A stretch of DNA of 56,048 nt from a virus (Duplodnaviria; Caudoviricetes), in the IMG/VR virus record IMGVR_UViG_3300031180_000001, positions 1 through 56,048 of that record. One strand, 5' to 3'. The stretch's first letter is position 1. Every line of letters starts with the position of its first letter. Below the pieces are notes generated by a model. That model was given only the letters and a program-made list of their open reading frames with translations, had not been told where the DNA came from and searched no databases. A program made the translations under genes and the position numbers. Below are positions 1-56,048 of the stretch, piece by piece.

Positions 1-275
1 CCTCGACGCGGCTGCCGTGCTGCCGTGCTGCCGTCCAGCCGCCTCGATAGACCGTCGCCTCCGTCGTCCAGCCGCCTCGACGCGGCTAACGTGCTGCCGT
101 GCTACCGTGCTGCCGTCCAGCCGTCCAACCGCCTCCGTCGTCCAGCCGCGTCGAGGCGGCTGCCGTGCTGCCGTCCAGCCGTCCAGCCGTCCAGCCGCCT
201 CGATAGACCGTCGCCTCCGTCGTCCAGCCGCCTCCGTCGTCCAGCCGCGTCGAGGCGGCTGACGTGCTGCCGTGC
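1..275. repeat. GC-rich mosaic minisatellite built from GCCGCCTCGA, CCGTCCAG and GTGCTGCCGT modules
   Basis: 44-bp direct repeat at 35-78 and 190-233. The 18-bp AGCCGCCTCGACGCGGCT is at 70-87 and its reverse complement at 144-161 and 243-260. Bases 1-18 equal 55885-55902. Confidence 0.9.
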
Positions 276-533
276 AGTCGTTTTAGTGCGGATTCGTTTG
301 GTGCGACCTTTACGCGTTGATTTGAGTTGTACATAGAACGTGATATCAGCGCTGATACTGGATGAGACGCGTAGCGCTTAAGTGCGATTGGACGAGACGA
401 ATTGATACCGAATGAGAATATTCCATGTTCTGAATTTTCGCGTCGAACGTGGAATGAGCTTATGAGACTGATTGAGACTGGATGAGACGCGTTGCGCCGC
501 GTCGCTTGTATATGCGACGAAGTGAGACGCTTC

Positions 534-584
534 GGGTCCTTCCTCCTCGACGCGCGAACCGCGGGGGGCCGCTGACCCCGGCGG
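534..584 (+). other. Putative cos site: cosQ-like GGGTCCT (534-540) and cosN-like dyad with candidate 12-nt cohesive end GGGCCGCTGACC (566-577)
   Basis: Lambda cosQ is GGGTCCT at a similar distance upstream of cosN. Flanks CCGCGGG and CCGGCGG are 6/7 symmetric about the 12-mer. The phage encodes a lambda gpA-family terminase. Confidence 0.65.
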
Positions 585-624
585 GCGAGAATTTTCGGAA
601 ATTTTTTCAGAATTTTTCAGGGGC

Positions 625-932
625 AAACTTGTCAGTCGGACTGACGGGTTTCTGACGGGTTTCCTGACAAGTTTTTGAACGCGAGAAATGCCTGATTTTT
701 CTATAGATTCACCCCCCCCCCCCCCCTCTCCTCCCTAAACTTGTCAGCCATTCGAGGGGGGTATACCCCCTCTTGAGATTTCGGGGATTCTGACCCTTCG
801 GGTCGTAGGGGGTGTACCCCCTCTGACAAGTTGCCAAGTTTCGGGGTAAAATTGGCTAAGTCATTGTGCCGTCGAGGTTTTTTCTCCAGAAACCTGTCAG
901 AAACCTGTCAGAATCCGGTTGAAACCTGTCAG
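625..932. promoter_or_regulatory. Iteron-like cluster AAACYYGTCAG; putative replication origin or cosB-like sites
   Basis: Forward copies at 625, 737, 890, 901, 922 and reverse copies at 641, 652, 664, 823. Two G5-T(A/G)TA-C5 palindromes at 754-772 and 807-822. The cluster lies downstream of the primase operon. Confidence 0.6.
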
Positions 933-950
933 ATGTAGGTTCGGATCAAC

Positions 951-976
951 AAAAAACCCCGCCGAAGCGGGGCTTT
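951..976 (-). terminator. Rho-independent terminator of the primase operon
   Basis: Minus strand reads CCCCGC-TTCG-GCGGGG followed by TTTTTT. Confidence 0.85.
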
Positions 977-997
977 GTCTATGATTTGCGTCTCAGA

Positions 998-1351
998 TCA
1001 TTCGTCTTCTGAGCGTGGTGGTATTTCTTCTTTGAACTTGTCTATAAATTTCTGCGTGGCCTGGAAGCAGTAAGGTTCGTCGCATAGTGGCTTCAACCAT
1101 CCATCATTGTGCAGTACGGCGAAGGCTTCCCAAATGTAAGCATCCAAGATGGGCGATAGCAGGGTGTAATTTTCGACATAGATTTTGTATTCACTGGGAT
1201 CATAATCATACCACCACATCTCATGAATGATGTCGTCCAGCAAAAGCTGTGCTGCACGACGTACACGATCCCGCTCACGTTTGATTTCTTCAATGCTCTT
1301 GAAGTGAACGTCCAACATCCAACCTGCAATGATCTCTTTGTCGTTCATCAT
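998..1351 (-). CDS. Hypothetical protein
   Basis: 117-aa ORF coupled to the primase stop and followed by a terminator. Confidence 0.7.
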   Translation of the reverse strand: MMNDKEIIAGWMLDVHFKSIEEIKRERDRVRRAAQLLLDDIIHEMWWYDYDPSEYKIYVENYTLLSPILDAYIWEAFAVLHNDGWLKPLCDEPYCFQATQKFIDKFKEEIPPRSEDE

Positions 1352-3657
1352 TACTCACTCTCCTTCACTGCGAAATAAATCCACGTCTTCGGTCCTCGGC
1401 TGCCTTTGCTGAGTGACTTGACGACGTGGTAATCGGTCTCCAGGCGCGACAGCACTTCGTCACGTTCGCGTCGTGTGAAGTTTTTGAATTGCGTGTTGTG
1501 GCGGGAGAAGTCGCGCTCGGTCATACCTTCTCGACCTGCCTCACGGAGCATCCGATAAAGGATTTCGGCGACATCGGCGTACTTCGTCGTACCCAGGCGA
1601 ATCTTGAAGATTTCGCCCATCTCAAAGGCGTAGTGGTACACGTAATCCCGCGCCCATTCGACGTGCTCGCGCTTAACACGGTCGCTTTCGCAGCTCAGCG
1701 CTACGATCAGCGACACGCGCATGATGATCTCGCGGGTGCGCTTGTAGAGGTTCTGGAGGCCGAATTCTTTCATTTTGCGGGAACGCTCCAGAAGCTCGAC
1801 CTCAATCTCGTCTGTCAGCTCCCGTGCGCTCTCCGTGAAAGGTACGAGAATCGGCTTCGGTGCCTTCGTGGCATAGTCGATGGTGTCGAAATCATCCTCA
1901 TCGGCCGAGGCATAGCTCATCTTCTGAATCCACTCGATAAGCTCCTCTGGCACCGGAGCGTCATAATCGATGTCCTTACGGCTCAACTGCTCGTCAACCG
2001 GCGTCTGAACGATAATGAAGCGGTTCAGGAAGCCGTCATTCACGTCGTTCAAGCCAAGAGCGCCATAGAAGTGGGTAGGTGCGCTCATTCCCAAGATTGA
2101 AAGAGCTGGTCTATCAATCAGGGCCTTCCGCATTTCCTCCACTTGTTGTTTGCTGAGGCCGTGCGTGCTGTAGGACTTGGGCGATATAGTTTCGTCCAAT
2201 GCGCCGAATAGGCTCATTAGGAACGATTGCGCTTGCTCGTAGAGAGCGTTCCCCGCCTTGCGGTTTGAGCTTAAGTATCGGCCAAGCTCGTCGATGATCG
2301 CGATATGGCGAGGTCGGAACAACAACTCACCGGCAATGGCCGCTTCGCTGGTGTACTCGCGAGGCCCGACGAACTCGAATCGGTCGGCCTCCTTGAGCAC
2401 CTTCATGATGACGCGGCGCGTATGCTCCTTACCGCATCCGGTTTCGCCGACGCAGACGAAATAAAGGGACGTGAAGTTGTTCCGGTCGGTGACGTAGTTC
2501 CGCCCGAGAACGACCGATCCAATGGCGAGCGCCGTCTGCACCGCGAACTGCGGCTGAGGCATAATCGCCGTGGCGTTGTAGTAATCGACGACGTGTTGCA
2601 GCTTGCCAGGGATGCTCAGCAGATGCTTCGGGATCTTCGCGAAGGGATCGGCATCTTTTGCGGACGTGCTCTTTGTCTCGGGGACATCGCCGATCAGCTC
2701 GTCTTCCGCGTCGATCTCCTCGAACCAGCGAATCACGTCGTCGTAATCGACGCTGTTCTGGCGCGCTCTGAAATCTTTAATCAGTGACCGGAGCGTGCGC
2801 GGGTTCGGATGATTCCGCTTGAAGCTCCGCCAGTCGGTGAGGTTTCGTTTCCGATTGTACTTCTCCGGTTGCCGCTTCGACCATTCGTCGAAAAGCGGCC
2901 ATCCCTTCTCTGGCCCGAGCTGATGGTGAAGGGCCATTCCGACCTTGAGCCAATCGTCGCGAGACTCGGCCAAGTCCACCAGCTCGTCGAGCATTTCGCG
3001 AATCTCGTCTACATCAATGTCCTCGACAGGCTCTTTCGTCTCTGGATCGCGCTCGATCTCCTCATCGTCACCGAGCACTTCCTCAATCTGCTCGGCGTCG
3101 ATAACGGGAATGCCCAGCTCCCAATCGGGCTCAATTACCCAGCGGTACCTCTTGCCCGAGGGGTGCTTGCTTGGCGGGCAGGCGACTTGCTTGCCGGTGC
3201 CGAACAGCTCGATCTCCCAACGGCGTGTCTTCTTGCCGTCGAGTTCGATCGTTTCTTCGCTCCTGGCGAGCTTTCGCGAGCGGAACGGCTTCTGTGTCGC
3301 GAAATAGACGTGCCGCGACTTGCCACCGGAGCCGCTTTGCACGGTCGGAAATCGTTTCCAGTTGATCCCGACGAACAGCTTTCTCAGCGTCTCGACCGCC
3401 TCGGCGAACGCTTCCTCGGGATCGTCAGAGTCGCGAATATCTATATCGATGACGTGCAGATAATTGCCGTCAACGAGCTTCGATGGCTTACCGAGGCGCA
3501 CGCCGATATTAAAGCCCGTCTCCCACCAACGCTTGACCTGGGCGAAGTCAGGAATCGGAGCACTCGTCCAATCTGGTGCAACCGGCGCTTTCGAGCGTTT
3601 GCGGAGTTTGACGAAAGCGAAGCCCTCGCGGACCCCGCGCTTTAAGTCATCAAGCAT
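1351..3657 (-). CDS. Bifunctional primase/polymerase (Prim-Pol) + PriCT_2 + P-loop helicase (DUF3987-like)
   Basis: N-terminal NIGVRLG / VIDID / GGKSRHVYF; PriCT_2-like RDDWLKVGMALH...FDEWS; Walker A GETGCGKE and Walker B IIDELG. Confidence 0.85.
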   Translation of the reverse strand: MLDDLKRGVREGFAFVKLRKRSKAPVAPDWTSAPIPDFAQVKRWWETGFNIGVRLGKPSKLVDGNYLHVIDIDIRDSDDPEEAFAEAVETLRKLFVGINWKRFPTVQSGSGGKSRHVYFATQKPFRSRKLARSEETIELDGKKTRRWEIELFGTGKQVACPPSKHPSGKRYRWVIEPDWELGIPVIDAEQIEEVLGDDEEIERDPETKEPVEDIDVDEIREMLDELVDLAESRDDWLKVGMALHHQLGPEKGWPLFDEWSKRQPEKYNRKRNLTDWRSFKRNHPNPRTLRSLIKDFRARQNSVDYDDVIRWFEEIDAEDELIGDVPETKSTSAKDADPFAKIPKHLLSIPGKLQHVVDYYNATAIMPQPQFAVQTALAIGSVVLGRNYVTDRNNFTSLYFVCVGETGCGKEHTRRVIMKVLKEADRFEFVGPREYTSEAAIAGELLFRPRHIAIIDELGRYLSSNRKAGNALYEQAQSFLMSLFGALDETISPKSYSTHGLSKQQVEEMRKALIDRPALSILGMSAPTHFYGALGLNDVNDGFLNRFIIVQTPVDEQLSRKDIDYDAPVPEELIEWIQKMSYASADEDDFDTIDYATKAPKPILVPFTESARELTDEIEVELLERSRKMKEFGLQNLYKRTREIIMRVSLIVALSCESDRVKREHVEWARDYVYHYAFEMGEIFKIRLGTTKYADVAEILYRMLREAGREGMTERDFSRHNTQFKNFTRRERDEVLSRLETDYHVVKSLSKGSRGPKTWIYFAVKESE

Positions 3658-3697
3658 AACGGAGGGTCCCCTTCTGAATTACGACTCGAATCAGCGA

Positions 3698-3952
3698 TCA
3701 ACCGAAGTCGATGAAGGGGTCCAATTTCTCCTTGGTCAGAGTTGAGCCTGGGAGGTTGATAAGTGCGTTCACCCGCTTCGACGGGATGCGGCCACGAATC
3801 GGCCACTGGCTTACAGCTTGACGCGAAATTCCGAGGGAAATTGCTATCTTTCTGAGGCTGATTGTACCGTTCTTTCTACGGTGCTTTGGAAGATTTTCCG
3901 TCAGCAAACGCAGCAATTCTTCATTCTTTTCCGGCATTTCCGAGTCCCACAA
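3698..3952 (-). CDS. Cro-like HTH transcriptional regulator (likely start 3937)
   Basis: HTH signature LRKIAISLGISRQAVSQW; divergent from the replication operon. Confidence 0.8.
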   Translation of the reverse strand: MWDSEMPEKNEELLRLLTENLPKHRRKNGTISLRKIAISLGISRQAVSQWPIRGRIPSKRVNALINLPGSTLTKEKLDPFIDFG

Positions 3953-4087
3953 ACCTAACGATCGCGAGGGACTCTACATCGTCACGCCCAAAGGGACAAT
4001 ACCTACTTGACGTGTCACTTAGAACGTGCTTTATAAGGGCCACGATCAACGAAGCGACGAGTTCTGGTGAAAAACGGGAGAACAGTG

Positions 4088-4522
4088 ATGAGCCTTGAGG
4101 ATCGCATCTCGGCACTAACCGAAGCCATTACGAAAAACAACGAACTTCTGAGTACGCTTATCAGCAAAGCGCAGGCTAAAGTTGAGGCTTCTGCCCCGAA
4201 GGCTGCTAAGGTTGAGGTTGAGGCCGAGGAGACCAAGGCAAAGGCCGACGATGCCGAGGAAGCACCTCGCCGTCGCGGTCGTAAGCCCAAGGCGGCCAAG
4301 ATTCCGAGCGTTTCTGACATGAAGGATGCTGCTAAGGCGTATCTCGACGCGGCTGATGATGAGGACGACTACAAGGCCCGCCGCGCGACCATCAAGAAGA
4401 TCGTCGAGAAGTTCGGGGTCGAGCGCTTTACCGAGATTGCCGAGGAGCATCGCGCTGAAGCCCTCGCCATGTTGAACGGTGAGGGTGACGGCGACGGAGA
4501 GGAGGAGGACGACGTAGTTTAA
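4088..4522 (+). CDS. Hypothetical low-complexity protein preceding DUF2800
   Basis: MSLEDRISALTEAI start, Ala/Lys-rich middle and helical C-domain, typical of this position in DUF2800/DUF2815 modules. Confidence 0.8.
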   Translation: MSLEDRISALTEAITKNNELLSTLISKAQAKVEASAPKAAKVEVEAEETKAKADDAEEAPRRRGRKPKAAKIPSVSDMKDAAKAYLDAADDEDDYKARRATIKKIVEKFGVERFTEIAEEHRAEALAMLNGEGDGDGEEEDDVV

Positions 4523-4530
4523 TCGTCCCC

Positions 4531-4793
4531 GGCGATACTCCTCATTGCCACGATAAACGGGGAGTATCGTCACCTTGGCGGTGTCCTGCTAGCCCCACCA
4601 CCTACCGAAGCCGGGGCACCGCCCGTAAGTCCCTCGGGTTTGGGCGAAGTTCCCGAGGGCCTTATGAAGTGGAGCGGGTGATAGAGGGGGTCCATCGCCC
4701 AGGTGTCTTTCCCAACCTGGGGGCGCTTATCGCCCGTGCGGCTCTTGCGGGGTGAGTCGCTTCGCGAAACCCGCTCCACGTCATAAGGCCCTC
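4531..4793 (+). ncRNA. Candidate structured RNA or cis-element
   Basis: Several stems, including a 25-bp one-mismatch inverted repeat at 4655-4679 / 4769-4793. Confidence 0.45.
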
Positions 4794-4810
4794 TCACAAG
4801 GAGAGAATGT

Positions 4811-5977
4811 GTGAAGGCGCACGCCCGTCTGTCGCCATCCGCGTCCTATCGCTGGCTCCGGTGCCCCGGTAGCGTGAACTTCCTTGAGAAAATCGAGGAA
4901 GATTTGACCGAGGGCACACATGCTGCTGAGGGGACGATCCTCCATTCCTTTTGTGAAGATGCCCTGAAAACAGGAAAGGACGCGTACTCCTACATCGGCG
5001 AGGTCCGCGAGCATGATGGCTACAAGCTAGAATTCGACGAAGAACTCGCCGAGATGATGCAGGAAGGGCTCGAATACATCGATTCGATCCCAGGTAAGCT
5101 ATTCGTCGAGTATCGTGTTGACCTCAGCCGTTGGATGCCGGGGCAATTCGGCACTCTCGACGTTGGAATTTGCGGAAAACGGCTAATTACCATTTTCGAT
5201 TGGAAATGGGGAATGCAGCCCGTTTCGCCGATAGAAAATACGCAGCTCATGTGCTATGCGCTGGGCTTTTGGGATAACGTCGCCCGAGAAATCACGGATG
5301 CCGAGAAATTCCGTCTGGTCATCTGGCAACCTAGAGCGCCCGGTGGCGGTGGTGAATGGGACGTTACTCTCGACGATCTCCTCGCCTTCGGAAAGAAGCT
5401 GAAAAAGAGCGCGGAAGCAACCTACGATAAGGACGCTCCGCGTATCCCCGGCCTTATCCAGTGTCAGTATTGCGAGGGCGCGAAAAGCTTGAAGTGCCCT
5501 GAGTACGTCGAATTCAACATGCGGATGGTTTTCGAGGATTTCGACGAACTCGACAAAGACATCGAGGATGATACCCCTCCAAGCCTTTCACCTACAGCTC
5601 TCACGCCAGAGCGTCGGAGCTATCTGCTTAAGCACCGACCGATGATCGATAAATTCTTCGATCGTCTCCAGGCGCAAGTCCTTGAGGATGCGCTTGCCGG
5701 TCGGCCGACGCCGGGTCTTAAGGCTGTGTACGGGCGCACGCCTCCCCGTAAATGGAAGGACCGTGAGGCGGCCGAAACGGCGCTCAGACGACTTCTCGGG
5801 AACGACGCCTATAATCTGAAACTCAAAACACCGACTCAAATTGAAAAGGAGCTGCCGCCGAAAATTTTCGCCAGATATGACCATTTAATCGAAAAAGGCT
5901 CGCCAAAGCCGGTGTTGGTTTCGGAGGACGACGCGAGACCACCAATCCCACCAATTACCGACCTTTTTGACGACTAA
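4811..5977 (+). CDS. DUF2800 family Cas4-like PD-(D/E)xK exonuclease
   Basis: HARLSPSASYRWLRCPGS, AAEGTILH, FGTLD, DWKWG and C-x2-C motifs. Confidence 0.9.
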   Translation: MKAHARLSPSASYRWLRCPGSVNFLEKIEEDLTEGTHAAEGTILHSFCEDALKTGKDAYSYIGEVREHDGYKLEFDEELAEMMQEGLEYIDSIPGKLFVEYRVDLSRWMPGQFGTLDVGICGKRLITIFDWKWGMQPVSPIENTQLMCYALGFWDNVAREITDAEKFRLVIWQPRAPGGGGEWDVTLDDLLAFGKKLKKSAEATYDKDAPRIPGLIQCQYCEGAKSLKCPEYVEFNMRMVFEDFDELDKDIEDDTPPSLSPTALTPERRSYLLKHRPMIDKFFDRLQAQVLEDALAGRPTPGLKAVYGRTPPRKWKDREAAETALRRLLGNDAYNLKLKTPTQIEKELPPKIFARYDHLIEKGSPKPVLVSEDDARPPIPPITDLFDD

Positions 5978-6008
5978 GAGTCACCTTTAACGTGTGGAGA
6001 AACGAGAA

Positions 6009-6791
6009 ATGGCAAAGAAAGAGGACCCAGCTCGGGTGAAATTGAAGAATGTGCGGTTGTCCTTCGCACATCTTTTCCGTCCCCAAGCATTCGGGGATGG
6101 TGAGGGTGAACCGAAGTACAACTGCAATTTCTTGATTGATCCGAGCACCAAGGAAGGCAAGGCCAATCTTCGCGCCATCGAGGACGCGATCGAATACGTG
6201 AAAAAGGAGAAATGGCCGAAGGGTGCGCCCAAGCTCAGCGAGGGTAAGATCTGCCTCCGTGATGGGAACAACACGGAGTACGACGGCTACGAGGATATGA
6301 TGTACGTGTCCGCGTCGAATGCCCGTCGTCCTCTCGTTCTGGATCGGGATAAGACTCCGCTTAATGAGGAGGATGGCGTGATTTATTCGGGCTGTTACGT
6401 TGACGCCATCATTCGCATTTGGGCGCAGGATAACAAGTACGGTAAGCGGATCAACGCTTCGCTTGAGGCTGTTCGTTTCCGCCGCGACGGTGAGGCGTTC
6501 GGTGCAGCTCCACCTGATCCCGATGAGTTCGATGATCTCGACGACGAGGATGAGGAGGATGAGGAGGATCGCCCGCGTCGAAAGCGCCGGGACGAAGATG
6601 AGGACGAAGACGATCGGCCTCGCCATCGTAAGAGTCGCGATGAGGACGATGAGGATGAGGACGATGATCGGCCTCGCCGTCGCAAGCGTCGGGACGAAGA
6701 CGATGAGGACGATGAGGATGAGGACGATGAGGACCGGCCGTCTCGGAACAGTCGGGCTCGCAAGCGGCGCGACGACGATGATGTGGTCTGA
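6009..6791 (+). CDS. DUF2815 family ssDNA-binding protein with long acidic/basic repeat tail
   Basis: VRLSFAHLF, LRDG, IYSGCYVDA and RDGEAFG motifs. Confidence 0.9.
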   Translation: MAKKEDPARVKLKNVRLSFAHLFRPQAFGDGEGEPKYNCNFLIDPSTKEGKANLRAIEDAIEYVKKEKWPKGAPKLSEGKICLRDGNNTEYDGYEDMMYVSASNARRPLVLDRDKTPLNEEDGVIYSGCYVDAIIRIWAQDNKYGKRINASLEAVRFRRDGEAFGAAPPDPDEFDDLDDEDEEDEEDRPRRKRRDEDEDEDDRPRHRKSRDEDDEDEDDDRPRRRKRRDEDDEDDEDEDDEDRPSRNSRARKRRDDDDVV

Positions 6792-6814
6792 TTGATCCGA
6801 AAGTTACTTTACAG

Positions 6815-6837
6815 ATCCCCGGCCTAGCGCCGGGGAT
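6815..6837 (+). terminator. Intergenic hairpin ATCCCCGGC-CTAGC-GCCGGGGAT
   Basis: Perfect 9-bp stem after the SSB gene, but no U-tract. Confidence 0.4.
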
Positions 6838-6861
6838 TGCCGTCTAACGGGGGGGCTGAAA

Positions 6862-8775
6862 TTGGTCGCCTACACGAAGGAAAAGATAACCTGGGTTCAC
6901 GACATTGAGATTTATCGGAATTACCTTCTGATCGGCTTTAAGCGGGTCGATACAGGAAAGGTCGTTTCGTGGGAAGTCGTCGGATCAAAGGGGTACTTGA
7001 GCGACGACGATATTGATGAGATCCGCGAGTTCATGCGGAAGTATCGCACGGTCGGATTCAACACCCGGCATTTCGACCTTCCAATTCTCTATTCGGCTCT
7101 CTCCGGTCTCCGGGTTATCGACCTCAAGAAAATTGCCGATGATATAATACTAGGTGGCCGCAAGTCCTGGGATATTGAGCGGGACTACGGTATAGAAGTT
7201 CCGCTCAGGCTCGACCATATCGACCTCATCGAAGTTGCACCTGGAAAGGCCAGCCTCAAAATCTACAACGGCCGCCTTCACGGTAAGCGGATGCAGGACT
7301 TACCGATCGATCCTGACGCCGTGCTCACCGATGAGGAGATTGAGGTTGTATACGACTACTGGAAAAACGACCTAGACGCTACGATCCTTCTTTACAACAA
7401 GCTGAAAGAGCAGTTGGACCTCCGTGCTTCTATGAGCACCGAGTATCGTCAAGATTTGCGGTCCAAGTCAGACGCTCAGATCGCCGAGGCTGTGATCCGT
7501 AGTGAAGTTGGCAAGCTCCTTGGCGAGAAGCCGAAGCGTCCAGAGATTCCACCGGGGACCAGATATAGCTACATCGTGCCCGATTTCATCCGGTTCAAGC
7601 ATCCAGATTTGCGCGATATTCTCGCGGAAATCGAGCGTTCATCGTTTCGGGTCGATAAAACCGGAAAAATCATAATGCCTCGCGCATTGGCCGATGCGAA
7701 CATTAAGATCGGCAATGGGATTTATCGTATGGGTATCGGTGGCCTCCACAGCTCAGAGAAGTGTCAGGCCATCGTCGCAAGAGATGATCAAATTCTCGTA
7801 GACAGGGACGTTACCTCTTACTACCCCATGATTATCCTCCGCTTGGGGCTTTATCCGAAGCACATGGGTAAGGCATTTCTCAAGGTCTATCGGGAGATCG
7901 TGAATCGTCGCCTCAAAGCCAAGGCCGAGGGCAACACAGTCGTTGCGAACTCCCTGAAAATCACGATCAACGGATCGTTCGGCAAGTTTGGCTCGCCCTG
8001 GTCGGCCCTGTACTCGCCCGACCTTCTCATCAGGACCACCATCACCGGCCAACTGTCCCTCCTCATGTTCATCGAGCGCCTGGAGCGTGCCGGTATCCGC
8101 GTGGTGAGCGCCAACACGGATGGCATCGTGATGCTCTGCGATAGGAAGCATGAGCACGTGATGAGAGAGGTTGTGGAGGAATGGGAACACGACACAGGAT
8201 TCGGGACTGAGGCGACGGAGTACAGCGCTCTCTACAGTCGTGATGTGAACAACTATATCGCAGTCAAGAAAGGTGGTGGGGTGAAGCTCAAGGGTGCTTA
8301 TGCCAAAGCGGGCTTCATGAAAAACCCTCAGAACGAAATTTGCATTGACGCTGTAATTGCGCACATTACGGAGGGAAAGTCACTGTCGGCGACAATTCGC
8401 GAGTGTCGTGACATCACCAAGTTCGTGACGGTGCGGCAGGTTCAAGGTGGTGCGATTTGTGGTGCTGAGAAGTATTACCGGGATCGCTACGGCAAGCGTG
8501 GTCAGCTCTTGAAGCCCGAGGAAATACTTGACTTCTCGAATGCGCAGTATCTCGGCAAGGCGATTCGTTGGTATTATTCTACAAACGGCGAGATCGGAAT
8601 TTTTTACAAGACTCCTAACAGATATGGAACTCACAACCTTGTGCCGAGGACGGAGGGGGCAAAACCTCTCATGGAGCTTCCTGACAAGTTCCCCGATGAT
8701 GTGGATTACGGCTGGTATATCCGCGAGGCGCGCTCCATCCTTCAAGAGATCGGCTTTGAGGAGTCCTTAATTTGA
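6862..8775 (+). CDS. Family B DNA polymerase with 3'-5' exonuclease
   Basis: Exonuclease motifs DIE, GFNTRHFD and YWKND; polymerase motifs DVTSYYP, LKITINGSFGK and ANTDG. Confidence 0.9.
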   Translation: MVAYTKEKITWVHDIEIYRNYLLIGFKRVDTGKVVSWEVVGSKGYLSDDDIDEIREFMRKYRTVGFNTRHFDLPILYSALSGLRVIDLKKIADDIILGGRKSWDIERDYGIEVPLRLDHIDLIEVAPGKASLKIYNGRLHGKRMQDLPIDPDAVLTDEEIEVVYDYWKNDLDATILLYNKLKEQLDLRASMSTEYRQDLRSKSDAQIAEAVIRSEVGKLLGEKPKRPEIPPGTRYSYIVPDFIRFKHPDLRDILAEIERSSFRVDKTGKIIMPRALADANIKIGNGIYRMGIGGLHSSEKCQAIVARDDQILVDRDVTSYYPMIILRLGLYPKHMGKAFLKVYREIVNRRLKAKAEGNTVVANSLKITINGSFGKFGSPWSALYSPDLLIRTTITGQLSLLMFIERLERAGIRVVSANTDGIVMLCDRKHEHVMREVVEEWEHDTGFGTEATEYSALYSRDVNNYIAVKKGGGVKLKGAYAKAGFMKNPQNEICIDAVIAHITEGKSLSATIRECRDITKFVTVRQVQGGAICGAEKYYRDRYGKRGQLLKPEEILDFSNAQYLGKAIRWYYSTNGEIGIFYKTPNRYGTHNLVPRTEGAKPLMELPDKFPDDVDYGWYIREARSILQEIGFEESLI

Positions 8776-8830
8776 ACTATACGTCACTTTATACGTGAAT
8801 TTAGCCGTTTATAGTGGCTGGGGGCTATAA

Positions 8831-9112
8831 ATGCAGGAATCCTACATCGAGAACAAAGTTTGCGAGTGGGCGAAGAAAAACGGCTGGCTCGTTCGCAAGC
8901 TTCAATGGATCGGCAGAGAAGGAGCCCCTGATCGTCTGTTTCTAAAAGCGGGTCGTTTCGTTTTGATCGAGTTCAAGCGCCCAGGTCAAAAGCCTCGCCC
9001 TTCCCAGCGCCTCGAAATCAAGCGGCTCCGGCAATACGGCGCGACTGTCGCCGTGATCGACAATGTTGAGGATGGAATTGCCTTTTTGAACGATGAGTAC
9101 GCCACTTCGTAA
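8831..9112 (+). CDS. VRR-NUC domain nuclease
   Basis: ESYIE, GAPDRL and IEFKRPG motifs. Confidence 0.9.
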   Translation: MQESYIENKVCEWAKKNGWLVRKLQWIGREGAPDRLFLKAGRFVLIEFKRPGQKPRPSQRLEIKRLRQYGATVAVIDNVEDGIAFLNDEYATS

Positions 9113-10619
9113 GCGCGGGGAACTGCGTAGCTATCAGCGGATCTTCGTCAATAAGATCAAGAAAATTCCAGGCATTATTCTCGCCCTACCGATGGGAGCG
9201 GGAAAAACGGCCACGACCCTCACGGCGGTCCTCGACCTTCTCGACGATAAGAAGGTCAAGAAAGTCTTGATCGTCGCGCCGCGCCTCGTGGCCGAGGCGA
9301 CGTGGCCCGATGAGATCATGAGTTGGGAGCACACGAGTCTTCTGACGTGGACGCTTGTGCGGGCAACTGACGATGATGAGGACGTAATCAAGGCGCGGAA
9401 GGAAGCCTACGACACGGCTCGCGATCTTATCGGTATGGACGCCAGGGAGGCGCGGAATTGGGCTGGTAAGCGCGCGACAGTCTTCAAGAGCTGGAAACGC
9501 GCCAAGCTCGCTCGTAGCGATGCTGAGGTCCATATCATCAACAAAGAGGCGCTACCCTGGCTTTGGGAATTCTTCGGTCAAGGTAAGCACTGGCCTTACG
9601 ACATGCTGATCGTCGATGAGGCCAGTATGTTCAAGAATGGTAAGATGCGTACGGCCAAGAAGGGCATTACCCGTTTCGGGGTCGCCGTCAAAGCTCGTAA
9701 GTATGCGAAGCGCGTCGTTCTTCTTACCGGCACCCCGGCACCCAAGGGTCTCCAGAATCTATGGGGTCTCGCCAAGGTCGCGGATGGCGGCGAGCGCCTT
9801 GGCTCCAGCAAGTATTGGTTCCTCCAGCGGTGGTTCATGAAGGATTATATGGGCTGGAATTGGGAGCCCAGGCCCAACGCTCAGACTGAGATCATGGAGC
9901 GCCTGAGCGACATCATGTTCTCACTGGAGGAGGGGGATTGCGTCGATCTCCCGCCGATCAACAACATAGAAGTGAAAGTTACTTTACCGAAGCGGGTCAT
10001 GGATGAGTACCGCCGCTTTGAGAAGACTCTTGTCTCAGAGCTGTATGACGTGGAAGCCGTCAATCGCGGCGTGCTGCATATGAAGCTGTTGCAGTTCGCG
10101 AACGGCAGCATGTATCAGGAGGACGGCAAGGACGTTTGGATTCACGACGAGAAGTTGGAGGCCCTGGAAAATATCATCGATGAAGCCAACGGGGCTCCGG
10201 TACTCGTCGCCTACATGTTCAAATTTGACCTGGACCGCATCCGCAAACGATTCAAGCACGCTGTCGTGTTCGGCGAGGGTGACGTGCGGAAAACAAAGGA
10301 ACGCTGGAATCGTGGAGAGATTCAGCTACTTCTCGCGCATCCTGCCTCGGTCGGTCACGGTCAGAATTTGCAGTACGGTGGGAATATCAGCGTTTGGTAC
10401 GGCCTAACACCCGATCTTGAGTTGTACCTTCAGTTCAACAAGAGGCTCCATCGCTCGGGTCAGACCAAACCCGTATTCAATCATCACATCGTCGCTCGCG
10501 GAACATACGATGAGGACATTCTGCCGCTTTTAACGAAGCGTGATGTGACTCAGAACGAGATTATACGAAGCGTTAAGCTTAGGTTGTTGGAAAGACGAAG
10601 TGCTGGCTTGACAATTTAA
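9093..10619 (+). CDS. SNF2/SF2 DNA helicase
   Basis: MGAGKT, VDEAS, LTGTP, GHGQNLQ and QFNKRLHRSGQ motifs. Confidence 0.92.
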   Translation: MSTPLRKRGELRSYQRIFVNKIKKIPGIILALPMGAGKTATTLTAVLDLLDDKKVKKVLIVAPRLVAEATWPDEIMSWEHTSLLTWTLVRATDDDEDVIKARKEAYDTARDLIGMDAREARNWAGKRATVFKSWKRAKLARSDAEVHIINKEALPWLWEFFGQGKHWPYDMLIVDEASMFKNGKMRTAKKGITRFGVAVKARKYAKRVVLLTGTPAPKGLQNLWGLAKVADGGERLGSSKYWFLQRWFMKDYMGWNWEPRPNAQTEIMERLSDIMFSLEEGDCVDLPPINNIEVKVTLPKRVMDEYRRFEKTLVSELYDVEAVNRGVLHMKLLQFANGSMYQEDGKDVWIHDEKLEALENIIDEANGAPVLVAYMFKFDLDRIRKRFKHAVVFGEGDVRKTKERWNRGEIQLLLAHPASVGHGQNLQYGGNISVWYGLTPDLELYLQFNKRLHRSGQTKPVFNHHIVARGTYDEDILPLLTKRDVTQNEIIRSVKLRLLERRSAGLTI

Positions 10620-10707
10620 TATTGACACGTTCCGCCGTTTATGTCACCTTCAGCTTGTCATGGTTGCATGATGAGTGTCAGTGACGTGAAAGGGAGAATG
10701 CGGAACG

Positions 10708-11427
10708 ATGGTTACAATCAGGGTCAAGGATGATGCGCCCCATGCTGCGTTCGCGCGGCGTCTAAATCAGGTCATCGAAGAGTCGGACCTGCTGCCGCCC
10801 TATAATCAGGGCCGGTACACCTGGATTTCCGAACAGCTCCGCAAACAGTTCGGCGTTGAGGTCACCCGCGAGACTGTGCGTAAGTGGGTATGGGGAGAGA
10901 CAATCCCCAGGAACGAGAAGCTGAAAGCGCTCGCCAAGCTGTTCGATGTCGATGAGGGCTGGCTGGCATTCGGCATCACATCGGAAGTCAATAAAAAGGT
11001 GACTCCGAAAAAGATCCTCGCCGATAGTGGTGTGGTCAGCCTTGTTGCCGGTCTCATTCAGATGGACGGTGGCACCTGCGCTTTGCGCGAGGAGAAGGAT
11101 AAGAACGATTTCGTCGATCTCTACGCCATCGTCGATCGGCGGCAGCGTATGATCTCTGTGTGTCTCGGCGTTGAGGTTGCACCGGGGAAGTTCAAATTCT
11201 CGGTTCCAAATGAGTATGAGCAGTGCGTCAATATCGGCGTCGTGAGAACGGGCTTTGCGAGCTTTGACCTTCTCCTCCTGTCTCATGCTCAGATCAAGAG
11301 CTACGGCGATCGCCTTGGGCCACATGTCGATGTAACAGCGACAAAGCGCGAGAAGGGATGGATGATTGGGCGCACGCCCGTCCATCTCATCACCGATTTC
11401 AACGCCGACCTGTCGCGGGAGGGGTGA
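10708..11427 (+). CDS. XRE-family repressor (N-terminal HTH)
   Basis: FARRL...VTRETVRKWVWGETIPR...LAKLFDVDEGWLAFG; adjacent to attP and integrase. Confidence 0.8.
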   Translation: MVTIRVKDDAPHAAFARRLNQVIEESDLLPPYNQGRYTWISEQLRKQFGVEVTRETVRKWVWGETIPRNEKLKALAKLFDVDEGWLAFGITSEVNKKVTPKKILADSGVVSLVAGLIQMDGGTCALREEKDKNDFVDLYAIVDRRQRMISVCLGVEVAPGKFKFSVPNEYEQCVNIGVVRTGFASFDLLLLSHAQIKSYGDRLGPHVDVTATKREKGWMIGRTPVHLITDFNADLSREG

Positions 11428-11437
11428 ACTTCACGCC

Positions 11438-11680
11438 TTGATGGTATATTTGATGGTATCACAATTTCGGTCATTTGAAATTACTCAGGAGTTTCAACGT
11501 GTTAGAGAGAATTCAAGAGTCCCCTACGGGGCGCCAGTTTGGCATCTCAGGCCATCTCCCACCATCTCAGGCCGTCTCACAAGTTACTGAAAATCAACGA
11601 AAATCCCTGATACGTCGTCTCAGGGCGTCTCAGCGCGTCTCCGTGCAGCGCAAAAATTTGATGGTATTTTTGATGGTATC
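11438..11680. other. attP: attP: arm sites and tRNA 3'-end core GAGTCCCCTACGGGGCGCCA (11517-11536)
   Basis: Tandem TTGATGGTAT arm repeats at 11438-11460 and 11657-11680 flank a T-loop/acceptor/CCA fragment. YRTCTC(A) repeats lie at 11543-11640. Confidence 0.8.
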
Positions 11681-11692
11681 GGGAGGTGGGTC

Positions 11693-12880
11693 ATGGCGCT
11701 GACCGACACGCGAATTCGCACCGCCAAGCCGGGGAACAAGGCGTACAAGATCAGCGATGCCAACTGGCTCTATCTGGTCGTTCATCCAAGTGGTTCGAAG
11801 CTGTGGCGGATGAACTACCGCTTCCTCGGCAAGCAAAAGACGCTCGCGATCGGAGCTTACCCCGAGATCAGTCTACAGGAGGCCCGCGAGAGGGTTGCTG
11901 AGGCCCGCAAGTTGTTGGCTCAAGGCATTGATCCTTCAGAGCACAAGAAGGACCAGATACGCGCCGCAAAGCTGGCTTCGGGGCAGACCTTCAAGGCGCT
12001 CGCCAAGGAGTTCCTGGTCAAGTGCGAGAAGAAGGGCTATGCCGAGGCGACCTTGGACAAGAAGAAGTGGATTCTGAACGATCTTGTCATCCCCGTCATA
12101 GGGCATCGTCCTATCGCGGAGATACGACCTGCCGAGATCCTAGAACTCCTGGCAGACATAGAGGCCAGTGGTCGGCTTGAGACAGCGAAGCGGGTACGGC
12201 AGACAATTGGGGCGGTGTTCCGTTTGGCTGCTCTCACAGACCGTGCCCCCGGCGATCCAACGCCCGTGCTTAGGGGACAGATCAAGCCGCCGAAGGTGAC
12301 AAACTATCCGGCTATTGTTCGCCCTGACGAGTTTGGCGAGCTGATGCGGCGCATCTCCACCATTCGGAGTACCATCATACGTCTCGCTCTGGAGTTTCAG
12401 GCGTTCACGTTCGTTCGGCCTGTGGAGTTGCGCTTTGCCACCTGGGACGAAATCGACCTCGAAACGTCTGTTTGGAGCATCCCGGCTGAACGCATGAAGA
12501 TGCGGCGGCCTCACGATGTTCCGCTGGTTCCAGCAACTCGGCAGATTTTGAGGGAGGTTCGTAAGTACACTGGTAGGTCACACGGCTTCATTTTCCACTC
12601 GCCGCAGAACCCCAACAAACCCATATCGGAGAATACCCTAAACAAGAATCTATGGGCGTTGGGCTACAAGGGACGACACTGCTCTCATGGGTTCCGATCC
12701 AGTGCCTCGACACTACTCAACGAGAGCAAGAAGTACGACAAGGATGTGATCGAGTTTCAGCTCGCACACCTTGAGAAGAATCAAGTGCGTCGTGCCTACA
12801 ATCGCGCTGAGTATTGGGAACAGCGCGTACAGTTGATGCATGATTGGGCCAACATGATAATGGAGTTGCGCGGCACGTGA
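11693..12880 (+). CDS. int: P4-like tyrosine integrase with arm-DNA-binding domain
   Basis: ALTDTRIRTAKP...LYLVV...KLWRMNYR; catalytic R (VRPVE), HGFR, LAH and AYNR. Confidence 0.95.
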   Translation: MALTDTRIRTAKPGNKAYKISDANWLYLVVHPSGSKLWRMNYRFLGKQKTLAIGAYPEISLQEARERVAEARKLLAQGIDPSEHKKDQIRAAKLASGQTFKALAKEFLVKCEKKGYAEATLDKKKWILNDLVIPVIGHRPIAEIRPAEILELLADIEASGRLETAKRVRQTIGAVFRLAALTDRAPGDPTPVLRGQIKPPKVTNYPAIVRPDEFGELMRRISTIRSTIIRLALEFQAFTFVRPVELRFATWDEIDLETSVWSIPAERMKMRRPHDVPLVPATRQILREVRKYTGRSHGFIFHSPQNPNKPISENTLNKNLWALGYKGRHCSHGFRSSASTLLNESKKYDKDVIEFQLAHLEKNQVRRAYNRAEYWEQRVQLMHDWANMIMELRGT

Positions 12881-12892
12881 AACGTGACTATA

Positions 12893-12920
12893 ACCGTCTC
12901 ACGATACAACTTGAGACGGT
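12893..12920. promoter_or_regulatory. Inverted repeat ACCGTCTCA-N10-TGAGACGGT directly before alpA
   Basis: Perfect 9-bp inverted repeat that shares CGTCTCA with the attP repeats. Confidence 0.5.
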
Positions 12921-13163
12921 ATGAGTTTCATCGTGCAGTCTATAGACGACATTAGACTTCTTCGGGTCGAACAGGTGCTAGAGGTCGTCCCTGTCAGCAG
13001 GGCGACACTCTATCGAATGATAAAGCAGGGGGAGTTCCCGGCACCGATCCACATCGGCTCCCTGTCGGTGTGGCCCTATTCCGAAGTCCAGAATTGGGTC
13101 AGCCGCGTGAAGCGGCGATGTAAGCCGTTCCGAGCAGATGATGGAGAGGAGGACATCATCTGA
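12921..13163 (+). CDS. alpA: AlpA-family excisionase / recombination directionality factor
   Basis: RLLRVEQV...SRATLYRMIKQGEFPAPI...W..SEV.NW. Confidence 0.9.
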   Translation: MSFIVQSIDDIRLLRVEQVLEVVPVSRATLYRMIKQGEFPAPIHIGSLSVWPYSEVQNWVSRVKRRCKPFRADDGEEDII

Positions 13164-13786
13164 TGCGGTTCGGATATGACGATGATGACCTGATCGGCGA
13201 TGTCCCTGATGAGGAGCAAGACGAGCGGATCAGCCTCCGTACGTCTGACGTTCACTCCGTCCTCGGTGGCGTTTCTGTGCCCTGGCTGATGAAAGCCTTC
13301 CGCATGGGGCGTCAAACTGTTGAGCGCAAGCTCGCGGGGTGTCGTCCGATCGGCCAAGGTAAGCACGGCACGCCGCTTTATGACTTGCCCGAGGCGGCAG
13401 CCTATCTGGTGAAGCCTCGCGCCACCATTGAACAGCTACTCGCGAGCCTCAAGCCTGACGAGTTGCCCGAGAAGCTGCGTGAGGCGTACTGGAATGCCAA
13501 GCTCAAGCAACAGCGTTACGAGGAACGCGCGGGCCACCTGTGGCGCACAGACCGGGTGATCGCTCTGTTCTCAGAGGTCCTACAGGAAATCCGGGTCAAG
13601 TTGCAGATCATTCCCGATCGTGTGGATCGTGAGACGGGCCTAACATCTCAGCAGTTAAAGTCACTTTCGAGGATCGTCGATGAGGTTCAGGACGACATCT
13701 ATCAGTACATCCTGAGCCTCAAGGATCGGAGCTACACGCCGAATCAGTTGGGTGAGGAATCCGAGGAAGTTGAGGATTTCGTGTGA
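13163..13786 (+). CDS. terS: Terminase small subunit (DUF1441 / Nu1-like)
   Basis: HTH region, YDLPEAAAYL and AYWNAKLKQQRYEERAGHLW; immediately upstream of TerL. Confidence 0.85.
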   Translation: MRFGYDDDDLIGDVPDEEQDERISLRTSDVHSVLGGVSVPWLMKAFRMGRQTVERKLAGCRPIGQGKHGTPLYDLPEAAAYLVKPRATIEQLLASLKPDELPEKLREAYWNAKLKQQRYEERAGHLWRTDRVIALFSEVLQEIRVKLQIIPDRVDRETGLTSQQLKSLSRIVDEVQDDIYQYILSLKDRSYTPNQLGEESEEVEDFV

Positions 13787-15879
13787 TGCTGCGTTACAGT
13801 TCCCTTGAGGAAATGCTCGTGGCCACAGCCGAGGCGATCCGTCCACCGGAGCGCCTGACGGTTCCCGAGGCCGCCGAGAAATATCGCAAGCTCAACAACC
13901 CTGGCTCCTACGTCGGACCATGGGATAACAGCATCGCGCCCTACCTGACGGAAATCATGGGTGAGCTGACTTCGCACGAGTTCACCGGGCTCATCTTCGC
14001 TGGACCCGCGCGATGTGGCAAATCGGACCTGTTCTTCAATTGGTTAACGCACACCGCCATCTGCGATCCCGCCGACATGTTGCTAGTCCACATGACGCAG
14101 GGGACAGCGCGTGACTGGTCGATCGGTGATCTCCGACGTGCCTTTCGCCACTCGCCCGCGCTTGGTGAGAAAGTGATCCCTGGTCGGCACAATATGAACG
14201 TTCATGACATCCGCTTCCTGAGCGGTATGCGACTGCTCGTGAAATGGCCGACGATTACCGAGCTTTCGGGAAAGACCGTGCCACGCGTGTGGCTCATGGA
14301 CTATGATCGGATGCCCCAGGACGTTGATAAGGAAGGGCCTCCGTTCGATCTTGGGCGAAAGCGAACGCAGACCTTTGGTCGCTACGGAATGACCGTCGCG
14401 GAGTCCTCGCCCGGTTACGAGATCGAAAATCCCCGTTGGGTGCCGTCAACACCGCACGAGGCTCCGCCGACGCAGGGAATTCTCGCGCTCTACAATCGCG
14501 GCGATCGTCGGCGATGGTATTGGCGTTGCGCCGGTTGCAAGAAGCCCTTCGAGGGCGACTTCAAGCTCCTCCGGTGGCCAGACAGCAAGGATCACCTGGA
14601 GGCAGCGGAGGCAGCGACCCTGGAATGCCCACACTGCGGATTCCAGCACACGCATGATGCTGGCCCAGGTCAGCCTGGGAAGCACGAACTCAATCTCAAC
14701 GGTCGTTGGATCAAAGACGGTCAGTCCTGGGATGACGACGGCAAGATCGTCGGCACACCCATTGTGCGTTCCGACATCGCGAGCTTCTGGCTCAAAGGTA
14801 CCGCTGCGGCCTTTACGACTTGGAAGGACCTTGTTTTCAAGTATCTCAAGGCCACGGAGGAATTCGAGCGCACTGGTGATGCCGCCGCGCTCAAGGCCAC
14901 CATCAATACAGATCAAGGGCTGCCTTTCCTACCGCCGTCTATCGCAGGTGAGCGGCTGCCCGAGGACTTGAAGGCTCGGGCGCGTGATCTCGGCCATCGC
15001 GTCGTTCCCGAGGGCGTGCGTTTTCTCATTGCCACCATCGACGTGCAAAAGAACTCCTTCGTCGTGCAAGTTCACGGTTTTTCCCCCGGCAATGACATCA
15101 CGATCATCGACCGTTTCAGCATCAAGAAGTCGAAGCGCCACGATGAGGACCATCCCGAGTTGGCGCTTTGGGTAAGCCCTGGCACACATCTTGAAGACTG
15201 GCAATTGCTGGTCGAGGAAGTGATTGAGCGCACGTATCCGCTGGACGACGGCAGCGGGCGGCACATGGCTATACGCGCCATCGGTTGTGACTCAGGCGGT
15301 CGTGAGGGCGTCACGGCCAACGCGTACAATTTCTGGCGTTGGCTTAAGAATGACCATCCAGCTAATCACCATCGGCGTTTCCAGCTTATCAAGGGTATCC
15401 CCAATCTCAACGCGCCGCGCGTCAAGATCGCTTATCCCGATTCCGATCGACGCGACCGGCGTGCGGCAGCTCGCGGCGAGGTTCCGGTCCTTGAGATCAA
15501 TGTCAATTTGATTAAGGACCAAGTATTTCAGATGCTCGGTCGCGATGAACCGGGCGGTGGAATGGTCAATTTTCCAGACTGGCTTGATGACTGGTTCTAT
15601 TCGGAACTCACGGCCGAAACGCGTAACTCAAAAGGTATTTGGGAAAATCCCAAGAAGCTCCGAAACGAGGCGTGGGACCTGCTGTGCTACGCGATCGCAA
15701 TTGCGCTGCATCCGAAATTCGCAGGGATTGAAAAGATCGATTGGGATGATCCGCCGAGATGGGCGCGCGATTGGAACGAGAACGATCTCGTATTCTTGCC
15801 CGAGGAACAAGAGCGCCCGTTCGTTGAGAAATCGAATGCTGAATACGATCTTCGCGAGCTGGGTTCTCTATTGGCGTAA
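13783..15879 (+). CDS. terL: Terminase large subunit, lambda gpA family
   Basis: GPARCGKS, ESSP, GDRRRWY..C..C, IDVQKN, DSGG and RNEAWDL motifs. Confidence 0.95.
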   Translation: MMLRYSSLEEMLVATAEAIRPPERLTVPEAAEKYRKLNNPGSYVGPWDNSIAPYLTEIMGELTSHEFTGLIFAGPARCGKSDLFFNWLTHTAICDPADMLLVHMTQGTARDWSIGDLRRAFRHSPALGEKVIPGRHNMNVHDIRFLSGMRLLVKWPTITELSGKTVPRVWLMDYDRMPQDVDKEGPPFDLGRKRTQTFGRYGMTVAESSPGYEIENPRWVPSTPHEAPPTQGILALYNRGDRRRWYWRCAGCKKPFEGDFKLLRWPDSKDHLEAAEAATLECPHCGFQHTHDAGPGQPGKHELNLNGRWIKDGQSWDDDGKIVGTPIVRSDIASFWLKGTAAAFTTWKDLVFKYLKATEEFERTGDAAALKATINTDQGLPFLPPSIAGERLPEDLKARARDLGHRVVPEGVRFLIATIDVQKNSFVVQVHGFSPGNDITIIDRFSIKKSKRHDEDHPELALWVSPGTHLEDWQLLVEEVIERTYPLDDGSGRHMAIRAIGCDSGGREGVTANAYNFWRWLKNDHPANHHRRFQLIKGIPNLNAPRVKIAYPDSDRRDRRAAARGEVPVLEINVNLIKDQVFQMLGRDEPGGGMVNFPDWLDDWFYSELTAETRNSKGIWENPKKLRNEAWDLLCYAIAIALHPKFAGIEKIDWDDPPRWARDWNENDLVFLPEEQERPFVEKSNAEYDLRELGSLLA

Positions 15880-15949
15880 GTGTCACTTAAAACTTGTATC
15901 TTGTCATGAAACGTGATAATCGCACGATGACAGAGGAGTGGGTTGAAAG

Positions 15950-16189
15950 ATGACACCGGAACAATGCGATGCCTTGCGCCAGCGTCTTTCTCGCGCTGAG
16001 CAGGCATACGAAGACTTGATGATTGGCAAGTCGATCCGGGTGCTTGTCGATCAATCCGGTGAGCGTGTCGAATTTACGCCTGCTAACGCCAACAAGTTGG
16101 CAGCGTATATTGAGCAGTTGCGTTCGCAGATTGCGGATCACTGCGGCGGCAAGAAGACGGTTTCGGGGCCACTGAGGTTCTTGTTTTGA
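15950..16189 (+). CDS. Head-tail joining protein, gpW-like
   Basis: AEQAYEDLMIGK...GERVEFTPAN...L.AYI; between terminase and portal. Confidence 0.85.
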   Translation: MTPEQCDALRQRLSRAEQAYEDLMIGKSIRVLVDQSGERVEFTPANANKLAAYIEQLRSQIADHCGGKKTVSGPLRFLF

Positions 16190-17898
16190 AAAGCTACCTC
16201 GCACACGACGCAGAGATGCAACGGTTACTTGGTCTCGACGACCAAGTGAAAGCGCCCGCGTCGGTTGAAGTTCTCCCGGCCGACGCGGGCGCACAACCCC
16301 TTGCCGTTGCCGGTGGTGCTTACGAGAGCGCGAGCCTATTCGACCGCGAGGTTGCCCTTTGGCAGCCTTCGATGGGCTCAGCCGACCAAGATATTTTGCC
16401 CGAGAAAGAAATTCTCGACGCTCGGGCTCGGGACACCGTTCGGAATGATGCCTACGTTCGCGCTGGAGTTGATGTTCACAAGGATAACATCGTCGGCGCG
16501 ATGTACCTACTCAATTCCAAGCCCGCATATGAAGTGCTCGGGCTTGATGAGGTGTGGGCAGAGGAATTCCAGAAGGAAGTTGAGACCAAATTCACGCTAT
16601 GGGCCGAGAGCATCAGCAATTGGCCTGATGCTTCCCGTGTAAATAACTTTACAGGTCTTATCCGTCTCGCAGTCGGCATGGAGCTGATGGTCGGCGAGGT
16701 TTTGGCCGTTGCCGAATGGATCAACGATCCGATCCGTCCGTACAAAACGGCCATTCAGATGATTGATCCCGACCGCCTGGGCAATCCCCCGTTTGTGCGG
16801 GAAACTCCGCGCCTTCGTGGTGGCATTCATCGTGACAAGCGCGGGGCTCCGCTCGGGTACTGGATTCGCAAGGCGCACCCGCAAGACTGGACCGATCTCA
16901 GCGCTTATCAATGGCGGTATGTTCCGGCGCGTAAGCCCTGGGGTCGTCAACAGGTCATTCATATCTACGAGCAATTTCGTCCCGATCAGTCGCGGGGCGT
17001 TTCTGCAATGGTTTCCGCGCTCAAGGAGACGCGCATTGCTCGCAAGTTCCGTGATGTCGTCTTGCAGAACGCCGTCGTCAATGCGACCTACGCGGCTTCC
17101 ATCGAGTCCGATCTGCCGACTGCTGAGGTTTTCGCGGCGCTCGGTGCCGGTAAGGGTGATGACGATTTCGGTACACTCATTACGAAATACGTCGGCGGCT
17201 ATCTCGGGGCGCTGAAAAATTACCTCGCGGATGCCAAGCACGTCACGCTTAACGGCATACGCATCCCGCACTTTTTCCCTGGTACGAAGCTTCAACTTCG
17301 GCCTGCGGGTCAGGGCGGCCCGCTCGGAACCGATTTCGAGGCTTCGCTTCTGCGCTACATCGCGGCGAATCTCGGGATTAGCTACGAGCAGCTTTCACGC
17401 GACTATTCCAAGGTCAATTACAGCTCGACCAAGGCCGCCTTGAACGAGACGTATAAGGGTATGCAGGCGCGTAAGCGTCATACCGCCGATACCTTAGCCA
17501 CACACATTTACATGCTGTGGTTGGAGGAAGCCTTTGCTAACGGAGACATTGAAAGCCTTCCGCGCAATGCCCCCAATTTTTGGGAAGGACTCAATCGCGA
17601 GGCTTACGGCCGTTGTGAATGGATTGGCGCGTCTCGCGGTCAGATCGACGAGCTGAAAGAGACGCAGGCCGCCGTGCTCAGGATCAAGTATGGCCTTTCG
17701 ACTCGTGAAGAGGAGTTGGGCCGTTTGGGCAAGGATTGGCGGCGCGTATTCGAGCAAGTTCAGCGCGAGCAGGATGAGGCCAAGCGGCGCGGACTCGTGT
17801 TTACCGAGAGCGACAACATGATGAATGCTGCCAGCGGCGCTCCGCGCGAGAAAGAGGGCGACACTGACGTGAATGAGAGGGATGACACCGATGAATGA
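16186..17898 (+). CDS. Portal protein, lambda family
   Basis: RARDTVRND, RPDQSRGVS, DYSKVNYSS and IDELKE motifs. Confidence 0.95.
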   Translation: MKSYLAHDAEMQRLLGLDDQVKAPASVEVLPADAGAQPLAVAGGAYESASLFDREVALWQPSMGSADQDILPEKEILDARARDTVRNDAYVRAGVDVHKDNIVGAMYLLNSKPAYEVLGLDEVWAEEFQKEVETKFTLWAESISNWPDASRVNNFTGLIRLAVGMELMVGEVLAVAEWINDPIRPYKTAIQMIDPDRLGNPPFVRETPRLRGGIHRDKRGAPLGYWIRKAHPQDWTDLSAYQWRYVPARKPWGRQQVIHIYEQFRPDQSRGVSAMVSALKETRIARKFRDVVLQNAVVNATYAASIESDLPTAEVFAALGAGKGDDDFGTLITKYVGGYLGALKNYLADAKHVTLNGIRIPHFFPGTKLQLRPAGQGGPLGTDFEASLLRYIAANLGISYEQLSRDYSKVNYSSTKAALNETYKGMQARKRHTADTLATHIYMLWLEEAFANGDIESLPRNAPNFWEGLNREAYGRCEWIGASRGQIDELKETQAAVLRIKYGLSTREEELGRLGKDWRRVFEQVQREQDEAKRRGLVFTESDNMMNAASGAPREKEGDTDVNERDDTDE

Positions 17899-19216
17899 GG
17901 CATTGATCGCCCGCTTCGCCGATTCTCTCTTGCTTGTCTCGGCGGCACATCAACGGCTTTTTGAGGGGCACATTAAAGCTCTCGGGAATTTCGAGGATTG
18001 CCAGCGCCTCATGGCTGCCGCCCAAGATGAGGATGACGATTTTTGGCCTGATGAGGGTGACTGGCGTACTTACCACCGTCCTTACGTTGTGAAGGGCGGC
18101 ATTCTGCAAATTCCCATTCAGGGCGTTCTGCTGCACGATTTCCCCTGGTTCGTTCGCGGTCTGGCGACAGGCTACGAATACATTCGACGCGCGTTTGAAC
18201 GCGGAATGGCCGATGACGATGTTCGCGCAATCGCGCTTCTTATCAACTCCCCTGGTGGCGAGGTTGCCGGTAATTTCGATCTCGTCGATAAGATGTACGC
18301 GGCGCGCGGAAAGAAGCCTGTGAGGGCATTTGCGCATGAATATGCCTATTCGGCGGCTTATTCTATTGCCTCGGTGGCGGATCACATTGCTGTTTCTCGC
18401 ACGGGCGGAGTTGGCTCAATCGGCGTCGTGATGGCGCACGTCGATATGAGTAAAGCTCTCGATCAGGCTGGTTTCAAAATTACTTTCATCTCGGCTCCCG
18501 AGGGCGGCCATAAGACGGATGGCAACCCATTTGAGCCGTTGAAACCGGAAGTGAGGTCTCGTCTGCAAAAGAGGGCAAACGAGCTTTATGACCTTTTCGT
18601 GGCGACTGTCGCCCGAAACCGCAGCATGGATGAAAAAGCCATTCGGGATACGAAGGCTTTGACATTCTCTGCGGCAGAAGCCGTGTCGATCGCGTTGGCC
18701 GACTCTATTGGCCCTCTCGACGACGCGTTGGCAGCGTATGCAGCCGAGCTTTTTGGAGCAAATGGAGAGGTTGACATGACGACGAAGGAAAAGGACAACG
18801 CGGCTGCTGTCCAAGCCGCGCGTGATGAGGGTTACGAGGTGGGCTACGCCGAGGGTTACAAGGCGGGCTACGCCAAGGGCGAGGATGCTGGCATCGCGGA
18901 GGGTGCCAAGGCTGAGCGCGAGCGCATTAACGCGATTATCTCCTCTGAGGAAGGAAAGGCTCATCCGAAGGCCGCTCTTTCCGCTGCCCTCAAGACGGAT
19001 ATGACGGTCGATCAGGCTCGTGCGTTCCTCGCTGATCTGCCCGAGGAAAAGGTTCAGGTCGCAGCTCAGGTTCCGGTTCAGGCGTCTGCCGACAATAAGC
19101 AGAAGTTCGACGCTGCCATGAATCAGGACCGGCCCGATGTGGGGTCTGACGTTGAGGCCAGCAAGGACGACGATCCTATTGCGCTGGCGCGGGCGTTTGG
19201 CCTCCAAGGGTTTTGA
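17891..19216 (+). CDS. S49 head maturation protease (gpC-like) with C-terminal scaffold
   Basis: INSPGGEV, AYSAAYSIAS and GVGSIGV motifs; in-frame internal start at 18776 with a GGAGAGG RBS (Nu3-like). Confidence 0.9.
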   Translation: MNEALIARFADSLLLVSAAHQRLFEGHIKALGNFEDCQRLMAAAQDEDDDFWPDEGDWRTYHRPYVVKGGILQIPIQGVLLHDFPWFVRGLATGYEYIRRAFERGMADDDVRAIALLINSPGGEVAGNFDLVDKMYAARGKKPVRAFAHEYAYSAAYSIASVADHIAVSRTGGVGSIGVVMAHVDMSKALDQAGFKITFISAPEGGHKTDGNPFEPLKPEVRSRLQKRANELYDLFVATVARNRSMDEKAIRDTKALTFSAAEAVSIALADSIGPLDDALAAYAAELFGANGEVDMTTKEKDNAAAVQAARDEGYEVGYAEGYKAGYAKGEDAGIAEGAKAERERINAIISSEEGKAHPKAALSAALKTDMTVDQARAFLADLPEEKVQVAAQVPVQASADNKQKFDAAMNQDRPDVGSDVEASKDDDPIALARAFGLQGF

Positions 19217-19282
19217 TTTTAGCTGCGCGTCACGTTAAACGGGCCGTGGCAAGGCTAACGCAATAGATTTGAGGATGCGACA

Positions 19283-19705
19283 ATGGCTGACGTGAAAATT
19301 CCCTACCCCGAGGCGGGGCTCGCGGCCTTCGAGGCTTTGGATAGCTACGAGGCAGGGCTGCTGATTTCTGGCAACTGGCCTCCGCTTTCTCCAGGTTATC
19401 CGTTGGAGGTTAAGGCTGACGAGGAGCTGCCGCAGTTCGCCGTGGTCGGGCTCGATTCTGACGGCAAGCTCGTGATGGCGACTTATGACGACGATCCTAG
19501 TGCCGCCATCAAGCCGATCGGCATTTGCACCCAGGCGGTCAAGGGCGATTCCGGTGGCGGTACGACGGTGCCGGTCATCTACTCAGGCTGCTTCAATCCC
19601 GACATGCTCGTTTGGGACGACTCGTTCGACACCGACGAAAAGAAGCTCAACGCCTTCGTCGGATCGCCGACTCCGACACAGATCGTACTCCGTAAGCGCG
19701 GGTGA
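19283..19705 (+). CDS. Head decoration protein, gpD-like
   Basis: Lies between protease and capsid; YSGCFNPDMLVW motif. Confidence 0.85.
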   Translation: MADVKIPYPEAGLAAFEALDSYEAGLLISGNWPPLSPGYPLEVKADEELPQFAVVGLDSDGKLVMATYDDDPSAAIKPIGICTQAVKGDSGGGTTVPVIYSGCFNPDMLVWDDSFDTDEKKLNAFVGSPTPTQIVLRKRG

Positions 19706-19773
19706 GAAAGCTGCCGTCACCGTTCAGGTGGCGGCGTTTGATTGGCCACATTCGAGATTGAGGGTGAAAAGCG

Positions 19774-20868
19774 ATGGCGAACAGCAACCCCTACGAGGTT
19801 TGGGATACCCGTAAGAGCCTCGGCGTTTTCCGCGATTTGAAGCCGACGCCGAGCTATTGGCGGCAATTTTTCCCCAATAGCATCACGAGCACGGACGAGT
19901 GGATCGATTTCGAGAAGCTGCCCGCCCAGGTGCGCAAGCTCGCTCCGTTCGTGCGGCCGCTTGGTGCCGGTAAGCCGATCTATCAGGACAGTTCGACCGG
20001 CTTCCGGTTTAAGCCAGCGTACATCAAGGTCAAGGATGCGATCGATCCGCTCGCTCCGCTCGTGAAGCGGCCGGGTGTTGATCGCTCCATGCTCAATGAG
20101 GCTGACCTCACGCCGATGCAGCGCCGCGAGTTGCTGCGTCTCGCGATGACTCAGCAACACGTTGCGTCGATCGAGCGTCGTTGGGAGTGGATGTGCGCTC
20201 GCGCCATTATTGACGGCAAGGTCACGATTGAGGGCGAGGAATATCCTGCCGTTGAGTTGGATTTCCGCCGTGCTTCCAATCATACGATCGTCAAGTCCAC
20301 GCAGGGCACCTACTGGGGTGACGAGGGTGTGAGCATCTTCGATGAACTCCAGACGTGGATCGATCGGATGTTCAATGCCCCGTTCGGAGGCTTCCCAACT
20401 CGGTTGACGATTGGATCGAAGGTCTGGAAGGTTTTCCGTAAGGACCCTGAGATTCAGAAGCACATGGACATGACAGTTCGCGAACCTCGCGCAACCGTCG
20501 AACGCGGTCTGATCTCGCCCGAAAAGGTCGTCAAGGTTGGTGAACTGATCGTCGGTGGTTCCTCTGGCGCGGCTATCGAGGTCTATCTCTACAGCGACAC
20601 CTACGTTGATGAGAAAGGCGTTGAGCGGCCGTTCCTTGAGCCAACTGACATCGTGCTCACGGCAAGCCCCGATCAGATCATGGGCTACCAGTGCTTCGGC
20701 GCGATCATTGATCCGTACTCGCGGTATCAGGCCATGCCGATTTTCCCGCGCAACTGGATCGAGCAAGGCGATCCTGCCGTCGAGTACATGATGCACCAGA
20801 GCGCGCCGCTCATGGTGCCGGTCAATCCGAACGCTACGCTTAAGGCGACGGTCGTTCCGTCGAACTGA
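19774..20868 (+). CDS. Major capsid protein, lambda gpE family
   Basis: LAPFVRP, FKPAYIK, RWEWMCARA and QSAPLMVP motifs. Confidence 0.92.
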   Translation: MANSNPYEVWDTRKSLGVFRDLKPTPSYWRQFFPNSITSTDEWIDFEKLPAQVRKLAPFVRPLGAGKPIYQDSSTGFRFKPAYIKVKDAIDPLAPLVKRPGVDRSMLNEADLTPMQRRELLRLAMTQQHVASIERRWEWMCARAIIDGKVTIEGEEYPAVELDFRRASNHTIVKSTQGTYWGDEGVSIFDELQTWIDRMFNAPFGGFPTRLTIGSKVWKVFRKDPEIQKHMDMTVREPRATVERGLISPEKVVKVGELIVGGSSGAAIEVYLYSDTYVDEKGVERPFLEPTDIVLTASPDQIMGYQCFGAIIDPYSRYQAMPIFPRNWIEQGDPAVEYMMHQSAPLMVPVNPNATLKATVVPSN

Positions 20869-20950
20869 GCGTGCGTCTGACGGTTTCCGTCAGAACCTTC
20901 AAGAGCTGGCGACCATTCCGGTCGCCAGCCCATCCCAAAGGGAGACACCA

Positions 20951-21244
20951 ATGAAGTTGATTGCCATTCATGAGATCGAATACTGCCTAAACAGGAAGCG
21001 GCACGCCGCGCGCCCTGGTCACCTTTTCGAGGTTGATGATGAGACTGGTGCGCGTCTCAAGAAGATGGGTGCTGCCCGCGATCCAGATGATGCCGAGCTG
21101 GCTCTTGAGGCCCTTCGCGCCGGTAAGATCCAGATCTCAAAGGATACCAAGGTTGAAAAGGAAGGCGAGGAGCAGCCGAAGCGTCGTGGCCGTCGTCGCG
21201 CCGAGGAAGGTGACGACTCCAACAAGGATGATGACGTGGTGTAA
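20951..21244 (+). CDS. Hypothetical protein downstream of capsid (FI-like position)
   Basis: RBS, position and low-complexity tail. Confidence 0.7.
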   Translation: MKLIAIHEIEYCLNRKRHAARPGHLFEVDDETGARLKKMGAARDPDDAELALEALRAGKIQISKDTKVEKEGEEQPKRRGRRRAEEGDDSNKDDDVV

Positions 21245-21627
21245 TGGGGCCTTTTAGGCAACATATCCGCGAGGCGCGTCGGGCACTTCATGACTACATG
21301 AGTGTCCCGGCGCTCTGCTTTAATTGGCCCTTGCCAGACGGTGAGGAGCCGAAGCGGGTTTCTGTGCGAATTCACGACAAAATCACCATCGTCGGCGACC
21401 TCAAGGGAACGAATTTCCATTACGCCGAGAGATACGATTACGTCCCACGCGCCATTTTCATGCGGGATGAAATTACTCCGCAAAGAAAGATGATCCTCAC
21501 TGTTGAGCCGGGAATTGCCTACCGGATCGACAGTGTTGAACCGCCAGATGAAATTACGATCACGGCGAATCTGACGCGTATTCGTCCAGAGGAAACGGTC
21601 GGAATGCCCTTCCCCGAGAATGATTAA
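21244..21627 (+). CDS. Head closure / head-tail joining protein (FII-like)
   Basis: Position, size and FRQHIREARRALH start. Confidence 0.65.
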   Translation: MGPFRQHIREARRALHDYMSVPALCFNWPLPDGEEPKRVSVRIHDKITIVGDLKGTNFHYAERYDYVPRAIFMRDEITPQRKMILTVEPGIAYRIDSVEPPDEITITANLTRIRPEETVGMPFPEND

Positions 21628-22225
21628 GGATTACGTTATATTCATTGAGGGATTAAGCGATCTCGGGGACCTTCGTGAACTCAAGCCCGAGATCCTGAAA
21701 GCGGCGTCGATGGCCGTCAACAAGGCCGCCGACAGGGCTAGGGTTCGCGCCGCAAAGGAAATGCGGCGGCAAGTCAATTTCCCGGCACGCTACCTGGAGG
21801 GTCAAAACAGTCGTCTGCGCGTGACGAAACGCGCGAAGCCTGATGACCCGGTTGCCATCATCACGGGTCGCAGGCGACCGACATCTCTCGCCCGTTTCGC
21901 GACGGGCTCTCGCAAGGGCCGTGGAGGCGGCGTCTATGTCACCGTCAAACCGGGTCGTAGCCGCTTCATTGGTCGCTCGTTTCTCATGCCCCTGCGCGCA
22001 GGTCGCGACGAATTGGGCAACGTTGGTCTCGCTGTTCGTACCAAGCGCGGGGCTCGGCCGAGGAATGCCTACAAGCCGGTGAAAATCGCCGAGGGGTTGT
22101 GGCTGCTCTACGGCCCGAGCGTCGATCAGGTTTTCAAGACTGTGCGTGAGGACATCGCGCCAGATACGCAGGAATTCCTTGCTCGGGAATTCGCGCGATT
22201 ACTCAATCTCGACATCGTGAGGTAG
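21620..22225 (+). CDS. Tail completion / neck protein (gpZ-like)
   Basis: Basic protein with AVNKAA, RPTSLARF and LYGPSVDQVF motifs. Confidence 0.75.
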   Translation: MIKDYVIFIEGLSDLGDLRELKPEILKAASMAVNKAADRARVRAAKEMRRQVNFPARYLEGQNSRLRVTKRAKPDDPVAIITGRRRPTSLARFATGSRKGRGGGVYVTVKPGRSRFIGRSFLMPLRAGRDELGNVGLAVRTKRGARPRNAYKPVKIAEGLWLLYGPSVDQVFKTVREDIAPDTQEFLAREFARLLNLDIVR

Positions 22226-22227
22226 TT

Positions 22228-22734
22228 ATGAAAGTTCCTTTCAGGTTGCGCGTCCTTCGGGCGCTCACGGAGGTTATCGAGGGTGTAAACCCCGATAATG
22301 GCTATGAGAACGATCTTCGCGGCAAGGTGTTTCGCGGTCGGGCGGTTTACGACGACAACGACCCTCTACCGATGGTGTCGATCATGGAGCCTCCCATTCC
22401 CCTGGAGGTTATGCTTTCTCGGGAATCCAATCCCAATTCTACCGGCGATTGGGAATTGCTCATTCAGGGCTTCGTTCCCGATGATCCCGCTAATCCGAGC
22501 GATCCAGCGCATATTCTGATGGCCGAGGTCAAGTCGGTTCTCGCGAAGGAAAAGAAGCGGGATCGTGGTCGCAATATCTTCGGTATCGGCTACGGAAGCG
22601 GCGGCAGTGCCATTGTCGATATGGAGATCGGACAAGGCTCTGTGCGCCCAGGCGATGATACGTCCGCGTATACGTTTTTCTGGCTTACACTCACGCTCAA
22701 GCTATCCGAGAATTTGGAGGACCCTTACGCGTAA
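22228..22734 (+). CDS. Tail terminator protein (gpU-like)
   Basis: Position before the tail tube gene; VFRGRAVY motif. Confidence 0.65.
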   Translation: MKVPFRLRVLRALTEVIEGVNPDNGYENDLRGKVFRGRAVYDDNDPLPMVSIMEPPIPLEVMLSRESNPNSTGDWELLIQGFVPDDPANPSDPAHILMAEVKSVLAKEKKRDRGRNIFGIGYGSGGSAIVDMEIGQGSVRPGDDTSAYTFFWLTLTLKLSENLEDPYA

Positions 22735-22810
22735 GACTTGGCAAGATTGTCACTTTTGAGGTATTAAAGCACGCGCAACGTGCGTTGCAGCCTAGCTAGG
22801 AGATGGTGAA

Positions 22811-23599
22811 ATGGCGAACAACTACACCCTTGGTCGTGGCGAGCTGTGGTTCGCGAAGTACAAGCCTGGAACTCAGGAGCCCGGTGGCGAGCGCTATTTC
22901 GGGAATACCCCTGAAATTAACTTTACAATCGAATCCGAGACGCTGGACCACTTCAACAGCGACCGTGGAATCAATGAAAAGGACGCGTCGATCGTTCTTT
23001 CGACGAATCGCACCGGCTCGTTCATCACGGATAACATCGATCCGCACAACATCGCGCTGTTCTTCCTTGGCAGCGTGTCGAATTTCACCGAGGCGGGCGG
23101 AAGTGTGAGCGATGAGGAGATCGCCGACGTTGAGCCCGGTCTCACCTATCAGCTTGGCATGAGCCCGACAAACCCGGTCGGTGCTTTCGATCTCGACGAG
23201 AGCGATCCTGTTGAGGTCAAGGATGATACGACCCCCGATCCGAACGTGTATGTGGCGGGAACCGATTATACGATCGATTACAGGCTCGGTCGTCTGACGA
23301 TCCTTGAAGGCGGTTCGATCACCAAGGGTAAGAAACTACTCGTAAGCTACAAGACGAAGGCGGGCACGCGTCCTCGCATTATCTCGGGTTCGTCGGCCAT
23401 TGAGGGTGCGCTCCGCTACATCGAGTACAACCCGGTCGGTAAGAACAAAATCTGGTACATGCCTTACGTAAAAGTCAGCCCGAACGGCGACTACGCGCTC
23501 AAGGGTGACGAGTGGCAACAGATTCCGTTCTCGCTCGAAATTCTCAAGAAGTCGAACATGGAGGCCATCTACATCGATGGTCAGCCGCTCGCGGTTTAA
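22811..23599 (+). CDS. Major tail tube protein
   Basis: NYTLGRGELWF, RYFGNTPE, SPNGDYALKGDEW motifs; strong RBS. Confidence 0.85.
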   Translation: MANNYTLGRGELWFAKYKPGTQEPGGERYFGNTPEINFTIESETLDHFNSDRGINEKDASIVLSTNRTGSFITDNIDPHNIALFFLGSVSNFTEAGGSVSDEEIADVEPGLTYQLGMSPTNPVGAFDLDESDPVEVKDDTTPDPNVYVAGTDYTIDYRLGRLTILEGGSITKGKKLLVSYKTKAGTRPRIISGSSAIEGALRYIEYNPVGKNKIWYMPYVKVSPNGDYALKGDEWQQIPFSLEILKKSNMEAIYIDGQPLAV

Positions 23600-23636
23600 T
23601 CGCGAGTTTCCGGTTAGACACTAAGGGAGAACCGTA

Positions 23637-24089
23637 ATGAGTCTGAAAGATTTGAAGCTCCCCCATGAGGAAGTTAAGGTTCCTGGCGGCGACAAGTTCG
23701 CCGTCAGGGGCCTTTCGCTCGCGGACATCATGAGTATTGTCCGCAAGCACCGTGCGACCGTTTCGGCACTGTTCGATCGGTACGCGAGCGTCATTGAGGG
23801 GCAAGGGGTCAGCGAGGTCGGTCGTGAGCTTTTGGAGGCGGCTCCTGACGTTGCTGCCGACGTGATCGCTCACGCGAGCGGTGATCCCGATGCTGCCGAT
23901 GTCGCGGCTCGCCTTCCGTTTCCCGTTCAGCTTGATGCAATCGAGAAAATCGGGAGGCTGACCTTTGAGGCGGAGGGCGGCCCAAAAAAAGTGTTGGAGA
24001 CCGTCATCAGGGTGCTCCAGGGCACGACAAACTTCATGGCCGACCTCCGAAGCTCGACGAGTGGCTTGCCGGAATTCGAGCCCAGGTAA
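23637..24089 (+). CDS. Tail assembly chaperone G
   Basis: VRGLSLADI and GGPKK motifs; between tail tube and tape measure genes. Confidence 0.85.
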   Translation: MSLKDLKLPHEEVKVPGGDKFAVRGLSLADIMSIVRKHRATVSALFDRYASVIEGQGVSEVGRELLEAAPDVAADVIAHASGDPDAADVAARLPFPVQLDAIEKIGRLTFEAEGGPKKVLETVIRVLQGTTNFMADLRSSTSGLPEFEPR

Positions 24090-24289
24090 GCCTGTTACTC
24101 GATCATGGCCATCCTCATGCTTGGAATTACCCAATCGGGATGGTTTTCGTCGAAGCGCAATTCGTCGAGAAGCGGCTTAATCAGCTTGAAGTGACCCGAG
24201 CCCTCCTTTTGCAGATGGCGGTCTCGTCACTTTTCTCGAAAAAGGGTGCGAATCACTTCGCAAAGTACATCAAGCAATTGAGCGAGTAG
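23637..24289 (+). CDS. Tail assembly chaperone GT via -1 frameshift at C CCA AAA AAA (23981-23990)
   Basis: The -1 frame is open from 23969 to 24289 and encodes ...LDEWLAGIRAQVSLLLDHGHPHAWNYPIG...KQLSE*. Confidence 0.8.
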
Positions 24290-24355
24290 ACTAGCCCTTG
24301 TGTCACGTTTATGGTAACACTGCCCCAATAACGTGACACAAGGGACGTTTCCGAT

Positions 24356-27300
24356 ATGGCCGCCGATAAGGACGTAAGGCTCGTCATTAAGGCGCGGAAC
24401 GAAGCCACCAAAGCGATCGATTCTGTCGCCGACGCCCTCAAACAGCTTTCTGAGAGCCAGAAGAAAACCGGCCAAAGCGCAAAGCAGATGGAATCTCTGC
24501 TTAGCGCCCTCGGGGCAGAATTCCAGAGGCTTACCAAGGAAGCTGCCGCGCTCAGCGCGCTTGGCAGGATTTCGTCTGAGCTGGATAGGGCCACGGCGGC
24601 CGTAAAGCGTCTTGAGGAAGCGGCGCGCAGCAGCTCGGCCGATTTCGAGCGTTTGAAGGCCGATACCGACCAAGCTGCCTCGGCCACCGCGCGTCTCAAG
24701 GCCCAAGCCGAGGCGCTGACGAATGCCTATAATCAGCAAAAGGCTGCCGTTCGCGAGGCCCGTAAAGAGCAGTCGGCAGCTAACGATGAGCTGAGGAAGG
24801 CCGAGGCACTACAACGGCGCGTTGAGGCGGCAGCGCGTCGTCACACGTCGCAGTCTCCTTGGTCGAATGCGGCTGAGTCTGCCAAGGTATTTGCAGCGGC
24901 AGAAGTTACGCGGGCCAGACAGAACGCCGAGAGGGCATCGGCGGCATTTGCACGCCTTCGTGATGAGCAAGATGCCCTGGCGCGCAGCCGCGCTGACCTC
25001 AATCAGCAGATCAAGGCGGCCGTCGCCGCTGAAATGCAGCTCGCGGCCGAGGCTGAGAAGGCGGCGCAAGCGAATCGTAAGAACCAAGAAGCCCTCGCCG
25101 CTGCCCGAGCGGAGCTTGCGCAGATTCAGAGCGTTGCTAGGAGCGCTGCCGACGCCATCGGCAGGGTAGGAATTAGCCAAGCTGAGATCGCCAAGCGCTC
25201 AGAGCAAGTCACGGCGCAATTGCAGCGTTCTCATGCCGTTTTCGCGGCCATGCAGCGTTTTTCAACCGGCGTGCCCGGTGAGTTCGCCGATCCCGAGACC
25301 GCTGCCAAGCTCCGTAAGCAGCGCGAGGAAGTTGAGAAGGCGCGGCAAGCCTATCAGCTCTTGAATGCCGAGGCTCAACGTCTCGCCCAAAATATGCGCG
25401 CCGTCGTATCTCCGTCCTCTGAGCAAGCACGTGCGGCTCGCGAGATGGCTGCGGCAGCTCGCGTCGCAGCTCAGGAGTACCAGCGCCAGCTCGCCATCCT
25501 CAATGAAATGCCGGGATCGTTCAATCGTCTGAACGGCTTCCGGGGTTTCTTCGGCGAGATTTACGGCGAGTCGCGCAAAGCGATGTCGATGTTTCAGCGT
25601 ATTCGCGGCGAAGTTCTCTCGCTCGCGACCGCCTATCTCGGCCTCTATAACGTGATCCGACAGACCGGGAACGTCATAAACTCCTACCAGAAGCTTGAGG
25701 CCGTTCAGAACCGCTTGGGCGTCGTCTTTCAGCAGAACATGACGGCGGCCAATCGTGAGATGGAATGGCTCAATCGCCAAGCTGCTCGCCTCGGTATCGA
25801 GTTTGGCGTCCTCGCCGACGAATACTCGAAATTCGCCGTTGCGGCCAAGGCAGCCAATTTCGAGAGCGAGAATATCAGGAGGATATTCCTCGCCGTCGCG
25901 GAAGCTGCCCGCGTGAACAAGCTTTCGATGGATCAGATGTCGGGCGTCTTTTTGGCGCTCCAGCAGATGATCTCGAAAGGCAAGGTCAGCTCCGAAGAAC
26001 TTCGCCGTCAGTTGGGCGACCGTCTGACAGGTGCCTTCAACATCTTCGCCGACGCGCTTGGTATTTCCACCGCGCAGCTCGACGAGATGATGAGAAAAGG
26101 TGAGGTTTTGGCAGATGAGACGAACCTCCTGCGCTTCGCAGATGAGCTGAACAAGAGGTTCGGCCCGCAGTTGGCGGAATCTCTGCGCTCGACAACCACC
26201 TTGCTCGGGCAGTTCACGAACGAGCTATTCCAGGCCCAACTCCGCGTGGCGGAAGGTGGATTTATCGACGGCTTGAATAGAGCGCTGGAGCGGATGATCG
26301 CATTTTTCCGCTCGCGCGAGGGACGAGATTTCTTTTTGGCTATCGGCGCGGCCCTCGGGCGGTTCATGGATCTGGTCGCTCTTGTCGTCGAGAACATTGA
26401 CTATTTGAGCTTCGCTTTCAAAGCGCTCATCGCCGTCAAGGTGAGCCAGTGGATCATCGGCATCGTGACAGATGCCTACAAGTTTGCCACGGCTCTCAAG
26501 GCGGCCGGTGCCAGCGCTGCCGTAGTTACGGCGGAAGTGACCACGTTGCGAGGAGCCGTCGCTGCTCTCCAGGGCGCATTCTTGGCCTTGGACGCGGTAG
26601 CCAAGCGATTCCTGATCGGCATTATCATCGCCGGGGTTTCCTACGGCCTCATGGAACTCCTCGGCTCTTGGCTCAGCAAAGTTGATGATGCCACGCAAGC
26701 CGTGGATGAGCACAGGCGTGTTGTTAATGAGGCAGTGCGCGCTTACGAGGAAGCGCAGCGCAAGGGCGGCGATTGGACGAGGGCTGTTGACGAAGGGCTC
26801 CGCCAAGCGGCTGAAAGTAACTTTATCAAGCAACTTGAGCTTTACGACGACGCGCTTAACAAGCTTCAAGCCAAGATTGGCGGTTTCAGGCTCCGCATCT
26901 TTGAGACTGCGGAGCTTACGCGCGTTCGCGATGCCGTAAGAGAGTTTGGTGAGGTCAACGCCCAAAACATCGACAAGTTCATTCGCAAGCTCAATGAGCT
27001 TGATCGTGAGATTTCGGACATTGAGGCTAAGAAGTTCCTCAATGAAATCCGTGATCTCGCCAAGGAATTCCAGACGGCTTCGCAGCGCGCCAGTGAGGCC
27101 GCCGTCGTAGCCAAGGAGCTTGGTAGCAAGCTCAAGGAGCTGGAGGAGCACGCGCAACGTTCCGCCGAGGGTATGAAGACTCTCAGCGGCTCGATGGGTG
27201 ATGTGAACAATAATGCTAGCTCCGGTACGGATGCGCTCACGCAGTACGCAAACGCTCTCGATAAGATCAAAGAGAAAATCCCTGAGCTTTCCCGTGAGAT

Positions 27301-29104
27301 GGAAAAGCTCAAGGAGCTGAATGAAATCGAGGCGAATTTCCAAGCGGCACTAAAAGCCGCAACCCAACTGCCCGAAGCGCACGAATTCGTGCAGGAGGCG
27401 TTTCGCCTTCGCGACCTTGCAAGGCAGGAGGTTGAGGTCAAGTTTATGGACCTCACGCCTCTCAAAAATTCAATCGACATTAACAGTCAGGAACTCCGCA
27501 ACTTCTATAACGAAATCCGCGGCAGCGCTAACCTCATGTCGCGGAACATGGAGAAGTGGGGTGACCCGAGCAGCAAGGCTTGGCGTGAGGCGAATCTCAC
27601 AACGGTTACGACGCCTGGGGGACTTTCCGCCGTCGTTCACAAGGCTGCGGCACCATATTTCCAGGGCTTCTTGAATGAGCTTGAAGCGGAATTTGGCTAC
27701 GCCATAAAGCAGATCAGCGGCTTCAATTATCGCCTCAAGAGGGACGGGAAGACGCTTTCCGAGCACGCGTTCGGAAACGCAATCGACATCAATTGGGATT
27801 TGAACCCAATGATGCAGGAGTTGCGCACGAATCTCCCCAAGGAGATCGGGCGCATCGCCGCGAAATACGGCCTCTCGTGGGGCGGTGACTGGCGCAACGT
27901 GAAGGACCCGATGCACTTTGAGTGGACGGGTCGCGTTCCTCCGGGCATCCAGCCCATGAGCAAGGCCGAGCTTGAGGTCTACAAGCGGATTACGGCCGAA
28001 CTCCAGAAGCAAAACGAGGAGCGGCGAAAGCAGCAAGAATCCACACAACGCCTCATCGACGATAACAAGTTCGCTATCGAGCAGGAGGAACGGCGCCTCG
28101 CTGGCAAACAGAAAGAGGCGTTTATCGAGGAGCAAATCCGCAGGGCTCGGCAGCAGAACCCAAACATCACACCCGAGGAGCTTCAACTCATCCGCGATCA
28201 AGCGGCTCTGCTTTGGGAGCGTCAGCAGGCGCTCACCCGTGAGGAGCAGATCAAGGAACGAATTCGCCAGATCAACGAGCAAATTCGTTACCTTGAGCAA
28301 GAGCGCAATGCGCTGTTGGAACAGCGTTCGTATTACGAGCAGCGCGGCGACCTGGGCGGGATGCAGCAGGTCGATCAGCAGCTCAAGATCGTCAACGAGG
28401 AACTGCGGAACGCTATTCGCAACGCTATTGCATTTTGGGAGTCGATCGGCGGCCCGCAGGCCAGCGCGGCTATTGCCAAGCTGGAGGCTACTGCGCTCGG
28501 CATCAGGGAGGTCGGTGAGCAGTCGATCATCAACGGGCAACGTATCACGCAGAACTTTGCGAGCGGCCTAGTCGATGCCTTCGACAACTTTGCCCGCTCT
28601 GTCGCCAACGGTGAGAACGCGATCAAGTCTCTCGGGCAAGCCTTCCGTCAGTTCGCGGGCGAGTTCCTGTTACAGATCGCCAAAATGATTATGCAGCAGT
28701 CCATCCTCAATGCGCTTCAACGGATGGGCTTCGCTGGCGCATTTGGTGCTCTTGGAGGCTTGTTCCATAGCGGTGGTGTTGTCGGTTCGGTCGGAACGCC
28801 GAAGCGAGAGATCAGCCCTCTCTGGTTCCGTAACGCGCTCCGTTATCACAACGGCGGTATTGCGGGGCTCCGCCCAGGTGAGGTCCCCGCAATTCTCAAG
28901 GTCGGTGAGGAAGTTCTGACCGAGGATGATCCGCGCCACATCCGCAACGGCGGTGGACAGGTTCAGCTCAACGCGCGCGTCGTGAACATGTTCGATGCGG
29001 CGAGCTTCCTTAGTGAAGCCTTGAGCACCAAGGTCGGCGAGAAGGTCATCCTGAACTTTGTCCGCGCCAACGCTGGCGCTTTCAGGTCCGCTTTGAATGG
29101 ATAA
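24356..29104 (+). CDS. Tape measure protein with embedded M15-family peptidase domain
   Basis: 1582 aa, Ala-rich; QMISKGKVSSEELRRQLGD tape-measure motif; SEHAFGNAIDIN / WGGDW / DPMHFE; C-terminal FHSGG..YHNGG. Confidence 0.92.
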   Translation: MAADKDVRLVIKARNEATKAIDSVADALKQLSESQKKTGQSAKQMESLLSALGAEFQRLTKEAAALSALGRISSELDRATAAVKRLEEAARSSSADFERLKADTDQAASATARLKAQAEALTNAYNQQKAAVREARKEQSAANDELRKAEALQRRVEAAARRHTSQSPWSNAAESAKVFAAAEVTRARQNAERASAAFARLRDEQDALARSRADLNQQIKAAVAAEMQLAAEAEKAAQANRKNQEALAAARAELAQIQSVARSAADAIGRVGISQAEIAKRSEQVTAQLQRSHAVFAAMQRFSTGVPGEFADPETAAKLRKQREEVEKARQAYQLLNAEAQRLAQNMRAVVSPSSEQARAAREMAAAARVAAQEYQRQLAILNEMPGSFNRLNGFRGFFGEIYGESRKAMSMFQRIRGEVLSLATAYLGLYNVIRQTGNVINSYQKLEAVQNRLGVVFQQNMTAANREMEWLNRQAARLGIEFGVLADEYSKFAVAAKAANFESENIRRIFLAVAEAARVNKLSMDQMSGVFLALQQMISKGKVSSEELRRQLGDRLTGAFNIFADALGISTAQLDEMMRKGEVLADETNLLRFADELNKRFGPQLAESLRSTTTLLGQFTNELFQAQLRVAEGGFIDGLNRALERMIAFFRSREGRDFFLAIGAALGRFMDLVALVVENIDYLSFAFKALIAVKVSQWIIGIVTDAYKFATALKAAGASAAVVTAEVTTLRGAVAALQGAFLALDAVAKRFLIGIIIAGVSYGLMELLGSWLSKVDDATQAVDEHRRVVNEAVRAYEEAQRKGGDWTRAVDEGLRQAAESNFIKQLELYDDALNKLQAKIGGFRLRIFETAELTRVRDAVREFGEVNAQNIDKFIRKLNELDREISDIEAKKFLNEIRDLAKEFQTASQRASEAAVVAKELGSKLKELEEHAQRSAEGMKTLSGSMGDVNNNASSGTDALTQYANALDKIKEKIPELSREMEKLKELNEIEANFQAALKAATQLPEAHEFVQEAFRLRDLARQEVEVKFMDLTPLKNSIDINSQELRNFYNEIRGSANLMSRNMEKWGDPSSKAWREANLTTVTTPGGLSAVVHKAAAPYFQGFLNELEAEFGYAIKQISGFNYRLKRDGKTLSEHAFGNAIDINWDLNPMMQELRTNLPKEIGRIAAKYGLSWGGDWRNVKDPMHFEWTGRVPPGIQPMSKAELEVYKRITAELQKQNEERRKQQESTQRLIDDNKFAIEQEERRLAGKQKEAFIEEQIRRARQQNPNITPEELQLIRDQAALLWERQQALTREEQIKERIRQINEQIRYLEQERNALLEQRSYYEQRGDLGGMQQVDQQLKIVNEELRNAIRNAIAFWESIGGPQASAAIAKLEATALGIREVGEQSIINGQRITQNFASGLVDAFDNFARSVANGENAIKSLGQAFRQFAGEFLLQIAKMIMQQSILNALQRMGFAGAFGALGGLFHSGGVVGSVGTPKREISPLWFRNALRYHNGGIAGLRPGEVPAILKVGEEVLTEDDPRHIRNGGGQVQLNARVVNMFDAASFLSEALSTKVGEKVILNFVRANAGAFRSALNG

Positions 29105-29109
29105 CTGAA

Positions 29110-30312
29110 ATGGCGTTCGATACAGATTCGCGACTTTGGGAATACCCGCCTGATTGGCGGCATGGCTTCACTGTCGAATACGAGTATCGAACCGAGATTA
29201 TTACGTCTCGGGCCGGGAGAGAGCAGCGCCGAGCGATCCGTCAATCGCCGCGCAAAACGCTCTCTTTCACGGCGATGGTCAGCTCGGCATCGTTTCGATC
29301 CCTGGTTCGCGACATGGCGTCGGCACAGGACAAGAGCTTCATTGTGCCCGACTATGTGCGTTCTGTGCTGACGGTGGAGCCTCTTGCGAACAATGGCTCC
29401 TCGGTTGCCGTCGATACCGTTCCCGCATGGGCTACCACCGGAGCCACGGTCGTCATTGGCTTCGCCGGGGCTTTCGATACCTTTGTCATCGACGCCATTT
29501 CTGATAACAGGCTGACCTTTTCGACGACCGCCAAACGCAACTGGCCTTCCGGGTCTAAGCTCTATCCCGGCCTTTATGCACGTCTCGATACGACGTTGCG
29601 CCATCGTCAGCGCACGAGCCGAGCTGGTGAGCTTAATGTCACCTTCTCTGTCGAACCGGGTTCGGAGCCACTACCTATTCCTCCCGAGCCCAGCCAGCTT
29701 CTTAATGGGCGCGAGCTGTTTCTCAAGCGCCCCAATTGGGCTCAGACCGTCGAGGTCACCTTCGGAACGTCTCGGGAAACGCTCGATTACGGGTATGGCA
29801 CGGTCATTCATACCAATCCAGTGCCGTTCAACACGCGTGATGAGCAGTTCGTGTTCGTCGGCCGCTCGCCCTCAGAGGCCGTCCAAATGCTGGATTTCTT
29901 CGACCGCATGAGAGGTCAACAGGGCGAGTTCTACATGCCAACATGGACCGAGGACCTGTCGGCAACGGCCGGTATTTCGCCCGCCGATCCGGTACTCAGG
30001 GTCGCCGATGCACGCCTAGCTGACGATTACTCCGGTGATACCGTTCACAAGGCGATTGCGGTTGTCCTCAGCGATGGTTCAATCCTCGCTCGCAAGGTGA
30101 CTGACATTTATCCCGATCCGTTTGGGATGGGCAGCATCCTTGAAATTGCTGGTGGATGGGATCGCACCGTTCCCCTGTCGAACATTTCAATGGTCTGTTG
30201 GCTGCCAGTCTGGCGCTTCGCTTCGGACAAGCTCACGGTCGAATGGCTGACGGATGCAGTGACGCAATTCGCAGTCACGATCCGTACTCTTGAGGACCTT
30301 TCGGGAGAATGA
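29110..30312 (+). CDS. Distal tail protein-like
   Basis: Follows the tape measure gene; PPDW..G..EY.T.I...G.EQRR motif; two-domain repeat architecture. Confidence 0.7.
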   Translation: MAFDTDSRLWEYPPDWRHGFTVEYEYRTEIITSRAGREQRRAIRQSPRKTLSFTAMVSSASFRSLVRDMASAQDKSFIVPDYVRSVLTVEPLANNGSSVAVDTVPAWATTGATVVIGFAGAFDTFVIDAISDNRLTFSTTAKRNWPSGSKLYPGLYARLDTTLRHRQRTSRAGELNVTFSVEPGSEPLPIPPEPSQLLNGRELFLKRPNWAQTVEVTFGTSRETLDYGYGTVIHTNPVPFNTRDEQFVFVGRSPSEAVQMLDFFDRMRGQQGEFYMPTWTEDLSATAGISPADPVLRVADARLADDYSGDTVHKAIAVVLSDGSILARKVTDIYPDPFGMGSILEIAGGWDRTVPLSNISMVCWLPVWRFASDKLTVEWLTDAVTQFAVTIRTLEDLSGE

Positions 30313-30313
30313 A

Positions 30314-32839
30314 ATGACGTTCGATAGTCGTGAAAGAAGTCGATACAAAGCGCAGCCGATCACCCTCTACTCTTTCGGAGGCGGATCGGACAACGTGACA
30401 GAAGCCGGGCGTTCGCTTGAGCATTTGATCCGCAGCGTCACCATCATCCCAGGGGCAACCGAGTTCGGCTACGCGCAAACGCGCGTCTACAAGTATTTCA
30501 ACTTTCAGGTTGTGCCTGAGAATTTTCTCACGATGAGTTATTACTCGGATTTCGAGGCGTCGATTCAAGATTTGATGCGGCGCGCTCCATACATTGAGCA
30601 TGTTTCTTTGGTCGTGAGCTGGCATGGGACCGATCTTCGTCTCGCGCATTGTCAGATTATTCCCAAGGTCGATTTGAAAAGTAAGCAAACGCATCCCTGG
30701 TCATGGCGCGTTGGTAATCTCACGCGATCCTCTGCCCCGGAGGTTTCCTATTACAACGGAAAACCTGCCATTGGCGGGGCTCCAGATGATCGGTCGGTTT
30801 ACGAGGCGATCAAGCTCCTAAAATACAAGGGTCTTCGGGTCACCCTTTATCCGTTCATCACGATGGACATTCCGCACGGGAACTCGCTTCCCAATCCATA
30901 CGGCGGAACGGGTCAACCAGCCTATCCTTGGCGCGGCCGCATCACATGTGATCCCGCCCCCGGCGTCGCAGGAACGGTCGATAAGACACCGGCAGCGGCA
31001 GAACAAGTTGCGGCATTTTTCGGCTCGGTGCAGCCGTCCCATTTCTCATGGAACACGAGCAGCCTTCACGTGAATTATTCCGGGCCAGCTAACGAATGGT
31101 CCTTCCGTCGTTTGATCTTGCATCTCGCGACGATCGCGGTTGCCGCTGGCGGCGTCGATGATTTTCTCATCGGATCGGAAATGCTCGGGCTAACGACAAT
31201 CCGATCCTCAGAATCCGAGTACCCCGCCGTCGCTCAGTTTAAGCAACTGGCCGCCGATGTGCGCTCGATTGTTGGACCGAGCACGCGCATCTCATATGCC
31301 GCTGACTGGTCGGAATATCATTCTCATCGACCTGCGGATGGCAGCGGTGACGTTTATTTCCATCTCGATCCTCTTTGGGCCGATCCCAACATCGACTTCG
31401 TTGGGATCGACAATTATCTGCCGACCGCAGACTGGCGGGATGGCACAAACCATCTCGATTACCTGAATGGATGGAAGTCGATTTACGACCACGAGTACCT
31501 GAAATCGAACATCGAAGGTGGTGAGTATTACGACTGGTACTACGTCAACAAGAGTGCACGCGACAATCAGGTGCGAACGCCGATTACGGATGGCTTGGGG
31601 AAGCCCTGGGTTTTCCGTAATAAGGACATCCGCAACTGGTGGCTCAATCAGCACTTCAATCGACCAAGCGGCGTCGAGGCGGCGACACCAACTGAATGGG
31701 TTCCGCAGTCGAAGCCCATCGTATTTACCGAGATTGGATGCGGTGCCATTGACAAGGGGGCGAACGAGCCCAACAAGTTCCTTGATCCCAAGAGCGCTGA
31801 AAGCGTCGTCCCGCACTATTCATCGGGAGCACGTGATGACTTGATGCAGCGCGTCTTTCTTGAGGCGTGGCTATCCTACTGGAGACCCGAGGATGGGCGC
31901 AATCCCATTTCGTCGGTCTACGGAGGGCCAATGATCGACTGGCGAACCATTTCGATCTGGACATGGGATGCTCGCCCCTACCCAGCATTCCCCAATCGAA
32001 TCGACTTTTGGGGTGACGGTTCAAACTGGTACACGGGGCACTGGCTCACCGGGCGTCTTCTCATGACGTCTCCTACGATAACCAGTGAACAGACCTACCA
32101 CTACACGAACGCCGAGAGGCCGGTGACTGTGAACGGCGTGACCTATAAGCCAATCCCCGTAAACCAGGGTCGTATCGTCGCCTCGGGAACGCTCGATAAC
32201 GCGACCCTTGAGATTCAGCTTCCTTCGTCTACCGAGGTCGCCGAGCTGTTCCGGGTTTATCCGCCCTCGCACGTTGTCACGCTCGTCATTCGTCAGGGCC
32301 ACTTGGGTGAGACCGAGTTCCCTGTCGTGTGGACAGGTCGCGTTGTCGGGGCATCCCGCACAGAGCAAGAAGTGACTTTGCAGTGTGAGCCGGTTTCGAC
32401 CTCCCTCGCCCGCCCAGGCTTGCGGCGTAATTATCAGCACGGTTGCCCGCACGCGCTCTACGGCCCGCAATGCAATGCGAACATGATACTCGCGACAACT
32501 CCGGTGACCGTCGAATCTGTGTCGGGGAGCATCGTCAAGCTACCTAATGGATGGACGACGCCAGAGCGGGCACCAAAGTACATTTCAGGTATGGTGAGAA
32601 GGACGACGCCGAGTGGCATCGTGACCATGCGGACAATCCTGAATGTCACTAACGGCCGCGAGCTTCATTTGACCTCGGCCATTCCAGACCTGGCTCCAGG
32701 TGACACGATCGAGGTCATTCTCGGCTGCAATCACCAAATGGATGATTGCATGAACCTTCATTACAACATTCACAACTTCGGCGGCTGCCCGTGGATTCCG
32801 AAAAAGAACCCGATGGGCTTCGTAAACAATTTTTATTAA
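30314..32839 (+). CDS. Baseplate hub (DUF2163/BR0599-like) carrying an inserted GTA TIM-barrel domain
   Basis: C-terminal CPHALYGPQC and GCNH...C...NFGGCPWIP; internal IPGATEFGY, YAADWSEY, GIDNYLP, FTEIGCGAIDKGAN and WTWDARPYPAFP. Confidence 0.85.
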   Translation: MTFDSRERSRYKAQPITLYSFGGGSDNVTEAGRSLEHLIRSVTIIPGATEFGYAQTRVYKYFNFQVVPENFLTMSYYSDFEASIQDLMRRAPYIEHVSLVVSWHGTDLRLAHCQIIPKVDLKSKQTHPWSWRVGNLTRSSAPEVSYYNGKPAIGGAPDDRSVYEAIKLLKYKGLRVTLYPFITMDIPHGNSLPNPYGGTGQPAYPWRGRITCDPAPGVAGTVDKTPAAAEQVAAFFGSVQPSHFSWNTSSLHVNYSGPANEWSFRRLILHLATIAVAAGGVDDFLIGSEMLGLTTIRSSESEYPAVAQFKQLAADVRSIVGPSTRISYAADWSEYHSHRPADGSGDVYFHLDPLWADPNIDFVGIDNYLPTADWRDGTNHLDYLNGWKSIYDHEYLKSNIEGGEYYDWYYVNKSARDNQVRTPITDGLGKPWVFRNKDIRNWWLNQHFNRPSGVEAATPTEWVPQSKPIVFTEIGCGAIDKGANEPNKFLDPKSAESVVPHYSSGARDDLMQRVFLEAWLSYWRPEDGRNPISSVYGGPMIDWRTISIWTWDARPYPAFPNRIDFWGDGSNWYTGHWLTGRLLMTSPTITSEQTYHYTNAERPVTVNGVTYKPIPVNQGRIVASGTLDNATLEIQLPSSTEVAELFRVYPPSHVVTLVIRQGHLGETEFPVVWTGRVVGASRTEQEVTLQCEPVSTSLARPGLRRNYQHGCPHALYGPQCNANMILATTPVTVESVSGSIVKLPNGWTTPERAPKYISGMVRRTTPSGIVTMRTILNVTNGRELHLTSAIPDLAPGDTIEVILGCNHQMDDCMNLHYNIHNFGGCPWIPKKNPMGFVNNFY

Positions 32840-32886
32840 CAATGTCACGTTTATCGTGTATTTCCAACTGAAAAGGGAGAACGACC

Positions 32887-33114
32887 GTGGGTTTCTGGCT
32901 AGGTTTGATCTTCGCGCTCGCGCTCAACGTCGTTGCGTATCTCATCATGCCGAAACCGAAGGTGGGTCGGCATGAAGCGGCTCGCGACTTTCAGGACCCG
33001 ACTGCGGATGCGGGGCGACCAATTCCCGTCGTTTTCGGCACAATCAACGTCTCGGGATTGAACGTCCTATGGTACGGCAACAAGTCGATCTCAAAGCGCA
33101 AAGTCAAGGTTTGA
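32887..33114 (+). CDS. Small tail tip assembly protein
   Basis: N-terminal hydrophobic segment; PTADAGRPIPVVFGT...NVLWYG. Confidence 0.8.
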   Translation: MGFWLGLIFALALNVVAYLIMPKPKVGRHEAARDFQDPTADAGRPIPVVFGTINVSGLNVLWYGNKSISKRKVKV

Positions 33115-33302
33115 TTATCACGATTGAGGACATCCGTCGTGCCGGTCATTGCGTTAGCGGCACGCGGGCTTGGTTCTCAAGGCAAAACCTTGATTTTCGC
33201 GACTTTCTGAAAAACGGCATCTCGGCTGAGAAATTTCTCGCGACCGGGTGTGCCTATGCTGAGCGCATTGTTCGGATGAAGGTGGATCAAGGTGGGCAGT
33301 AA
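33111..33302 (+). CDS. Small conserved tail assembly protein (TTG start)
   Basis: ITIEDIR..GHCVSGTRAWF....DFRDFLKNGI; overlaps both neighbours. Confidence 0.7.
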   Translation: MIITIEDIRRAGHCVSGTRAWFSRQNLDFRDFLKNGISAEKFLATGCAYAERIVRMKVDQGGQ

Positions 33303-35538
33303 ATCCAAGTCGGCAAAAATCGAGGTCGCCGAGTATCGGATGTCGATTCAATTCGGCATCTGTCTCGGGCGCGTAGATGAACTGCTCTCGATAACGGTCG
33401 GTGACAAGGTGGCTTGGTCGGGGTCTCTGACCGACTATGCCGAGGTCTATATCAACAAGCCTGATCTGTTCGGCGGCATCAAGAAAGAAGGTGGCGTTCA
33501 AGGCTACATGCACTTCTTTCCGGGCTCCTACACGCAAACGTTGCCGCTAAAGCTCGCGCAGAGGCTTGGACGCGAAGAGCACAACTGCCCTGGCTTTCGT
33601 GGCATCGCGCATGTGTGGTTCACTGGTGGCGGATCAAACGACGGCTTTTACTGGTCGGCGAACACCCCGTACATTCAGACTGTGCGCGCGAAGGTGCGCC
33701 GTGTTCCGGTCGGCCTGCCAAGCGATCTCGCGACAATTACCTACTATCCGCCGAATGGCGGGGCACCCATTCATGACGCCAATCCCGCAGCCATCATCTA
33801 CGAGTGCTTGACCAATACCGAATGGGGAATGGGCGCAAGCACGACGATGATCGACAACGAATCCTTCGTGAAGGCGGCCAAGACGCTCAAGGAGGAAGGG
33901 TTCGGCCTGTCGATGATCTGGACGCAGCAGGCCAAGATTCAGGACTTCATTAGCGAGGTCATCGACCATATCGAGGGCACGCTATTCATCAACCCTCGCA
34001 CCGGGCTCATCACCCTACGCCTCATTCGTGGCGATTACGATGTCAATTCGCTGAGGATCATCGATCCGACGAACGCGACGCTCGGGAGCTTCCAACGCAA
34101 GCTGTTGGGCGAGACGGTCAACGAAATTCAGGTCACATGGACCAATCCTGAAAATGAGGAGGAGGAAACTGTTATCCTACAGGATAACGCCAATATCGCG
34201 ATGCAGGGCGGCATCGTCAGCGACTCGCGCAACTACTACGGCGTTCGCAATGCCGAGCTGGCGATGAGGCTTGCTGCGCGTGATCTTCGGGTCGCATCCG
34301 CTCCCCTTGCCACGTGCGAAGCAACACTAGATCGGAGTTTTTGGGACATCCTTCCGGGGGATGTCGTAAAGGTCACGTGGCCTGAGCATCAGATGTACGA
34401 GGTCATCATGCGCGTGGCCTCGGTCGATTACGGTAAGTCAACGGACTCCGCGATCAAGGTGAGCTTGGTCGAAGATGTCTTTGGCTACTCGACGATGGCC
34501 TATTCGATGCCTCCAGGCTCACAATGGGAGGAGGATGGAGAGGACCCGAGGCCCATCGACTTCTGGAAAATTTTCACCCTCCCTTACGCAATTCAGAAGC
34601 GATTGACCGAGCCTCAATACTTCAACGAGGCGGAATATCCGCAGGTCTCAGCGGCCATACTTGCTGCCCAGCAAGGGCGGGATACGATCGAAATTGACTT
34701 GCTTGACGCCGAGTCTGAGCAGTTGCTCAAGACGTTGAGTCCAGTTTCTCGCGGCGTTTTGACGAACGACCTTCCCGCAGAGGTCACGTCAGTTGACGTT
34801 GAGATCGCTTCGATCACGCTCGGAACGGAGATCGGGGTCGGCACCTTCGTTGTTATCGGTTCGGGCGGTGACTATGGGATGGAGATGGCCCTTGTCACCG
34901 GGGTCGGCTCCGGCACGGTTACGCTGCAACGCGGCCTCCTTGATACCGTTCCGCGCTCTTGGCCTGTCGGGACAGAAATCTGGTTTGTCGGTGAGGATCA
35001 GGTAATCGACGACGACTCCGACTTGGCTGCGGGGATCACGGTCAAATATCTTCTCCTACCTCGCACGTCACGTGACACGCTTGATCCTTCGGAAGCCTCA
35101 CCTATCGAGGAAACGCTTTCTGATCGGCCATGGCTGCCGTTGCGACCGGCGAATGTGAAATTCGAGGGTATGTCTTTCGGGACGTTCGACAACCGGCAGC
35201 TCAACCTCACGTCATTCGAGATCACGTGGGCGACGCGCAATCGTCTCACAGAAGACAGCGTTTTTCTGCCTTGGGATGCCCCTTCGGTTCAGCCAGAGGA
35301 CGGACAAACAACGACGGTGGCCGTCTACGACCTCTCTGGAAAGTTACTTACGTCCCATGACGGGCTTACCGGGGAGTCATTCACGCTGCCGATCTCATCG
35401 TTCGCGGGCCGCTCCCGAGGCATCGTCAAAGTCACCAGCAAACGCGACGGTCTGGAATCGCTTCAAGGTCACGAGATCGAAGTGATTGTCGATTCTGGAT
35501 ACGGCTATTCTTACGGGATGAATTACGGGGGTCTGTAA
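33292..35538 (+). CDS. Central tail tip / host-specificity J-like protein
   Basis: KKEGGVQG, PGFRG, DANPAAIIYECLTN..WGMG and RGLLDTVP motifs. Confidence 0.8.
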   Translation: MGSKSKSAKIEVAEYRMSIQFGICLGRVDELLSITVGDKVAWSGSLTDYAEVYINKPDLFGGIKKEGGVQGYMHFFPGSYTQTLPLKLAQRLGREEHNCPGFRGIAHVWFTGGGSNDGFYWSANTPYIQTVRAKVRRVPVGLPSDLATITYYPPNGGAPIHDANPAAIIYECLTNTEWGMGASTTMIDNESFVKAAKTLKEEGFGLSMIWTQQAKIQDFISEVIDHIEGTLFINPRTGLITLRLIRGDYDVNSLRIIDPTNATLGSFQRKLLGETVNEIQVTWTNPENEEEETVILQDNANIAMQGGIVSDSRNYYGVRNAELAMRLAARDLRVASAPLATCEATLDRSFWDILPGDVVKVTWPEHQMYEVIMRVASVDYGKSTDSAIKVSLVEDVFGYSTMAYSMPPGSQWEEDGEDPRPIDFWKIFTLPYAIQKRLTEPQYFNEAEYPQVSAAILAAQQGRDTIEIDLLDAESEQLLKTLSPVSRGVLTNDLPAEVTSVDVEIASITLGTEIGVGTFVVIGSGGDYGMEMALVTGVGSGTVTLQRGLLDTVPRSWPVGTEIWFVGEDQVIDDDSDLAAGITVKYLLLPRTSRDTLDPSEASPIEETLSDRPWLPLRPANVKFEGMSFGTFDNRQLNLTSFEITWATRNRLTEDSVFLPWDAPSVQPEDGQTTTVAVYDLSGKLLTSHDGLTGESFTLPISSFAGRSRGIVKVTSKRDGLESLQGHEIEVIVDSGYGYSYGMNYGGL

Positions 35539-36962
35539 TGGTCGCAAAACAACTTCCTGGCCTTGGACTTTACGGGGAATGGGACCTCGGCGAAGACGGT
35601 TGGAAGGATGGAATGGACTCCAACCTTCTCAAGCTCTCTTGCTTCGTGCAATGCGCTGTTGCCAGCCGCACGACCGAGCTACCAGCTTCGCCCGAGGACG
35701 GGATCACGCTCTACATTGTTCCCGCCGACGATGTGACAAACGGCAACAAGCTCGCCCTACCTCGGGGCGAGGATTGGGAATATATCGCACCGCTACCGGG
35801 CTTCATTGCCTTCGTGGTGGACGAAGGGCGGCACGTCGTATTCGACGGTTCGGCCTGGATTCCCTTCATTCCCACCGAGTTCCACAACCTTGCAAAACTT
35901 GGCGTCGGCACTTCCGCAGACAATACCAACGTGTTCGCGGCAAAGCTCAATGATGCGCTGTGGGCCGCGAAAGGCACGGGCGAAGGTGGTACGGGCGATC
36001 TTCGCTACAAGCTCAACAAAGAGTCCTCGTGGAACACCGTTTCATTGCTCTTTCAGAGCAACTGGTCGGGTCGTGCCGAAATTGGCCTCACCGGAGACGA
36101 TGATTTTCGTTTCAAGGTTAGCCCTGACGGCTCATCATGGTACGAAGCCATTACCATTGACCACAACAGCGGGCGAGTTCGGTTGCCATCGACGCCCATG
36201 CGCGAGGTTCTGAGCGGCGATAGGTGGTACAACGTCGATCCCGTCAACGGGGACGATAACAACGATGGCTTCACGCCAGCGACAGCTTTCAAAACCATCC
36301 AGAAGGCAGTCGATACAGCCCTCAACCTCGATCCCAACGGCTATACGGTGACTATCCAGTTGGCCGATGGCGTTTACAACGAGGCCGTTAGGGTCAACCG
36401 CCCAATGTTCGATGGCGGAATGCTCGTTCTCATGGGTAATTGGGCGACACCGCAGAACGTTGTCATCAATGCTGTCGGAGGCAACGCCCTTCTCGTTGAC
36501 GGCACAGGTGCAAGGGTCCGCGTCGAAGGGATCAAGTTTAGCGGAGACATCGGTATTTGGGCGCGTTTTGGTGGTATGGTGTTCCTTACCAATAAGAACG
36601 CATTCGGTGCGTGCGCTTTCCGTCAGATCGCTGCGGACAACAACGGCTTTATCGAGATGTTGGGCGGAGAAATTTGGATTGAGGGTGACTCCCCCCACCA
36701 TCTCTACGCCGACGCTAACGGCCACATCTATTACTCGCATGGCACGACGCACATTGTTGGGAATCCCAATTTCATCTACGGCTTCGCCTATGCACAAGCG
36801 ACCGGCTTGATTACGTCGATCAATATGTACTTCGACGGAAGCGCAACCGGACCGCGTTATCAGGGCACCATGAATGGCGTCATCAACGTCAACTTGGCAG
36901 GGCCGGATTACTTCCCTGGCGATCAGCCTGGAGCCCTTTCGAGCGGCGCGCAATACGTTTGA
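35538..36962 (+). CDS. Tail fibre / receptor-binding protein (DUF2793-type N-terminus, beta-helix-like C-terminus)
   Basis: LLFQSNWSGRAEIGLTGDDDFRFKVSPDG and VDPVNGDDNNDG...AFKTIQKA motifs. Confidence 0.8.
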   Translation: MVAKQLPGLGLYGEWDLGEDGWKDGMDSNLLKLSCFVQCAVASRTTELPASPEDGITLYIVPADDVTNGNKLALPRGEDWEYIAPLPGFIAFVVDEGRHVVFDGSAWIPFIPTEFHNLAKLGVGTSADNTNVFAAKLNDALWAAKGTGEGGTGDLRYKLNKESSWNTVSLLFQSNWSGRAEIGLTGDDDFRFKVSPDGSSWYEAITIDHNSGRVRLPSTPMREVLSGDRWYNVDPVNGDDNNDGFTPATAFKTIQKAVDTALNLDPNGYTVTIQLADGVYNEAVRVNRPMFDGGMLVLMGNWATPQNVVINAVGGNALLVDGTGARVRVEGIKFSGDIGIWARFGGMVFLTNKNAFGACAFRQIAADNNGFIEMLGGEIWIEGDSPHHLYADANGHIYYSHGTTHIVGNPNFIYGFAYAQATGLITSINMYFDGSATGPRYQGTMNGVINVNLAGPDYFPGDQPGALSSGAQYV

Positions 36963-37095
36963 AAAGTGTCAAATTTAACTTGACACTCTTTAACGTTTGT
37001 AGTGAGATGAAACGGCGAAGGCCCGACGTGGTAGGGACACGCGGGCCTTCCTTGGTGTGAATCCCCCCTTTTGTGGCAGAGAGTGGAGACTCACA

Positions 37096-37983
37096 ATGCG
37101 CATCAATATCACAGTACGCTCCCCGGCTGCAATCGGGCTGGGGGTCATCTTTGCGTTAGGGACTGCTCGGGTCCTGTTGAAGGACGTGCAGTCACCGTCT
37201 GACGTGACGATAGACCATATGATGACCGCCCTGGTGCTCCTTGGCACCATCGCGGCGGGCCATCTCTTATGGCTAGCCCTTGAGGATCGCCGAATCGTAT
37301 CGGCGCTCGGCTTAGGCATCCTCTTCGTAGGCGGAACACTCTATTGCGTGGTCACATCTGCGGCGCGAAACGCTGAGGTTACCGCTGCGGAGAAAGTCGC
37401 AATCGAGCACGCCAACGGAGTCTACAAACGGGCGAAAGAAGCTTTCGATAAAGCTGAGAAACGCTACGATGAGGCTCTACAAAAGGAGACCGAGGAGTGT
37501 GGAACTGGCATCGGTACTCGGTGCGAAGCCAAGCGGAACATAAGCGCTCAACGTCTTGCCGAGAAGCAAGCGGCCGAGGCTTATCTCAATTCGCTACCGC
37601 CTCCGAGGCCAGAGGGTGACGGCCTCCGTCACGCGGCGACCGTCCTCGCGGCCATCCCTGGAGTCGCGGTCGGAGCCGAACAGATTGAACGTTGGCTCGG
37701 GCTCATCCTGCCATTCGTAAAGGCGCTTTTTCTTGAGATCGGAACGTCTGTGTTCTTCGGGTTCGGGCTCGGGCACAAGCGCGTGCAGGTTGAAGCTCCG
37801 GCGCAAGAAGCTCAACCGGCTGTCGAACAGAAGGTTGATACGACCAAACAGCGTAAGGTCAAAACATCTCGCCAGCGCCGTGTGCTACCCGCAAATGTCG
37901 TTGAACTCCGTCCTCGGCAAAAGATTGAGGCGCGGCGTTGGGCACGCGTAGTCAATCAGCTCGCTTCGTTGCGGACCGCTTGA
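37096..37983 (+). CDS. Multi-pass membrane protein with coiled coil (moron-like)
   Basis: Three N-terminal hydrophobic helices, ECGTGIGTRC and a fourth TM segment; own TTGACA promoter element and downstream terminator. Confidence 0.75.
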   Translation: MRINITVRSPAAIGLGVIFALGTARVLLKDVQSPSDVTIDHMMTALVLLGTIAAGHLLWLALEDRRIVSALGLGILFVGGTLYCVVTSAARNAEVTAAEKVAIEHANGVYKRAKEAFDKAEKRYDEALQKETEECGTGIGTRCEAKRNISAQRLAEKQAAEAYLNSLPPPRPEGDGLRHAATVLAAIPGVAVGAEQIERWLGLILPFVKALFLEIGTSVFFGFGLGHKRVQVEAPAQEAQPAVEQKVDTTKQRKVKTSRQRRVLPANVVELRPRQKIEARRWARVVNQLASLRTA

Positions 37984-38052
37984 CCGTCATTGGCGATTCA
38001 CGTATAAGGTGACTTGTTGGATGGACTCGTAAGCCTCAGACCGGAGGCAGGA

Positions 38053-38090
38053 AAAAGGCTGGTGGTATATCGCCACTGGCCTTTTCCTTT
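38053..38090. terminator. Bidirectional rho-independent terminator
   Basis: AAAAGGCTGGTGGT-ATATC-GCCACTGGCCTTTT. Confidence 0.7.
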
Positions 38091-38147
38091 ATCTGGAAAT
38101 GTCACGTTTTACGTGATAGAACACGGAAAACGATTCGGAGTCATCCG

Positions 38148-39245
38148 ATGCGCGCTGTAGACATCGTTCGCAAGATAGCGCCGAAAGCGAGGCCCGAATA
38201 CGTCGCTGCTTTCGAGCGCGGCGACGAGCAGCTAGCCGAGGCGGGCGTCACCGCCAATCGTCTGCGCCTCGCTCACTTCTTGGCGCAATGGGCTCACGAA
38301 ACGGGCGGATTCACGATTGCCCGTGAGAGCATGTCCTATTCCGCAAAGCGGATAACGCAGGTTTTCGGTGTCGGAAAACATTCCGCTGCGATCACGGCCG
38401 CAGAAGCAAAAACGCTCGCTCGCAATCCGCGAAAGCTCGCCGAGCGCGTCTACGGCCTTGGCAACCCGAAGATGGCCAAGAAGCTCGGTAACAAATATCC
38501 CGGCGACGGATGGAAATATCGCGGCACAGGACTTCCGCAAGCCACGGGCCGCTGGCAATTCGAGCATCTGAGCAAGGTCACGGGCGTCGATATGGTCGCC
38601 AATCCCGAGCTGCTGCTCAAGCCCGAGTATGCGCTCCTGGGAGCCATCGACGTTTGGAAGCGTAAAGGGCTCAACGCCCTCGCCGATAGCAACAATATTC
38701 GCGAGATCACGAAGCGGATCAACGGCGGCTACAACGGCTTCGACGATCGCGTTCGCTGGTTCCACAAAATTTGGAAACTCATCGGCGAGGGTGTGCCGTC
38801 GTGGCAGGAGGCTGAGCCTGATAAGGAGACCTTGAAGCTCCAGCAACAGCTCAATCAGCTCGGGTACAATCTGGTCGAGGACGGCCTTTATGGCCCCAAG
38901 ACGCGTGCAGCCGTCAAGAAATTCCAGCGTAGCGCCGGTCTCAAGGTCGATGGCATCGCTGGCCCCGTTACGAAAGCTGCAATTAAGCAACGGCTGGAAT
39001 CCGACCGCAAGGAGGTCGATGGGGATAGTCAGGTTTCTGACGGCACTCTCGTAGGCAGCGGCTCCGGCGTCCTCGGCGTCGGCGCGGCTGGTGAGAAGAT
39101 CGTCGATGTGGCCACGCGAGGTCAGGAATTGTCACAGGGCACCGTGATCCTCACGGCAGCCTTCTCCGTGCTCATGATCGTAGGCATTGCCCTCATCCTT
39201 TGGCCGCTGATCCGCAAGCTGCGCAATCGTGAGGACCACGAATGA
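38148..39245 (+). CDS. Endolysin: GH19 catalytic domain + PG-binding domain + C-terminal TM segment
   Basis: LAHFLAQWAHETGGF, GDGWKYRG and TKRINGG; DGLYGPKTRAAVKKFQ...LKVDGIAGP. Confidence 0.9.
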   Translation: MRAVDIVRKIAPKARPEYVAAFERGDEQLAEAGVTANRLRLAHFLAQWAHETGGFTIARESMSYSAKRITQVFGVGKHSAAITAAEAKTLARNPRKLAERVYGLGNPKMAKKLGNKYPGDGWKYRGTGLPQATGRWQFEHLSKVTGVDMVANPELLLKPEYALLGAIDVWKRKGLNALADSNNIREITKRINGGYNGFDDRVRWFHKIWKLIGEGVPSWQEAEPDKETLKLQQQLNQLGYNLVEDGLYGPKTRAAVKKFQRSAGLKVDGIAGPVTKAAIKQRLESDRKEVDGDSQVSDGTLVGSGSGVLGVGAAGEKIVDVATRGQELSQGTVILTAAFSVLMIVGIALILWPLIRKLRNREDHE

Positions 39246-39541
39246 TGGAATTCATCGGATACATCGTGCCGTGGTGGGTGTGGCTTATCCTCGGGACAAT
39301 CGCCGCAGGTCTCGTCTATGCCTACTTCGGCCGCAAAGCCACTTTTGCGCTGGCTCTCGCCCTTGCGGCCTTCCTCATTGATCGACGCGGAAAACAGAAG
39401 GGCTGGAAAGCCCGAGAAGACAAACAGAAGCGCCAAGACAAGGAGTTCGTCGATGACTATCGCAAGCACCTTCAAGATGCTGAGCGCAGCTCTGATGATG
39501 AGCTTGATCGCTTTAACCGTCAGTGGCTGCGGCACGACTAG
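39242..39541 (+). CDS. i-spanin (Rz-like)
   Basis: N-terminal TM segments and charged helical C-terminus; overlaps a lipoprotein gene. Confidence 0.65.
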   Translation: MMEFIGYIVPWWVWLILGTIAAGLVYAYFGRKATFALALALAAFLIDRRGKQKGWKAREDKQKRQDKEFVDDYRKHLQDAERSSDDELDRFNRQWLRHD

Positions 39542-39686
39542 TGGGGGAAGTAACGCGACGTGGTGCGCCACGAATACCCCTCTTCGTCCCTCAGTCGAAC
39601 AGTACAAAGCGTTCTCGCGGGCGGACAAGGTAAAGATGGCCGCTCACAACCGATTCGGACAAAAACACTGCGGATGGAAGCCCTGA
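39477..39686 (+). CDS. o-spanin (Rz1-like lipoprotein)
   Basis: Signal peptide with lipobox VSG-C, in an alternative frame overlapping the i-spanin 3' end. Confidence 0.7.
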   Translation: MLSAALMMSLIALTVSGCGTTSGGSNATWCATNTPLRPSVEQYKAFSRADKVKMAAHNRFGQKHCGWKP

Positions 39687-39687
39687 C

Positions 39688-40044
39688 ATGAGCGACACGG
39701 CGAAGATCTTCGAGGCGATCGGCTCGCTGACGGAGGCAGTGAACGGGCTCCGTCGCGATTTCGAGAAGTTCGATCAGGAGTCGTCTGAGAACCGGCTCAT
39801 CGTGCGCCAGCGGCTCAATGACCTATCCGAGCGTATGGCGACCGTCGAGACGAAGATCTCCGCCGTGAAGCGTGACATCGCCGAGGATGTCATGCCGACC
39901 ATCGAGAAGGTCAAAATTTGGGAGCAACGTGGAATCGGCTTCCTGGCTGCCGCAGGTATGGTTGGAACGGGGATAGGGGCGGCCTTCGCATCGTTCTTGT
40001 CCCACTATTGGGAAAAGCTGCAAAAGCTCCTCGGGAGCGTCTGA
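39688..40044 (+). CDS. Coiled-coil + C-terminal TM protein (DUF1515-like, possible holin)
   Basis: IGSLTEAVNGL coiled coil and one TM helix; last gene of the lysis cassette. Confidence 0.6.
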   Translation: MSDTAKIFEAIGSLTEAVNGLRRDFEKFDQESSENRLIVRQRLNDLSERMATVETKISAVKRDIAEDVMPTIEKVKIWEQRGIGFLAAAGMVGTGIGAAFASFLSHYWEKLQKLLGSV

Positions 40045-40131
40045 GGCGGTCGTTATGGAAATTCGAGAAATTGCCTCCGCTCGATCCGCACGGCTAACGA
40101 AATGAGGGGCGCAAGGCCCCTCCCTCACCTT

Positions 40132-41061
40132 TCAGCAGAAACTCAGACGCTGCTCTGCTATTCGTACATAATCAGGATTTACTTCAAACCCAAGAGCGCG
40201 TCGATCAGTATTCTTTGCGGCAACAAGAGTCGTCCCACTTCCCGCGAAGGGATCGAGCACAAGTTGCTTGGGCTGCGTCGCAATTTCGATAAGTGCTTGC
40301 ATTAAGCGAACGGGTTTCTGCGTGGGGTGTAAGCCTAACTCTGAAGGCATAAAGCCGATGTCGAGAACGTTATCCGGTCTCTTTACATAGCGTCTGAGAG
40401 CTACCTCATTATATGGTCCGATGCCGTGGATCAAAGCATTATCGGCGATTGTGGTACCAATTCTATAAGGCTTAATAAACCACAGTATTGGCTCAAAGAC
40501 GGGCCTAAGATTGCCAACACGCCAACCCCGCCACCTTTCGGCTTCTTCAATGTCCCCGCGTCTTTCAAAGACTACGCTAAGGCGCTGTGCTCGATGTGGA
40601 GCGCGATCACGCAGCCATGCGAGCATGTCTTTGAAAGAGAAGCCAGCATCTTCAAGCGCACAAATACAGCGATGCGCATACCTTCGACCGGCAAAAATGA
40701 AAACCGTGCCACCGGGCTTAAGCACTCGAAACCAATCTTTCGCCCATGTGGCGCACCATTCGTAATATTGCTTGGGTATAAGTCTATCTGCCTTTGACCA
40801 ACCGTTGATTGGCTTACCCCGCTTCCTAAATATTGCACCGGCGCGCTTCTGTGCAGGACTGCTGCCTAACAGTGCTGAGTTGGTATTCCTGTGCAATACG
40901 TCCCAATCATCAGTTCCGATTCCATAAGGTATGTCGCTAGCGATAAGGTGGACACTAGAGTCGGGTAATTCTCTCACGCCGACGATCCCATCGCCTAGCT
41001 GAATACCCGTAGGTATTGATGACCCTTCTTGAAATGGACGCTGCGAATCGCTTCTTGTCAT
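40132..41061 (-). CDS. Orphan N6-adenine DNA methyltransferase, M.HindIII-like
   Basis: SDIPYGI..DWD.LH.NTNSAL, RGKPINGWS, APHRAQR, NLRPVFEPILWF and DPFAGSG match M.HindIII as recalled from memory; visibly lower GC. Confidence 0.85.
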   Translation of the reverse strand: MTRSDSQRPFQEGSSIPTGIQLGDGIVGVRELPDSSVHLIASDIPYGIGTDDWDVLHRNTNSALLGSSPAQKRAGAIFRKRGKPINGWSKADRLIPKQYYEWCATWAKDWFRVLKPGGTVFIFAGRRYAHRCICALEDAGFSFKDMLAWLRDRAPHRAQRLSVVFERRGDIEEAERWRGWRVGNLRPVFEPILWFIKPYRIGTTIADNALIHGIGPYNEVALRRYVKRPDNVLDIGFMPSELGLHPTQKPVRLMQALIEIATQPKQLVLDPFAGSGTTLVAAKNTDRRALGFEVNPDYVRIAEQRLSFC

Positions 41062-41242
41062 AATTTAATATTGATTCGAGGTTAAAGGGGGAAGAACTCG
41101 ATGCCCCTCCCCCTCTGTCGTCGCGGATGTAACGAGGATCGTCTAATTCTGGACTATTTCATACAAACCTCCTTGTTTGTTCCCAACTCCGGTGATTCAA
41201 CTGGTCCGTGCTTAGTCACGATATAGTTGACGGTCAGATAAG

Positions 41243-41518
41243 TCAAGCGAGCTTCGCCCTGGCCTCAGTGAGATAGCGGAGCGCAACGACCTCGGCCCGC
41301 ACCTTGGCTTGCTCCAGGGTAGCCATACGACCCTTGATCTTGCGGCCGAAAACGAACACGTTCCACCGAGGCTCGCCGGGGTCCAGGCGTTGAATGCTCT
41401 CGTAGATCGCATACAGCTCCAGACCACCACCTAGCTTCGCGCAGTAGTGGTTGTTGCCCAAATCCTTCCATTCGAGCTTGGGCTCAAGGTTCTCCCAATT
41501 CGAGGATTGACTGTCCAC
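41243..41518 (-). CDS. Hypothetical protein
   Basis: 91-aa ORF with AAGGAG RBS. Confidence 0.7.
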   Translation of the reverse strand: MDSQSSNWENLEPKLEWKDLGNNHYCAKLGGGLELYAIYESIQRLDPGEPRWNVFVFGRKIKGRMATLEQAKVRAEVVALRYLTEARAKLA

Positions 41519-41597
41519 AGTAGACTCCTTAAACGATTGCTGGGCCTAGCCCACGGGGTCTCCGTATGGAGGCTAAAGTGGGGAGCTGAACGGCTCC

Positions 41598-42905
41598 TCA
41601 CTCTAACCATCCCAACAGCCTCAGATACTCATAGGCCGGTGTTTCGATCCCGAATCGCCGTTCGATGTCGGCCACATACTCGGGCTCGAATTCGATGAGG
41701 ATGCTGTCACAGCCCTCCAGACAAGCCGCTTCTCCCGTCGTTCCTGTCCCGGCGAAAGGATCGAGCACGATGCCTCCTGGCGGCGTCACGTGGCGCACGA
41801 GCGCTCTGAGAAGGCCAATCGGCTTAACGGTCGGATGACGGCTCCCGGCGCGATCGGCGCGAGTGGCTTTCGAGTGATAGAAGATCTTTTGATCCTCGAA
41901 TGGGTAACACTCGAAAAATCGGGCGGCCGATCCTTTCTTGTCCTCGGGAAACTGAGCGACGACCTCGGACGAGCCGTCGTGAATGAGGTTTGCGGGGTGA
42001 CGGCCTTTACTCATATCGAAAACTTGCCCGTTCCGACCCTTTCCTGTCTTCATGTTGTAGACGAGCCCTGTTGGGCTGTTGAATTCAGGCTGGGGGACTC
42101 TTGCTGCCTCTATATCATCCTCTGACGCTGGTACCCTGCATCCATCAATGTTCACGGCCCCGACGCCGTGCTTGAGGATGTTGAGCGCGCCGTTCTTCTC
42201 TGAGAATGGGCGCTGGGCCACGTAGATCGGCTCCAGGGCGGGTTTTCGCGCCTGCCCACCATAGGCCCAACCCGACCAGCGGGCGGCTTCCTCGGTCGCA
42301 GGAACGTAGCTATAATGTGATGCCTCTACCTTTTCAGGATCAAACATCCAAGGACGCGAAAACCCGCCCTTCTGACTCATCGTGCCGCTCTCACGAAGGG
42401 ATCGCATATTATCTCTGCCGATAAAGCCTTCGTGACCGGGCTTCGGTGCCCCTAGACGACCCTTCTTCCCGAGCGCCTTGTCGATGGCCTTGTCAGCGGC
42501 ATGTGACTTCGGAAAGCCGGAACCATACGCCCAGCCGATGAACGGATGTATGATGAATCCCGCGTCCTCGATGGCACACGCCATGCGATGCCCGGTACGC
42601 GGCGACGAGAAGGCGAGCAGATAACCTCCGGGCAGCAGGATTTCGAGGCAGAGACGCCAAAACTCGACATCGTGCTCTATGCCGGTCGCATCCCAGGCTT
42701 TGCCCATGAAACCTCCCGACAGGCGTGCAAAGCTGCCGTCGTTGCCCTCGGTGCGCGCTGGGGCCTGATTGCCGCCGAACCGCTTGCGAATGCTGATGAG
42801 GCCGTAAGGCGGATCGGTGACGATCGAATGGACCCGAACGCCCTCATCGATGAGGCGGCGTAAAGCAACTTTACAGTCGTCATGAATGAGGGTGACCGTG
42901 CTCAT
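41598..42905 (-). CDS. N4/N6 DNA methyltransferase (beta class)
   Basis: TDPPYG, GFPKS, HPTVKP and LDPFAGTGTT motifs. Confidence 0.9.
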   Translation of the reverse strand: MSTVTLIHDDCKVALRRLIDEGVRVHSIVTDPPYGLISIRKRFGGNQAPARTEGNDGSFARLSGGFMGKAWDATGIEHDVEFWRLCLEILLPGGYLLAFSSPRTGHRMACAIEDAGFIIHPFIGWAYGSGFPKSHAADKAIDKALGKKGRLGAPKPGHEGFIGRDNMRSLRESGTMSQKGGFSRPWMFDPEKVEASHYSYVPATEEAARWSGWAYGGQARKPALEPIYVAQRPFSEKNGALNILKHGVGAVNIDGCRVPASEDDIEAARVPQPEFNSPTGLVYNMKTGKGRNGQVFDMSKGRHPANLIHDGSSEVVAQFPEDKKGSAARFFECYPFEDQKIFYHSKATRADRAGSRHPTVKPIGLLRALVRHVTPPGGIVLDPFAGTGTTGEAACLEGCDSILIEFEPEYVADIERRFGIETPAYEYLRLLGWLE

Positions 42906-42907
42906 CT

Positions 42908-44128
42908 TTATTTCTGGAACTTCTCATGGAACGTTAAACGTGACAGAGAGACCGAACGAAAACCTCTATCAGCGTTATGGGATTCGAGATAGGCTTCGAT
43001 GAACGCCTGGGCGACCGGGATGACGATTGCATTGCCGTAACCGCGCAATCGTCCCACTCGGGCGGGAACCCCATCAGCCAACGGGAATGTGCCGGGTTCA
43101 ACTGGCCGCCACTTTCCATCCCGGCAGAAGAGCCAGTCAGCATCTCGCCAGAAACCGTTAGTCGGGCGGGCGCGTTGTCCATCCACAGGGCCAACGCCCC
43201 CAAGCCGTCGTGTGACAAGCTCGACCGCTTCCGATCCGGCATGGATTTGCGTTGAACGTCGATTTCCGTTGTTTTCGGCGTCGGCCATCCCGCCAAGGAA
43301 GCCGTTAGTCGGGCTGGGCCGGGTTCCGCATAGCTCTTCACCGCCTCGCTCAGGTAACCCGTATTTCGACCCGTTGCTGCCCGACTCGGCCGCATTCCGT
43401 CTCGTTCTATGTGATCCGTTGCGTTCGGAGTCGGCCAGCCTGCCAGAAGAGCAACCGTCCTGCGACTGCTGTCTGTGTTCCCTGCTGGATTGTATTGCCC
43501 AGGCTTGCCCGGATTGCCTGCCATCGGCGTGGGCCAGCCCGACAACGCCGCATCCGCTGGCAGCGCCCCACCGGCTTGGTTCGGTCCACCGTTCGTCCCG
43601 TCCGTCGCTCTCGGCGTGTTCCAGCCTTTCCGCGACGAAGTAGAGGCGTTGCCTGATGTGCGGGGCACCGACGCCCGCAGCGCAAATATCGACCGCCCCG
43701 AGGGCGTAACCCGCTCCCTCCAAGTCATCTGATACAAGGTCGAGCCAAGCAAGGCCGTCCTTGCTTGCAACCTGCTCACCAAAGATCGTGTCAGGCTGGC
43801 ACTGCTCGATGAGATGAAACCAGTGGGGCCACAAGTGCCGCTCGTCAGCAAACCCATCTCGGCGGCCTGCCGAGCTGAAAGGTTGACACGGGCAGCTTCC
43901 GGTCCAGACCGGTCGATCTTCTGGCCAACCCGCCAGTTTGAGAGCGAGGGGCCATCCTCCGATGCCTGCGAAGAAATGGCAATGAGTATAGCCTCGTAGA
44001 TCGTCCGGTCTGACATCCCGAATGTCCCTTGTGTCAACATCCCCGGAAGGTAGATGTCCAGCGGCAATCAACTCGGAAAGCCATGCAACAGCGTTTTTGT
44101 CGATCTCGTTGTAGTAGACGCCGCTCAT
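42908..44128 (-). CDS. C5-cytosine DNA methyltransferase, alpha polypeptide
   Basis: FFAGIGG (I), GSCPCQPFS (IV), GEQV (VI), PHIRQR (VIII) and [10 protein letters not shown] (X); motif IX is missing from this frame. Confidence 0.9.
42934..44067 (-). CDS. Overlapping alternative-frame beta polypeptide of the C5 MTase (true start uncertain)
   Basis: Four W(P/N)TP modules and motif-IX-like [18 protein letters not shown]. Confidence 0.7.
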
Positions 44129-44388
44129 ATCAAGTCATCGTCTTCGACGCGGGGCCTCGGATACTTCCTCGGCCGCGCTCCGATTGGACCTGGCTTGCTA
44201 AACACTTCCATGAGAGCCTTCACCGGATCTGATGCGCGCGCCGAGTGGTGCGGAGCCATGCCCGTCGCATCACGATAGATGGCGAGGAATTCACCCTGAC
44301 TCTCCGACACGGAGAAGTAGTTCAGCTCACCCTTCGCCGCGAGCGCCCGGATGACCGATTCCAAATCACGCGGCTTCGACATTCTCAC
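44125..44388 (-). CDS. Hypothetical protein
   Basis: Coupled to neighbours; ends EDDDLI. Confidence 0.7.
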   Translation of the reverse strand: MRMSKPRDLESVIRALAAKGELNYFSVSESQGEFLAIYRDATGMAPHHSARASDPVKALMEVFSKPGPIGARPRKYPRPRVEDDDLI

Positions 44389-44707
44389 CCTCGACTTGTT
44401 TCAGATCGACCGTGAAGTTCACGCCGTATTTCGCCAGATCAGCCTCGAGTCGGCGCACTTCCGATTGCAGGTGGTGCTCAAGGGCTTCCTTCACTCGATT
44501 CCGATCAGACTCACTCAACACATCGACGATGTAACGACCGTGAATTGAGACATCGAACATGTCTTCTCTCACCTTTTTCAGATCAACGATCGCCTCACAA
44601 ATCGCCTCTATCAGGAGCTTGATCTGTCGAACCTCGTTCGGATGTATTTTCACCTTCGTCGTTTTCGATGGTCTCGCCATGGCTAAGATACTCCTCTTGT
44701 AGTTCAC
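44366..44707 (-). CDS. Hypothetical protein (likely start 44680)
   Basis: GAGGAG RBS upstream of MARPSK. Confidence 0.65.
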   Translation of the reverse strand: MNYKRSILAMARPSKTTKVKIHPNEVRQIKLLIEAICEAIVDLKKVREDMFDVSIHGRYIVDVLSESDRNRVKEALEHHLQSEVRRLEADLAKYGVNFTVDLKQVEGENVEAA

Positions 44708-45002
44708 AGATCCGATCGATGAGCACTCCCAGCGCGCCTTCTGGCTTTCCTTCGCTGTTGCGCGTCATTGCGGCCCGGATTGTCTCAGGGCGACATCCGT
44801 ATTGAAGAGCGAACGACAAGGCGATGGCGCTGTCTCGGGTCGCAATATCCAGCTCGGTTCCAGCTTTACCCGCCGAAAGAAAAACTTCGCCAATCCGCCC
44901 ATCGGGATAGAGCCCGACCGTCGCGTCGTACTGGAAATTTCCATGCCAAAACGTGAAGGTTTCGGCATAGCGCCGGTTTGGCAGTCGCTCACGATCAGTC
45001 AT
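44595..45002 (-). CDS. Stand-alone TSCPD domain protein (class II RNR C-terminal-like)
   Basis: RERLPNRR..T....G.YPDGRIGEVFL...KAG...IALSFALQYG. Confidence 0.8.
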   Translation of the reverse strand: MTDRERLPNRRYAETFTFWHGNFQYDATVGLYPDGRIGEVFLSAGKAGTELDIATRDSAIALSFALQYGCRPETIRAAMTRNSEGKPEGALGVLIDRICELQEEYLSHGETIENDEGENTSERGSTDQAPDRGDL

Positions 45003-45045
45003 TTCTCATTTGCCCCTGCTACGTTTCTCGCTTCATTTCTCCAAC

Positions 45046-45387
45046 TCACCACTCCGGCAAAACACGATACTCGACGGGGATTCCGAGCTTTTTGGCGTGC
45101 TCGATTCCTTTTCTCATTCCCTCGGAAATGCCGAGGTCGGTGTAGACGGCAACGAAATCCGCCTGAGCCATCCACACGAAACCGAGCCTCATCCCGACTT
45201 CACGCTCTGTCGGGTTTTTGTCGTCAAGCACCTGCGTATAAAGCGCATGACTTGCAAACGGTGCCTCTCCGCGCTGGATGCAGTCCTTCAGCGCAGCTTT
45301 GAGGTAATCTAGATTGCGCTGCGGATCGCCGCGAAACGGCGTTTCAACAATCACGCGTGGAATTGTGCGGAGCATAAGCGGTGCCAT
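45046..45387 (-). CDS. Nucleoside deoxyribosyltransferase-like Rossmann-fold protein
   Basis: VIVETPFRG, PFASHALYTQVLDD and GISEGMRK.I..A motifs. Confidence 0.7.
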   Translation of the reverse strand: MAPLMLRTIPRVIVETPFRGDPQRNLDYLKAALKDCIQRGEAPFASHALYTQVLDDKNPTEREVGMRLGFVWMAQADFVAVYTDLGISEGMRKGIEHAKKLGIPVEYRVLPEW

Positions 45388-45689
45388 CAGTCGTCCAACA
45401 TTCCGATTGCGTGCAGATACGTGTCGAGAATCGCCCGCTCTTCCTCGCGCTTTTCTCGCGACATCTTTCGGAGCTTGATGATCTGACGAATGGCTTTCGT
45501 ATCGAAGCCGTTCACCTTGGCCTCCTGATAGACCTCCTTGATGTCGTCCATAACCGCCTTCTTTTCTTCCTCCAGGCGCTCGATACGCTCGATGAACCTG
45601 AGAAGGCGCTCGCCGGTCGGATTGAGATTGTCGGCCTTGGTGACGCGGCGACCATCACCCGTACCGATCAGATCGTCGTTGTCAAGCAT
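45387..45689 (-). CDS. gapR: GapR-family nucleoid-associated protein (DUF2312)
   Basis: [16 protein letters not shown]...[25 protein letters not shown]. Confidence 0.92.
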
Positions 45690-45698
45690 AACGTCCTC

Positions 45699-46142
45699 TT
45701 ACACGTCAAAAGTGACTCTCAGAGATGTTTTACGATTGATGAACGCGTCCATGGAAGCGATCAGCCGACTCTCATCGCTCAGGCCCCGAACCCATTCGTC
45801 AAGGTGATAGAACAGATGGTGCTCCTCGCTGGGAATGAGATTCTTGCTGACATACTCCTCCATCGAAATGGACTGGAGCTTCGACTTTCTCAGAGAGAAG
45901 ATCCGCTCGAATGTGCGCCATACGGAGCTGCGCATCACAGGTACGTGCAGCTCAAAGCGCAAATCGATATAGTGCCTTGCTTTCCTTAGATCGACAGCGC
46001 CGCCCTTGTCGCGCCACCGCGTAAGGTACTTCAACGCATTGCCAGCGAAATAATCCCAATCGTTCGCGGCGATGAATTCAACGGGCTGAATTGCGAGCTT
46101 CTTGTAATGGCTCCCGCCGTGTTGGATTTCGAGCGACTTCAT
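45699..46142 (-). CDS. DUF3310 (SaV / T7 gp1.7-like) protein
   Basis: GGSHYKK..IQPVEF, GNALKY..R...KGG..DLRKARHY. Confidence 0.85.
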   Translation of the reverse strand: MKSLEIQHGGSHYKKLAIQPVEFIAANDWDYFAGNALKYLTRWRDKGGAVDLRKARHYIDLRFELHVPVMRSSVWRTFERIFSLRKSKLQSISMEEYVSKNLIPSEEHHLFYHLDEWVRGLSDESRLIASMDAFINRKTSLRVTFDV

Positions 46143-46151
46143 GGCGATCTC

Positions 46152-46439
46152 TTACGGTCCAATGTATTCCCAAACCCCGATGGGCCGGTTGTGATTTTCC
46201 TCTCGTGCGCTTTTGCGATAGCCGACGCAGCGCCAATACTTCGACGGTCGGAAAACCACGCCGTTGATCCGAGGATCAACACAGACCGGCGGCGGTAAGA
46301 CCTCCCGCACGTCGTCGATTGTGACCTCGCCGCGCTCTCTGGCGAGCCTGACCGCGACCTGACGAGCCTCCTCAATCCACCGGGAATGCGCGTCCTCTTG
46401 TAGTGAGAGGACAACACTCTCGTACAAACACGCGGCCAT
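46152..46439 (-). CDS. Hypothetical protein (winged-helix-like)
   Basis: GEVTIDDVRE...DPRINGVVF...KSAR...H.RPI.VW. Confidence 0.7.
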   Translation of the reverse strand: MAACLYESVVLSLQEDAHSRWIEEARQVAVRLARERGEVTIDDVREVLPPPVCVDPRINGVVFRPSKYWRCVGYRKSAREENHNRPIGVWEYIGP

Positions 46440-46443
46440 TACC

Positions 46444-47442
46444 TCACTCCGCAGCTAAGTCGAGATGTCGATTATCACTCTCAATCTGCTTTCTGTATTG
46501 ACAGAATCCGACGAAGTTGCCGTGATGCTCAGGGCACAACCAACCGATAATCGGCTCCCAATCGTCGGCGCGAGCAACGTGCTCTGCCGGTGAGGCGTGT
46601 ATGGGCTCGGCCGCCAGCAGCTTGTCGTGCAGCTTCTTTGCCCGCTCCAGGGTCATGTCAAAACCCTCGACCGTTTTGTAGCTGGTGGAGGCACACCGGG
46701 CGACGGAGAGCTTGATAAGGTCACCAATGGCAACCTCTCGATTCACAAAGTTAGTTACGACAATCTCCTGTTCGTGCGGATAATGGTCAACATCCTGCTC
46801 GGCGACTTCGATGAATCGATCCTCATCCCGCACGAACGGCAGGTGCCATTCGCCCGGCATAAGGGTTTGCACCGTGCTCTCGTCCTCCAGGCACTTGCGG
46901 ATCTCGCGGGCGAGCATACGGATGTGGGGCTCAGCGTCGGGATGATCCCTAAGCTCCAGAAAGTTATCCCACTCCGTGGAGCTGACCACGACTGTGATGT
47001 GGGCGAAAGGCTCCAAGAGCCTGTTGACCACCTGTTTGTGGTAGCCCGCTGCGTCGAAGGCTCGGGCCACTTCGATGGCGCGATCGCGAGCCTCCAGCCA
47101 CGCTTCCTCGCGGGTGAGCGTCTTCGGAACGGGATACTCCCCGATACCAGTTACGGCCATTTCCTCGCCCAGCTCCACCGGAGCATTGCACTCCTCAAGG
47201 GCCTGCATCCCGCGCTGATTCTTCCCCCAATAAATCGGCATGGCGGGATCGCGAAGGATGTCGTCGATGAGCTTTTCGACGGGGATGGCCCGTGAGCTGG
47301 CCGCGTTGCGCGAGAATACTCGGTGCGTCATCAGCTCGGCATGAATCCAGCGCGGATAACGCAACAACAGCGTCGTGAGAATTTTATCCGGCCGTGCGGC
47401 GTTGCGCGACCGAAGAACCGTGGTGGCCGAGATCGTGGTCAA
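46444..47442 (-). CDS. thyX: Flavin-dependent thymidylate synthase (ThyX-like)
   Basis: HAELMTHRVFSRNAASSRAIP, HKQVVNRLLEPF, NFLELR and HASPAEH motifs. Confidence 0.85.
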   Translation of the reverse strand: MTTISATTVLRSRNAARPDKILTTLLLRYPRWIHAELMTHRVFSRNAASSRAIPVEKLIDDILRDPAMPIYWGKNQRGMQALEECNAPVELGEEMAVTGIGEYPVPKTLTREEAWLEARDRAIEVARAFDAAGYHKQVVNRLLEPFAHITVVVSSTEWDNFLELRDHPDAEPHIRMLAREIRKCLEDESTVQTLMPGEWHLPFVRDEDRFIEVAEQDVDHYPHEQEIVVTNFVNREVAIGDLIKLSVARCASTSYKTVEGFDMTLERAKKLHDKLLAAEPIHASPAEHVARADDWEPIIGWLCPEHHGNFVGFCQYRKQIESDNRHLDLAAE

Positions 47443-48350
47443 ATCAGTTCCTCCTCTTCAATCCCGAGCAATTCGACGATCCGCTCGTATTCCTTTTCCG
47501 AGATGAACAGTCCCACGAGCCCCTTCTCACCTTTCCAGTTCACGTGAACCTCAGCATTCTCGAAAATGGAGCGCAGCTCCTTTTTCAGATTGGGGCGCTT
47601 TTCCTTGGGCTCGGCCACGGGCTCCGTTTCGTCAGCGTCGGCGTCATCCTCCACGTCGTCATCCTGGGGCTCGGCCTTCTTGTCCTCGCCAGCGGCCTCC
47701 TTGACGTGCTTTTTCGTCGCCCGTGTCTTGCCCTTCTCGATCGCCAGGGCGACCGCTGCTTTCAGCAACTCGGCAGCCCGGTCGCCGTACTCCTTGACGG
47801 TCTCGATCGCGAGCGTTGCCGAGATGAGCCCGGCACGCACGAGCGCGATGATCTCTTTCGGCGCTTCGATGAGCGTGATGAGATGCCCGACATAGACGCG
47901 GGTCACACCGGCCTTACGGGCGATGTCTGAATCGGACCAGCCAAGATCGACAAGCCGCTTGAACACGGTCGCCATCTCAAGTGGTGACAGGGGCTTGCCG
48001 GAGTTACGGAGGATCTGCCCGAATATGCGATCGGCCTCGCTCGCGTCCTTATCGCCCATCCGCACCGGCAAGAGCATGTCGGCCGACGCGCCATATTCCG
48101 AGATGGCCTTTTGCGCGGCGAAATAGCGACAGTGCCCATCCTCGATGTAGAGCTTGCCGTCCTCCATGTAGACCGTGAGCGGCTGCTTTACGCCTTCCTC
48201 GGCGATCGACTTGGCGAGCATGTCGATGTGCTCGACGTTCTCGGGATCATCGAGAATCCGGCTATTCCAGCCGTCTTTCACGCACAGGTCGTTGATGCTG
48301 ACCCGATAGAGGTCGCTCCGACCCTTCGCAATTTCCTTGATTGAAGCCAT
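47439..48350 (-). CDS. ParB/Srx N-terminal domain + HTH protein
   Basis: LAKSIAEEGVKQPLTV...IEDGHCRY; NSGKPLSPLE; HTH SDIARKAGVTRVYV. Confidence 0.8.
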   Translation of the reverse strand: MASIKEIAKGRSDLYRVSINDLCVKDGWNSRILDDPENVEHIDMLAKSIAEEGVKQPLTVYMEDGKLYIEDGHCRYFAAQKAISEYGASADMLLPVRMGDKDASEADRIFGQILRNSGKPLSPLEMATVFKRLVDLGWSDSDIARKAGVTRVYVGHLITLIEAPKEIIALVRAGLISATLAIETVKEYGDRAAELLKAAVALAIEKGKTRATKKHVKEAAGEDKKAEPQDDDVEDDADADETEPVAEPKEKRPNLKKELRSIFENAEVHVNWKGEKGLVGLFISEKEYERIVELLGIEEEELI

Positions 48351-48507
48351 TGTGTTCTCCCGTTTACGCAAAACAGTCAGCGGACTGACCAAACAATCAT
48401 GACAACGGCGAAACAAGCTGCGATGAAAGTGGCTGTTTCATAAGCGTCCATTTTCATCCTCACTCGTCACCCGACGGTCGCGATAATGACTCGCTTACTG
48501 TGACTTG

Positions 48508-48996
48508 TCAATGAATACGTGACACATCGGCCTCAAATTTCTCTGCCATCGTCACGGCTTCCTCCGGCGTCTCGGCGGCATCCAAAACGACATGATCCTC
48601 AAGGTGGATGCCAACAACCCAAAAGTCCCCGTCAAAATTCAATTCCGCGGAATCTCCCTCGGAATTGCTTATGACGATCATGTACTCGGTATTCTGGATG
48701 CGCCGCATCCAGGCGCTTCCGTTTTCGTCGGAATAGCGTGTGAAACCGTATTGCCTGAATGTCTCCGCGCCGCATTGGAGATGACACGGGCAGTCTTCGC
48801 CCTGATCCGCATAGACCGTTACTGCCCGCTGCTTCGCAAAACGCAGGGCGTATGGGAACTCGACGTGCTCGGCCCAATCGCATTTCCCGGCTACGCGGGC
48901 TTTCTCATCGTCTCGGTTGTAGACCTCAACGACGGGGACGAACCACCGGCAAGTTCCGCATCGCTTCATTGACGCCTCCGAAAGTGACTTTCGCAC
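48508..48996 (-). CDS. Hypothetical protein with Cys-rich N-terminus
   Basis: CGTCRWF...GKC...DCPC. Confidence 0.65.
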   Translation of the reverse strand: MRKSLSEASMKRCGTCRWFVPVVEVYNRDDEKARVAGKCDWAEHVEFPYALRFAKQRAVTVYADQGEDCPCHLQCGAETFRQYGFTRYSDENGSAWMRRIQNTEYMIVISNSEGDSAELNFDGDFWVVGIHLEDHVVLDAAETPEEAVTMAEKFEADVSRIH

Positions 48997-49034
48997 ACCA
49001 TATTAGCGTGCGAAGGCTCGTCTAAAGTGACAGA

Positions 49035-49775
49035 TCAGTAAGCCTTGCCGCCTGCTTTGAGCCGGTTTTCGGGCTTGTGATCGGGTCGGTTTGCGTTATA
49101 GGTCACCTTGTCGGCGAAGACATCGCCTGCGGGATGCTCCTCGTTGTCGCTTCCGAGGAGATCGAGAATCCGGATCATGGCGTCACATAACTCAACGCGG
49201 AAGGCAGGACGATGCGGCAGCTTATCGTCAACGGCCGACTTTCGGTGACCCTCCATCGCACGGCTGATGGACGCGTGCAGCTCAAGAAGCGCCTTTTGCT
49301 CGAAACCGACCGATTTCCAGGCGGCATCAACCGCTTCCTCAATGTTGTAAAGGGTGAACGCGTCCCATTTCTTCGCCTCAGCCGCCTCGCTGATCTCGGA
49401 ATGGATGAGGCACAACAGCTCTCCGACGTTGCGTTTGCCGTGTAGATCCTCACCTGTCTTGAGATCGGTCCACCATCCGGCGAGGACGTTGCGTTGATGG
49501 ATTTCCTTGGCGAGCCGATTGACGGCCTCCCTCATCCATTCGATGTCACTGTTAGGCTCGGGATCACCGGCTTTGCCAATGAAGCGCATCGAGCGATGCC
49601 AGTCGCTCGCCGGTCGGCTGTAAATGTGGCCGTTGACGACGTTGCGGTAAACGACCGTCGTGGGAAAATTCTGGTTATCGCTACTCGCGTTTGTAATGAG
49701 CATCACGCGATAAATGTTGCCGTCACGGTGCTCCCAAAGAGAGCCGATTTCCGGCAGATCAACAGGCTCACTCAC
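49035..49775 (-). CDS. DUF1653-like + MazG-like NTP pyrophosphatase fusion
   Basis: WEHRDGNIYRV...VVY...YSRP; ELLCLIHSEISEA, VELCDAMIRILD and KVTYNANR. Confidence 0.75.
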   Translation of the reverse strand: MSEPVDLPEIGSLWEHRDGNIYRVMLITNASSDNQNFPTTVVYRNVVNGHIYSRPASDWHRSMRFIGKAGDPEPNSDIEWMREAVNRLAKEIHQRNVLAGWWTDLKTGEDLHGKRNVGELLCLIHSEISEAAEAKKWDAFTLYNIEEAVDAAWKSVGFEQKALLELHASISRAMEGHRKSAVDDKLPHRPAFRVELCDAMIRILDLLGSDNEEHPAGDVFADKVTYNANRPDHKPENRLKAGGKAY

Positions 49776-49803
49776 TTCAACGATCTCCTCACTTTAACCG
49801 ACT

Positions 49804-50010
49804 TTACTCTACACCGGATTCATCTGTCACTTCCTCAACGAGGAGGACGTTTTTGGCACCCACCATCTCAAGGTAATGGGCGTAATCCTTGTAGCCCGCA
49901 TCCCGAGCAAGGGCGTTCAACGCATCTTCTTTGGTCTCGCCCTCATAGACGCCGAGGAAAACACCGGAGACTTGATTGCTGATATAGAACTTTTTCATCA
50001 CACCCTCCAC
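49804..50010 (-). CDS. Hypothetical protein
   Basis: SGVFLGVYEGETKEDALNALARDAGY; RBS present. Confidence 0.65.
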   Translation of the reverse strand: MEGVMKKFYISNQVSGVFLGVYEGETKEDALNALARDAGYKDYAHYLEMVGAKNVLLVEEVTDESGVE

Positions 50011-50078
50011 CTTTCAACTGACGAAGCGAGAATATTCGTTATCGTGCGGATCATCACTCTTGTACTGACCGTACTTCA

Positions 50079-50300
50079 TCAGATCAGCGTCGCCTTCTCG
50101 ATAGCCCTTTCCACCTGCCTCCGGTGTTCCTTAGCAATCGCGACCATACGCTCTATGATTTCATCCGAAGGCTGATATTCTTCCTTTACCCAGCGGTGAA
50201 TTTGGCGGGTGTTGAGACCGAGGGCGCGTGCCGTGGCATTCTGCCATCGAGGCCCGAACACAGCTTCGGCAAGGAGAATGAGGCGTTCCCTGTTAGTCAT
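50079..50300 (-). CDS. Small HTH protein
   Basis: FGPRWQNATARALGLNTRQIHRW. Confidence 0.75.
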   Translation of the reverse strand: MTNRERLILLAEAVFGPRWQNATARALGLNTRQIHRWVKEEYQPSDEIIERMVAIAKEHRRQVERAIEKATLI

Positions 50301-50611
50301 CGGAGTAGATCGTTTGGCAGCACAACAGCAGGTCCAACAATGTTGCGGAAGGCTATCAGAGTTGCCTTCTGATTTAAGGGCCGACCCTTGAGCAAACCCT
50401 CTTCATCCACAACCATGATGTGCCCTGGCAGTGTAGGTGTTGGAACAAGTTCTATGAACCCGCCGACCGCTTGTTGCAGCTCCTCCAACGAAGGTTCGGA
50501 ACCAACGAACTCAAAATCCTGAACACGACCATCCTCAAGGATTATAGCGCACACTCGACGTGTCATAACGTGGTAAGGCGTTCTCCTTGTTGCGTTGCGT
50601 CTATTATACAT
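50297..50611 (-). CDS. DUF3846-like protein
   Basis: SLEELQQAVGGFIELV...VVDEEGLLKGRPLN..AT. Confidence 0.8.
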   Translation of the reverse strand: MYNRRNATRRTPYHVMTRRVCAIILEDGRVQDFEFVGSEPSLEELQQAVGGFIELVPTPTLPGHIMVVDEEGLLKGRPLNQKATLIAFRNIVGPAVVLPNDLLR

Positions 50612-50650
50612 AGACTACCAAGATGATTCAAGTTATGTGTAAAGTGACTT

Positions 50651-51088
50651 TCAGCGGGTGTACTCCTCGCGCTTGACAGGCGTGACGTGAACAAACTTCT
50701 TGCGGTCCGGCATACGGTTGTCGAGGATCGACTGAACAACTTCGCGATCCGTCGTGACAACGTATACGCGAAGCGTTCCTTCCTTCTCACCCTTGCGCTC
50801 TCTGACTTCCAAGCATGAGACAGAGAAGCTGATAACGTCGTGGCGATCTCCCTTAAGGGGCTTGACATTGATGACCTTACCGCAAATCCAGCCGCGCTGG
50901 GCAAGCACGGTAGCAACCAGATCGTATCGCGGATCGTAGGTCTCTTTCACATTCTTGTCCGCGACCTCCAATTTCATTGGCTTCGGGGAAGCAACTCCCT
51001 CACGAACGTGCTTTGCCTCAATCGCGTGAAAGGCTACCGCAGCTCCCAAGCCAATAATGATTGCAGCGGGGATCAAGAATCTCATCAT
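50651..51088 (-). CDS. Hypothetical secreted or membrane-anchored protein
   Basis: Signal-like N-terminus; AAGGAGG RBS. Confidence 0.7.
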   Translation of the reverse strand: MMRFLIPAAIIIGLGAAVAFHAIEAKHVREGVASPKPMKLEVADKNVKETYDPRYDLVATVLAQRGWICGKVINVKPLKGDRHDVISFSVSCLEVRERKGEKEGTLRVYVVTTDREVVQSILDNRMPDRKKFVHVTPVKREEYTR

Positions 51089-51193
51089 GCCAGACCTCCT
51101 TTCAGGGACGCCTAATAGTGTGAAGCGGTTAATCGAAATTTACTCTTGCCCCTCAAGCCTCTGAGCGCAGCTCGATCGAGACGTTCGATTTGA

Positions 51194-51841
51194 CTACACA
51201 CTATGACTTTCTTTTTCATGGCTACGCACATACATTCCTTTTCCAAAAGCCTCAGCGTCGGAGCGATAAACGGCACGAGACCATTCAATGTATCGCTCCG
51301 GCATTTCTGCGTTGATTGCCGGTCGTGTATCGAGTAGAGCCCGAAGCCGAATGTATTCGGTTTCGAGCCAACCCATCCGATCCGGTGGATTGAAAAATCG
51401 GACCTTGACGCCAGCCTCGCTCAACATGTCGCTCGCTGCCGTTATCTCCTCGGCGAGCGCCATGAACTTTCCAGGCCCGTAGACGATTTCAACGATTCCC
51501 GCCTGGATGATCGTGCGGGTACATGCTGCGCACGGGTGATGCGTCACGTACAGCGTGCAACCCTCTGTACGGATTCCCTGGCGTGCAGCGAAGGCGATGA
51601 CGTTCGCCTCTGCGTGACTGGCAAAAAGGTATTTTTGCGGCCGCTCGAAACGCTTCGGTAAGTCATGCACTCCTATCGGAGGCCCGTTATAGCCGGTGAG
51701 ACGAACCTCACCGGCAGGACCAACAAGGCACGCGCCGACTTTCGTGGTATCCTTCGACCGCGTTGCTGCGTGGCGCGCAAAACCCATGAAATACTCATCT
51801 TTACTCGGGCGATCGAACATCACGGTTTGCTCCGTGCTCAT
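51194..51841 (-). CDS. dCMP deaminase
   Basis: TKVGAC, GYNG, HAEAN and PCAAC zinc-binding motifs. Confidence 0.92.
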   Translation of the reverse strand: MSTEQTVMFDRPSKDEYFMGFARHAATRSKDTTKVGACLVGPAGEVRLTGYNGPPIGVHDLPKRFERPQKYLFASHAEANVIAFAARQGIRTEGCTLYVTHHPCAACTRTIIQAGIVEIVYGPGKFMALAEEITAASDMLSEAGVKVRFFNPPDRMGWLETEYIRLRALLDTRPAINAEMPERYIEWSRAVYRSDAEAFGKGMYVRSHEKESHSV

Positions 51842-51904
51842 AGCATCCTCAAGTTAGACTCATTTTTCGTGGTGCGTCAATGTCAACGTGACGCTTTATC
51901 GAAA

Positions 51905-52312
51905 CTATCCGCTCACACGATCGAGCCACATATCGAAATGCCTCGCGCAGTACACCTTAAAGGCGCTTTCATTCTCGAATGGCTTCTCCCCTTCGACGTA
52001 GATCACGCCGTTGTAGTCCTCCACCGCCCAAAACGTGCAGCAGTCGCCAAGCCCTTCAATCTTATCGAAACGGGAATTCGCCTCACCATCAACGCTGATC
52101 GGATGGATGTAATAAGCATCGTTGAAAAGCTGATTCCTCCTTGTTCGCACCGGGTTCACGTCCCAGGCCACGATCGGACGCCTGATTATCGTGATTTCAC
52201 AACCAAGCTTGTTGTCTCCCTCCTTCACAATGGCCTCAATCATCTTGAAGCCTGGGTGTGCAGCGACGATGTGAGTGATGGAGTTGTTTGTTGCGCCATC
52301 ATCCCCCAGCAT
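51905..52312 (-). CDS. Hypothetical protein
   Basis: 135-aa ORF with RBS in the leftward operon. Confidence 0.65.
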   Translation of the reverse strand: MLGDDGATNNSITHIVAAHPGFKMIEAIVKEGDNKLGCEITIIRRPIVAWDVNPVRTRRNQLFNDAYYIHPISVDGEANSRFDKIEGLGDCCTFWAVEDYNGVIYVEGEKPFENESAFKVYCARHFDMWLDRVSG

Positions 52313-52509
52313 TTTAGCAACTCCGCTCCAGAAAAATAAGCAACGGCTACGAGCACAACGATTCCCACCGTGAGCGCCAAAACAGTATTGGCCAGCTTAT
52401 CTATTTTCGCGTTAGCCTCCTCCATTGCCACGTTGAGGTATTCCAGCTCCTCACCTAACCTTCTGATTGCATCCCTCAGATCGTCGTCGATTTTTTCAAT
52501 GCCCCTCAT
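52240..52509 (-). CDS. Hypothetical coiled-coil + TM protein
   Basis: MRGIEKIDDDL... start overlaps the upstream stop; TM segment VLALTVGIVVLVAVAYF. Confidence 0.55.
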   Translation of the reverse strand: MRGIEKIDDDLRDAIRRLGEELEYLNVAMEEANAKIDKLANTVLALTVGIVVLVAVAYFSGAELLKCWGMMAQQTTPSLTSSLHTQASR

Positions 52510-52685
52510 TTTACGAGCTTGCGGTAATAGTTCCTGTTTGTGTTTTTGTACTTCTCGTAATTGTAGCGCATCGCCTTCCGTCGTCGCGTCTCGCTGAGAA
52601 TGTATGACTCGACAAGTGTTCGTGGCTCCTCCAAGTCTTTCAGATACCAATGGGGGTCATGCTTCGGCTCTACTTCCTCCTTCAT
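52506..52685 (-). CDS. Hypothetical 59-aa protein (not in the ORF track)
   Basis: MKEEVEPKHDPHWYLKDLEEP...YYRKLVK*; GAGAGG RBS; ATGA coupling to the next gene. Confidence 0.55.
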   Translation of the reverse strand: MKEEVEPKHDPHWYLKDLEEPRTLVESYILSETRRRKAMRYNYEKYKNTNRNYYRKLVK

Positions 52686-52932
52686 TTACTAGCCTCTCGT
52701 ATGCACGCATCGCGTCGATTCCCATTTTGATGACGACGGCCGCTTGCGCCATTTGCTCACCCATTTGCCGATGCAGCGGATTGCTCTTGCACGCGTCCAT
52801 CAGATCGTTGATGCGACTTACGATCGATTTCAGATCGACTTCAATCGCATCAAGAATTTCTTTCTTGGAGGTTTCGGCGGAGTCTTGCAATTTCACGGTC
52901 CTTTCTCTGAATAATCGCGCGGAGGCTTTCAT
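52657..52932 (-). CDS. Hypothetical protein
   Basis: Helical ORF overlapping 52850-53110. Confidence 0.45.
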   Translation of the reverse strand: MKASARLFRERTVKLQDSAETSKKEILDAIEVDLKSIVSRINDLMDACKSNPLHRQMGEQMAQAAVVIKMGIDAMRAYERLVNEGGSRAEA

Positions 52933-53110
52933 TGTTGACTCTGAGGGCCGTCATCATGCGCCTCAGTTGCTCAGTATCTTCGGCGATGTGCTCGCCGATA
53001 TTCACGCGAAACCGGATGCGCCGCTTAAAAGCCTGCCAGAAGGTATTGAGAGCCCATCCCAGCCAAACAGCGCTCCCGTACCATCCGATTTCCCAAAGCC
53101 ATTCGATCAT
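52850..53110 (-). CDS. Hypothetical membrane / coiled-coil protein
   Basis: Trp-rich hydrophobic N-terminus; start coupled to the upstream stop. Confidence 0.6.
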   Translation of the reverse strand: MIEWLWEIGWYGSAVWLGWALNTFWQAFKRRIRFRVNIGEHIAEDTEQLRRMMTALRVNNESLRAIIQRKDREIARLRRNLQERNS

Positions 53111-53265
53111 AGGAACAGCGCGCCAACGGTCAGAATGAAGAAACCGCTCAGTGAGCCGATGAATGTTGATCCAATGCTCAAATTATCGTAGTCGCGGCCA
53201 AGACAGTACATTTGCATCGCCCCGAGAACGATAATTCCGAAGGCAATAATGAAGTGCATCAACAT
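53107..53265 (-). CDS. 52-aa two-TM membrane protein (not in the ORF track)
   Basis: MLMHFIIAFGIIVLGAMQ...GFFILTVGALFL*; coupled to the ligase stop and to the next start. Confidence 0.6.
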   Translation of the reverse strand: MLMHFIIAFGIIVLGAMQMYCLGRDYDNLSIGSTFIGSLSGFFILTVGALFL

Positions 53266-54146
53266 CAGATCAGCTCCTCCTCATCCCGGAACGATTTGAA
53301 GACTGGCAGCAACGGGCGGCCTTGTGACCCGACGCGCTGATACTTGAATGTGACGAGTTTCCCTAACAGTGACTCTCGCTCACGCCAAAAACGCTTGCGC
53401 TGGGTGTCGGTAAATCCCGTGCCAAGCTCGAAATGCACACCCTTCCAATTCAATATCAGCGCCCCGAGCTTTCCGGTAGGAACAAGTCCAGCTTTGGCCT
53501 TCGACCGCTTGGCATAGCCGCGCTCGTCACGGGTTTGCTCGTTCGTGTTGGACATCTGCTCGACGAAGCCGACAATGCGCGCCTCATCGTCGTTGAAGGG
53601 CTTGATCCGCAGCAGGTAGCCCTCACGCACAGTCGAGCGGCCGAACTTGTATTTGCCATCAGGGCAACGCAGGATCACACCGTCGAGGCCCTTCTCCGTA
53701 AGGCCGCCATCTGAAAGGAACTTTTCATAGTCGGCCAGCTCGTCGAGGTCATGGACAACCGTGGACTCGACACGCTCGCCCGCTCGGATTTCCTCGTAAC
53801 GCAGCTTGTAGGGCAAGTGTGGATTCTCGAAATGGTCGAAGCTGTGAAACACAAACTCGGGCTCACCGTCGCGGCTCTGTACCTTCGACTGGATTGTGCT
53901 CAGCTCGTCGGGCTTACCGTTTGTGTACGTGATGATTTCCCCGTCGTGATAGTGATACTTCGGATCACTGAGAATTTGCCGAATGTAGAGGTTCGGGATC
54001 GGCTTGAGGCTCCGGTTCAAGGCACCCTTACCCGGCACCACGACGCACCGGATGCCGTCGTGCTTCGGCTGAGCAATGAGCGGGAAGCTCAGTCGATCCC
54101 ACTCGACGTTGACCGCGAGCATAGGCTTGAAATCAGACATCATCAT
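53265..54146 (-). CDS. lig: ATP-dependent DNA ligase
   Basis: FKPMLA, KHDGIR (KxDG), DGEI, DGVILR, YKFGRST, GTGFTD, VTFKY and PVFK motifs. Confidence 0.92.
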   Translation of the reverse strand: MMMSDFKPMLAVNVEWDRLSFPLIAQPKHDGIRCVVVPGKGALNRSLKPIPNLYIRQILSDPKYHYHDGEIITYTNGKPDELSTIQSKVQSRDGEPEFVFHSFDHFENPHLPYKLRYEEIRAGERVESTVVHDLDELADYEKFLSDGGLTEKGLDGVILRCPDGKYKFGRSTVREGYLLRIKPFNDDEARIVGFVEQMSNTNEQTRDERGYAKRSKAKAGLVPTGKLGALILNWKGVHFELGTGFTDTQRKRFWRERESLLGKLVTFKYQRVGSQGRPLLPVFKSFRDEEELI

Positions 54147-54748
54147 AGCACAGGCTCGTACACGTGATTGTAGCAAGTGGGGCAGTATTGAGTTCCTGGT
54201 AGAACCGGGCGACCGCAGTATTTCCCAATGGGCTCCTCGGCGCGCCACAGTGGATGGTGACAATCCTTTGAAGTCAATTGCTCCAGTGTTTTACCGCCGT
54301 CCTCGGGAATGGGCGGGATGTACTCAATATTTTTCACAAACGGATCGACATTTCGCGTTTTGAGCTTCGGCGCGAAGGTGTGCCAAACCTTCGTGGATTT
54401 CTTTTTTTGCGGTGGTGTTGGCCCGTTCCTGAGTCTGATCCCTCGCCGGTTGCAGAAGCCGATAACCGCATTGCGCGAAACGGCACCGCCGAAATGAAGT
54501 GAGATGGCACGAGCGCTCTTACCGGCCTCGACCAGCTCCAGCAGCTCGTCGTAGTGATCCTCAAGGAAAAGGTTGCTGTTGGCATAGAGGGAGCGCCGAA
54601 CGTAGTTCTGCTCCTTGAGGTAGCGGATGATTGTCGCCTTAGAGGCGACGTGGCTCATGATCTCGACGATCTTGTTCGGCGCGATTTTCTCGCGCATCAT
54701 TCGCTGAATTTCTTCCTCGTAACCGTACAACGGATTCACCTTTAGCAC
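54143..54748 (-). CDS. gcrA: GcrA-like cell-cycle regulator
   Basis: GKSARAISLHFGGAVSRNAVIG..NRRG; TLEQLTSKDCHHP....KYCG.P..PG..YC..C. Confidence 0.85.
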   Translation of the reverse strand: MLKVNPLYGYEEEIQRMMREKIAPNKIVEIMSHVASKATIIRYLKEQNYVRRSLYANSNLFLEDHYDELLELVEAGKSARAISLHFGGAVSRNAVIGFCNRRGIRLRNGPTPPQKKKSTKVWHTFAPKLKTRNVDPFVKNIEYIPPIPEDGGKTLEQLTSKDCHHPLWRAEEPIGKYCGRPVLPGTQYCPTCYNHVYEPVL

Positions 54749-54828
54749 GTCAACTTCCTTTCAGATCGCACCGTCTTGAGTGACACTAGAGCACGGTCGG
54801 CGGGGACTGTCAACTATGTTGTGACGAA

Positions 54829-55021
54829 AATCGCTCAACATTTGGAGTTGTCGCTCAAACGAATCCGCTCAGCAAAATTCATTTTCACCTGGACGGATTC
54901 GTTCGGCGAAATTCATTTCGCTTGATGCATAGTCGCTCAGCAAATGGCAAATCCGCTCAATGAAATTCGCTCAGCAAAATTTAATTTCGTAAAAGCAAAT
55001 TCATTCGACGAGATTCATTTT
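54829..55021. repeat. Degenerate 34-bp-period array, 6 units (2 x 102 bp)
   Basis: ATTCGCTCAGCAAAATTCATTTT-like units start at 54829, 54863, 54897, 54931, 54965 and 54999. Confidence 0.75.
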
Positions 55022-55519
55022 GCGCGTCTGGATCACCGGGGTGCTCGGATGGGCGGGCGACCAGGGTTAAGGAAGGGTTGAAATCAATATGCTGCAATTG
55101 AGAATTAGTAACAGATCGCTAACCATAGATGTTAGTCATATAACTGACTGTGTAAGACGGATCGTCTCTTTGCGCCCATCGGTGTGCGAGCTGTTTGTCT
55201 CCGGCGTCGTAGGAACGAAAGCGAATGTAGGGTGTGGATTCGGCTCACTCGACGCTCAAATTATCGGCACGTTGCCTGCGGGTGTTCGACGGCGGTCGCA
55301 GGTGAACGGGCCTCACCCATGCGTGCTGTCGCCCACCTGCGACCGTTGAAAGTTAGTTTCAACCTGTGGGGCTGCGTGTCGGTGATCGGAGCCTGGGCAA
55401 CTCGATGTTCGATGTCGGCTCCGGTGACTGTTCGTGCGCCCGCAGCTCGCCCTCACTGCCCGCGCCACCGGCCGCCGCACACCCGCGAATGCCCACACCC
55501 TCGCTCACGCGCGCAAGGG

Positions 55520-55802
55520 CAGACTCTATTCTGGAGTTCCAAGGTAAGCCCACGCCAGATTCTATTCTGGAGCTTCAAGGTAAGCCCGCTCAGGAGCGCG
55601 AGCCCGAGCCCACAGTCGGCGGCAGGCGCGCAGACTCTATTCTGGAGTTCCAAGGTAAGCCCAAGCCAGACTCTATTTTGAAGCTCCAAGGTAAGCCCCA
55701 TCACTCTCGCGCGAGCGGTCGAGCGGCCGATGGCCAGACTCTATTCTGGAGTTCCAAGGTAAGCCCAAGCCAGACTCTATTTTGAAGCTCCAAGGTAAGC
55801 TC
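55520..55802. repeat. Six 32-bp repeats CAGACTCTATTYTGRAGYTYCAAGGTAAGCCC in three pairs
   Basis: Starts at 55520, 55556, 55631, 55667, 55735 and 55771; gaps of 4, 43, 4, 36 and 4 nt. Confidence 0.95.
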
Positions 55803-55905
55803 TCGGGCGAGCGCGGTAGGGCTATATTGCTATCGGACGGGCGAGAATTCGGGAGGGTTGTAGAAACAACTCAAAATAGTTCTGCCTCGACGCGGCTGCC
55901 GTTCT

Positions 55906-56048
55906 GCCGCCTCGACGATCAGCCGCCTCGACGATCAGCCGCCTCGACGATCAGCCGCCTCGACGATCAGCCGCCTCGACGATCAGCCGCCTCGACGATC
56001 AGCCGCCTCGACGATCAGCCGCCTCGACGATCAGCCGCCTCGACGATC
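55906..56048. repeat. Perfect 16-bp tandem repeat GCCGCCTCGACGATCA, ~9 copies, running off the contig end
   Basis: Read directly from the sequence. Confidence 0.97.

Follow-up and report, generated by a model that had tools for sequence, protein, structure and literature searches.

A shared acidic-hydrophobic C-terminal tag on nine proteins of a Casjensviridae-like phage as a candidate docking peptide

The window, meaning the whole stretch of 56,048 nucleotides that was analysed, is a 56-kb Casjensviridae-like temperate phage. Its host is probably an alphaproteobacterium; the phage encodes alphaproteobacterial GcrA and GapR domains. A simple gene caller of our own gave a set of 64 proteins, with starts taken from the longest open reading frames; the presence of a tag depends on the stop codon only. 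Nine unrelated proteins had been listed in a preliminary description of the sequence as ending in an acidic run followed by hydrophobic residues, and all nine C-termini were found at the gene ends named there. Six of these genes lie on the plus strand. The first, in the replication module, encodes a small protein of the phrog_7721 family (4067-4522) with the C-terminus EEEDDVV and the tag EEDDVV at 4502-4519. A gp2.5-like, Enc34-type single-stranded DNA-binding protein (SSB; 5994-6791) ends in DDDDVV (6771-6788), and a family B DNA polymerase (PolB; 6862-8775) ends in FEESLI (8755-8772). These are followed by an AlpA/excisionase-type helix-turn-helix protein (12921-13163; GEEDII, 13143-13160), the small terminase subunit TerS (DUF1441, phrog_141; 13163-13786; EVEDFV, 13766-13783), and a 97-residue protein without a family match that is encoded after the capsid gene (20951-21244) and ends in a basic stretch and then KDDDVV (21224-21241). 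Three further carriers are encoded on the minus strand: an 87-residue protein without a family match, upstream of a DNA methyltransferase (44125-44388; EDDDLI, 44128-44145), a ParB-like protein (phrog_1033; 47439-48416; EEEELI, 47442-47459), and an ATP-dependent DNA ligase (53265-54263; DEEELI, 53268-53285). The tips are thus loose within the window, with VV three times, LI four times, II, and FV. In PolB the tag is part of a five-residue extension, EESLI, beyond the conserved ILxxxG end, and in the ligase the OB domain match ends at residue 326 of 332, the tag being the six residues past it. The statement that most carriers act on DNA was borne out, in that all six carriers of known function are predicted by family to bind DNA; the other three have no known function. 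The major capsid protein, portal, and tape measure are untagged, as had been claimed, and so is the large terminase subunit, TerL.

A related motif, DDLIG(DVP), had been described within three other parts of the proteome, and all three copies were located. TerS carries an N-terminal copy, DDDDLIGDVP, at residues 6-15 (13178-13207, plus strand). A protein with a GapR domain (PF10073; gene 45387-45689, minus strand) carries DDLIG at residues 5-9 (45663-45677), and the primase-SF3 helicase (gene 1351-3657, minus strand) carries EDELIGDVP at residues 318-326 (2680-2706), in the linker between PriCT-2 and DUF3987. The window primase itself ends in KESE and has the motif as an internal copy only; the primases of related phages have the tip at the C-terminus.

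Chance was ruled out as the source of the tag. The count against shuffled sequences that the preliminary description had proposed was carried out, and the pattern [DE]{2,}.?[LIVF][IV] was found at the end of nine of the 64 proteins, whereas 2000 whole-protein shuffles averaged 0.08 and never exceeded 2. When only the last 12 residues were shuffled, the average was 0.20 and the highest count 3, and an expectation of 0.19 followed from the frequency of internal matches. A test independent of this pattern, which used a four-class alphabet and its 256 classes of ending, found acid-acid-hydrophobic-hydrophobic ends in 8 of 64 proteins where 0.13 would be expected (binomial p 8.8e-13, and 2e-10 once corrected for the 256 classes); in 2000 shuffles no class had a p below 5e-6. 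Among non-gene open reading frames of at least 40 codons, the tag was present in one of 408.

The tag is under selection at the protein level. Synonymous codons vary from tag to tag within the window, and same-codon use among the tags (36, against 33.0 expected; z 0.73) was at the level of chance, on which ground the spread of the window's C-terminal tags by gene conversion was rejected. In two related phages, G156 and G157, codon sharing was above expectation (z 3.2 and 3.7, the pairs being non-independent), and there the tags may in part have spread by copying of DNA. It could be supposed more generally that the tag is a by-product of DNA or translation, either because GAGGAG serves as the ribosome-binding site of the downstream gene or because patches of DNA were copied between genes. 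Six of the nine tagged genes do overlap the next start, a Shine-Dalgarno-like 4-mer occurs within the last 21 nt of seven of them, and copying would fit a 17-nt exact match between the TerS and primase genes across the internal motif (the chance that the shared peptide would be encoded by identical codons is 0.005). Three tagged genes, however, are without any start within 55-288 nt, and 19 of the 25 coupled genes carry no tag (Fisher p 0.137). The D-rich tags use GAC and GAT, which are not Shine-Dalgarno-like, the hydrophobic tip is left unexplained, the codon sharing of the window tags equals the chance expectation, and orthologues elsewhere keep the tag with different codons and tips. For the C-terminal tags this reading is largely refuted, and overall we consider it highly improbable.

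Homologues in other phages were compared as had been suggested, and the same families were found to be tagged, as a rule with the tip of their own genome. Seven related whole phage genomes encode between four and nine proteins each with a genome-typical tip (DDL, DDL[VI], DDEL, DDI, or DLLG). An acidic run followed by L ended 9 of 73 proteins in G001 and 9 of 77 in G002. In G156 the loose pattern was matched by 8 of 71 proteins, of which about four were judged to have a DDL[VI] tip, and the corresponding counts were 7 of 73 in G157 (D[DE]xL), 4 of 47 in G158 (DDEL), 6 of 59 in G159 (DDI), and 5 of 68 in G160 (DLLG); the shuffle means for G156-G160 were 0.5-0.8. The recurrent carriers are SSB, exonuclease, primase, PolB, TerS, the AlpA-like and ParB-like proteins, methyltransferase, phrog_7721, and phrog_7200, and an RdgC-like protein (phrog_724) is tagged in three genomes. 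The phrog_7721 homologues of G001 and G157 carry the version of their own genome, the AlpA-like homologues end in ALDDEL in G158 and VADLLG in G160, and the ParB-like homologue of G002 ends in TDDDDL. As negative controls, the SNF2 helicase, VRR-NUC, TerL, and capsid protein were untagged throughout the eight genomes. As judged from the proteomes compared, the tip is lineage-specific and tends toward uniformity per genome; in G158 and G159 the SSB tip is unlike that of the other carriers. In the cultured relative AchV4 the strict pattern was found in no protein and the loose pattern in 3 of 72, and many of 80 viral loci gave no match to the loose pattern.

Co-variation of the tips was measured across 80 distinct loci, with permutation as the null. 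The last residues of SSB and exonuclease were identical in 37% of loci against 9% when permuted (p<0.0002), those of SSB and primase in 39% against 12%, and those of SSB and PolB in 26% against 8%; the helicase control shared the last residue of SSB in 3% of loci against 4%. On the PolB tree, switches to the SSB residue on the same branch numbered four for exonuclease, two for primase, five for PolB, and none for helicase. Of the exonuclease tip changes, 13 of 27 fell on branches where SSB changed (p 0.034), and the corresponding values for primase (4 of 10) and PolB (12 of 35) were not significant, so that support from tree-aware co-change is modest. Sharing of the SSB tip across taxa is far from universal, the last residue of SSB being found in the exonuclease of 18 of 66 taxa, the primase of 9 of 27, and PolB of 14 of 70. 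A homologue of the helix-turn-helix regulator encoded at 10708-11427 at first seemed to accompany tag-rich loci, but many such loci gave no match, and the pattern was put down to relatedness.

The window SSB belongs to PF10991 (E 5.4e-42) and phrog_112 (E 8e-58), and not to PF00436. Its tail is long, with alternating acidic and basic blocks, and is predicted to be disordered (AF2 pLDDT of about 52, compared with more than 90 for the core). The tails of the carriers may each act within their own protein, an acidic, DNA-mimicking tail folding onto the basic DNA-binding surface of the same chain and tuning affinity or specificity with no common reader, which has been described for the tails of T7 gp2.5 and the Enc34 SSB. 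Consistent with this, each of the six carriers with an assigned function is a DNA-binding protein by family, and five of the nine carriers have a stretch rich in R and K within about 15 residues upstream of the tag. Published reports describe the removal of the Enc34 tail as altering discrimination between dsDNA and ssDNA (PMC5686142) and the T7 tail as competing with ssDNA (PMC10359462). Self-acting tails would nevertheless give no account of why unrelated proteins share their last residues within one genome and have others elsewhere, or of the eight-residue internal motif that is identical between TerS and primase, and in the AF2 model of the full SSB the confidence of the tip does not rise, with no sign of folding back, which is weak evidence. 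On balance this explanation seems unlikely.

A host factor might instead read the tag. It could be the beta clamp, a chaperone, or a protease or adaptor controlling how long the tagged proteins last, and the tip versions would then reflect different hosts. Such a reader is favored by the classic role of free hydrophobic C-termini as signals for proteases and clamps. According to PMC11139829, the beta-clamp motif is Q-phi-x-[L/M]-[F/L] or Q-phi-x-[L/M]-x-[F/L], commonly lies at the very C-terminus of polymerases, and has acidic flanks. The tags resemble it in being short, often C-terminal, and acidic, and the L-I end of four of the nine fits the last two clamp-motif positions, with L at position 4. 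Q at position 1 is missing from all nine, however, as is an aliphatic second residue. Endings like DDVV, DDEL, and DDL are also at odds with the motif, and the canonical motif was rejected. The analogy that had been drawn with the E. coli SSB tip, DDDIPF, held in principle, since there too the docking peptide is an acidic tail whose end is hydrophobic and whose carboxylate is free, but did not hold for the residues themselves. In three host genomes with related prophages the host SSBs end in DDDIPF, and the prophage tips are DLLG (L141) and D[LM]I (L114); the L138 locus gave no tails. On this mismatch, seen in the prophages of two of these genomes, mimicry of host SSB was rejected. Similar DDL[IV] tips occur both in the Stutzerimonas prophage L114 and in the window phage, whose GcrA and GapR domains are alphaproteobacterial; tip version and host class thus do not go together. 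A host reader is on these grounds quite unlikely.

The reading that we prefer, at a probability of roughly 0.5, is that the tag is a short docking peptide read by a shared partner, in the manner of T7 gp2.5 and gp4 or of the T4 clamp clients. An acidic run with one or two hydrophobic residues and usually a free C-terminal carboxylate, placed on flexible ends, would form a linear docking motif. The phage would put this motif on SSB, polymerase, ligase, TerS, the ParB-like and AlpA-like proteins, and three uncharacterized proteins, with internal copies in primase, TerS, and the GapR-like protein, and all carriers would dock onto a common site or sites on a partner in replication, recombination, and packaging. 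The same tag on orthologous families, with lineage-specific tips that tend to be uniform within a genome, is the pattern expected of a common docking peptide. We infer a common reader and its co-evolution with the tip; our guesses as to what the reader is are, in order, the DNA-binding groove of the phage's gp2.5-like SSB, the polymerase, and a host protein.

Docking of this kind has already been published for T7 and T4; a search of the literature found no description of a shared tag in these phages, in agreement with the preliminary description. In T7, the tails of the SSB (gp2.5) and gp4 dock on the polymerase, and reference titles indicate that the terminal Phe is required (PMC12339929). 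The window SSB is likewise of the gp2.5/Enc34 type with a disordered acidic tail and a hydrophobic end, and in relatives of the window phage the primase-helicase tip equals the SSB tip. In contrast to T7, the window tips are aliphatic (V, I, L; SSB ends in VV), about nine proteins are tagged, including the polymerase itself, ligase, TerS, and the ParB-like and AlpA-like proteins, and the family B polymerase and SF3 helicase are unrelated to the T7 proteins. In crystals of the Enc34 SSB, tails are described as occupying the beta-sheet grooves of neighboring molecules (PMC5686142). T4 offers a parallel in that several functionally unrelated proteins share an acidic-hydrophobic epitope, the C-termini of gp43, gp33, and gp55 being interchangeable on the gp45 clamp that forms the hub (PMC2988020); the window phage has more tagged proteins, packaging proteins among them. 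Of the 64 window proteins, 39 were scanned with PHROGs and 19 of these with Pfam as well, and none fell into a clamp or clamp-loader family; the other 25 lie mostly in the virion module. Bacterial SSB has one tail and many readers, whereas the many tails here would imply few readers.

A reader was sought by scanning 1873 columns of SSB, PolB, SNF2 helicase, exonuclease, and primase for co-change with 29 parsimony changes of the SSB tip on the PolB tree. Only the positive control, the tip column, stood out (p 2e-9), and no reader column did; the next best, helicase column 186 (p 6e-4), is at the chance level for 1873 columns, and the 6.5% of helicase columns with p<0.05 was judged not meaningful. 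A complex prediction of PolB and SSB core residues 1-190 with the C-terminal 42 residues of the protein encoded at 4067-4522 as partner, run without controls, gave ipSAE values of 0.00 and 0.02 and a mark of 0.32, which weigh on neither side of the question of binding. The idea of an addressing tag put forward in the preliminary description is supported in part by protein-level selection, DNA-acting carriers, recurrence on orthologues, and lineage-specific tips; its hub or reader did not emerge from the co-change scan or the single-chain fold.

If one partner reads all of the tails, it would be an organizing center of replication, recombination, and packaging, so far undescribed, in a large and widespread group of siphoviruses (Casjensviridae-like phages and relatives). 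The tag could then serve as an inexpensive sequence marker for predicting which uncharacterized phage proteins work at the DNA factory, with three such carriers here, and would be useful for pull-down of the hub and for the study of peptide-pocket co-evolution across lineages. A bolder and quite improbable extension is a private docking code, in which proteins of replication, recombination, DNA modification, regulation, and packaging are brought together by the lineage-specific tip on a single hub encoded by the phage. In the window phage this hub may be an assembly or condensate built on SSB, with its unusual alternating-block tail as the driving element, and the reader pocket would co-evolve, so that co-infecting relatives would not cross-talk. 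Even without a common reader, the last residues of phage DNA-binding proteins are shown to be under a strong constraint that lacks an explanation.

A single-protein scan of IMG/VR found only two relatives, and an Atlas look-up of the 4067-4522 protein matched only nameless viral clusters. The nearest genome match, L145 (Mesorhizobium), is a degraded prophage in which PolB is split and SSB truncated. PolB of the G001 kind gave three distant matches among 151 genomes of the genus of G003.

Nine of the 64 proteins called in the window, with a simple in-house gene caller, have C-termini made of an acidic run capped by two hydrophobic residues: the 4067-4522 protein, the gp2.5-like SSB, the family B polymerase (PolB), an AlpA-like protein, the small terminase (TerS), the proteins encoded at 20951-21244 and 44125-44388, a ParB-like protein and the ligase. 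All nine C-termini listed in the preliminary description were found at the gene ends it had given. The internal or N-terminal copies were confirmed as well, with DDDDLIGDVP near the TerS N-terminus, DDLIG at that of the GapR-domain protein and EDELIGDVP within the linker of the primase. The tag is also far more frequent than in shuffled C-termini. The pattern [DE]{2,}.?[LIVF][IV] at the C-terminus matched 9 of 64 proteins, whereas in 2000 shuffles of whole proteins it appeared on average 0.08 times and at most twice. With only the last 12 residues shuffled the mean was 0.20, and 0.19 matches would be predicted from how often the pattern occurs throughout the proteome. Because this pattern had been chosen after the data were seen, a pattern-free test was added, in which residues were assigned to four classes and the most over-represented class of the last four residues was sought. 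Acid-acid-hydrophobic-hydrophobic was the ending of 8 proteins where 0.13 would be expected (p 8.8e-13; 2e-10 corrected for 256 classes); in 2000 shuffles no class went below p 5e-6. Among uncalled ORFs of at least 40 amino acids the tag occurred in 1 of 408. This ORF (10762-11385, minus strand, 207 amino acids, ending FDDLI) lies antisense to an HTH regulator gene at 10708-11427; its tag is probably a chance occurrence, the family match belonging to the plus-strand gene. The exonuclease (4811-5977, plus strand) ends ITDLFDD, its homologue in a degraded Mesorhizobium prophage ends IIDLFDDD and other lineages have DLF or DLFS. The pattern may here miss a version of the tag that lies buried in the end sequence.

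Selection on the window tags acts at the protein level. Codons of the tips vary, Val-Val being written GTA GTT, GTG GTC and GTG GTG, and over all pairs of the nine tags identical residues shared their codon in 36 cases, where phage codon usage would predict 33.0 (z 0.73). Codon sharing is therefore at the chance level, and the tags are kept as protein. Six of the nine tagged genes run into the start of the next gene, and several of the acidic runs are encoded by GAGGAG. An origin as a by-product of ribosome-binding sites was therefore considered, with the acidic codons serving the overlapping downstream gene. However, no start follows three of the tagged genes within 55-288 nt, and 19 of the 25 coupled genes carry no tag (Fisher p 0.137 for the association, not significant). 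Asp-rich tags do not resemble Shine-Dalgarno sequences, and the hydrophobic tip has no explanation at the DNA level. The internal motifs of TerS and the primase share a 17-nt exact repeat over their LIGDVP part (2681-2697, minus strand, and 13190-13206, plus strand). Two genes encoding this peptide would agree in those codons with probability 0.005. The repeat could reflect recent copying of the motif from one gene to the other, or it could be a site acting at the DNA level. TerS genes often contain pac sites.

The carriers were placed in the context of the whole 56,048-base virus record. PHROGs scans covered 39 of the 64 proteins, and Pfam scans 19 of these 39. They identified a replication module of a PrimPol-PriCT2-DUF3987 primase-helicase, a DUF2800 exonuclease, a gp2.5/Enc34-type SSB, a family B polymerase, a VRR-NUC protein and an SNF2-type helicase. 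Other families were an integrase, small and large terminases, a nucleotide-metabolism block, two DNA methyltransferases, a ParB-like protein, an ATP ligase, a GapR DNA-binding domain protein (45387-45689, minus strand; PF10073, E 4e-31) and a GcrA-domain protein (54143-54748, minus strand; PF07750, E 1e-10). The phage is temperate, since an integrase is encoded. GapR and GcrA are regulators typical of alphaproteobacteria, and the two domains, with what is known of both families, suggest an alphaproteobacterial host. The portal-protease region and polymerase gave only distant matches to Casjensviridae and related siphoviruses, and of the cultured phages Alteromonas phage R7M and Achromobacter phage AchV4 came closest in PolB, with at most about 49% identity. 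The nearest genome match (PolB 59%) was a decaying prophage on a Mesorhizobium sediminum contig, with PolB broken into two ORFs and a truncated SSB.

For a comparison of relatives, the surroundings of PolB homologues were collected at 80 viral and 63 genome loci, together with five further complete virus records (G156-G160). In the two closest IMG/VR relatives (G001 and G002, PolB 52%) the exact pattern occurred in no protein, but homologues did not lack a tag altogether: an acidic run with a single terminal Leu was present on 9 of 73 and 9 of 77 proteins, respectively, including PolB, SSB, exonuclease, primase, TerS, the ParB-like protein and the 4067-4522 homologue. The five additional records had tips of their own, DDL[VI] in G156, D[DE]xL in G157, DDEL in G158, DDI in G159 and DLLG in G160, with 4-8 loose-pattern matches per genome against shuffle means of 0.5-0.8; of the eight matches in G156, only about four read as true members. 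Carriers fell into orthologous families, namely SSB, exonuclease, primase, PolB in some genomes, TerS, the AlpA-like protein, a methyltransferase, phrog_7721 and phrog_7200, and the RdgC-like phrog_724 carried three different tips in three genomes. The SNF2 helicase, large terminase and capsid protein bore the tip in none of eight relatives' genomes, VRR-NUC in none of the seven with a homologue found, and the portal in one only (G159, 20863-22551, plus strand, ending ENDDDI). The primase and TerS of G159 are identical over their six terminal residues, DDYDDI. Many of the 80 viral loci showed no tip sharing whatever, and AchV4 had no strict and 3 of 72 loose matches; the trait is patchy rather than family-wide.

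At 80 distinct loci the final SSB residue was compared with those of other proteins. It matched the exonuclease in 37%, against 9% with loci permuted (p<0.0002), the primase in 39% against 12%, and PolB in 26% against 8%; for TerS the match was 56% against 23% (n=9, p 0.02). The helicase, a control with the same phylogeny, matched in 3% against 4%. Because relatedness inflates locus-permutation tests, tips were also mapped by parsimony on a 70-taxon PolB tree, on which the SSB tip changed 29 times. Exonuclease tip changes fell on SSB-change branches in 13 of 27 cases against a background of 0.30 (p 0.034), while on the same tree the primase (4 of 10) and PolB (12 of 35) were not significant. 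Same-branch switches to the same residue as the SSB numbered four for the exonuclease, two for the primase, five for PolB and none for the helicase. These mappings modestly support concerted tip switching in no more than a handful of independent events, among relatives whose identity of about 50% weakens every evolutionary test.

Most likely, the tag serves as a short docking peptide on flexible ends. We infer that the acidic run would steer the end electrostatically toward a basic surface, and that the hydrophobic tip and its carboxylate would fit a small pocket. On the model of T7 and Enc34, the SSB DNA-binding groove and the polymerase would be the first candidate docking sites; binding to them could let enzymes find SSB on single-stranded DNA or displace it locally. 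Basic stretches precede five of the nine tags, as would suit the main alternative, in which each tail acts within its own protein, on its own DNA-binding surface; this alternative leaves the uniform tips within a genome unexplained and is less likely. A docking peptide has precedents in several papers: Enc34-type SSBs have an acidic disordered tail, which in crystals occupies the beta-sheet groove of neighbours (PMC5686142); the T7 tail competes with ssDNA and touches a basic patch of the polymerase, on which a peptide mimicking the gp4 tail was also seen (PMC10359462, PMC12339929); and T4 gp43, gp33 and gp55 have interchangeable acidic-hydrophobic C-termini, all binding the gp45 clamp (PMC2988020). 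Given these cases, one acidic-hydrophobic end common to several proteins for one partner is a published principle. The statement in the preliminary description that it knew of no such shared tag in these phages agreed with the literature searched, available in part, which yielded no case of some nine proteins, packaging and regulatory proteins among them, bearing such a tag, no use of one in Casjensviridae-like phages and no lineage-specific tips.

The SSB (5994-6791, plus strand) has a tail of about 75 residues with about 3.5 copies of a 54-bp repeat (6540-6756), encoding acidic DEDEDEDD blocks alternating with basic RPRRRKRR blocks, an insertion absent from relatives' SSBs in the alignment. 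Blocky charge patterns are typical of self-associating proteins. AF2 predicted a confident core and a disordered tail, the tip showing no sign of folding back. A search of the SSB, PolB, helicase, exonuclease and primase alignments for columns co-changing with the tip found only the positive control, in a set of sequences about 50% identical and thus too divergent to give the scan power. No phage clamp was seen among the 39 scanned window proteins. Similar tips across phages of different host classes hint that a putative common binding partner would be phage-encoded rather than host-encoded.

Two known motifs were rejected as the identity of the tag. None of the nine tags carries Gln or an aliphatic second position, as in the canonical beta-clamp motif (by the definition in PMC11139829). 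Nor is it a copy of the host SSB tip: host SSBs end DDDIPF in three genomes with related prophages, whose own tips, recovered for two of the three, differ (DLLG and D[LM]I). The primases of two loci end DGFDDIPF and DGDNEPPF, resembling bacterial SSB and unlike their own phage SSB tails, FDDEEEFL and EFDEFDEF, and some lineages may address host SSB partners instead. Two loci of a MAG labelled uncultured Bartonella sp. show a tip common to SSB and TerS in which acidic residues are mixed with others (DDDGEIKI and DFQGKIEI); what is shared does not have to be an acidic run.
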